Of a stretch of DNA of 29,148 nt, positions 1-29,148 are shown piece by piece (position 1 is the stretch's first letter; each line of letters begins with the position of its first letter). The DNA comes from Leucothrix mucor (GTDB taxonomy: Bacteria; Pseudomonadota; Gammaproteobacteria; Thiotrichales; Thiotrichaceae), in NCBI GenBank assembly GCA_011322515.1, contig DRMS01000322.1:1-29148 (forward strand). The letters run 5' to 3'. The notes beneath the pieces are model-generated. The model saw only the letters and a list, made by a program, of their open reading frames with translations. It had not been told where the DNA came from and made no database searches. The position numbers and the translations under genes are program-made.

Positions 1-302
1 CTAACGGGGGAAAACCCTTCGAGTTTAACAGAAAAACATAATATTAGGAAATACTGGATTAGGTGGTTTTGTTTTTTCTTAACTTTCAAAGACTTTGAAA
101 ATAATAGCGGCTAAAGAAACGCTATACTTTTGTGAATATTGCTTTTAAGACTAAGGATATTAATAATATCTGAAACTTACCACAGGATTTTTATTTCAAC
201 TCATTTGATTCTTACGAAACGCAAGCTACGCAACGATAAGACAGAGAATAGGAAAATAAATAAGCAAAATGTTAGAATCATTGCTTGGAACTTCCTAACT
301 AT

Positions 303-1214
303 TTATGCAAACTCATAATCGCCAGCAAGTGAAACGGGTGCTTTATTTTCCTGTCCTAGTGTTATAATTTCCCACGAGTCTTGCTGGGCTAATAATTCAC
401 GCAGGAGAAGATTATTAATCGCATGACCTGATTTGTGCCCATGATACGCGCCAATAATGCCATGACCTATGGTGTATAGATCACCAACGGCATCTAGCAT
501 TTTATGTTTTACAAACTCATCTTCATAGCGCAGACCATCTTGGTTTAAAATGCGAAAATCATCTAACACAACAGCGTTTGCTAGACTTCCTCCCAAACCC
601 ATATTTTTTGATCGCATTAATTCAACATCACGCATAAAGCCAAAGGTTCTAGCACGACTTATCTCTTGTGCGTAGGACTGGTTTGATAAATCTAAGGATA
701 GATACTGACGTGTTTCTTTAACCGCAGGATGTTCAAAATCAATTTCAAAGTCAACTTTAAAGCCATTAAAAGGAGTCAGCTCTGCCCAGCCATATTTATT
801 TTCAAATTTAATGGGCTTGATGATTTTAACAAATTTTTTTGCGGCAAATTGTTCTTCAATACCCGCTGATTGAATTAAGAAAACAAAAGGCGCGGCACTA
901 CCGTCCATAATTGGTACTTCTATCGCATTAATATCAACATAGGCGTTATCAATCCCCAATCCCGCCAATGCAGACATAATATGCTCAATAGTGGATACCT
1001 TGACACCATCCTTGACTAGCGTAGTGCTTAGCATCGTTTCGCCAACCATCTCTGCTTCTGCTTTTATGTTAATAATAGGATCAAGGTCTACGCGACGAAA
1101 TATAATGCCTGTATTAGCAGCTGCTGGACACAGTGCTAATTCAACTTTTTTACCTGAGTGCAAGCCTATACCGACTGTCTTAACAGTCTTTTTTAATGTT
1201 CTTTGTGGAAGCAT
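303..1214 (-). CDS. lpxC: UDP-3-O-acyl-N-acetylglucosamine deacetylase
   Basis: QRTLK...GIGLHSGK N-terminus, TIEHIMSAL and [11 protein letters not shown] zinc-binding motifs, ARTFGF motif. Confidence 0.98.
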
Positions 1215-1580
1215 TGAAACCCCTTTTTTTATTTTTTATCAGCTTAAGTTGCTTATTCTTAAAATAGGCAACTTGTAACTTTAACCAAACATACATAAAT
1301 CACAGCTTAATAGAAAAACTATTAATAAGGACGTTAATCAACGCGATTAGTTCTATCTTGAATCCAATTATAGCTAAACAATGTTTATTGACTATAAATA
1401 GGAGGACACAATAAATCTAACATTTTCTCATTTATTTTCCGATCTTTTACATTATTGTTGCATAGCCCTGCTATGTGCCTCAACAATACCCTGGAGCTTG
1501 AAAAATAAACGTCAAAAATTTTGTTAGCTTTATTGCGATTCCTACACTTAAGCCCAGTAACGTCTACACACTGCCTAGTA

Positions 1581-1656
1581 TATAGTTTTTTACATAAATA
1601 ATTGCACCCTTCGACTCCGCTCAGGGTACAGCTCCCTGAGCGGAGTTGAAGGGTGC
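1581..1656. repeat. REP-like hairpin (core of MITE family A) without TIRs, plus 23-bp flank
   Basis: Stem gcacccttcgactccgctcaggg (1604-1626) / ccctgagcggagttgaagggtgc (1634-1656); 1581-1642 recurs at 28946-29007 with 1 mismatch in 62 bp. Confidence 0.85.
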
Positions 1657-1792
1657 GGAAATTTAATAAATGAATGTCTATACATAAAGTCCCTAATCTG
1701 ATGGGGTGTTGATTTAGGACAATGTAAATTTTCATTTTTTCTTAATTTGGAAAGAAACACCAGCGTGATTTGAGGCGTTAGATAGATAAGAC

Positions 1793-1877
1793 GGCTACCA
1801 GTTTAAGGTGGGATAGTTAATGTTTCTGCTATTCACCCACCCCCTTCGACAAGCTCAGGGAACTAGCCCCCTGAGCT
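1793..1877. mobile_element. Truncated MITE family A copy (one TIR plus half the hairpin)
   Basis: ggctaccagtttaaggtgggatag...cccttcgacaagctcagggaactagccccctgagct matches one half of the 14184, 23181 and 27506 copies; second TIR and TSD absent. Confidence 0.8.
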
Positions 1878-2023
1878 GAACTTGAGACTTCTCAACACGA
1901 TACACCTTTTTTGATAGCTATATCAGCTATTTGAGATTATGGTGGTGGGGCTGGAGATACCAATTTCTGCCTTGTGAAAACAGAGTTACAGGTGCTTTGG
2001 GTTAAGTTGAGAATTGCTGAAAA

Positions 2024-3382
2024 TCATTTCATTGTTACTAGCTCTTCAGCACTGACAGGATGAATTGCAATGGTGTCATCAAAATCTTGCTTGGTAGCGC
2101 CCATGCGGATAGCAACGGCAAATCCTTGTAACATTTCATCAGCACCTAAGCCCATAATATGACAACCTATAATTTTTTCTTCTTCGCCTAAAACGACTAA
2201 CTTCATGGCTGTTTTGACTTTATTGTGCGTCATTTGATGATAAAGTGGCACAAATTCTGTTTTATAAGTTTTAATTTCATCACCGTATTCAGCACGCGCT
2301 TTTTCTTCACTCATGCCAATCGTACCTATGGGGGGGTGGGTAAACATGACAGTGGCAATATTATCATAAGACATTTTTCGATCTGGCTTGCCACCATAGA
2401 GGCGGTCCCCTAGCCGCCGACCTGCGGCAATTGCAACAGGCGTTAGTGGTGCTTTACCAATAATATCACCTATTGCATAAATACCATCGGTTGTTGTTTT
2501 TTCTTCATCATCAACCACGATCATGCCGCGCTTATCAAGCTCGACACGGGTATTTTCAATCCCTAAATTATCTGTATTGGGTAGACGACCAATCGCCCAG
2601 ATTAAGGCATTAACATTGTCTATCTGGCTACCATCTTTAAAGTGAATCGTTAGATTGTTATTTGCAACTTTTTCTATTTTTTCTATTATTCCATCATCAT
2701 TGAGATCAATACCATCTGCTTCCATTTGGCGACGTAGGTTGGTTTGAATCATAGAGTCAAAGCCTTCCATTACAGGCCAACCTTGATGCAAAACCGATAC
2801 ATCAGAACCTAGTCCATTCATTAGCATCGCAAATTCTAAGGCGATATATCCGCCACCAACAACCACTATTTTTTTGGGCTGTACTTCATCAAGTTCTTCA
2901 AAGAAGCCATCGGAGGTTAAACCATGCTCAGCACCTTCGATATCACTTGGTACAATAGGACGGCCACCTGTTGCTATCACAATATGATCAGCCGTGTATT
3001 GCTCGCCATCAACTTCTAATGTTTTATCATCAATAAACGTAGCAAATCCTTCAATAACCTCAACGTTTGATTCGGTTAAATAGTCCTGATACCAGTCGAT
3101 AATGCCGCCTATAAAATTCTCTCTTTTAGCAACGAGTTTTTTCCAGTCAAGCTCACGAATAGTGACATCAAAACCGTAATCTTTGCCGTCTTTTAGAGCG
3201 TGCGCTACCGATGCGCCATACCACATCACTTTTTTAGGTACACAGCCAACATTGACACAAGTGCCGCCTAATTCTCCTGCTTCAATAACCGCCGTTTTTG
3301 CACCATAAGCCGCTGCTCTTTCTGCGATTGAAAGTCCACCGCTACCTGCGCCAATTGCGATTATATCAAAGTGATTGCTCAT
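2024..3382 (-). CDS. gor: Glutathione reductase family flavoprotein, glutathione amide reductase-like
   Basis: [13 protein letters not shown] disulfide motif, GGGYIA, C-terminal HPVSAEE; start moved to MSNHFD (ATG 3382, RBS AAGGA upstream); lacks the NADPH-binding arginines. Confidence 0.9.
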
Positions 3383-3415
3383 ATTATTTTCCTTGATTGC
3401 TTTGTAAAGAAACCT

Positions 3416-3468
3416 AAGCACTAAATACACAGAGAGAAACAATGTGTATTTCTGTGTATTTAGTCGTT
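3416..3468. repeat. Intercistronic hairpin (family E)
   Basis: 14-bp perfect stem actaaatacacaga (3420-3433) / tctgtgtatttagt (3451-3464); resembles the arms at 17025 and 17221. Confidence 0.7.
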
Positions 3469-3504
3469 ATTGTTCTTTGTATATTTATAGTTTAAAAATA
3501 AGTG

Positions 3505-4236
3505 TTACTCACTAAGCCATTCTTTTAGATCATCAGATCCACCTACTAAATCGCCATCGATAAAAATCTGTGGTACTGAACTACCTGCCGATATAGCCCG
3601 TAAGGTTAGATCAGTATAGTCACTCCCTAGAACTAATTCTTCAAATTCTATGCCTTTTTCTGCAAGCATTACTTTTGCCTTAGCACAATAGGGACATCCT
3701 TTGCGTGTAAAAATCGTAGCATTTAGCGGACGTTTAGCGTCTGGTGCAATGTATTCCAGCATTGTATCTGCATCAGAGATTTCAAAAGGATCACCTGGCT
3801 GATTAGGCTCAATAAACATTTTATCAATGACACCATCTTTTACTAACATCGAATAACGCCATGAGCGTTTGCCAAAGCCTAAGTCTTCTTTATCAACCAG
3901 CAAACCCATTGCTTCTGTAAAATCACCATTACCATCGGGGATGAAAGTGACTTTATCAGCATTCTGATGTTGTGCCCATTCATTCATAACAAAGGTATCA
4001 TTGACAGAAATACAAATAACCTCATCAACACCATTTGCTTTAAGAGTCGGTTGTAGTTGGTTAAAACGTGGGACATGCGCTGATGAGCAGGTTGGAGTGT
4101 ATGCACCCGGTAGGGAAAATAGGGCAATTGTTTTTCCTGCAAATAAATCTTTGCTATTTATATCAAGCCAGCCATTATTTTGATAAGTGTGAAAAGTAAC
4201 TTCAGGGATAGATTGACCTTCTTTATTTTCGAACAT
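3505..4236 (-). CDS. pgdx: Hybrid peroxiredoxin 5-glutaredoxin (glutathione or glutathione amide peroxidase)
   Basis: [10 protein letters not shown] Prx5 motif, [10 protein letters not shown]-terminal Grx domain with CPYC and SVPQIFIDG. Confidence 0.95.
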
Positions 4237-4306
4237 TTTTTATTCCTCTAAATTATTAATTTTTTCTCGATTGAGTCGCAAGAAGAAGCTTATCTTTATG
4301 TTTTAA

Positions 4307-4343
4307 ATCTGTAAAATGAATTGTTTATATTGTTATATTCTAT
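4307..4343. promoter_or_regulatory. Putative OxyR operator in the divergent pgdx/oxyR promoter
   Basis: ATCT-N7-GAAT-N7-ATTG-N7-CTAT has the four-tetramer spacing of the OxyR consensus; proximal half contains a LysR T-N11-A box; distal tetramers match only 2 of 4. Confidence 0.5.
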
Positions 4344-4354
4344 AAAATAGATGC

Positions 4355-5278
4355 ATGAAGTTACCGACGATTAAACAGTTGCAATATTTTATTTCACTAG
4401 AAAAGCATCAACATTTTGGCAATGCTGCTAAGGCATGCTTTGTATCACAATCTGCTTTTAGTGTAGCGATTAAGGAGTTTGAAAATCATCTTGGAACACA
4501 ACTAGTTGATAGAACGAATAAACGTGTCACAATTACGGCAACTGGACGGGATATTGCCACACAGGCAAGATTATGTTTGCAGGATGTTGAATACTTAACT
4601 GAATTAGCGCGGAGTAATCAACAACCACTGACGGGAAAATTGAGCCTTGGAATTATTCCAACGATAGCGCCCTTTCTTTTACCTAAGTTGATGGCGGCTC
4701 TTTCTCTGAACTATCCTAATTTAAAATTATATCTCCGTGAAGATACAACGCAATCTGTACACAAATATTTACTCTCAGGTGAACTAGATATTATTTTAAT
4801 AGCGCTACCTTATACATTAAGCAGTATAGAAATAATGCCGTTATTTGAAGATAAGTTTTTACTTGCTTGTAATAAGAACAGCAAAATCCTTCAACCTGAT
4901 CATTATGATATTGATAAACTGCCGTCTGAAAGTATTTTGCTTTTAGAAGATGGGCATTGCCTGAGGGATCATGCTTTATCAGCCTGCCATATAAAAAATC
5001 AGGAGAGCGTTAGTCACTTTTCGGCAAGTAGCCTATTAACACTTGTTGGTATGGTGGATGCAGATATTGGTATTACCTATCTGACAGAAATATCACAGGG
5101 ATCAACCCTATTACAAAATACTGATGTGCAAACCTATCCCCTTGCTGATGCTAGTTGTAGAAAAATAGGCTTAGCATGGAGAAAAGGTAGTTCACGTTTT
5201 GAAGAATTTAAGTTGCTTGGCAAATTAGTTAAGAATTTAGGCTACCAACTTAAGGCGGGACAGTCTGTTAATTCGTAG
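4355..5278 (+). CDS. oxyR: Hydrogen peroxide sensor, LysR family; last 12 aa encoded by a MITE
   Basis: LysR HTH, EDGHCLRDHALSAC with both redox cysteines, divergent from a peroxidase gene. Confidence 0.95.
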   Translation: MKLPTIKQLQYFISLEKHQHFGNAAKACFVSQSAFSVAIKEFENHLGTQLVDRTNKRVTITATGRDIATQARLCLQDVEYLTELARSNQQPLTGKLSLGIIPTIAPFLLPKLMAALSLNYPNLKLYLREDTTQSVHKYLLSGELDIILIALPYTLSSIEIMPLFEDKFLLACNKNSKILQPDHYDIDKLPSESILLLEDGHCLRDHALSACHIKNQESVSHFSASSLLTLVGMVDADIGITYLTEISQGSTLLQNTDVQTYPLADASCRKIGLAWRKGSSRFEEFKLLGKLVKNLGYQLKAGQSVNS

Positions 5279-5403
5279 AATTAAAAAGAAAAAAATCATC
5301 TCGCAAAGACGCGGGGAGGGTACGGCAAGAAAAGAAACTTCCTCTGCGTTACTTCGCGTCTTTGCGAGAGATATGTTTTTTGCCCTGCCTTAACTTGCTA
5401 GCT
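5240..5403. mobile_element. MITE family A, 164 bp, alternative internal hairpin
   Basis: TIRs ggctaccaacttaaggcgggaca / tgccctgccttaacttgctagct; perfect 8-bp TSD agaattta (5232-5239, 5404-5411); internal stem tctcgcaaagacgcg (5299-5313) / cgcgtctttgcgaga (5355-5369). Confidence 0.9.
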
Positions 5404-5419
5404 AGAATTTATAAATTCT

Positions 5420-5989
5420 TTAACTTGGCTCATTACCTTGCTTCCATTTAATACCACAGCCGAGTGATGCAAGTTGCTGCTCGGGCGCAGGCTGACCTGC
5501 AAGTAATAAATCAACGGCCGCAATCATATCTTCTCCAGTGACAGGTATATCACTTTGTGGACGAGCGCTGTCAAATTGCCCTCGATAATAAAGCACATGA
5601 TTCGCATCGAATAAATAGAAGTCAGGTGTGCAGGCTGCTTGATATGCGTGAGCGACCGATTGAGTTTCATCATACAAATAGGGAAAACTATAATTATAGG
5701 CAACAACATCTTCAATCATTTTCTCAGGAGAGTCATCAGGATAGTTTTCAACATCATTTGCATTAATCGCAATAACAGCTAAACCTTTTTGCCTATATTC
5801 TGCTGTAAAACTAGCAAAAACATCCTTTATCTGTATAACATAGGGGCAATGATTACAGATAAATGCAATTAATATTGGCTTACCAGAAAAATTTTCTAGC
5901 GATATTGTCTTGCCTGTTGCGGGTTCTAATAGTGAAAACTCAGGAGCTTTTGTTCCTAGCTCTATCATTACTGAGGCTGTTCTTGCCAT
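5420..5989 (-). CDS. Thioredoxin-fold AhpC/TSA-like protein
   Basis: FICNHCPY motif, ACTPDFY, LYYRGQFD, SLGCGIKW; start moved to MARTAS (ATG 5989, AGGA upstream). Confidence 0.85.
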   Translation of the reverse strand: MARTASVMIELGTKAPEFSLLEPATGKTISLENFSGKPILIAFICNHCPYVIQIKDVFASFTAEYRQKGLAVIAINANDVENYPDDSPEKMIEDVVAYNYSFPYLYDETQSVAHAYQAACTPDFYLFDANHVLYYRGQFDSARPQSDIPVTGEDMIAAVDLLLAGQPAPEQQLASLGCGIKWKQGNEPS

Positions 5990-6002
5990 TTTAATATCCT
6001 TT

Positions 6003-7505
6003 CTATCTTCCAAGTAATGCTTTTACATCTGCATCAGAAATACCAGACACTGATTTTAATTGCGCTATATTGACCGTACCCCTTGGGTTTTTCTTTCTAA
6101 CGCTACTTTTACTCTTTTTTCTAGTAGGTGTTACAGATAACTCTCTCATTATACGCTTATAGTCAGTCTTAATTGTATTGTTAGCTGCATAGTTTGCATT
6201 AAAGCGTCGTGGCGCCACTAGACGATTATTTTTATTGTAGCGGTAATGCCCAGTGATGCGGAATCTAAAAAGAATATCCTCCATTTGAGGACCATAAGCA
6301 ATATTATGCACAATCATATGACGACGAGGGTCTGCTTTTGAACGTTGTTCTACTACAACACCAATATGAGGCAAACTAGGTCCTACCATCCATGTTACTA
6401 AATCACCAGGTTTGTAGTCATTAGGATTATGGGTAATGGGTAATTGCGCACCATGACGACGAAAAAATGCTTGTAGATTATAAACACGTCGATGGTCTAT
6501 ATTTTTATCGGGTGATGTTAAATTCCATTTCTTTATATTAGGATAATCATAGAACCCACCATTAGACATATCCTCATGTACTGCTTTTTGTAAATCTATT
6601 CCTAAGCGACGATATGAACGAATAACGACATCGGTGCATACTCCAATATTACTAGGAACATCACCCCAAGGATAAGCGATATTCACATATCTGCCATCAT
6701 ATCTTACCCGTGAACGAGTCCTTGCTACCGCAGCATTTGATAATGCTTTGGCAAAAGAAGCATTAGGAAAGTTGGGTGTAATTCTTCGCACAGTAGGTCT
6801 TCTATAGCTTGATCTTTTTCTGGCAACATATTTTTTATAAACTGTCTTCTTTCTTGGGGTATATCTTTTATAGGATGTCGCTCGTTGCCTTGCTAACTGC
6901 TGGTTTGCAAAATATTTTCTCTGTGACTCTTTTTTTATAGCAAAATATTTTTCATGCGAAGCCCTTCTGATAGCATCATTTTTTATAGTGGCTGAATTTT
7001 TTCGGGCTGTGTACTTTCTATAGCTTGGAGCCTTTCTGGCTGTGTATTTTCTATAGCTTGGAGTCTTTCGGGCTGTGTATTTTCTATAGCTTGGGGTTTT
7101 TCTGGCTGTGTATTTTCTATAGCTTGAGGTCTTTCGGGCTGTGTGCTTTCTGTAGCTTGGAGTCTTTCTGGCTGTGTACTTTCTATAACTTGGAGTCTTT
7201 TTTGCAACATAACGACGCTTTGGTTTTTTCTGAACAGGGTATTTCTTATTAATTTTTAATCTATTGATCTTGGTTGCTACATTGAATTTCTTAGTGCTAT
7301 TAACTTTTTTAGCTATGATTTTTTCCTTTTTGGTACTCACTGTCTTTTTTGATATTATTTTTTTATTTATCACAGTGAGTTGTTTCTTTGCTTGATTAGA
7401 TATGCCTGTCTTACTCTTATTTTGAACCACTGCATTACTTGAGCAAGCTGTTAATGCCAAGCCAATAATAAAAACCATACCTAGCTGTAAAAATTTATTT
7501 TGCAT
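6003..7505 (-). CDS. Lipoprotein with basic tandem repeats and C-terminal DUF1287 (YijF-like) domain
   Basis: Lipobox LTAC; YDGRYVNIAYPWGDVP, GVCTDVVIRSYR, IDHRRV, PGDLVTW, HIGVV, IVHNI motifs. Confidence 0.8.
   Translation of the reverse strand: MQNKFLQLGMVFIIGLALTACSSNAVVQNKSKTGISNQAKKQLTVINKKIISKKTVSTKKEKIIAKKVNSTKKFNVATKINRLKINKKYPVQKKPKRRYVAKKTPSYRKYTARKTPSYRKHTARKTSSYRKYTARKTPSYRKYTARKTPSYRKYTARKAPSYRKYTARKNSATIKNDAIRRASHEKYFAIKKESQRKYFANQQLARQRATSYKRYTPRKKTVYKKYVARKRSSYRRPTVRRITPNFPNASFAKALSNAAVARTRSRVRYDGRYVNIAYPWGDVPSNIGVCTDVVIRSYRRLGIDLQKAVHEDMSNGGFYDYPNIKKWNLTSPDKNIDHRRVYNLQAFFRRHGAQLPITHNPNDYKPGDLVTWMVGPSLPHIGVVVEQRSKADPRRHMIVHNIAYGPQMEDILFRFRITGHYRYNKNNRLVAPRRFNANYAANNTIKTDYKRIMRELSVTPTRKKSKSSVRKKNPRGTVNIAQLKSVSGISDADVKALLGR
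7000..7218 (-). repeat. 33-bp coding tandem repeat, 6 full units plus a partial (RKYTARKTPSY)
   Basis: Units start at 7000, 7033, 7066, 7099, 7132 and 7165; consensus tttcNggctgtgtaYtttctatagcttggagtc. Confidence 0.95.
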
Positions 7506-7745
7506 AATTTATTCCTATTCCCCTGTTATCAAACCCTTCATATTACCCTTGCTACACTATCATAACGCTGAATAATCTATAAATTTTTTTATTTGAAGCT
7601 GTAGTTATTTTACGCAACAACCTGAGAGCATTCAAGCAGAGGTAAAAAGCATTACCAACTTAAGAAAGGACAGATGTATTTATATAGGGTTAGATTTTAC
7701 TGCATAGCAATAAAACATCATCCGATAAAATAAGTTAGCGTGCTA

Positions 7746-7769
7746 TTCAATCCTTCAATCCTTCAATCC
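7746..7769. repeat. (TTCAATCC)x3 short tandem repeat just downstream of gyrB
   Basis: Three exact 8-bp units read directly. Confidence 0.8.
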
Positions 7770-7783
7770 TCGGTCTTAGGACA

Positions 7784-10240
<2,457 letters not shown>

Positions 10241-10333
10241 CTATATAAATAATGGTTTAATCCTGAGATACATCTTGCACCTCAACAACGTAGGTTTGCT
10301 CTTTGCTATCAAATCCATGTTGTGTTTCACGTA

Positions 10334-11419
10334 CTAACTGACTTCTGATACCTCACCATGTTTCACGTGAAACATCTTTATATTTTCCCCTTTCCATATT
10401 TTCATCTTGATTGGAGCTGTTAAAATAACTTGTTGTTGTAAAGCTTGTAGGGCTTTGAATAGTATTCGTTGATTTTTTTTATCCAACTCTGAAGAAATGT
10501 CGTCAATAGAAATAACTCCTGATGTAATACCGTCCGTAGTTAATACATCACTTTGAGCCAGATAAAGCAATATAGAGAGAAGCTTTAATTCTCCTCGTGA
10601 TGCTGCTATATGAGCTAGATTGTCATTTATATTGATTTTTAAATCGGACTTATGCACACCGTGTAATGTTCGCTTTAATTTTAACTCTTGGGGTAGCTTA
10701 CTCTGATAAAACGCCAACGTATTTACGTTTTCAAACGTATCGACCGAAGGAAAGCCATTTGTTAGCGAAAGCGAAATACGTTTATCAGGCATGAGGATTT
10801 TTCTGAATAAATCAACGGGACTTTCTAGTAAAGCAACAATAGACTGCCTTTTTTCATATAAAGTTGCCTGAACGTTTATCAACTCTTTCGTCCAGTAATT
10901 AAAATCAGCTGTGACTTGGTTGTTACGTAAACAAGCATTACGCTGTTTCAATATTCTTTGGTGGTATTTCCAAACCTGATAAAAATCAGGCAATAAGTAA
11001 AATCCAATCCAGTCAAGATAACGACGCCTTACTGAGGGCGATCCCATAATTAATTTAATTGAATCAGGGGTAATGGTAGTGACAGGAAGATATTGACTTA
11101 ACTCTGCCTGTGAGCGTATATCACTTTGGTTTATACGTATGCGTGTTTCATCCTGATTTTTCTCAATACCAATATGTGAAGTAGATCCTGAAGCTGAAAC
11201 GTTGGCAGTGATTAATAATTTTTCGCTATCCCAGCTAACAACCTCATTTATTCGCCTAGTGCGAAACGATCGCCCTGTGGAAAGAATAGAAAATGCTTCG
11301 ATTAAACTTGATTTTCCTGATCCATTTTTACCAATGACTAAATTAACACCTGATGATAATTCCAGTTTAGCAGAGGTTATCATGCGGCAATTTTTAATCT
11401 GTATAGTATCAAACTTCAT
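10334..11419 (-). CDS. recF: DNA replication/repair protein RecF
   Basis: Walker A GKNGSGKS, GRSFRT, RRRYLDW, IDDISSELD, C-terminal MFHVKHG, directly upstream of gyrB. Confidence 0.95.
   Translation of the reverse strand: MKFDTIQIKNCRMITSAKLELSSGVNLVIGKNGSGKSSLIEAFSILSTGRSFRTRRINEVVSWDSEKLLITANVSASGSTSHIGIEKNQDETRIRINQSDIRSQAELSQYLPVTTITPDSIKLIMGSPSVRRRYLDWIGFYLLPDFYQVWKYHQRILKQRNACLRNNQVTADFNYWTKELINVQATLYEKRQSIVALLESPVDLFRKILMPDKRISLSLTNGFPSVDTFENVNTLAFYQSKLPQELKLKRTLHGVHKSDLKININDNLAHIAASRGELKLLSILLYLAQSDVLTTDGITSGVISIDDISSELDKKNQRILFKALQALQQQVILTAPIKMKIWKGENIKMFHVKHGEVSEVS
10359..10374. promoter_or_regulatory. parS centromere site inside the recF 3' end
   Basis: Exact TGTTTCACGTGAAACA; additional half-site TGTTTCACGT at 10323-10332. 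Confidence 0.9.
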
Positions 11420-11453
11420 AAATAAGAGGTCATAATAAATCTAATCAAATTTG

Positions 11454-11695
11454 GGCATCCTTCACGAAATGGAAAAGTAGTTTACACTTTTGTAGCTCAT
11501 ATGAAGTTTACGTAATACGGGATAGCACATTGCTCTGACCTCCCGTATTTCGCTTAGGCTACATACGGGCTACCGAACTGTCAACTGGCATATGAGGATA
11601 CTTATTTCTCTTCTCTTTTTCGGCATCCTTCACGTATCCAAAAAGTAGGTTACACTTTTTTCCAATAGGAGTAAATTATTGACATATAGGATGCC
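11454..11695. repeat. Two direct copies of a ~37-bp IS-end-like sequence (11454-11490, 11622-11659)
   Basis: ggcatccttcacgaaatggaaaagtagtttacacttt vs ggcatccttcacgtatccaaaaagtaggttacacttt; second copy closed by inverted aggatgcc at 11688-11695; parent family not identified. Confidence 0.6.
11492..11573. repeat. Convergent GTAG-type REP doublet
   Basis: gtag-ctcatat...atacggg on plus (11492-11521, degenerate) and gtag-cccgtat...atacggg on minus (11573-11542). Confidence 0.75.
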
Positions 11696-11742
11696 ATAAC
11701 TATTCCAAGATAATTTTTAGCTCTCTTAATACTCCCTCCTAT

Positions 11743-12105
11743 TTAAACGTTGAGAGAGGTCTCTTTCACCTCTTTTTTTACAGCTTCAAAACAATCTTCA
11801 AGGCGTTTAGCAATGACTGGTTAATCATCGTGGAAAGAAGCTATTAGCGACAAGGCGATTTAAGTATTCTTTCCATTCGTCTGCTGTTCTGTGATCCGTT
11901 AGTTGAATGTTCAAAATGGCAGAATTAACAGGATCTGCAACGCTTAATAGCATTATCAAACAAATTATAAGAGAAATTACCAACTTTTTAGAGCTTGCTC
12001 GATTGTTAGTCCAGAATCTGTGTTCTAAGGAGGGTAAATTGGTTTTTCAAAAACTTTGTTTTTCCGAAGCATTAAAAAACTGGGCATGGTTCATAGATAT
12101 AACCC
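11743..12105 (-). pseudogene. Possible decayed gene of unknown family
   Basis: Protein-like frames joined by a frameshift and a stop: SAILNIQLTDHRTADEWKEYLNRLVANSFF / HDD*PVIAKRLEDCFEAVKKEVKETSLNV*; no family recognised. Confidence 0.3.
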
Positions 12106-12244
12106 ACTATCAAAAAAAGTATTAACTAATTTTGGACGTTAATATACAAGGATGTCCTATATTTGCCAGCTTTAGGCTCTACATATTTATGCTCCACTCA
12201 GTTATAATTATAATCATTTCCCAATAACAAAATGGTCTCAAATA

Positions 12245-13174
12245 ATGTCCACCCCCGATATTGATGCTGTAAAAAAATACCTCCTTTCCTTGCAAGATTC
12301 CATTTGTACCCAACTTGCCGATGAAGACGGCAATGCTGAATTTATAATTGACGAATGGCAACGCCTAGAAGGTGGTAACGGCATGAGTGGTGGTGGACGC
12401 ACGCGTCTATTAACCAATGGCGCAGTCATTGAACAAGGTGGAGTTAATTTCTCGCATGTCTTTGGCGACAATATGCCAGCATCTGCAACAATGCATCGTC
12501 CTGAATTAGCTGGGCGTAGCTTTCAGGCCTTGGGGGTTTCTCTGGTTATTCATCCACATAACCCCTATATACCTACTTCTCATGCCAATGTGCGTTTCTT
12601 TATTGCTGAGAAAGAAGGTGCTGATCCTGTCTGGTGGTTTGGTGGTGGATATGATTTAACCCCTTATTATGGCAATGATGAGGACTGCATTCACTGGCAT
12701 AAAACAGCACAACAAGCCTGTAAGCCTTTTGGTAAAACACGCTATACAGAACATAAAAAATGGTGTGATGATTATTTTTATTTAAAACATCGTGATGAGC
12801 CACGCGGTATCGGTGGTTTATTTTTTGATGATCTTAATCAAGAAGGATTTGAGCAATCTTTTGCTTATTTGCGAAGTATTGGGGATAGTTATATCAATGC
12901 CTACCGCCCTATTATGGCGAAGCGTAAAAAATTTGAATACGGTGAGCGGCAAAGAGATTTTCAGCTTTATCGCCGTGGACGCTATGTAGAATTCAATCTT
13001 ATTTATGATCGCGGTACTTTATTTGGTTTACAGTCAGGTGGGCGTACTGAATCCATCTTGATGTCAATGCCACCTTTAGTTAAATGGCGCTATGACTGGC
13101 AACCAGAAAATGGCTCTGAAGAGTCAAAGCTTTATAGTGATTATTTACGAGCTAGAGATTGGGCAGGCATGTAA
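12245..13174 (+). CDS. hemF: Oxygen-dependent coproporphyrinogen III oxidase
   Basis: [65 protein letters not shown]. Confidence 0.98.
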
Positions 13175-13310
13175 TAATTAATAGTATAATATAATCAAAT
13201 ACTTATAGATCACATGTAACATCTTAATTTAAGTTGTAGAATAATAACTCAAGAGGTGTTATTATTTTAATATATATAAAAAATAATTATTAAGCCTATA
13301 AGGATATTTC

Positions 13311-13363
13311 AAGAACGTGCATAAAATAAGTTAGAGTGTCCAGCTTATTCCGCGCACGTTCCT
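13311..13363. repeat. 53-bp mini foldback with family B ends
   Basis: aagaacgtgcataaaataag / cttattccgcgcacgttcct; ends match the 161-bp elements at 22248 and 22863. Confidence 0.65.
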
Positions 13364-13412
13364 CGGCCACAGGGAATAGGAATGTAACAACCTACTTAAG
13401 AGGACCGCTATT

Positions 13413-14015
13413 ATGAATATGTCACCCGATGCCACTGTTTTAAAGAGCCCCTGCCAAACACACTCATTACTTTTAAAAAATAATCATTCAAAACTGGAAA
13501 AGCTAGCTTTAACAGCTCCTTGGCAGAAGTTGAAAGATTTGCTACACGGGTCATCGAAGACGATTGGCAAGCCATTTAACAGCCCTATTTTAATGATGAA
13601 GCTTTTGGTTCTTCAGGAGTTGCTACAGATTAACACGAGGCAACTTCAAGATCATTTAGATGATCATTACAGTTTATTTGTCTTTTTAATACCTGGCATG
13701 GAAAATGGCATTCCAGAACAATCTGAAATAGAAAGATTAAAGCAATGCTTACAAGAAATGAACTTACTCTATCCTTTTCTCAATGAGTGTGTTGAAGTTC
13801 TAGGGATAGATCGCTCAAAAATAAATTTATATGAATATTATGATCATAATGCACCCCCAAAATACGCCTCTCCTCCCAGCGCTTTGCATGCAATAGCGTG
13901 CCCTCGTTGCGGTAGAAAAAACTTACATATCAGAACGCAGTCATTGATGACTAAAATTTTTAGCAAGAAATCATCTTATACCTGTAATGTTTGTACTTTA
14001 CATTTTGCGCTTTAG
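13413..14015 (+). CDS. IS5-transposase-like N-terminal domain (DUF772-like) fused to a zinc ribbon; no DDE domain
   Basis: LEKL...PW...GKP...LMMKLLVLQ...D..S...FL...IPE.S.I.R pattern; C-terminal CPRC...CNVC; RBS AAGAGGA; intact 200-aa frame. Confidence 0.7.
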   Translation: MNMSPDATVLKSPCQTHSLLLKNNHSKLEKLALTAPWQKLKDLLHGSSKTIGKPFNSPILMMKLLVLQELLQINTRQLQDHLDDHYSLFVFLIPGMENGIPEQSEIERLKQCLQEMNLLYPFLNECVEVLGIDRSKINLYEYYDHNAPPKYASPPSALHAIACPRCGRKNLHIRTQSLMTKIFSKKSSYTCNVCTLHFAL

Positions 14016-14141
14016 AAATACAGCTATCAATTTTAAGACAAAGACAAGTATGTTGCAGTCTTCCACTTTAAGTTGATAACTAAAAATATAAGCTAACAAT
14101 CAACACTTTCGCCTGCTGAAAACAAGAAAACACACAATTAA

Positions 14142-14175
14142 AAAAGGCTTGCTCTCCATATAGAGCAAGCCTTTT
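14142..14175. terminator. Bidirectional intrinsic terminator between convergent genes
   Basis: aaaaggcttgctct-ccatat-agagcaagcctttt, perfect 14-bp stem with A and T tracts. Confidence 0.85.
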
Positions 14176-14183
14176 GATTGTAG

Positions 14184-14328
14184 GGCTACTAACTTAAGGC
14201 GGGACAAGTAAAGTCATAGCAAACAACCCGCACCCTTCGACAAGCTCAGGGAGCTAGCTTCCTGAGCTTGTCGAAGGGTGCGGGTGAATAGGCATAAACA
14301 TTAACTGCCCCGCCTTAAACTGGTAGCC
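14184..14328. mobile_element. MITE family A, 145 bp, complete
   Basis: TIRs ggctactaacttaaggcgggaca / tgccccgccttaaactggtagcc; perfect 8-bp TSD gattgtag (14176-14183, 14329-14336); central acccgcacccttcgacaagctcagg hairpin. Confidence 0.95.
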
Positions 14329-14385
14329 GATTGTAGATGCTTTTACGTTGTGCGTTTTTTTCCTAAAATAATGTTAAAAGGCATT

Positions 14386-15939
14386 TTAACCGCGTTTTGA
14401 ACGCCTTGATTTAGCTGCAACCCTCAAACGTCTACCTGCTTTAATTCGTGAGCCACGTATTCTATTCAAGCGTTTTAGCTTTCTGACCGTTGTGCCATAA
14501 CGTGATGCAATTCTTGATAAGCTCTCGCCATGACGAACGCGATGAACCCTACTTTTTCTCTTGTAACGACGACGATAGGTGCGAGTTGCGCGTGAATATT
14601 TTGCTATTTTTATTGGACTAACCGTTGGCGCACGCTGGATTGCTCTTTGCATATTTCCAGCATATTGGCGCGGAACGAGGATTTTTCTGGTCATTGATGG
14701 CATGGTGATACCATATTTAAATCCAGGATTTAAATGCTGCATGGTAGATGCCTGCATACCTGCTTGATAAGCTACTTTTTTCAGGTCAACGGCTTTACTG
14801 AAGTAAACTTGAATTAACTTAGGTGCATTAACTGCATGTGGTAAACGTATGCCAAATGATCTAGGAGAGCGAATAACTTCTCTATAAGCTAATAATTTTG
14901 GCACATAGTTTCTAGTTTCACGCGGTAACGACAGGCTCCAATAATCTGTTGGCAAACCTCTGGCTCTATTTTTTTCTATTTCTCGATGAACACGATTTTC
15001 ACCACAATTATAAGCCGCTAATGCAAGAAACCAGTCACCACGAAACTCACGGTGTAATTTTTGCAGATAATCCATTGCTGCACGAGTAGACTCGATCACA
15101 TCTAAACGACCATCATATCCATGTGTTTGTTTTAACCCATAGCGTTTACCCGTACCACGAATAAACTGCCACATACCTGCTGCACCCGCATGAGATCTTG
15201 CTTTGGTGATATAAGCACTTTCAACCATTGGCAGTAAAACTAAATCTGTTGGCATTCTACGGCGTTGCAATTCTGTGGCAACTAAATGCAAATAATCCGT
15301 TGAGCGATTCAATGTTCTCATCACGCCACCGCGATTGCTTCTCATACGCTGAATCGCACGTTGTACTATTGGGCGATATTGGTCATTACGGAAACGAAAA
15401 CCATTTTTTACTCGATGCCATACGCTGTTAGCTGGAAGTCTAGTGGCAGTATTTACTCTTTGATATGTCCGATTTCTTGTTCTTGCTAATCGTAATAGTT
15501 GTTGCTGGCGATTTAGGCGGAGTTTTTTATTGCGTAATCGTTGTAGATTTTCACGTTTACGTTTATTAAGCAGTCTTTGCTGACGAGATTGGGCTAGGGG
15601 CTGCGATTGATTGAACTGAGGGACGTTTCTAGAAATGTGTACTGGCGTTGGTATCGGACGACTTGGTACTAGTGGGGCTATACCTAATAGTACCGCAGCA
15701 GAATCTAACTCCGCATCTTCTTTACTCGTTACGTTAAGTTGTGCCTTAGGCTTTTTCATTTCACGCATTATCGCATCGACAGCATCAGGAGTAGATTTAC
15801 TTTGCGTCTTCTCCTCAATATTCAGAAGTTTATTTGCAATACTAAGCAGATTTTCATCGGTCGTTGCATTGGCTGTTGAAATACAGACGAGCGAACTAGT
15901 AGCAAATAAAGCAATTGCTATCGATTTTTTTAATAACAT
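14386..15939 (-). CDS. mltD: Lytic murein transglycosylase MltD family with one C-terminal LysM
   Basis: SLT motifs PMVESAY, GAAGMWQF, DWFLALAAYNCGE, LPRETRNYVPK; LysM HRVRHGESLSRIASRYG; Sec-type signal peptide. Confidence 0.9.
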   Translation of the reverse strand: MLLKKSIAIALFATSSLVCISTANATTDENLLSIANKLLNIEEKTQSKSTPDAVDAIMREMKKPKAQLNVTSKEDAELDSAAVLLGIAPLVPSRPIPTPVHISRNVPQFNQSQPLAQSRQQRLLNKRKRENLQRLRNKKLRLNRQQQLLRLARTRNRTYQRVNTATRLPANSVWHRVKNGFRFRNDQYRPIVQRAIQRMRSNRGGVMRTLNRSTDYLHLVATELQRRRMPTDLVLLPMVESAYITKARSHAGAAGMWQFIRGTGKRYGLKQTHGYDGRLDVIESTRAAMDYLQKLHREFRGDWFLALAAYNCGENRVHREIEKNRARGLPTDYWSLSLPRETRNYVPKLLAYREVIRSPRSFGIRLPHAVNAPKLIQVYFSKAVDLKKVAYQAGMQASTMQHLNPGFKYGITMPSMTRKILVPRQYAGNMQRAIQRAPTVSPIKIAKYSRATRTYRRRYKRKSRVHRVRHGESLSRIASRYGTTVRKLKRLNRIRGSRIKAGRRLRVAAKSRRSKRG

Positions 15940-16085
15940 TTCGATATCCTTATAAATTTAACTAATAATCCATATTAGCACTATTATTTGTTTATTGTTG
16001 TAATAAATTTACTTAAAAAGAATGTTTTTTATCCAAAAAAAATAAAAAACAATAAGTTATAGTTATTTATTGACTTAAATTATAC

Positions 16086-16997
16086 TTATACCCGTATAAA
16101 AAGTAAAGCTTTCAGCCCTTTATTCTGACTTTCACGATAGACTTTAGGTGGATTGACTACCTTGTCAAATATATAGCTAGGCGCATATAAACTCATATTG
16201 TCAATAATAAAGCCGATAGTTAAGTCAGGCGCATTCAAACAGAGTAATAAAATACTTTTATCGGCCATAAAATCATTTAGACGGCGCATGATTTTAGGGT
16301 AATCTCGATCTATCTGTACGCTTCCTTTTTGAAAGGTGGGTGGATCACAGACTAAAAGATCAAAAGGACCACGCTTTTTTAATCGCCCAAAAGACTTGAA
16401 GATATTGAGTTTTTCAAAACGAACCTTGTTGAGATCATGATGGTTTAAGCGATGATTCTCCCGACCAACGCTTAAAGCTGCACCACTCATATCAACATTC
16501 AGAACACTTGTAGCTCCACCTGTAATCGCCGATACTGAGAAGCCACATGTATAAGCAAATAAGTTTAATACACGCTTATTTTTAGCATGCTGCTCTAGCC
16601 AACTACGCCCATTACGCATATCTAAAAATAAACCTGTGTTGCGCGCGCGACCTAAGCTTATATGAAATTTATTCTGCCCTTCCAAGATAACAAGCTTTTG
16701 AATTTTCTCGCCTTGAATAATATCGATAGGTCCAGCAGAGAGATAACGATGTTGTAATTGAGCGCTTTTGCAGTTAGGAAGTAGTGACAAAAGATAATCA
16801 ACCAGTCGCTTAATTTCTTCTATTGGTTCTGGCTTATAGAGTGTAATCAATACGACAGGCGGCAACCAGTCAATGACTAAATGCTCTAAACCCGCAAAAG
16901 AATGACCACGCCCATGAAATAGACGCTGTGCCTGTCCTAGATCATGCTTATCTTTAGGTTTGTAAAGTTGCTTTGAAATGATTGGAATTGATAGCAT
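16086..16997 (-). CDS. Class I SAM-dependent methyltransferase, RlmI/YwbD-like
   Basis: NTGLFLDMR, VLNLFAYTCGFS, DLLVCDPPTF; start uncertain (ATG 16997 preferred over 17054). Confidence 0.8.
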   Translation of the reverse strand: MLSIPIISKQLYKPKDKHDLGQAQRLFHGRGHSFAGLEHLVIDWLPPVVLITLYKPEPIEEIKRLVDYLLSLLPNCKSAQLQHRYLSAGPIDIIQGEKIQKLVILEGQNKFHISLGRARNTGLFLDMRNGRSWLEQHAKNKRVLNLFAYTCGFSVSAITGGATSVLNVDMSGAALSVGRENHRLNHHDLNKVRFEKLNIFKSFGRLKKRGPFDLLVCDPPTFQKGSVQIDRDYPKIMRRLNDFMADKSILLLCLNAPDLTIGFIIDNMSLYAPSYIFDKVVNPPKVYRESQNKGLKALLFIRV

Positions 16998-17024
16998 AAA
17001 AGGGGGGGGGCTCAAAACAGAAAA

Positions 17025-17248
17025 AACCACGGAATACACGGAGATAATCATCAAATGTCAACAGAGCCTAGTATTCATTATTCATTTTAAGAAAAAGGGA
17101 GGTGATGCTTTAGCTTCGCAACACCTCCGATGCCGTTAGGCGAGGCGGTTGGTATTTTGAAATAAACGCCTCGCCTCTCGCCTAACGGCATCGGAAGAAG
17201 GAGCGAGTCTAAAAGCTTACTTCCATGTATTCTGTATGTTCGGTGGTT
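17025..17248. repeat. Nested hairpins: family E arms enclosing a family C hairpin
   Basis: Outer arms aaccacggaatacacggag (17025-17043) / ttccatgtattctgtatgttcggtggtt (17221-17248); inner tccgatgccgttaggcgag / ctcgcctaacggcatcgga (17126-17195). Confidence 0.7.
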
Positions 17249-17258
17249 AAAATATTTT

Positions 17259-17732
17259 TTAGGGATTATGCTTAGACAACTGCTCTTCACGAATAGGTGG
17301 CGTTAAAAAACCATCCGCCCAATCAGGGTCAACCGCTTCTCCTTTATCATTAATCAAGGGAAAGTCACTATCATTCCAGCCTTTGACACCTGTTTGCACG
17401 GAAACTATATTTTTATAGCCCATTAATTGCATGGTAAAAACAGCAGGGACGCTTCGATTGCCTGAACGACAGATTACTATGACGCGACGATCACGCGCTT
17501 TTACCAACTCTGGCTCAGTATCGGGATAATCCCAATCACAGGCGGTCTCTAAGATGCCGCGTGGAACATGAAGTGAGCCTTTGATATGACAGCGTTCAAA
17601 TTCTTTCGTTTCGCGTATATCGAGCAATAGAACATTAGGGTCATTTTCTAATATTTCTTCTAAATCCCAAGGATATATTTCATCAACCTGTTGGAGCATA
17701 TCCACAATGAGTTGCTTAAATGTTTTAGCCAT
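17259..17732 (-). CDS. Single-domain rhodanese (sulfurtransferase)
   Basis: LLLDIRETKEF...HIKGSLHVPRG, active-site loop ICRSGNRS. Confidence 0.9.
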   Translation of the reverse strand: MAKTFKQLIVDMLQQVDEIYPWDLEEILENDPNVLLLDIRETKEFERCHIKGSLHVPRGILETACDWDYPDTEPELVKARDRRVIVICRSGNRSVPAVFTMQLMGYKNIVSVQTGVKGWNDSDFPLINDKGEAVDPDWADGFLTPPIREEQLSKHNP

Positions 17733-17762
17733 ATATTTATAACCTTGATAATCTTGTAATTT

Positions 17763-18440
17763 TTATCTTGTTGAATAAACGAACTTGGTTTTCTTCACGC
17801 CATATTCAACGGCCATTACTGCGGCGGTAATACGCGAGCTAATATTTAATTTACGCAAAATGGCTTTTACATGTAGCTTTACTGTGCCGTCAGAAATACC
17901 TAAATTTCGCGCAATAACCTTGTTACTCTGCCCTTCTGCAAGCAAGGTTAATATTTCAAATTCACGCGGTGTTAAAGAAGAAAAAGGATTAACCTTTTCT
18001 TCTTTGGGTTTTATCCTCCCTTGTACTGCTTGCGCTAGTACGTGAGCAAGGTCTGGAGCGACAACGGTTTTACCATCGATAATATCTCGTAGCGCAACCA
18101 CTAACTCATCAGGTTCCATATCTTTTAATAGATACCCTTGCGCACCATTTTTTAAGGAACCTATCAAATCATCCTCAACACTACTGGTTGTTAGCATGGC
18201 AACAGGCAAATCTGGATGATCCTTTTTTAAGGATCGGAGTACGGTAATTCCATCCATATTGGGCATGCGCATATCAAGTAGCACGACATCAATATTGGGG
18301 TCTAATGCAGATGCCACTTTTAGACCTTCATCTCCACTACCAACAGAAGCGACGACCTTGATCCCTCGACGGGTTAATAAATCCTCTAAACCAGCACGAA
18401 ATAGGGTGTGATCATCAATTAATAAGACTTTCTCATTCAT
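17763..18440 (-). CDS. NarL/LuxR-family response regulator
   Basis: IDDH, LLDMRMP receiver aspartate, GYLLKD, LTPREFEILTLLAEGQSNKVIARNLGIS HTH; ATGA overlap with the kinase. Confidence 0.93.
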   Translation of the reverse strand: MNEKVLLIDDHTLFRAGLEDLLTRRGIKVVASVGSGDEGLKVASALDPNIDVVLLDMRMPNMDGITVLRSLKKDHPDLPVAMLTTSSVEDDLIGSLKNGAQGYLLKDMEPDELVVALRDIIDGKTVVAPDLAHVLAQAVQGRIKPKEEKVNPFSSLTPREFEILTLLAEGQSNKVIARNLGISDGTVKLHVKAILRKLNISSRITAAVMAVEYGVKKTKFVYSTR

Positions 18441-20182
18441 AAAATATTATCCTGCGTCGTGATGATTTTATCATCATTAAAAACACGACTAATGGGGGTA
18501 TTTAAAGTAGCGGCTTGTTCTGTTACCTGAAAGGCGAGCTGTACCAGTGTACCCTCCCCATCTCCAGATTCAAAATGAATCTCACCATTAATTCTTGCTG
18601 CGCGCTCTTGTATAATAGATAAACCAAGATGCTCACCTGCTGCTTCATCGGGCTGATGACTATCATCTGTTATACCAATGCCATCATCCTCGATGAGGAC
18701 GCTACATTCACCCTCTTCTGAGCTACGCATGAGTACTCTGACGGTCTCTGCTTGACTATGTTTTCGAATATTTACCAAGGACTCTTGGACAATACGCACC
18801 ACCTCAATTTCAGTATCTCGGGATAAATCACCTAGTTCCCAGTTATGATAGAAAAACACTTCCAGTTTGGTATCACGGCGGAAACGCTCTATCACCCGTT
18901 CTACAGAGCGCACCACCCCTTTACCATCGACAGGCGCCCTAAAATGGGTGATTAAACTACGTAATTCAAGATAAGCATCATCAATACTATTTTCCAAGCC
19001 TTCCAATTCTTCCCAAATAGCGGACTCATCACCTGCATTCATGGTGTCATCGAATAGGCGTATTTTATAGCGTAGGATTGCTAGTGTTTGTGCTAAAGAA
19101 TCATGCAATTCATGCGCCATCCGTGTGCGCTCTTTAATAATCGAGAGCAAACGCGCATCATCTTCAACACTGGCTTTTTCTATTGCCATCCCCAAATGCT
19201 GACCGATACTAATCAGTAGCTCATGCTCTCCTTCCATTTCACGGTGATCTTCACGACGCACAAAAAGATTGTACACGCCTAACGTTTTGCCTCGATACTG
19301 TAATGGAATTGCTAACATTTCGATATTATCGGTATCAAAAAATGTTTCACCAATTAGCTTGCCACACATTCTGACATCAGCACGCACTTGAATATTGCCA
19401 TCGACTGCTGCTTTTCCACAGAGGCAATCAGGTTGAGGCAACACATCTTCCTTAGCGATCACTTCATCTGACAAACCAATACTCGCCACTAAGCGCATTT
19501 GATCGTTATTATCCAATAAACGAACCGTTGCTGCTTCAGCTTTAACAACCCCTGTTAAGGTGTATAAAAACTGTTGTAATAAATCTTCAAGATTTTGCGA
19601 TTGATTAATGCAAGAGGCAACTTCATAGAGCACACTAAGATAGTGCTTTTTTTGTTTGATATATTCGGTCTGGCGCAGTAAACGCTTTTGTTGTACGCGA
19701 GCCAGCGCTTCGTAATCATCTGAAATGCAATTAATATGATTGCGAATACTCAATGAGGGACAACGAGTGGAGTATAGCTGCATACGGCTGGACAGCTCCC
19801 CTTTTAATAAGTTATCAGCCCATTCAGAAAGATCCTTACCAAAACGATTAAACTCACGCCAAATCCAATACAGCAGTAATAATAAAAATAGCAGTCCCGC
19901 CCCTGCAAACAACCAGAGTACCGTCATTAACGGGACAAACCAGTTTGTTTGCATGCCAATATCAACCGACCAGAAATAAACAAAGCCGATGACCAAAAAG
20001 ACAAAAACTAGACTTGCCAGAACAATACTGGCTAACCATGGAAGGCTAGTCCCTCTGCTTGACTCTGCCAACACCTCCGCATTTTCTGTTTTCCATTTGG
20101 CAATATTTCCAGACAGATTTTTGCCCTTATTCTTCCATGAAGGAAGCGTCTCAAGTACTGCTTTTAGGGGAACACTAGGCAT
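18437..20182 (-). CDS. NarX-like HisKA_3 sensor kinase (2 TM, HAMP-like, Cys-containing GAF)
   Basis: RMAHELHDSLAQ H-box, ESLVNIRKHS N-box, EDDGIG, HLGLSIIQERA; GAF with PDCLCG and RMCG. Confidence 0.9.
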   Translation of the reverse strand: MPSVPLKAVLETLPSWKNKGKNLSGNIAKWKTENAEVLAESSRGTSLPWLASIVLASLVFVFLVIGFVYFWSVDIGMQTNWFVPLMTVLWLFAGAGLLFLLLLLYWIWREFNRFGKDLSEWADNLLKGELSSRMQLYSTRCPSLSIRNHINCISDDYEALARVQQKRLLRQTEYIKQKKHYLSVLYEVASCINQSQNLEDLLQQFLYTLTGVVKAEAATVRLLDNNDQMRLVASIGLSDEVIAKEDVLPQPDCLCGKAAVDGNIQVRADVRMCGKLIGETFFDTDNIEMLAIPLQYRGKTLGVYNLFVRREDHREMEGEHELLISIGQHLGMAIEKASVEDDARLLSIIKERTRMAHELHDSLAQTLAILRYKIRLFDDTMNAGDESAIWEELEGLENSIDDAYLELRSLITHFRAPVDGKGVVRSVERVIERFRRDTKLEVFFYHNWELGDLSRDTEIEVVRIVQESLVNIRKHSQAETVRVLMRSSEEGECSVLIEDDGIGITDDSHQPDEAAGEHLGLSIIQERAARINGEIHFESGDGEGTLVQLAFQVTEQAATLNTPISRVFNDDKIITTQDNIL

Positions 20183-20196
20183 GGGGATTTTACCGC

Positions 20197-20508
20197 TTAT
20201 TCTTGAGGGGCTTTATAGTTTGGATCATTTGGATTCATAAACACAAATTCCATTGTGCCATCCAGCTCGATATAGTCAATCATCATTCCATCGACTAAAC
20301 TGGCTGATCCTGCATCAACAACAAGCTTGACTCCCTCTGATACAAAATGAGCATCACCATATTTTTTACTATCATCAAACCCCATTTGATAGTGAAACTC
20401 TCCTGCTTCATTTTTCTCAACGGCTACCCGTAAAGGTTGTCCTTCCACATCCGTTTCTGTCAGCGACACTTTGATCTGTGCGGCGGCTTCTGGTGAAACT
20501 GTAAACAT
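20197..20508 (-). CDS. dsrR: DsrR, IscA/HesB-like protein without cluster cysteines
   Basis: HesB-like pattern (LRVAV...YQMGFDD...VKLVVD...IDY), no Cys at all, ends FVFMNPNDPNY, directly after dsrN. Confidence 0.85.
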   Translation of the reverse strand: MFTVSPEAAAQIKVSLTETDVEGQPLRVAVEKNEAGEFHYQMGFDDSKKYGDAHFVSEGVKLVVDAGSASLVDGMMIDYIELDGTMEFVFMNPNDPNYKAPQE

Positions 20509-20577
20509 AATTTACTCCTTACTATTAAAAATATTTTTCACTAAAATGCAAAGTATTTTAGGCTACCCATTTGAAGA

Positions 20578-21969
20578 TTAATTTTTTGTCGATTTAATAA
20601 AATCCACAAAATGCTTTGCCCAATGATAGCGTTTGGTATCACGCATATGCGTATAGGATGCTAATAAGTTTTTATATACCCAACCATCTTCACTGCCTGT
20701 TATTCCTGTGCCTCTTAGGACACGAAAGGCAAATTTACCTTTTTTGTTTAAATTATCCAGCTTTGAATAGTGAAACTCATGCGCAGCTATTAGCTCGCCC
20801 TGTGGATGAGTACCCCACAGCATATGCGCTGTTTCTTCGAGTTTAACGTAGCCTCTACCCTGTGGCTTTTCATGCATAATGGTGTCGGCTGGGATAATAC
20901 CTACCATATCTAGTGTTTTATCCTTCCAGCTTAAACTTTCCGATAGATACATCAAGCCACCACACTCTGCGTAAGTTGGCAGACCTGCCTCAATAAGATC
21001 GTATATTTCCTGACGTAGACTGGTGTTTGCTGACAGTTTCTCCATATGTGTTTCAGGGAAGCCCCCCCCTATAAATAATCCATCTAAATCTTTAGGCAAA
21101 TGTGCGTCGTTGAGAGTATTGATGGTAATCAGTTCTGCACCTTGTGCTTGCAACGCCTCTAAGTCATCTTGATAATAAAAACCAAAAGCGGAGTCTTTGC
21201 AGATACCAATACGCAATTTATCAGATTGGATAAGCTCCACAGCATCTTTCACTATGATTTCCTTATTTTCTGGTACCATAACACTTGGCGCCGTCTTCGC
21301 AATTGACAAAACGCTATCTAAATCGACTTGTTGCGCGATTAATGAGGCTATATTAGTAATTTTTTCAGTTGCCAACTCACTTTCATTAATCGGCATTAAA
21401 CCAAGGTGACGCTCTACCAATACTAAATCATTATGTTTATGCACTGCGCCCAAAACAGGCACATCAGTATACGCCTCAACAACACCACGCAATTTACGTT
21501 CATGCCGTGCGCCACCGACCATATTAAAAATCACACCTGCAATCTTTATCGTTGGATCAAACTGCTGATAGCCTAGCAATAATGGCGCAACGCCACGCGT
21601 AACGCCGCGCGTATCAATAACTAACACCACAGGCGTAGCTAACAACTTAACAATCGCCGCATTACTATCAGTGCCATCCACTTTTACCCCATCATATAAA
21701 CCCTTATTTCCCTCTATAATAGAAATATCAGCCCCTTCTGAGTGATGACTGACTTTAGTAAGAATTTCCTCATCTGTCATGGTGTTAAAGTCAAGGTTAT
21801 AACAACGACCATGACTCGCCTTCGCCAACCATAGCGGGTCAATATAGTCAGGACCTTTTTTAAAGGACTGTACTTTCAGCCCTCTATTATGCAAAGCAGT
21901 GCATAAGCCCAAAGAGAGAGTTGTTTTACCTGATGATTTATGAGCTGCGGAAATATAGATGCTAGACAT
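20578..21969 (-). CDS. dsrN: Siroheme amidase DsrN (cobyrinate a,c-diamide synthase family)
   Basis: KSSGKTT, KKGPDYIDP, EGNKGLYDG, ERHLGL, YAECGGLMYL, HEFHYS; dsrR neighbour favours dsrN over cbiA/cobB. Confidence 0.85.
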   Translation of the reverse strand: MSSIYISAAHKSSGKTTLSLGLCTALHNRGLKVQSFKKGPDYIDPLWLAKASHGRCYNLDFNTMTDEEILTKVSHHSEGADISIIEGNKGLYDGVKVDGTDSNAAIVKLLATPVVLVIDTRGVTRGVAPLLLGYQQFDPTIKIAGVIFNMVGGARHERKLRGVVEAYTDVPVLGAVHKHNDLVLVERHLGLMPINESELATEKITNIASLIAQQVDLDSVLSIAKTAPSVMVPENKEIIVKDAVELIQSDKLRIGICKDSAFGFYYQDDLEALQAQGAELITINTLNDAHLPKDLDGLFIGGGFPETHMEKLSANTSLRQEIYDLIEAGLPTYAECGGLMYLSESLSWKDKTLDMVGIIPADTIMHEKPQGRGYVKLEETAHMLWGTHPQGELIAAHEFHYSKLDNLNKKGKFAFRVLRGTGITGSEDGWVYKNLLASYTHMRDTKRYHWAKHFVDFIKSTKN

Positions 21970-22247
21970 GGTGGAATATAGTTAAGTGGGGATATGACGG
22001 AGTATGTTTTAAGATCTATAAAACATCAAGCTTACGGCTTTTTAAATCGAAAAAAAGGGGAGGGTCGTCCAAACACCTTGAATTAGTTTACAAGGTGTTA
22101 AAAATTTTGCATTCGCTATTCAAATTCACAGTGAATTGATTCCAAAGCAAAGATTATGGGCAGCGATATAACTTTGTTGGAGATCTCGTTGGCTAAGCAA
22201 GATCCCTAATAAACACACCTCGGGGATGATGAGTAGTTGGTAACTAA

Positions 22248-22408
22248 GGAACGTGCGCGAAACAACTTCCCGATCTCTAACTTGCTTTTTTATCCCAGCT
22301 TGGATGATCTTATTCGTTGCATAGAGTGACTATGCGCCTCATGAGCTCATCTAATCTGAAATAAAAATTCTGCGTTAGAACTTCGGGAGGTTATTCCAGG
22401 CACGTTCC
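22248..22408. mobile_element. 161-bp foldback MITE-like element, family B copy 1
   Basis: Ends ggaacgtgc / gcacgttcc, imperfect palindrome along its length, flanked by TAA on both sides (22245-22247, 22409-22411). Confidence 0.75.
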
Positions 22409-22478
22409 TAACTATGAAGAATGCCAAAGTATGCTATTATTTTGTGGCTTTTTTAATTTCACTTACCAAGGGAAGATT

Positions 22479-22820
22479 ATGAAAATTCGCAATTTATTAC
22501 TTGTAGCCATCGTTGCAAGCTTATCCGTTGCCTGTACTCAAGAAACACAAAATAAATTTGGACGTGCGATAAATAACTGGACAGGAACAGATGGTGTATT
22601 AGAAGTATATGCTGGCAATAAGCTGGTGAGACGTTTTATGAAAATAGATAAGCTGTCAACGGCTGTTGGAACGACTAGTGATAAAGATCGTCCTTATCGT
22701 TATGGTTACGGGGTTTTAGATAGCAACCTTAACGGCAAAGTAGATAAAGGTGAAAAGAAGGTTTATTTTGAAGTGAGTGATTACTCTACGCCTTATATTT
22801 TCTTTGAAAACCCCAATTAA
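22479..22820 (+). CDS. Hypothetical lipoprotein with EF-hand-like motif
   Basis: MKIRNLLLVAIVASLSVAC lipobox (ATG 22479, AAGGGA upstream); DSNLNGKVDKGE motif. Confidence 0.8.
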   Translation: MKIRNLLLVAIVASLSVACTQETQNKFGRAINNWTGTDGVLEVYAGNKLVRRFMKIDKLSTAVGTTSDKDRPYRYGYGVLDSNLNGKVDKGEKKVYFEVSDYSTPYIFFENPN

Positions 22821-22844
22821 AACGGATTGATCAATCCGTTTTAA
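22817..22844. repeat. Perfect 28-bp loopless palindrome over the lipoprotein stop codon
   Basis: ttaaaacggattga|tcaatccgttttaa. Confidence 0.8.
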
Positions 22845-22862
22845 AAATGGGCTATCAACTTA

Positions 22863-23023
22863 GGAACGAGCACGCAACAACCTCCTCATCTCTAGCTTGC
22901 TTTTTTATCCCAGCTTGGATGATCTCATTCGTTGCGTAGAGTGACTATGCGCCTTATCAGTTCATCCCATCTGAAATAAAAATTCTGCGTTAGAACTTCG
23001 GGAAGTTATTCCGTGCTCGTTCC
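22863..23023. mobile_element. 161-bp foldback element, family B copy 2
   Basis: Same length and orientation as copy 1; about 18 differences by hand count (~89% identity); ends ggaacgagcac / gtgctcgttcc. Confidence 0.75.
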
Positions 23024-23115
23024 GATGCCGTTAGGCGAGGCGGTTTTTCTTGGCACATAAGCCATCTATTTCACCTAACGCTATCGGAGGAGTAGTGAGT
23101 CTGAAGGCTCACTTT
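23021..23115. repeat. Family C hairpin, second copy
   Basis: tccgatgccgttaggcgaggcggtt...cacctaacgctatcgga plus tail gagtctgaaggctcactt, homologous to 17126-17222. Confidence 0.75.
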
Positions 23116-23180
23116 CTCTTCAATTAAGTGGGAAATGTAATCATAAGATAAATCTTACACTCCTTCACAATAGAAAGTGT

Positions 23181-23316
23181 GATTACCAATTTAAGGCGGG
23201 ACAGTTAATGTTTCTGCCTATTTACCCGCACCCTTCGACAAGCTAGTTCCCTGAGCTTGTCGAAGGGTGCGGGTTGTTTGCTATGACTTTACTTGTCCCA
23301 CCTTAAGTTGGTAGCC
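23181..23316. mobile_element. MITE family A, 136 bp, inverted relative to the 14184 copy
   Basis: TIRs gattaccaatttaaggcgggaca / tgtcccaccttaagttggtagcc; TSD gaaagtgt / aaaagtgt (7 of 8); small deletion in the central hairpin. Confidence 0.9.
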
Positions 23317-23351
23317 AAAAGTGTCAACTATGAAATAAAGGATGTCCAAAT

Positions 23352-23993
23352 TTACCGCATACTCTGCAACAACTGGTCTGCCTCTTTTAGCATTTTAGAG
23401 CGTTCAAATAACAACTTCCAACGTCCTCCTCCCGCTTGATCCCATAATAACGCTGCACGAACAGCCCCTAGTAGCAGGGCACGTATTTTCGATGCGGTTT
23501 CAGGATTGCCTAAATGCATTTGATCGCCCTTAACCATAATGCGTGGGCCTAATTTCCCAATCGTTTCAGAGTACGTTTTTGCGAGGTTGGCAACAATATT
23601 GGGGTGAGTTAAATCAAAAAATTCCAGTTTTCCTTGTGTTTCTTGAATATCTTGCATCAGCTCATCAAAAACATCGTTATTTTGCATTAGTTTGCGTTGC
23701 AGATGTAAAATATTGATAGAGTAACGTGTGGATTGCATATCTTTTGGACGACCATCAGGATCAATCTGTCGAGCACCTAGGTTATACATCAATGCACCAA
23801 GCCCTGTTTTTAGGTTTGCCAGCTCACCATATATCTCTTCAATACTATCAGCCTCATCATATAGCAAACTACCAAGGCAGATGGATAATTGCTTAGAATC
23901 GCACTGCCCCTTGTAGGCTAGTTTTATAACGCCATCGATACAATAAAAGAGGGCGCTAAGTGCAAGTGTTCTATTCCGAATATTCGCTTCCAA
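23352..23993 (-). CDS. hflD: High-frequency lysogenization protein HflD
   Basis: LGPRIMVKGDQMHL...KIRALLLGAVRAALLWDQAGGGRWKLLFER; follows mnmA; TTG start. Confidence 0.93.
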   Translation of the reverse strand: MEANIRNRTLALSALFYCIDGVIKLAYKGQCDSKQLSICLGSLLYDEADSIEEIYGELANLKTGLGALMYNLGARQIDPDGRPKDMQSTRYSINILHLQRKLMQNNDVFDELMQDIQETQGKLEFFDLTHPNIVANLAKTYSETIGKLGPRIMVKGDQMHLGNPETASKIRALLLGAVRAALLWDQAGGGRWKLLFERSKMLKEADQLLQSMR

Positions 23994-24040
23994 AAGATTT
24001 ACTCATGGTTATGATGATAAAAAACTGCGGTACTGAGTGA

Positions 24041-25150
24041 TTAGGTACACTCAGCCTTCATGCTATCAATAATACCGCCACCCAGACAGACATCATGATC
24101 ATAAAAAACAATAGATTGACCGGGGGTAATAGCGCGTTGCGGTTGCTCAAAACATACCATTGCTATTTGATTTTTTATGATAACCTGACACGCTTCATCC
24201 GCCTGACGATAGCGTATTTTAGCGTTGCACTTAAATTTATTAGCAGGAGGTTTTCCAGCAACCCAGTGCAATTGAGAGGCGTGTAACTGTTGTTTTAATA
24301 GTAATGGATGCTGATGTCCCTGTCCTGCAATTAAATGATTTTTCTGTAAATTTTTTGCAACCACAAACCAAGGCTCATCACTTGCCGTTTTTAATCCACC
24401 TATTCGCAAACCTTGGCGCTGACCTAAGGTATAATACATAAGCCCCTGATGTTCGCCGATAACCTCGCCTTCTGGGGTAATAATTTCACCAGGTTGTGCA
24501 GGAATAAAACGCTGTAAAAAATCTTTAAATTTGCGTTCACCAATAAAGCAAATACCCGTACTGTCCTTTTTATCAGCGGTATCAAACCCTGCTTTTTTAG
24601 CCAGTTTTCTTACCATAGATTTTTCCAGCGCCCCCACAGGAAAGAGGCTTTTAGAGAGCTGTTGCTGTCCTAAGGTATATAAAAAATAACTCTGATCTTT
24701 GTTATTATCAGAACCTTTCAACATGCGTGCATTGTCAGGTTCAGAATGATCAATACAGGCATAATGACCCGTTGCAATATAATCTGCTCCAATATCGATA
24801 GCGTAATCTAAAAAGGCTTTAAACTTTATCTCCTTATTACATAAAATATCAGGATTAGGTGTGCGTCCTGAACGGTATTCTGCTAAGAAATATTCAAAGA
24901 CACGATCCCAGTATTCAGTAGAAAAATTTACCGTATGCAATTTGATGCCTAGCTGATCACTAACAGACTGTGCATCCGCCAAATCAGTGGTAGCAGTACA
25001 ATACTCCTCAGTATCATCCTCCTCCCAGTTTTTCATAAACAGCCCTTCCACTTGATAGCCCTGTTGCAATAACAACAACGCCGCTACAGAAGAATCAACA
25101 CCGCCAGACATGCCAACGATCACACGGGTATTTTCGGAGATTTTTTTCAT
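24041..25150 (-). CDS. mnmA: tRNA-specific 2-thiouridylase
   Basis: [52 protein letters not shown]. Confidence 0.99.
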
Positions 25151-25498
25151 AGCATAGAGGATACCCGATATTTCCCTTCATCTCTAAAAATAGTCTGTTT
25201 GTTTTTTAGGCTTTCCTTGGGTTCTTTACTTGCCCATCATTATCGTAAATTACTATTTATGATCTCTGTGAAAGAATAGCCTTATTCTTGAGTAGCTAGA
25301 GCATGATGCTCTCTGGAGGAAAGACAAAAATAGAATTCAACACCTCCGCCAAATCTAAACGGTAGGCGGATAAGTGTAACGCATTCGTAACTTCTCATAA
25401 ATTGTAGGTAAGACCATATTCGATTGAATGCTTTTACGGAAGATTTTAGTGGAATGCTTGGTAGATTGGGAGTTGCGAAGTATCGCAATTTTTTATTT

Positions 25499-27385
25499 CT
25501 ACAGCGTTGCTAGATTACCTTTATCTTCCAACCAGGTTTTGCGATCTTGAGCGCGTTTGCGCGATAGCAACATACTCATCATGCTTTCAGTTTTTTCAGG
25601 ATCATTCAGGGTTAATTGTACCAAGCGGCGGGTATCAGGATTCATCGTCGTTTCGCGTAGTTGGAGTGGGTTCATTTCCCCTAAGCCTTTAAAGCGCGTC
25701 ACCGTTATCTTGCCTTTTAGCTTTTCTTTTTCAATACGATCTAAAATAGCCTGACGTTCTGATTCATCCAATGCGTATTCAATTTTTTTACCAACATCAA
25801 CGCGATATAAAGGTGGCATCGCAATGTATACATGGCCTGCAACAACTAAGGCCTTAAAATGCTTAACAAATAAGGCGCAAAGTAGAGTGGCAATATGTGC
25901 GCCATCAGAGTCTGCATCAGCGAGTATGCACACCTTGCCATAGCGTAAGCCGTTTAAGTCATCAGACGCTGGTTCTATGCCAAGCGCAACCGAAATATCA
26001 TGTATTTCTTGAGAAGCAAGTACTTGATCTGAATGCACTTCCCATGTATTCAAAATTTTCCCGCGCAAGGGCATAATAGCCTGAAACTCTCGGCTACGTG
26101 CTTGCTTTGCGGAGCCACCTGCCGAATCTCCTTCCACTAAAAATAATTCAGTTTGTGATAAATCTTGTGAGGAGCAGTCAGACAATTTTCCTGGTAGTGC
26201 AGGGCCACTGGATATTTTTTTGCGTACTACTTTTTTACTGGCGCGTTGGCGTTTTTGCGCATTATTAATCACATGCTCTGCAATTAGGTCGCCTGTTTCT
26301 GCATGGTGATTTAAATAGAGGCTAAAGGCATCTTTAACTGCATTCGTAACCAGTTTTGCGGAGGTGCGTGACGATAAGCGCTCTTTCGTTTGCCCTGCAA
26401 ATTGTGGGTCTTGTATTTTAATGGATAAGACAAAAGACAGCTTGTCCCAGATATCATCAGGGGTTAGTTTGAGACCGCGTGGTAGTAAGTTTCTAAACTC
26501 ACAAAACTCACGCAATGCATCGGTAATCCCTGTGCGTAAACCATTAACATGAGTTCCACCTTGTATGGTAGGAATGAGGTTTACATAACTTTCTTGTATC
26601 AGGTCGCCGCCCTCAGGAAGCCATAGAAACGCCCAGTCAACTTGTTCGCCATCATTCGTGAAATTTCCCAGAAATGCAGTGTCTGGTAAAATTTCAAACT
26701 CTTTAACGCTATCCATTAGATAGTCATTAAGACCCTCCTCATAAAACCACTCTATGGTTTCATTCTTAGCTTCTTCGGTAAAGGTAATGTGTAGCCCAGG
26801 ACATAAAACAGCCTTAGCGCGTAGATTATGTTTTAAGCGGGGTACAGAAAACCGTATGGAGTCAAAATATTGTGCATTTGGCCAAAAATGCAGGCTAGTC
26901 CCTGTATTTTTCTTACCTACTTTACCAATCGCCTTAAGATCACTGGACTTATTGCCATTCTCAAAAATCATTTCATATTCTTGACCATCACGCTTAATAC
27001 GCACTTCAAGAAGCAGTGATAACGCATTCACCACAGAAATACCAACGCCATGCAAGCCACCCGAAAATTGATAATTCTTATCAGAGAATTTTCCGCCCGC
27101 ATGTAAGGTACACATAATCACCTCAACACCTGGCATCTTCTTCTCTGGATGTATATCAACAGGCATACCGCGTCCGTTATCAGTCACTGATAAGGAGCCA
27201 TCAGCATATAAAACCACGCTAACGCGATCAGCAAACCCTGCCATCGCCTCATCAATACTATTATCAATAACCTCTTGGGCTAAATGATTGGGGCGGGTGG
27301 TATCCGTATACATCCCTGGACGCTTACGCACAGGATCAAGCCCAGAAAGGACTTCAATAGCTGCTGCATTGTATTCATTTGTCAT
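25499..27385 (-). CDS. parE: DNA topoisomerase IV subunit B
   Basis: [58 protein letters not shown]; 628 aa without the GyrB insert. Confidence 0.98.
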   Translation of the reverse strand: MTNEYNAAAIEVLSGLDPVRKRPGMYTDTTRPNHLAQEVIDNSIDEAMAGFADRVSVVLYADGSLSVTDNGRGMPVDIHPEKKMPGVEVIMCTLHAGGKFSDKNYQFSGGLHGVGISVVNALSLLLEVRIKRDGQEYEMIFENGNKSSDLKAIGKVGKKNTGTSLHFWPNAQYFDSIRFSVPRLKHNLRAKAVLCPGLHITFTEEAKNETIEWFYEEGLNDYLMDSVKEFEILPDTAFLGNFTNDGEQVDWAFLWLPEGGDLIQESYVNLIPTIQGGTHVNGLRTGITDALREFCEFRNLLPRGLKLTPDDIWDKLSFVLSIKIQDPQFAGQTKERLSSRTSAKLVTNAVKDAFSLYLNHHAETGDLIAEHVINNAQKRQRASKKVVRKKISSGPALPGKLSDCSSQDLSQTELFLVEGDSAGGSAKQARSREFQAIMPLRGKILNTWEVHSDQVLASQEIHDISVALGIEPASDDLNGLRYGKVCILADADSDGAHIATLLCALFVKHFKALVVAGHVYIAMPPLYRVDVGKKIEYALDESERQAILDRIEKEKLKGKITVTRFKGLGEMNPLQLRETTMNPDTRRLVQLTLNDPEKTESMMSMLLSRKRAQDRKTWLEDKGNLATL

Positions 27386-27505
27386 AAAATTAGTTTATAT
27401 GGTGGAAGATGGTTAGATACTTTAGTCTTTATATGAGGGTTATTCAATTACTTATCTGAGGATTGATAAAAATGTTAGCTGGAGAGAAAAGCAGTTATCC
27501 TAATC

Positions 27506-27641
27506 GGCTACCAGTTTAAGGCGGGACAGTTCATGTTTCTTCTATTCACTCGTCCCCTTCGACAAGCTCAGGACGCTAGTTCCCTGAGCTTGTCGAAGGG
27601 GGCGGGTTATTTACCATGACGTTACTTGTCCCGCCTTAAGT
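27506..27641. mobile_element. MITE family A lacking the outer ~8 bp of the right TIR
   Basis: ggctaccagtttaaggcgggacag...cccttcgacaagctcagg...ccctgagcttgtcgaaggg...tgtcccgccttaagt; no adjacent TSD. Confidence 0.85.
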
Positions 27642-28077
27642 CATAATGAGCCTCACAGACTTGTGGGTAACGATATGATCATCTATCCCTGTAAAAAACA
27701 GTCAAAAAATGGTGCAAAGATGAACTTGGAGAAACACTACAGAGCAAAAAAATAAAGGCATTTAGTGAGATTGATAAAGAAACAAAAATAGGATTATCTT
27801 TTTTTGGGGGGGGGAATCATCCTAATCAAAGGGTAGCGTCCCCTTTTTTTCTTTTTTTCCAAGGTATTGATTTACCGACCATAAAAAATGTGGTTATGGT
27901 TTGTAATAAGTTTAATCAATACTTATAAAAATAATTTGCATGACGTCCATCCATACGTTAGATTTACTTAACCGTTAATCTTTGAAAAGTTAGGTAATTA
28001 TTGAATATTTAACTAAACTATTAGATAGACACGGTATTTGTTGGATAAAGGTTTCTTCAACCCGCTATGGATTCGTC

Positions 28078-28863
28078 ATGCTTAGTAAATCACCCAGTTT
28101 TATTATTAGTGCACTCTTTATAGTTGCCGTTATCATCCTTGCGCTGGATGCTAATACGCAACTGTTTTTGCTGATAAATCAATCAGGTTCAGCCTTCGCT
28201 GATGAAATGTGGACAATAATTACCACCTTTGGTAGTCGCTTCTTCGTCTTGCTTTTAGTGTTCATTTTTTTTTGGCGTCATCTAGACCTACTGCGCACAG
28301 CGCTAATCGCAGCACTCATCTCACTGTTAATTGTCGTTAGCCTGAAGTCTCTAATCGCTTTTCCTCGCCCTTATGATGTGTTAAATCCGTCTAGCTTCTA
28401 TTTTATTGGCGAAAAAATGACAACCTACGCCTTTCCATCAGGACACACAGCCACTGCATTTGCCATTATGGGATCGGTAGGATTCTATTTTAAAAATAGT
28501 CCATTACTTCTGTTTAGCTTCTTCTTTGCCTGCCTCATTGGGTTAAGTCGCATTATGCTAGGTGTGCATTGGCCCATTGATATATTAGTAGGCGCCGCAT
28601 TAGGCTGGGCTAGCGCATGGTTAAGTGTTGCTATTATCAATGCTAAATTCATCCGCGATGCTATTGTTTGGGATTATATCACCTATCTTATCTATCTACT
28701 GATAGCGAGCTATTTATTCTGGAAAGGTAGCGTTTATAGTGATGCCTTCTGGCTGGTGAAAGTCATTGCAGCTATCAGTATACTTGTTGCTATAAGTTCT
28801 TTAATCTGGCTCTATAAAGGTGGTAATAAAAACCCTGTCATTGTCACAGGCTGGCTAAGTTGA
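28078..28863 (+). CDS. PAP2-family membrane phosphatase
   Basis: KSLIAFPRP, FPSGHT, SRIMLGVHWPIDI motifs; multiple TM segments. Confidence 0.92.
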   Translation: MLSKSPSFIISALFIVAVIILALDANTQLFLLINQSGSAFADEMWTIITTFGSRFFVLLLVFIFFWRHLDLLRTALIAALISLLIVVSLKSLIAFPRPYDVLNPSSFYFIGEKMTTYAFPSGHTATAFAIMGSVGFYFKNSPLLLFSFFFACLIGLSRIMLGVHWPIDILVGAALGWASAWLSVAIINAKFIRDAIVWDYITYLIYLLIASYLFWKGSVYSDAFWLVKVIAAISILVAISSLIWLYKGGNKNPVIVTGWLS

Positions 28864-28945
28864 ATGATTATCAACCCATAGCCTGTGAACCGCATAAGGA
28901 AGTAATAATTATCAATAGTCTTTAGGAAGTTCAAAGCAATGATTC

Positions 28946-29007
28946 TATAGTTTTTCACATAAATAATTGCACCCTTCGACTCCGCTCAGGGTACAGCTCC
29001 CTGAGCG
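28946..29007. repeat. Truncated second copy of the 1581 hairpin unit
   Basis: 61 of 62 identical to 1581-1642; breaks off within the right arm. Confidence 0.85.
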
Positions 29008-29148
29008 CATATCGTTACCCACATCTTTGATTAGCATCCCATCCTTCGAATTTTTTGTTAAAATAAGCGACAATATTTACAACAAAACAAAATCAAATGT
29101 TAAATGATGAATTGGTTAATTTGAATCTTGGCGATAAAAGACTAAAAA

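Follow-up and report, generated by a model that had tools for sequence, protein, structure and literature searches.

MITEs of bacteria, e.g. Correia/NEMIS of Neisseria and RUP of Streptococcus pneumoniae, have been reviewed (PMC10969869, PMC3184786). Among the described repeats of composite structure are the BOX elements of S. pneumoniae, which comprise boxA, a variable number of boxB and boxC, and a minisatellite of Porphyromonas gingivalis that is borne by a MITE (PMC4596501). The Nezha MITE of Anabaena and Nostoc (Zhou et al. 2008, as reported in PMC3184786 and PMC6042816) is described as having ISNpu3-type ends and, in the account given by PMC6042816, a 10-bp direct repeat, CATTATCTAC, in its template copy.

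The window analyzed here, i.e. the whole stretch of 29,148 nucleotides, belongs to a vent bacterium assigned to Leucothrix mucor, a gammaproteobacterial sulfur-oxidiser represented by a 2.9-Mb, 99%-complete MAG in 491 contigs. An earlier note, made from the letters of the window alone, had proposed that a constant pair of ends carries different hairpins. Our analysis suggests that these repeats result from the burst of a MITE superfamily in one species, with a DUF6399-type insertion sequence (IS) as parent, mobilization in trans and a positional bias brought about by selection, an explanation to which, as a whole, we assign a probability of about 0.88.

Results

Repeats in the window

A pattern search on both strands for the 23-bp end GGCTACCARYTTAAGGCGGGACA yielded seven matches in the window at a chance expectation of 0.00. 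Five are on the + strand and start at 1793, 5240, 14184, 23181 and 27506, where the earlier note had placed five elements with a common terminal inverted repeat; two partner ends are on the - strand (14306-14328 and 23294-23316). The right end of the 5240 copy (5381-5403) was missed by the search because of its 5 mismatches and is visible on reading. As had likewise been described, four of the copies contain the hairpin CCCTTCGACAAGCTCAGG and the 5240 copy the different hairpin TCTCGCAAAGACGCG, and three copies (5240, 14184 and 23181), each located between convergent ORFs, are flanked by 8-bp duplications, two of them exact and the third identical at 7 of 8 positions. The 1793 fragment resides in a tandem intergenic region. 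The coordinates are compiled in Table 1.

Table 1. Mobile elements, target duplications and adjoining features of the window.
Feature	Position	Strand	Description
Family A MITE fragment	1793-1884	+	left end with 2 mismatches, subterminal region, degenerate half hairpin; without right end
Target duplication AGAATTTA, left copy, 5240 element	5232-5239		agaattta, direct reading
Family D MITE, 164 bp	5240-5403	+	perfect left end; right end AGCTAGCAAGTTAAGGCAGGGCA with 5 mismatches
Target duplication AGAATTTA, right copy, 5240 element	5404-5411		agaattta, direct reading
Host bidirectional terminator-like hairpin	14142-14175		14-bp stem, A-run and T-run; adjoins 14184 element, outside the MITE
Target duplication GATTGTAG, left copy, 14184 element	14176-14183		gattgtag, direct reading
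Family A MITE without loop unit (A0), 145 bp	14184-14328	+	both ends; central 28-bp G+C-rich hairpin
Target duplication GATTGTAG, right copy, 14184 element	14329-14336		gattgtag, direct reading
13-nt partial end match GGCTATCAACTTA	22850-22862	+	adjoins end of an unrelated MITE
MITE of a different family	22863-23023		ends GGAACGAGCACG...CGTGCTCGTTCC
Target duplication GAAAGTGT, left copy, 23181 element	23173-23180		gaaagtgt, direct reading
Family A MITE (A0), 136 bp	23181-23316	-	deletion of about 8 bp at hairpin apex; orientation opposite to 14184 copy
Target duplication AAAAGTGT, right copy, 23181 element	23317-23324		aaaagtgt; 7/8 same as left copy
Family A MITE (A0)	27506-27641	-	right end without last 8 nt; divergent intergenic region

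The family A copies of the window are predicted to fold at -80 to -95 kcal/mol on both strands, with z values of -12.6 to -14.6 (14184 element, -93.6 kcal/mol, z -14.6; 23181 element, -80.9 kcal/mol). The 14184 element recurs at 100% identity in five other vent assemblies. Within the 5240 element (-66.6 kcal/mol, z -7.4) an A-run is followed by the hairpin TCTCGCAAAGACGCG...CGCGTCTTTGCGAGA and a T-run. The MITEs change genes: this copy overlaps the final codons and the stop of a LysR-type gene (4355-5278) and replaces the stop codon of a LysR/OxyR-type regulator. The short match at 22850 had been taken for a further fragment of the terminal repeat. It is indeed present, and the MITE that it adjoins belongs to a TWA-flanked family (246 ends in the genome, TTA or TAA flanks) of which a single end out of the 246 has a partial GGCTACCARYTTAAGGCGGGACA-type end as neighbor. 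The match is probably what is left of an older copy, or due to chance.

Genome-wide census and sister species

The host genome harbors 829 ends at up to 5 mismatches, compared to 0 in a shuffled genome. Elements with both ends number 308. Their size varies from 60 to 333 bp and peaks at 144 and 168 bp, the length classes being 144, 168, 192 and 217 bp, and none of the 308 contains an ORF of more than 86 aa. Target duplications of 8 bp are general rather than confined to the window: out of 301, 133 are exact and 166 differ at no more than one position, while re-paired controls reach about 0.5%. Exact flank identity is confined to 8 bp; at 10 bp, 1 of 301 is exact. The octamers that are duplicated are A+T-rich, being rich in A over the first half and in T over the second. 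The number of ends translates into about 415 copies, corresponding to some 2% of the genome. The copies deviate by about 8.5% from the consensus and none is equal to it. The fragmentation of the genome into 491 contigs can be attributed to the MITEs, as 59 unpaired ends point towards a contig end no more than 350 bp away.

In sister species, 0-5 ends were found compared to 506 in the host genome within the same comparison. In the sister species G001, the empty site of the 5240 element contains AGAATTTA once, and about 155 nt are missing at the 14184 site. The scarcity of ends together with these precise empty sites therefore indicates a lineage-specific burst. Being short and non-coding, with inverted-repeat ends shared with a parent IS, a fixed 8-bp duplication and empty sites in a relative, the repeats are true MITEs, in line with the earlier view that they are non-autonomous transposable elements. 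The sole RNA run that we found contains contigs from a relative of about 90% identity.

Families, interiors and the loop unit

Clustering of the interiors across the genome revealed at least four families with common ends and unrelated interiors, which bears out the idea that one pair of ends encloses several different sequences; apart from their ends, families A, B and D have no sequence in common. The main family, A, consists of two master forms, one without loop unit and one with a single 24-nt unit (149 members). The numbers of copies with 0, 1, 2, 3, 4 and 7 units are 95, 149, 9, 7, 1 and 1, respectively, and the rare copies with 2-7 units are likely to have arisen by slippage. Located at the apex of a long palindrome, the unit is similar to the left arm of that palindrome (CCCTTCG-N5-CTCAGG). 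Of 251 matches to the unit 249 reside in family A loops, the other two in one variant hairpin, and hairpin A itself occurs 314 times with only 3 occurrences away from an end. For this family, the notion of a vector that spreads independent palindromes therefore holds poorly. Small dispersed repeats (SDR) of Nostocaceae have reportedly been described by Elhai et al. in 2008; a repeat of this kind was ruled out for the 24-nt unit, which is not found in several unrelated contexts.

Family D, to which the 5240 copy belongs, comprises 18+15 clustered ends and 24 clear hairpin copies and shows 8-bp duplications. Thus, the interior of the 5240 copy is not the one-off insertion that the earlier note had considered as an objection. 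A transposon end lies within 140 nt of about 14 of the 24 hairpins, and both ends do so in six; about 10 have none within this distance even at 7 mismatches, and for the hairpin of this family the vector notion may still hold. In most copies, an A-run and a T-run flank the hairpin; the order of A-run, hairpin and GATATGTTTTTT is a layout like that of a terminator, which gives family D the look of a dispersed terminator-like repeat, and occurs among the families solely in the 5240 type. In family A, one strand has UUAUUUG or UUGUUUG and the other no clear U-tract. The hairpin core CCTTCGACA(A/G)GCTCAGG also occurs in MITEs with related ends of a distant gammaproteobacterium, G357.

The parent insertion sequence and its probable transposase

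The parent of the MITEs is an IS of 1.6-1.8 kb with the same ends and 8-bp duplications, which encodes a DDE protein of 470-543 aa annotated only as DUF6399. One example, locus L007, spans 1,706 bp, has the ends GGCTACCCACTTAAAGCGGGACA and GGCTTCCAACTTAAGCCGGGACA and is flanked by the duplication CAAGCCTC; a second, L026, is a 1,704-bp contig with GGCTACCAACTTAAGACGGGACA at both sides, 22/23 identical to the MITE end, and encodes the 543-aa protein P0014. Matching ends and the same length class were found at 48 further loci, and 15 of 48 scored parent loci have an exact 8-bp duplication. In species-representative genomes, 309 loci have conserved ends. PF19936 is the sole domain in all of 709 homologues, which are located mostly on contigs of 1.7-2.1 kb and are spread over Proteobacteria, Desulfobacterota, Cyanobacteria and other phyla. 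The family A arm is absent from all parent elements L025-L124.

The transposase is predicted to consist of an N-terminal helix-turn-helix, an RNase-H-like core, a long all-alpha insertion and a C-terminal part that corresponds to DUF6399. The catalytic triad was assigned to D147, D202 and E458, and the DDE residues are invariant in 40 sequences. The predicted structure displays the RNase-H-like core with the alpha insertion, and its top structural matches were Hermes, ISCth4, proteins named ISL3-type DDE and hAT proteins; the top AlphaFold DB cluster match also bears an ISL3-type DDE name. Sequence, fold and element structure thus suggest that the DUF6399 protein is a remote ISL3/hAT-like transposase and active as such. 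The ISL3 profile DDE_Tnp_ISL3 (PF01610) gave no match for P0014, P0005 and P0016 at E up to 1. True ISL3 copies were readily found in the same genomes, e.g. in G003 with the ends GGCTCTTCCGTAATTTTCGTGG. An hhalign comparison of the DUF6399 transposase with ISL3 was weak (E 0.052, probability 1%) and aligned the motifs DE, SD and DxFH.

The earlier note had suggested IS1595 as parent family. The traits pointing there, an 8-bp duplication and ends starting with GGC, are present but not specific to IS1595, and this parentage was ruled out: the DDE_Tnp_IS1595 domain, PF12762, has no match anywhere in the genome, and profile searches with the parent protein returned PF19936 and, apart from it, only weak HTH models. 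The host genome retains DUF6399 remnants of only the last 28-48 residues beside variant ends, 3'-end stubs with 44-64% identity to known DUF6399 proteins, and its assembly contains no intact gene for a transposase of this family. The burst's own enzyme may have died out, or its gene may have been lost in assembly or binning.

Genomic position

MITEs are present in 30% of the intergenic regions between convergent genes, in 12% of the divergent ones and in 9% of the tandem ones. In convergent regions, 78 elements were observed compared to 31-37 expected, a 2.1-2.5 fold excess (chi-square p ~1e-13 to 1e-20), so that the convergent bias suspected from the window extends to the whole genome; these gene calls are crude (ORFs of at least 100 aa), and 73 elements beyond the outermost called gene of a contig were left unscored. 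No element midpoint lies inside a called gene genome-wide, although A+T-core octamers are three times more frequent in coding DNA. Among the copies in tandem regions, 81 of 121 are nearer to the 3' end of the upstream gene, and their orientation relative to this gene is unbiased (56:51, p = 0.70). We consider the excess at 3' ends and in convergent regions to be best explained by selection, which would remove insertions in genes and promoters, rather than by targeting or a selected function.

Discussion

Our analysis strongly suggests a mechanism in which each MITE keeps only the terminal inverted repeats of about 23 bp of the 1.6-1.8-kb IS. A DUF6399-type transposase supplied in trans would bind these common ends and move the elements by cut-and-paste into A+T-rich sites, of which 8 bp would be duplicated, and any short DNA between two such ends would be movable. 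Since the enzyme would move whatever is enclosed by both ends, at least four families whose hairpin interiors are unrelated could arise side by side.

It has to be considered whether the ends form a shell that captures palindromic repeats which already existed and dispersed independently, at least for family D. The family D hairpins apart from any end, the interiors of A, B and D that are alike in nothing but their ends, and the lack of the family A arm in the parent elements are in favor of such a capture; however, nearly all copies of hairpin A (311/314) and of the loop unit reside inside the shell, and the 'naked' D hairpins may be MITEs that have decayed or been truncated; D-type subterminal sequence is retained in several of them. 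We therefore regard this possibility as rather doubtful. Insertion preference might also account for the bias, if the transposase directed the elements to terminator regions, either to hairpins or to stalled replication or transcription complexes. This would be in accordance with the duplicated octamers, which resemble terminator tails, and with the 14184 copy, which lies flush against a strong terminator-like hairpin, a position already noticed in the window. Yet the 45-nt flanks of 96 sites are not enriched in hairpins compared to random positions of the same intergenic class, and in tandem regions they are even less structured (-5.05 vs -7.04 kcal/mol). In addition, the supply of A+T-core octamers predicts 31 insertions in convergent regions compared to the 78 seen. 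We hold a directed insertion to be highly improbable.

Alternatively, the host might have recruited the elements as RNA modules at 3' ends, family D as a mobile bidirectional intrinsic terminator and family A as a very stable stem-loop that halts 3' exonucleases or serves as a substrate of RNase III, with the convergent excess reflecting selection for these effects. Such a role would fit the convergent enrichment, the proximity of tandem copies to upstream 3' ends, the A-run and T-run around the family D hairpin and the very stable folds on both strands. The compensatory double changes in the stems (43 vs 14.5 and 58 vs 15 in shuffles) point in the same direction, although the counts are inflated by subfamily descent and include a pair inside the terminal repeats. 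Together with the core shared with the MITEs of G357, these changes might suggest that the hairpin interiors are kept by selection; they would then act as mobile 3'-end modules, D as a transposable bidirectional terminator and A as an RNA-stabilizing or RNase-processed stem-loop, and several hundred transcription units would have had their 3' ends rewired by the burst. We hold this to be unlikely, and the same applies to a recruitment by the host in general: tandem copies lack an orientation bias, family A has no U-tract on one strand, and purifying selection alone predicts the same positional pattern. We favor a burst of MITEs derived from a DUF6399-type IS, with selection removing insertions in genes and promoters.

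With about 500 ends compared to 0-5 in congeners, the host represents a clean natural case of a species-specific MITE burst. Should the hairpins influence termination or the stability of RNA, some 30% of the convergent gene pairs would be touched. The findings also speak for an annotation gap. DUF6399 proteins, with 709 homologues and 309 loci, behave as the transposase of an IS that has conserved ends and 8-bp duplications, but are named 'DUF6399 domain-containing protein' by NCBI/RefSeq, and no public annotation recognizes the IS family behind the burst as a transposon. Recognizing DUF6399 as a transposase would correct many annotations and make the automatic calling of MITEs with GGCTACCAACTTAAG-type ends possible.

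Like other bacterial MITEs, the elements are short and non-coding, share their inverted repeats with an IS, have duplications and stable folds, and occur in hundreds of intergenic copies that make up about 2% of a small genome. They differ from Correia/NEMIS and RUP in having their own ends, an 8-bp duplication and a DUF6399-type parent, and any effect as promoter, terminator or RNase III substrate is putative in the present case. Similar to BOX and the P. gingivalis minisatellite, family A combines a constant shell with variable tandem units, here 0-7 copies of 24 nt in a hairpin loop; unlike in those systems, the unit sits at the apex of a palindrome whose left arm it resembles, and the form with one unit is a master copy in its own right. 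With Nezha, as far as it is described in the sources cited above, the elements have in common a MITE size of 130-170 bp, a stable hairpin, A+T-rich targets and a parent IS missing from the host genome; the same description sets Nezha apart by its 10-bp repeat, compared to the 8-bp duplication found here. The transposase is distinguished from ISL3 (PF01610) by P0014, P0005 and P0016 remaining without a match to that profile and by an insertion domain that is about 100 residues longer. At the same time, it resembles both ISL3 and hAT (Hermes) in its 8-bp duplications, GGCT ends and a DDE core with an alpha-helical insertion before the catalytic E, and the motifs DE, SD, DxFH and S-x-x-V-E-G-x-N are shared.

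Elements in the window

A search with the 23-nt end pattern returned seven matches in the window where 0.00 were expected; these include partner ends and, on the plus strand, all five ends that the earlier note had listed (table). A CCCTTCGACAAGCTCAGG palindrome is common to four of the copies, and the 5240 copy (each copy is named by its start) has TCTCGCAAAGACGCG in its place. As the note had claimed, the three copies bearing target duplications all lie between convergent genes, judged from window ORFs and Pfam hits: the 5240 copy between a LysR-type and an AhpC/TSA gene, the 14184 copy between a 200-aa ORF and an SLT/LysM gene, and the 23181 copy between a 129-aa ORF and a DUF489 gene. The copy said to sit directly against a terminator is that at 14184, which indeed adjoins a strong terminator-like hairpin.

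Positions of the elements and other features discussed (window coordinates unless a contig, C, or locus, L, is named)
Feature	Position	Strand	Details
Element ends	1793, 5240, 14184, 23181, 27506	+	pattern match
Partner ends	14306-14328, 23294-23316		pattern match
Left-end fragment	1793		
164-bp element (family D)	5240-5403		AGAATTTA flanks both sides; right end with 5 mismatches
145-bp element	14184-14328		GATTGTAG flanks both sides
136-bp element	23181-23316		flanks GAAAGTGT and AAAAGTGT
Copy without last 8 nt of one end	27506-27641		
LysR/OxyR-type regulator gene	4355-5278		stop at 5276-5278
200-aa ORF	13413-14015		weak DUF772 match
Terminator-like hairpin	14142-14175		
Second MITE family	22863-23023		ends GGAACGAGCACG...CGTGCTCGTTCC
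Family C stub with family A copy, same genome	C9:6431-6719, C54:6964-7193, C61:174-377, C112:1448-1653, C266:3084-3313		stub end GGCTACCAATTTAAGCTGGGACA
Third dispersed repeat, same genome	C142:3581-3790, C173:2477-2725, C200:6161-6475		also on ~15 other contigs
MITE of a distant genome	L009:2370-2515		~146 bp; ends GGCTTCCCACTTAAGGCGGGACA

The 5240 element has struck the last codons of the regulator gene: the empty site in the sister genome G001 reads ...AAG AAT TTA TAA, and in the window the frame enters the terminal repeat and gains 12 residues before its stop. The 200-aa ORF beside the 14184 copy weakly matches DUF772, which forms the N-terminus of IS5-type transposases, at a sub-threshold E of 1.6e-4, and its protein is identical in ten public contigs. 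In one public contig (ERZ27262679 contig k141_430746) the ORF and the left flank are identical to those of the window (compared over 13413-14328) and are followed by a different 118-bp MITE variant and then by unrelated genes; either the MITE has mediated a rearrangement or the repeat has led to a chimeric assembly. The window also holds a second abundant MITE family with 246 genome ends and TTA/TAA flanks, suggestive of TWA as target and of another parent; in other vent metagenomes the contig depth summed over its bins exceeds that of the flanks more than 100-fold. Spurious ORFs across a third dispersed repeat of the genome translate to ...RKFQAMILPILLALLLLLESSQSLRRATMRLLRCSNQEQKISAIEVNSLLGTS.

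Genome-wide copies and target duplications

The assembly that holds the window (2.9 Mb in 491 contigs, 39.6% G+C, rated 99% complete) stems from hydrothermal-vent metagenomes, and its gene content, including LpxC, GyrB with the proteobacterial insert, RecF and HemF, points to a gammaproteobacterial sulfur oxidiser as host. When up to 5 mismatches are allowed, the genome has 829 ends, versus 0 in a shuffled genome, and 308 pairs of them face each other. As 59 of the 213 unpaired ends face a contig end, the elements evidently break the assembly; in public DNA runs contigs likewise break inside them, and the summed depth over elements is 90-180-fold; no empty alleles were seen in these runs.

The 8-bp target duplications noticed in the window proved to be general. 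Identical flanks of this length surround 133 of 301 elements exactly and 166 of 301 with at most one mismatch, compared to about 0.5% of re-paired flanks, and the effect is specific to 8 bp, with at most 3 exact cases at 7, 9 or 10 bp. Within the duplicated octamers, A or T accounts for 76-87% at positions 2-7.

Families and internal structure

Clustering of the 45 nt inside every end sorted the copies into family A (642 ends), family B (192 bp with a GGTCGGGTTAG interior; 37+29 ends), family D, the type found at 5240 (18+15 ends), family E (11 ends) and family C (19 ends). The 5240 interior is thus that of a family of its own and not a one-off secondary insertion into a standard copy, the first outcome that the earlier note had named as fatal to its proposal of one end shell with different hairpin cargo. 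Hairpin A does not behave as an independent repeat, since only 3 of its 314 occurrences are without a nearby end; for hairpin D, about 10 of 24 clear copies are without an end within 140 nt.

In family A (mean identity to consensus 91.5% over 250 oriented copies) each end is followed by about 20 nt, and the centre is formed by a 28-bp G+C-rich palindrome with an apical CTAG. The elements fall into length classes of 144, 168, 192 and 217 bp, plus lone examples of about 245 and 268 bp, because the longer classes carry one, two, three or more tandem copies of CCCTTCGGTAGACTCAGGACACCG beside the apical CTAG; the direction of these units within the element never varies. The distribution of copies per element (0:95, 1:149, 2:9, 3:7, 4:1, 7:1) indicates that the no-unit and one-unit forms are two master subfamilies, and we infer that the rare longer forms arose by slippage. 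Free mobility of this 24-nt unit in the manner of an SDR is ruled out, as 249 of its 251 genome occurrences are in family A loops, the other two being in a variant hairpin. The terminal repeats of family A also co-vary: left-end consensus position 17 changes together with its right-end partner, and in 11-14 copies the two ends share a GGC/GGT variant of AAGGCGGGACA, which fits subfamilies descended from different master copies.

The parent insertion sequence and its probable transposase

For the origin of the elements the earlier note had suggested an IS1595-type parent, though not as the only fit, a derivation that is rejected, with the PF12762 domain absent from the genome. The assembly itself contains no autonomous copy, the end pairs 1.1-3.6 kb apart being devoid of duplications and transposase, and no multi-copy long ORF. 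The end was sought in 400 genomes of the class. In one of them (G165) two facing ends 1.7 kb apart delimit a 1,706-bp element, L007, whose target duplication, CAAGCCTC, is 8 bp long and whose transposase gene is broken up over three frames. A copy with an internal deletion, L019, supplied a 403-aa query that matched 709 proteins of 470-543 aa, mostly on 1.7-2.1-kb contigs, all named 'hypothetical protein' and with DUF6399 (PF19936) as their only Pfam content. Complete elements are visible in the DNA that encodes these proteins. The contig L026 (1,704 bp), for instance, has GGCTACCAACTTAAGACGGGACA at either edge, which agrees with the MITE end at 22 of 23 positions; its ORF begins 62 nt from the left end and runs as far as the right end.

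Among species-representative genomes we found 309 DUF6399 insertion sequence loci, in hosts that include Methylococcales, Thiolinea, a Cycloclasticus symbiont, Zoogloea, Accumulibacter, Mariprofundus, Desulfobacterales, Magnetococcales, several cyanobacterial orders and Entotheonella. The loci are 1.6-1.8 kb long and share the conserved ends GGCTACCAACTTAAG-N-CGGGACA; of the 48 that were scored, 15 have an exact 8-bp duplication, a count made with a script that mis-registers some others by 1-3 nt. This parent family is not called a transposon by Pfam, NCBIfam or RefSeq, the protein on RefSeq plasmids being named 'DUF6399 domain-containing protein', and no mention of DUF6399 was found in the literature searched. 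Blastn matched no plasmid relatives of the MITE.

In the window's own genome, tblastn with 120 DUF6399 proteins gave matches at seven or eight places, all confined to the final 28-48 residues, and the N-terminal or catalytic part was not found; as only stubs are present, the enzyme behind the burst is absent from the assembly. Each C-terminal remnant adjoins a variant of the end, and the family C ends with these remnants are 3'-end stubs of the insertion sequence. Repeatedly, a stub and a full family A copy are separated by 14-100 bp, an adjacency that might stem from nested insertion close to the insertion sequence's ends or from a composite element with three ends.

The DUF6399 protein has three acidic residues that are invariant in 40 sequences, D147 (DETFF), D202 (SDRAK) and E458 (SSSAVEGRNG). 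Beyond DUF6399, Pfam yields only weak N-terminal helix-turn-helix matches and NCBIfam a sub-threshold match to an IS256 variant; a PDB sequence search gave no match. The AlphaFold model (pLDDT 77.8) predicts an RNase-H-like beta-beta-beta-alpha-beta-alpha core at residues 140-213 and an all-alpha insertion of about 230 residues between the core and the E458 helix. Foldseek hits of this model in the PDB are weak, the best being Hermes (hAT; E 2.5e-3) and ISCth4 (IS256 family), followed by retroviral integrase cores; in the AlphaFold database the top clusters are bacterial proteins named ISL3-type DDE or 'Transposase', followed by eukaryotic hAT proteins. A profile comparison by hhalign with five true ISL3 transposases was likewise weak (E 0.052) and aligned the DE, SD and DxFH motifs. 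On this basis, we read the protein as a probable DDE transposase and a remote relative of ISL3 and hAT; it falls outside the Pfam definition of either.

History of the insertions

With at most one mismatch, the end occurs 506 times in this genome, 1-5 times in four congeners and 0 times in six, and is absent from 20 more distant genomes. In G001, whose flanks are about 84% identical, the 5240 site is empty, with the flanks adjacent and one AGAATTTA, after which the LysR-type gene stops at TAA, and the site is empty in G002-G005 as well; the G001 sequence lacks about 155 nt at the 14184 site. The 14184 copy recurs at 100% identity in five other vent assemblies. Thus, the insertions are younger than the split from G001, and they appear to be fixed in the species. 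Two MITEs of about 146 bp examined in a distant genome, G357 (a 5.1-Mb gammaproteobacterium of another family; loci L008 and L009), have related ends and the hairpin core CCTTCGACAGGCTCAGG, which is nearly that of family A; their subterminal sequence differs. Conservation of the core extends to distant hosts.

Position and possible function

The bias towards convergent genes extends to the whole genome. On crude gene calls (ORFs of at least 100 aa; 2,342 genes, 78% coding), 231 elements were placed, none with its midpoint inside a called gene. Convergent regions are occupied in 30% of cases (78 elements, 263 regions), divergent ones in 12% (32 elements, 265 regions) and tandem ones in 9% (121 elements, 1,324 regions), the convergent expectation being 33 by region count and 37 by base pairs. 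Availability of A+T-rich targets does not explain the bias, as octamers with an A+T core predict only 31 convergent elements versus the 78 observed; coding DNA holds three times as many of these octamers as intergenic DNA. In tandem regions, 81 of 121 elements are closer to the 3' end of the upstream gene.

It might be speculated that the hairpins act at gene ends. With respect to the upstream gene, elements point either way at random (56:51), which gives no sign of a strand-specific function; insertion beside terminators is not the rule, since no enrichment of hairpins was found in insertion-site flanks; and family A has no good U-tract. Together these observations argue against a specific function or targeting. 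The question is nevertheless kept alive by the extreme stability of the element folds, by the terminator-like layout of family D, and by compensatory stem changes exceeding those in shuffles (43 versus 14.5, and 58 versus 15), an excess that subfamily descent can inflate. A single public RNA run yielded contigs of a relative about 90% identical, which carry no information on transcript ends. Relative to the arbitrary contig strand, family A orientation shows a skew (convergent regions 44:23, divergent regions 19:8), which may be an assembler artefact.

Comparison with known systems

We rate the finding as real and well explained. An identity with the MITE Nezha, for which a 10-bp direct repeat is described (PMC6042816), is excluded by the 8-bp duplication observed here. 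With ends shared with an insertion sequence, duplications of fixed length, hairpin bodies and hundreds of intergenic copies, the system is a textbook MITE situation. Less common are the several families on one pair of ends, the variable internal unit of family A, which resembles that of BOX elements, and a parent whose insertion-sequence family bears no transposon label in Pfam, NCBIfam or RefSeq.

What the first reader, a model, noticed from the sequence alone, without database searches (positions are those of the whole stretch)
13413..14015. Apparently domesticated transposase: IS5-type N-terminal domain plus zinc ribbon, no DDE
Seen: residues ~25-130 follow the IS5 transposase N-terminal pattern I recall (LE.L...W...GRP....LM.K.LVLQ.L.......D..S...FL...VPD..TI..F). 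Where the first catalytic Asp segment should begin, there is instead a Pro-rich linker and a CPRC-x25-CNVC zinc ribbon. The frame is intact despite strong divergence, with a good RBS, a 238-bp AT-rich upstream region and a downstream terminator. No full IS ends enclose it. Inference: a host-recruited DNA-binding protein, possibly a regulator or a repressor of IS5-like and MITE ends. This is the best candidate here for an undescribed gene family.
Basis: partly seen in the sequence, partly recalled or inferred. Interest (0 to 1): 0.78.

Follow-up and report, generated by a model that had tools for sequence, protein, structure and literature searches.

The report
Tamed IS5 transposase head with zinc ribbon
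This 200-residue gene is a real, conserved host gene that keeps only the DNA-recognition head of an IS5-type jumping-gene enzyme, joined to a zinc ribbon. It belongs to a small undescribed protein family confined to the sulfur-bacterium family Thiotrichaceae, and its function is unknown but is probably DNA binding.

Summary
ORF 13413-14015 (+) encodes 200 residues.

- **Homology:** residues 27-137 are homologous to the whole N-terminal region of IS5-family transposases. Pfam DUF772 scores 22-24 bits, which is borderline. Profile-profile comparison gives 98.4% probability, E 1e-14, and the match ends just before the first catalytic Asp.
- **Rest of the protein:** a Pro-rich linker and a CxxC-x24-CxxC zinc ribbon follow. 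There is no DDE domain and there are no IS ends.
- **Host gene, not an IS:** it is single-copy and lies between hemF and mltD in its genus. dN/dS is 0.09-0.17.
- **Family:** two old paralogous clades, both present in this genome. The family was found only in Thiotrichaceae (43 of 107 genomes) and in none of about 398 other gammaproteobacterial genomes. About 10 clusters exist among 1.84 billion protein representatives. No curated family model, name or solved relative exists.
- **Function:** I read it as a domesticated transposase DNA-binding module, most likely a DNA-binding regulator. That function is inferred, not shown.
- **MITE idea:** The genome holds about 170 IS5-type MITEs, but MITE counts do not track the gene across relatives. 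The foldback in its promoter is a strain-specific insertion.

The scan has not met this family before. It has reported analogous IS1- and IS1595-derived cases on other DNA.

The parts
13413..14015 (+). Gene X: 200-aa protein plus stop codon; a clade-1 member of the DUF772-plus-zinc-ribbon family
   Evidence: The ORF is open. Orthologues of 51-92% identity exist. dN/dS is 0.09-0.17. It is single-copy.
13491..13823 (+). Residues 27-137: helical domain homologous to the N-terminal (DUF772) region of IS5-family transposases
   Evidence: hhalign gives 98.4% probability, E 9.7e-15. Pfam DUF772 scores 22.1-24.1 bits. Foldseek matches InsH and 'InsH N-terminal domain' models at probability 0.94-1.00. 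The AF2 model has six helices with pLDDT 77-92.
13824..13889 (+). Residues 138-159: variable, Pro-rich, low-confidence linker
   Evidence: pLDDT is below 50 for residues 146-156. Length and sequence vary across the family.
13890..14012 (+). Residues 160-200: four-Cys zinc ribbon, CPRC-x24-CNVC, basic (pI about 10)
   Evidence: The four Cys are invariant in 26 sequences. Three short strands are modelled with pLDDT 81-85. Foldseek and VIA-align match the NrdR, TFIIS and RPA12 ribbons.
13398..13404 (+). Shine-Dalgarno-like AAGAGGA, 8 nt before the ATG
   Evidence: Read directly from the sequence.
13175..13412 (.). 238-bp AT-rich upstream spacer, presumably holding the gene's own promoter
   Evidence: GC is 29%, or 17% without the insertion. 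Orthologues also have spacers of 145 bp or more. Promoter-like hexamers were scored only as consensus matches.
13310..13365 (.). 56-bp mini foldback with MITE-B (IS5-type) ends. It is a strain-specific insertion in the spacer, not a conserved operator
   Evidence: It is absent from the orthologous spacers L003 and L004. Contigs of relatives join 13309 to 13366 with only TA between them.
14142..14175 (.). Bidirectional intrinsic terminator: 14-bp perfect stem, 6-nt loop, with A and T runs on either side

Best explanation
Gene X is a domesticated fragment of an IS5-family transposase. An ancestor of part of the Thiotrichaceae kept only the transposase's N-terminal end-recognition domain (DUF772 type) and joined it to a C-terminal four-Cys zinc ribbon. 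The DDE catalytic domain and the element's ends were lost.

The gene then duplicated into two clades that have since been inherited vertically as ordinary chromosomal genes under purifying selection. The protein cannot cut or move DNA.

It most likely works as a sequence-specific DNA-binding protein, that is a transcription regulator or a chromosome-associated factor. The helical domain would read DNA and the basic zinc ribbon would add nucleic-acid or partner contacts. It appears to be expressed from its own AT-rich promoter region at a low level.

Shown here: the homology, the architecture, the loss of the catalytic domain and ends, single copy, synteny, selection and distribution. Inferred: the direction of descent (transposase to host gene), DNA binding, and the regulatory role. 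The target sites are unknown.
For: Homology of residues 27-137 to the IS5 transposase N-region:
- hhalign gives 98.4% probability and E 9.7e-15, stopping before the first catalytic Asp.
- The family profile hits real DUF772+DDE_Tnp_1 transposases at about 1e-7 in 1.84 billion proteins.
- Pfam DUF772 scores 22-24 bits.
- 96 of the 100 nearest language-model clusters are DUF772.
- Structure matches to InsH N-domains have probability 0.94-1.00.

No catalytic domain or IS ends.

Zinc ribbon: the four Cys are invariant and it is of the NrdR/TFIIS type.

Host-gene behaviour:
- One copy, at the same read depth as its flanks: 15.6 against 15.4.
- The hemF-X-mltD arrangement is kept at 69-77% identity.
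- Neighbours are housekeeping genes everywhere.
- GC3 matches that of the neighbours.
- dN/dS is 0.09-0.17 at dS 0.25-1.07.

Distribution:
- Restricted range: 43 of 107 genomes of the family, 0 of about 398 other Gammaproteobacteria, and 9 clusters at E<1e-30.
- DUF772 transposases are widespread and are present in the same bacterial family, which favours descent from a transposase.
- The tree separates the IS5 transposases (100/98 support) from two family clades, and clade 2 follows the genera.

Expression: RNA-library contigs of a relative about 90% identical cover the whole ORF at low depth.
Against: DNA binding was not tested, and no conserved target motif or conserved operon partner was found.

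Clade-2 members of one genus are acidic overall (pI 4.5-5.5), which is unusual for DNA-binding proteins.

Pfam's own threshold is only just reached. No IS5 N-domain structure has been solved, so the fold evidence compares predictions with predictions; the best PDB Z-score is 4.7.

The RNA evidence is weak. Depth is 16-45 over the gene, against 15-34 in the upstream spacer and 165-1400 in the neighbouring genes, and DNA carry-over cannot be excluded.

The direction of descent rests on parsimony.
Confidence: 0.6

Rival explanations
1. Guardian of IS5-type ends. The protein still recognises IS5-type terminal repeats. It would either repress transposition of IS5 elements and their MITEs, or use the roughly 340 MITE-B ends in this genome as dispersed binding sites.
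For: MITE-B has ends like those of E. coli IS5 and a TTA/TAA target duplication in 111 of 133 complete copies. It gives 355 end matches in this genome. The assembly holds no IS5-type transposase. Large IS5 expansions (44, 29 and 10 copies) were seen only in genera without the gene.
Against: MITE-B counts do not follow the gene. One genus has the gene in 21 of 25 genomes but MITE-B in 4 of 23; another has MITE-B in 9 of 10 but the gene in 1 of 10. Genomes with the gene also carry true IS5-type transposases: 9 of 23 and 4 of 8. The expansion trend is confounded by assembly quality. The MITE-type foldback in the promoter is a recent insertion. The N-domain has diverged strongly from transposases (about 26% identity).
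Confidence: 0.12
2. A protein-binding or RNA-polymerase-binding factor rather than a DNA reader. The helical domain would have been re-used as an interaction module, with the TFIIS-like zinc ribbon contacting a partner or RNA.
For: The best whole-model Foldseek matches are TFIIS-type factors, which also have a helical domain, a linker and a Cx2Cx24Cx2C ribbon, but the scores are poor: probability 0.5 or less, TM 0.18. Some clade-2 proteins are acidic. One source names a member an RNA-binding Zn-ribbon protein.
Against: The TFIIS acidic hairpin is not conserved. The TFIIS-type matches have low TM and high rmsd. The only significant sequence homology is to a transposase end-binding region.
Confidence: 0.18
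3. A decaying insertion-sequence remnant or mis-called ORF with no function.
For: The genome is crowded with MITEs, and two of them lie within 200 bp of the gene. The Pfam score is borderline.
Against: The frame is intact in all the orthologues recovered, down to 51% identity. dN/dS is 0.09-0.17. The four Cys are invariant. Synteny is kept and there are no IS ends.
Confidence: 0.03
4. The shared domain is an old host DNA-binding fold that IS5 transposases also carry, so the gene was never part of a transposon.
For: The direction of descent was not tested formally, and the outgroup sample in the tree is small.
Against: The host family is confined to one bacterial family, whereas DUF772 transposases occur across bacteria and archaea. 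The homology spans the complete pre-catalytic region of the transposase and ends exactly at the domain border.
Confidence: 0.07

Closest known systems
IS5-family transposase (e.g. E. coli InsH of IS5; Pfam DUF772 + DDE_Tnp_1)
   Same: The whole N-terminal, pre-catalytic region is homologous (residues 27-137 to about 25-136). The predicted helical fold is the same.
   Different: It has no DDE domain, no terminal inverted repeats and no target duplication. It is single-copy, syntenic and under purifying selection. A C-terminal zinc ribbon stands where the catalytic domain would be.
Short DNA-binding proteins encoded inside insertion sequences (IS1 InsA, IS3-family OrfA, the Tn5 inhibitor) - from general knowledge
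   Same: Each is a transposase DNA-binding part without catalysis, and each acts, or could act, as a repressor at element ends.
   Different: Those are encoded within a mobile element and move with it. Gene X lies outside any element and is a stable chromosomal gene.
Domesticated transposase derivatives: TnpB-derived TldR repressors in bacteria (PMC10705468, PMC13622181), and PIF/Harbinger-derived host proteins in eukaryotes such as ALP1 (PMC4890758). Harbinger is the eukaryotic relative of IS5 (general knowledge).
   Same: In all of them the host kept a nucleic-acid-recognising part of a transposon protein after catalysis was lost.
   Different: The donor family (IS5, a DDE enzyme), the architecture (DUF772 plus zinc ribbon) and the narrow taxonomic range all differ. 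No RNA guide is involved. The function here is untested.
NrdR / TFIIS / RPA12-type zinc ribbons
   Same: The last 40 residues have a Cx2C...Cx2C ribbon of similar predicted fold: rmsd 2.2-3.0 over 40-45 residues and Z 3.2. Weak sequence matches appear.
   Different: There is no ATP-cone (NrdR) and no acidic hairpin (TFIIS). Only the small ribbon is shared.
IS1-like and IS1595-like domesticated modules reported earlier by this scan (e1-101866, e1-4764332)
   Same: The same theme: bacterial host proteins built from a transposase DNA-binding module.
   Different: The donor IS families and domain types differ. Those cases have conserved neighbours that suggest targets; this one does not. No sequence look-alike of gene X exists in the scan's index.

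Membership tests
IS5-family transposase / insertion sequence | N-terminal DUF772-type domain | tested here: met
   Pfam gives 22.1 bits in hmmscan and 24.1 bits in the genome search, against a 23.1-bit cut-off. hhalign gives 98.4% probability, E 9.7e-15.
IS5-family transposase / insertion sequence | DDE catalytic domain (DDE_Tnp_1 or a relative) | tested here: not met
   No DDE family matches the protein. The protein ends at residue 200 with a zinc ribbon. PF01609 and PF13359 find nothing on this contig.
IS5-family transposase / insertion sequence | Terminal inverted repeats and a target-site duplication around the gene | tested here: not met
   No flanking inverted repeat encloses 13413-14015. 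The nearby repeats are separate small MITEs, each with its own duplication.
IS5-family transposase / insertion sequence | Multiple or mobile copies | tested here: not met
   There is one copy plus one 23%-identical paralogue in the genome. Read depth equals that of the flanks. The position is fixed within the genus.
Domesticated (exapted) transposase-derived host gene | Homology to a transposase part, with loss of catalysis and of element ends | tested here: met
Domesticated (exapted) transposase-derived host gene | Orthologues at a conserved chromosomal site, under purifying selection | tested here: met
   hemF-X-mltD synteny is kept. dN/dS is 0.09-0.17. Clade 2 follows the genera in the tree.
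Domesticated (exapted) transposase-derived host gene | Demonstrated host function or expression | tested here: inconclusive
   The only evidence is low-depth contigs of a relative in one metatranscriptome, and DNA carry-over is not excluded. No functional data exist.
Zinc ribbon (TFIIS/NrdR type) | Two CxxC knuckles on a three-stranded sheet | tested here: met
   The four Cys are invariant. The spacing is x24 in clade 1 and x20-24 in clade 2. Strands are modelled at 171-174, 188-191 and 197-199. Fold matches appear. Metal binding itself cannot be tested here.
GATA-type zinc finger (automatic name of the best AlphaFold DB cluster match) | Cx2C-x17/18-Cx2C spacing (general knowledge) | tested here: not met
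   The spacing is x24 here and x20-24 across the family. The name is an automatic annotation.
IS-encoded truncated regulator (InsA/OrfA type) | Encoded inside an insertion sequence, upstream of or overlapping the transposase frame | tested here: not met
   There is no IS around the gene and no downstream transposase frame.

The most novel reading that the evidence does not exclude
The protein may still recognise IS5-type ends. In this genome, which holds about 170 IS5-type MITE copies and no IS5 transposase, it would use those ends as a dispersed set of binding sites. That would be a bacterial counterpart of the eukaryotic pairing of a transposon-derived transcription factor with its MITE network. 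Alternatively it would act as a trans-repressor that limits re-invasion by IS5 elements. The comparative data do not support this, but they cannot exclude it, because end sequences diverge quickly between genera and fragmented assemblies hide IS copies.
Probability: 0.1. Interest if true: 0.8.

Novelty: new variant of a known kind. Interest (0 to 1): 0.5.

Why it matters
Few cases are documented in bacteria of a transposon protein part becoming a stable host gene, and I found none for the DNA-binding head of a DDE transposase of the IS5 family.

This family offers a clean natural example with clear borders. The homology stops exactly where the catalytic domain would start, and a zinc ribbon has been added in its place.

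There are two old paralogues, and some Thiotrichaceae genera include cultured species (general knowledge), so the function could be tested by experiment. Such work could also give the first experimental handle on how the uncharacterised DUF772 domain reads DNA.

The practical reach is limited, because the family is confined to one lineage of marine and sulfur bacteria and its function is unknown.

Tried and rejected
- **Conserved operator.** I tested whether the foldback with IS5-type ends just upstream of the ATG is a conserved operator. It is not. It is missing from orthologous spacers and from relatives' contigs.
- **Co-occurrence with MITE-B and MITE-A.** I compared the gene family with both MITEs across 101 genomes and found no pattern (against 10, 56).
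- **Co-occurrence with true IS5-type transposases.** They coexist with the gene. A weak inverse trend in copy number is confounded by assembly quality.
- **An IS5 parent of MITE-B.** None was found in the genome. The two DDE_Tnp_1 hits are an IS4-like element and an IS4-like remnant. An IS5 in a relative (G018) has different ends.
- **Protein-DNA complex prediction.** The job pairing the protein with a MITE-B end was not folded by the tool and gives no evidence either way.
- **Solved structures.** Foldseek and VIA-align found nothing convincing for the helical domain. The best Z is 4.7, and the DnaA domain IV and Tn4430 N-domain matches are only at noise level.
- **Conserved neighbours.** Neighbours differ between genera: hemF/mltD, T2SS/MscS, CinA/DsrC/UvrD, and SDR. 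No operon partner emerged.
- **Empty site.** In genus members that lack clade 1, the hemF neighbourhood is arranged differently, so nothing could be concluded.
- **PADLOC defence models.** The scan gave nothing for gene X.

Full report
**1. What is in the sequence**

Positions 13413-14015 on the + strand hold an open frame of 200 codons plus a stop.
- An AAGAGGA motif lies at 13398-13404, 8 nt before the ATG.
- The gene follows hemF (coproporphyrinogen oxidase, Pfam E 9e-129) after a 238-bp spacer. It faces an SLT/LysM murein transglycosylase on the other strand.
- The spacer is 29% GC, and 17% GC if a 56-bp insertion is left out. The gene itself is 37% GC, with a GC3 like its neighbours.
- A perfect 14-bp stem with A and T runs on either side lies at 14142-14175 and looks like a bidirectional terminator.
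- No inverted repeats enclose the gene.

**2. Is the IS5 resemblance real?**

Taken alone, the Pfam match is borderline.
- DUF772 scores E 1.6e-4 and 22.1 bits against a cut-off of 23.1, over residues 52-115. The six-frame genome search gives 24.1 bits.
- NCBIfam gives weak N-terminal matches to the IS1182 and IS5 transposase models.

Profiles settle the question.
- I aligned 26 family members (A1) and searched 1.84 billion protein representatives. After the family itself, the next matches over profile positions of about 25-135 are proteins of 300-375 residues. Of eight of them that I scanned, six carry strong DUF772 and DDE_Tnp_1 domains, so these are true IS5-type transposases, found at E about 1e-7 for the whole library; the other two carry DUF772 alone.
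- A profile-profile comparison of A1 with 19 such transposases gives 98.4% probability and E 9.7e-15 over 110 columns. It aligns residues 27-137 of the window protein with residues 25-136 of a transposase.
- The transposase consensus continues with GxIVDA, the first catalytic Asp, just after the aligned part. The window protein continues with a Pro-rich linker instead.

Independent support:
- 96 of the 100 nearest language-model clusters are DUF772 families.
- An AlphaFold2 model (pLDDT 76; six helices between residues 22 and 130) matches predicted structures of E. coli InsH and of 'InsH N-terminal domain' proteins with Foldseek probability 0.94-1.00.
- No solved structure resembles the helical domain convincingly; the best Z is 4.7.

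**3. The C-terminal part**

- Residues 160-200 form a four-Cys ribbon, CPRC-x24-CNVC.
- The four Cys are invariant across the family, together with W37, E69, P101 and C126.
- The modelled ribbon resembles those of NrdR, TFIIS and RPA12.
- In the window's clade it is strongly basic, with pI about 10.
- No DDE family matches the protein, and none is encoded on this contig.

**4. Host gene or mobile element?**

- The genome (2.9 Mb, 491 contigs, 99% complete) has one copy, plus one distant paralogue of the same architecture on another contig: 215 aa, 23% identity.
- In a DNA run, the gene's depth equals that of its flanks, 15.6 against 15.4.
- Orthologues of 51-92% identity exist in metagenomes and MAGs. 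One is labelled Cocleimonas sp..
- At 69-77% identity the gene still lies between hemF and the transglycosylase. At about 54-56% identity it lies between type II secretion genes and an MscS channel gene.
- In all contexts examined the neighbours are housekeeping genes, not mobile-element genes.
- Pairwise dN/dS for pairs that are not saturated (dS 0.25-1.07) is 0.09-0.17.

The gene is therefore kept by selection and inherited with the chromosome.

**5. The family and its range**

- With the profile, full-length members were found in 43 of 107 genomes of the window's order, which consists of a single family. By genus the counts are 9 of 10, 21 of 25, 7 of 8 and 2 of 3, against 1 of 10, 1 of 19 and 0 of 28. 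One further match, in a genus scored 1 of 3, covers the ribbon only.
- In a sample of 400 genomes spread across the class, no genome outside the family had a full-length match. Eight had matches to the N-domain only, seven of them in ORFs of about 330-360 residues, which are transposases, and one in a 139-residue ORF. One of those eight is the unpublished genome G139, and nothing else in this report rests on it.
- Only 9 clusters reach E<1e-30 in the 1.84-billion library. A few more divergent metagenomic members exist. One is P0056, with DUF772 at 31.5 bits and a C-terminal CxxC...CxxC.
- A maximum-likelihood tree separates eight IS5 transposase N-domains (support 100/98) from two family clades. 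Clade 1 holds the window gene. Clade 2 holds the paralogue and groups by genus, as expected for vertical descent.
- No curated Pfam, NCBIfam or PADLOC model covers the family. Sources call its members 'hypothetical protein'. The best AlphaFold DB cluster match carries an automatic 'GATA-type' name that the Cys spacing does not fit.
- Literature searches found nothing on DUF772-derived host genes.

**6. Testing the idea of a link to IS5 or MITE ends**

The genome is unusually rich in two small foldback elements.
- **MITE-A.** Its ends read GGCTACYAACTTAAGGCGGGACA and it makes an 8-bp duplication. One copy lies at 14184-14328, flanked by GATTGTAG. MITE-A gives 338 end matches in this genome and at most 9 in each of 100 relatives. 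Its read depth is about 400 times that of the flanks. A 1.75-kb element with the same ends in a relative encodes a 545-aa DUF6399 protein, so MITE-A is not an IS5 derivative.
- **MITE-B.** It is 161 bp long, with 133 complete copies and 355 end matches. It has ends like those of E. coli IS5 and a TTA/TAA duplication in 111 of 133 copies. It is therefore an IS5-type MITE.
- **No IS5 transposase.** The assembly has none. The only DDE_Tnp_1 hits are an IS4-like element and an IS4-like remnant.

- **First**, a foldback with MITE-B ends lies at 13310-13365, 47 bp before the ATG. It is absent from the orthologous spacers. Contigs of relatives join 13309 directly to 13366 with only TA between them. 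It is a recent insertion, not an operator.
- **Second**, MITE-B counts across 101 genomes do not follow the gene. One genus has the gene in 21 of 25 genomes but MITE-B in 4 of 23. Another has MITE-B in 9 of 10 and the gene in 1 of 10.
- **Third**, true DUF772 transposases coexist with the gene in two genera (9 of 23 and 4 of 8). Large expansions (44, 29 and 10 copies) occur only in genera without the gene, but those are the well-assembled genomes, so this trend cannot be trusted.

The idea is not supported and is not fully excluded.

**7. Expression**

- One cold-seep metatranscriptome holds contigs of a relative about 90% identical that cover the whole ORF. Word depth is 16-45 over the gene, 15-34 over the upstream spacer, and 165-1400 over hemF and the transglycosylase.
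- This is compatible with low-level transcription but does not prove it. DNA carry-over and read-through from hemF are both possible.

**8. Interpretation**

The best reading is a domesticated transposase module. The end-recognition head of an IS5-type transposase was fused to a zinc ribbon, retained by a lineage of Thiotrichaceae, duplicated, and kept under selection.
- Because this domain comes from the part of a transposase that recognises the element's ends (general knowledge of DDE transposases, not shown for DUF772 itself), and because the ribbon is basic, DNA binding and a regulatory role are the most likely function. I put this at about 0.6 overall.
- The main uncertainty is the function. 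No target motif or conserved partner was found, and one genus has acidic clade-2 proteins.
- The rivals are a role at IS5 or MITE ends (0.12), a protein- or RNA-polymerase-binding role (0.18), an ancestral host fold rather than a transposon origin (0.07), and a dead remnant (0.03).

**9. Novelty and score**

- Domestication of transposon proteins is a known kind of event. This donor family, this architecture and this gene family appear to be undescribed, so I rate it a new variant of a known kind.
- The scan's index has no look-alike of this protein. It has reported analogous IS1- and IS1595-derived modules on other DNA.
- I give interest 0.5. The finding is solid and tidy, but it is confined to one bacterial family and has no known function.

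Noticed in passing
window 14184-14328 (also about 5240-5404, 23181-23316, 27506-27649): MITE-A is a 145-165-bp foldback with ends GGCTACYAACTTAAGGCGGGACA and an 8-bp target duplication (GATTGTAG here, AGAATTTA at the 5240 copy). It gives 338 end matches in this genome against 9 or fewer in each of 100 relatives, and its read depth is about 400 times the flanks. This is a strain-specific burst that probably explains the fragmented assembly: 105 of 982 contig ends carry a MITE-A end.
   Followed up: partly
L065 (G070:C452:1-2400), element about 240-1990: This 1.75-kb element is a candidate autonomous partner of MITE-A. It has the same ends and encodes one 545-aa protein whose only Pfam match is DUF6399. 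That family may therefore be a transposase of an undescribed or poorly described IS type.
   Followed up: partly
window 22248-22409 and 22857-23016; 133 complete copies genome-wide: MITE-B is 161 bp long. Its ends, GGAACGTGCACGAAACAACTTCCCGATCT, resemble those of E. coli IS5, and 111 of 133 copies have a TTA/TAA duplication. It is an IS5-type MITE in a genome whose assembly holds no IS5-type transposase.
   Followed up: yes
window 13310-13365: A 56-bp mini foldback made of two MITE-B ends is inserted in the promoter spacer of gene X. Relatives have the empty site with only TA. It might alter the gene's expression in this strain.
   Followed up: yes
G000 contig C454 (L002:1264-1908, minus strand): A second, 215-aa paralogue (clade 2) of the same architecture lies in the same genome, between a DUF1841 gene, a small lipoprotein-like gene and a 360-aa protein with no Pfam match. 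Clade 2 is nearly universal in two other genera.
   Followed up: partly
G099:C27 and G039:C99: The clade-2 genes in these two genomes are split into two frames, by a frameshift or by stops. They are either pseudogenes or assembly errors.
   Followed up: no
L038 (G000:C312) and L039 (G000:C287): An IS4-like element (383-426-aa DDE_Tnp_1 transposase) lies next to a PIN-domain gene fragment. An IS4-like remnant with the RWQIEIFFK motif is interrupted by stops. These are the only DDE_Tnp_1 hits in the genome.
   Followed up: partly
metagenomic proteins P0065 (374 aa), P0096 (312 aa), P0047 (241 aa), P0055 (221 aa): These are other proteins with a strong DUF772 domain and no detectable DDE domain. 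They may be further independent domestications, or fragments.
   Followed up: no
L034, L040 (clade 1, about 54-56% identity) and L011, L015, L017, L029 (clade 2): In some lineages the family gene lies directly after gspK-L-M-N. In another genus it lies one gene (an SDR) away from a GspD-like gene. A link to type II secretion is possible but was not tested.
   Followed up: no
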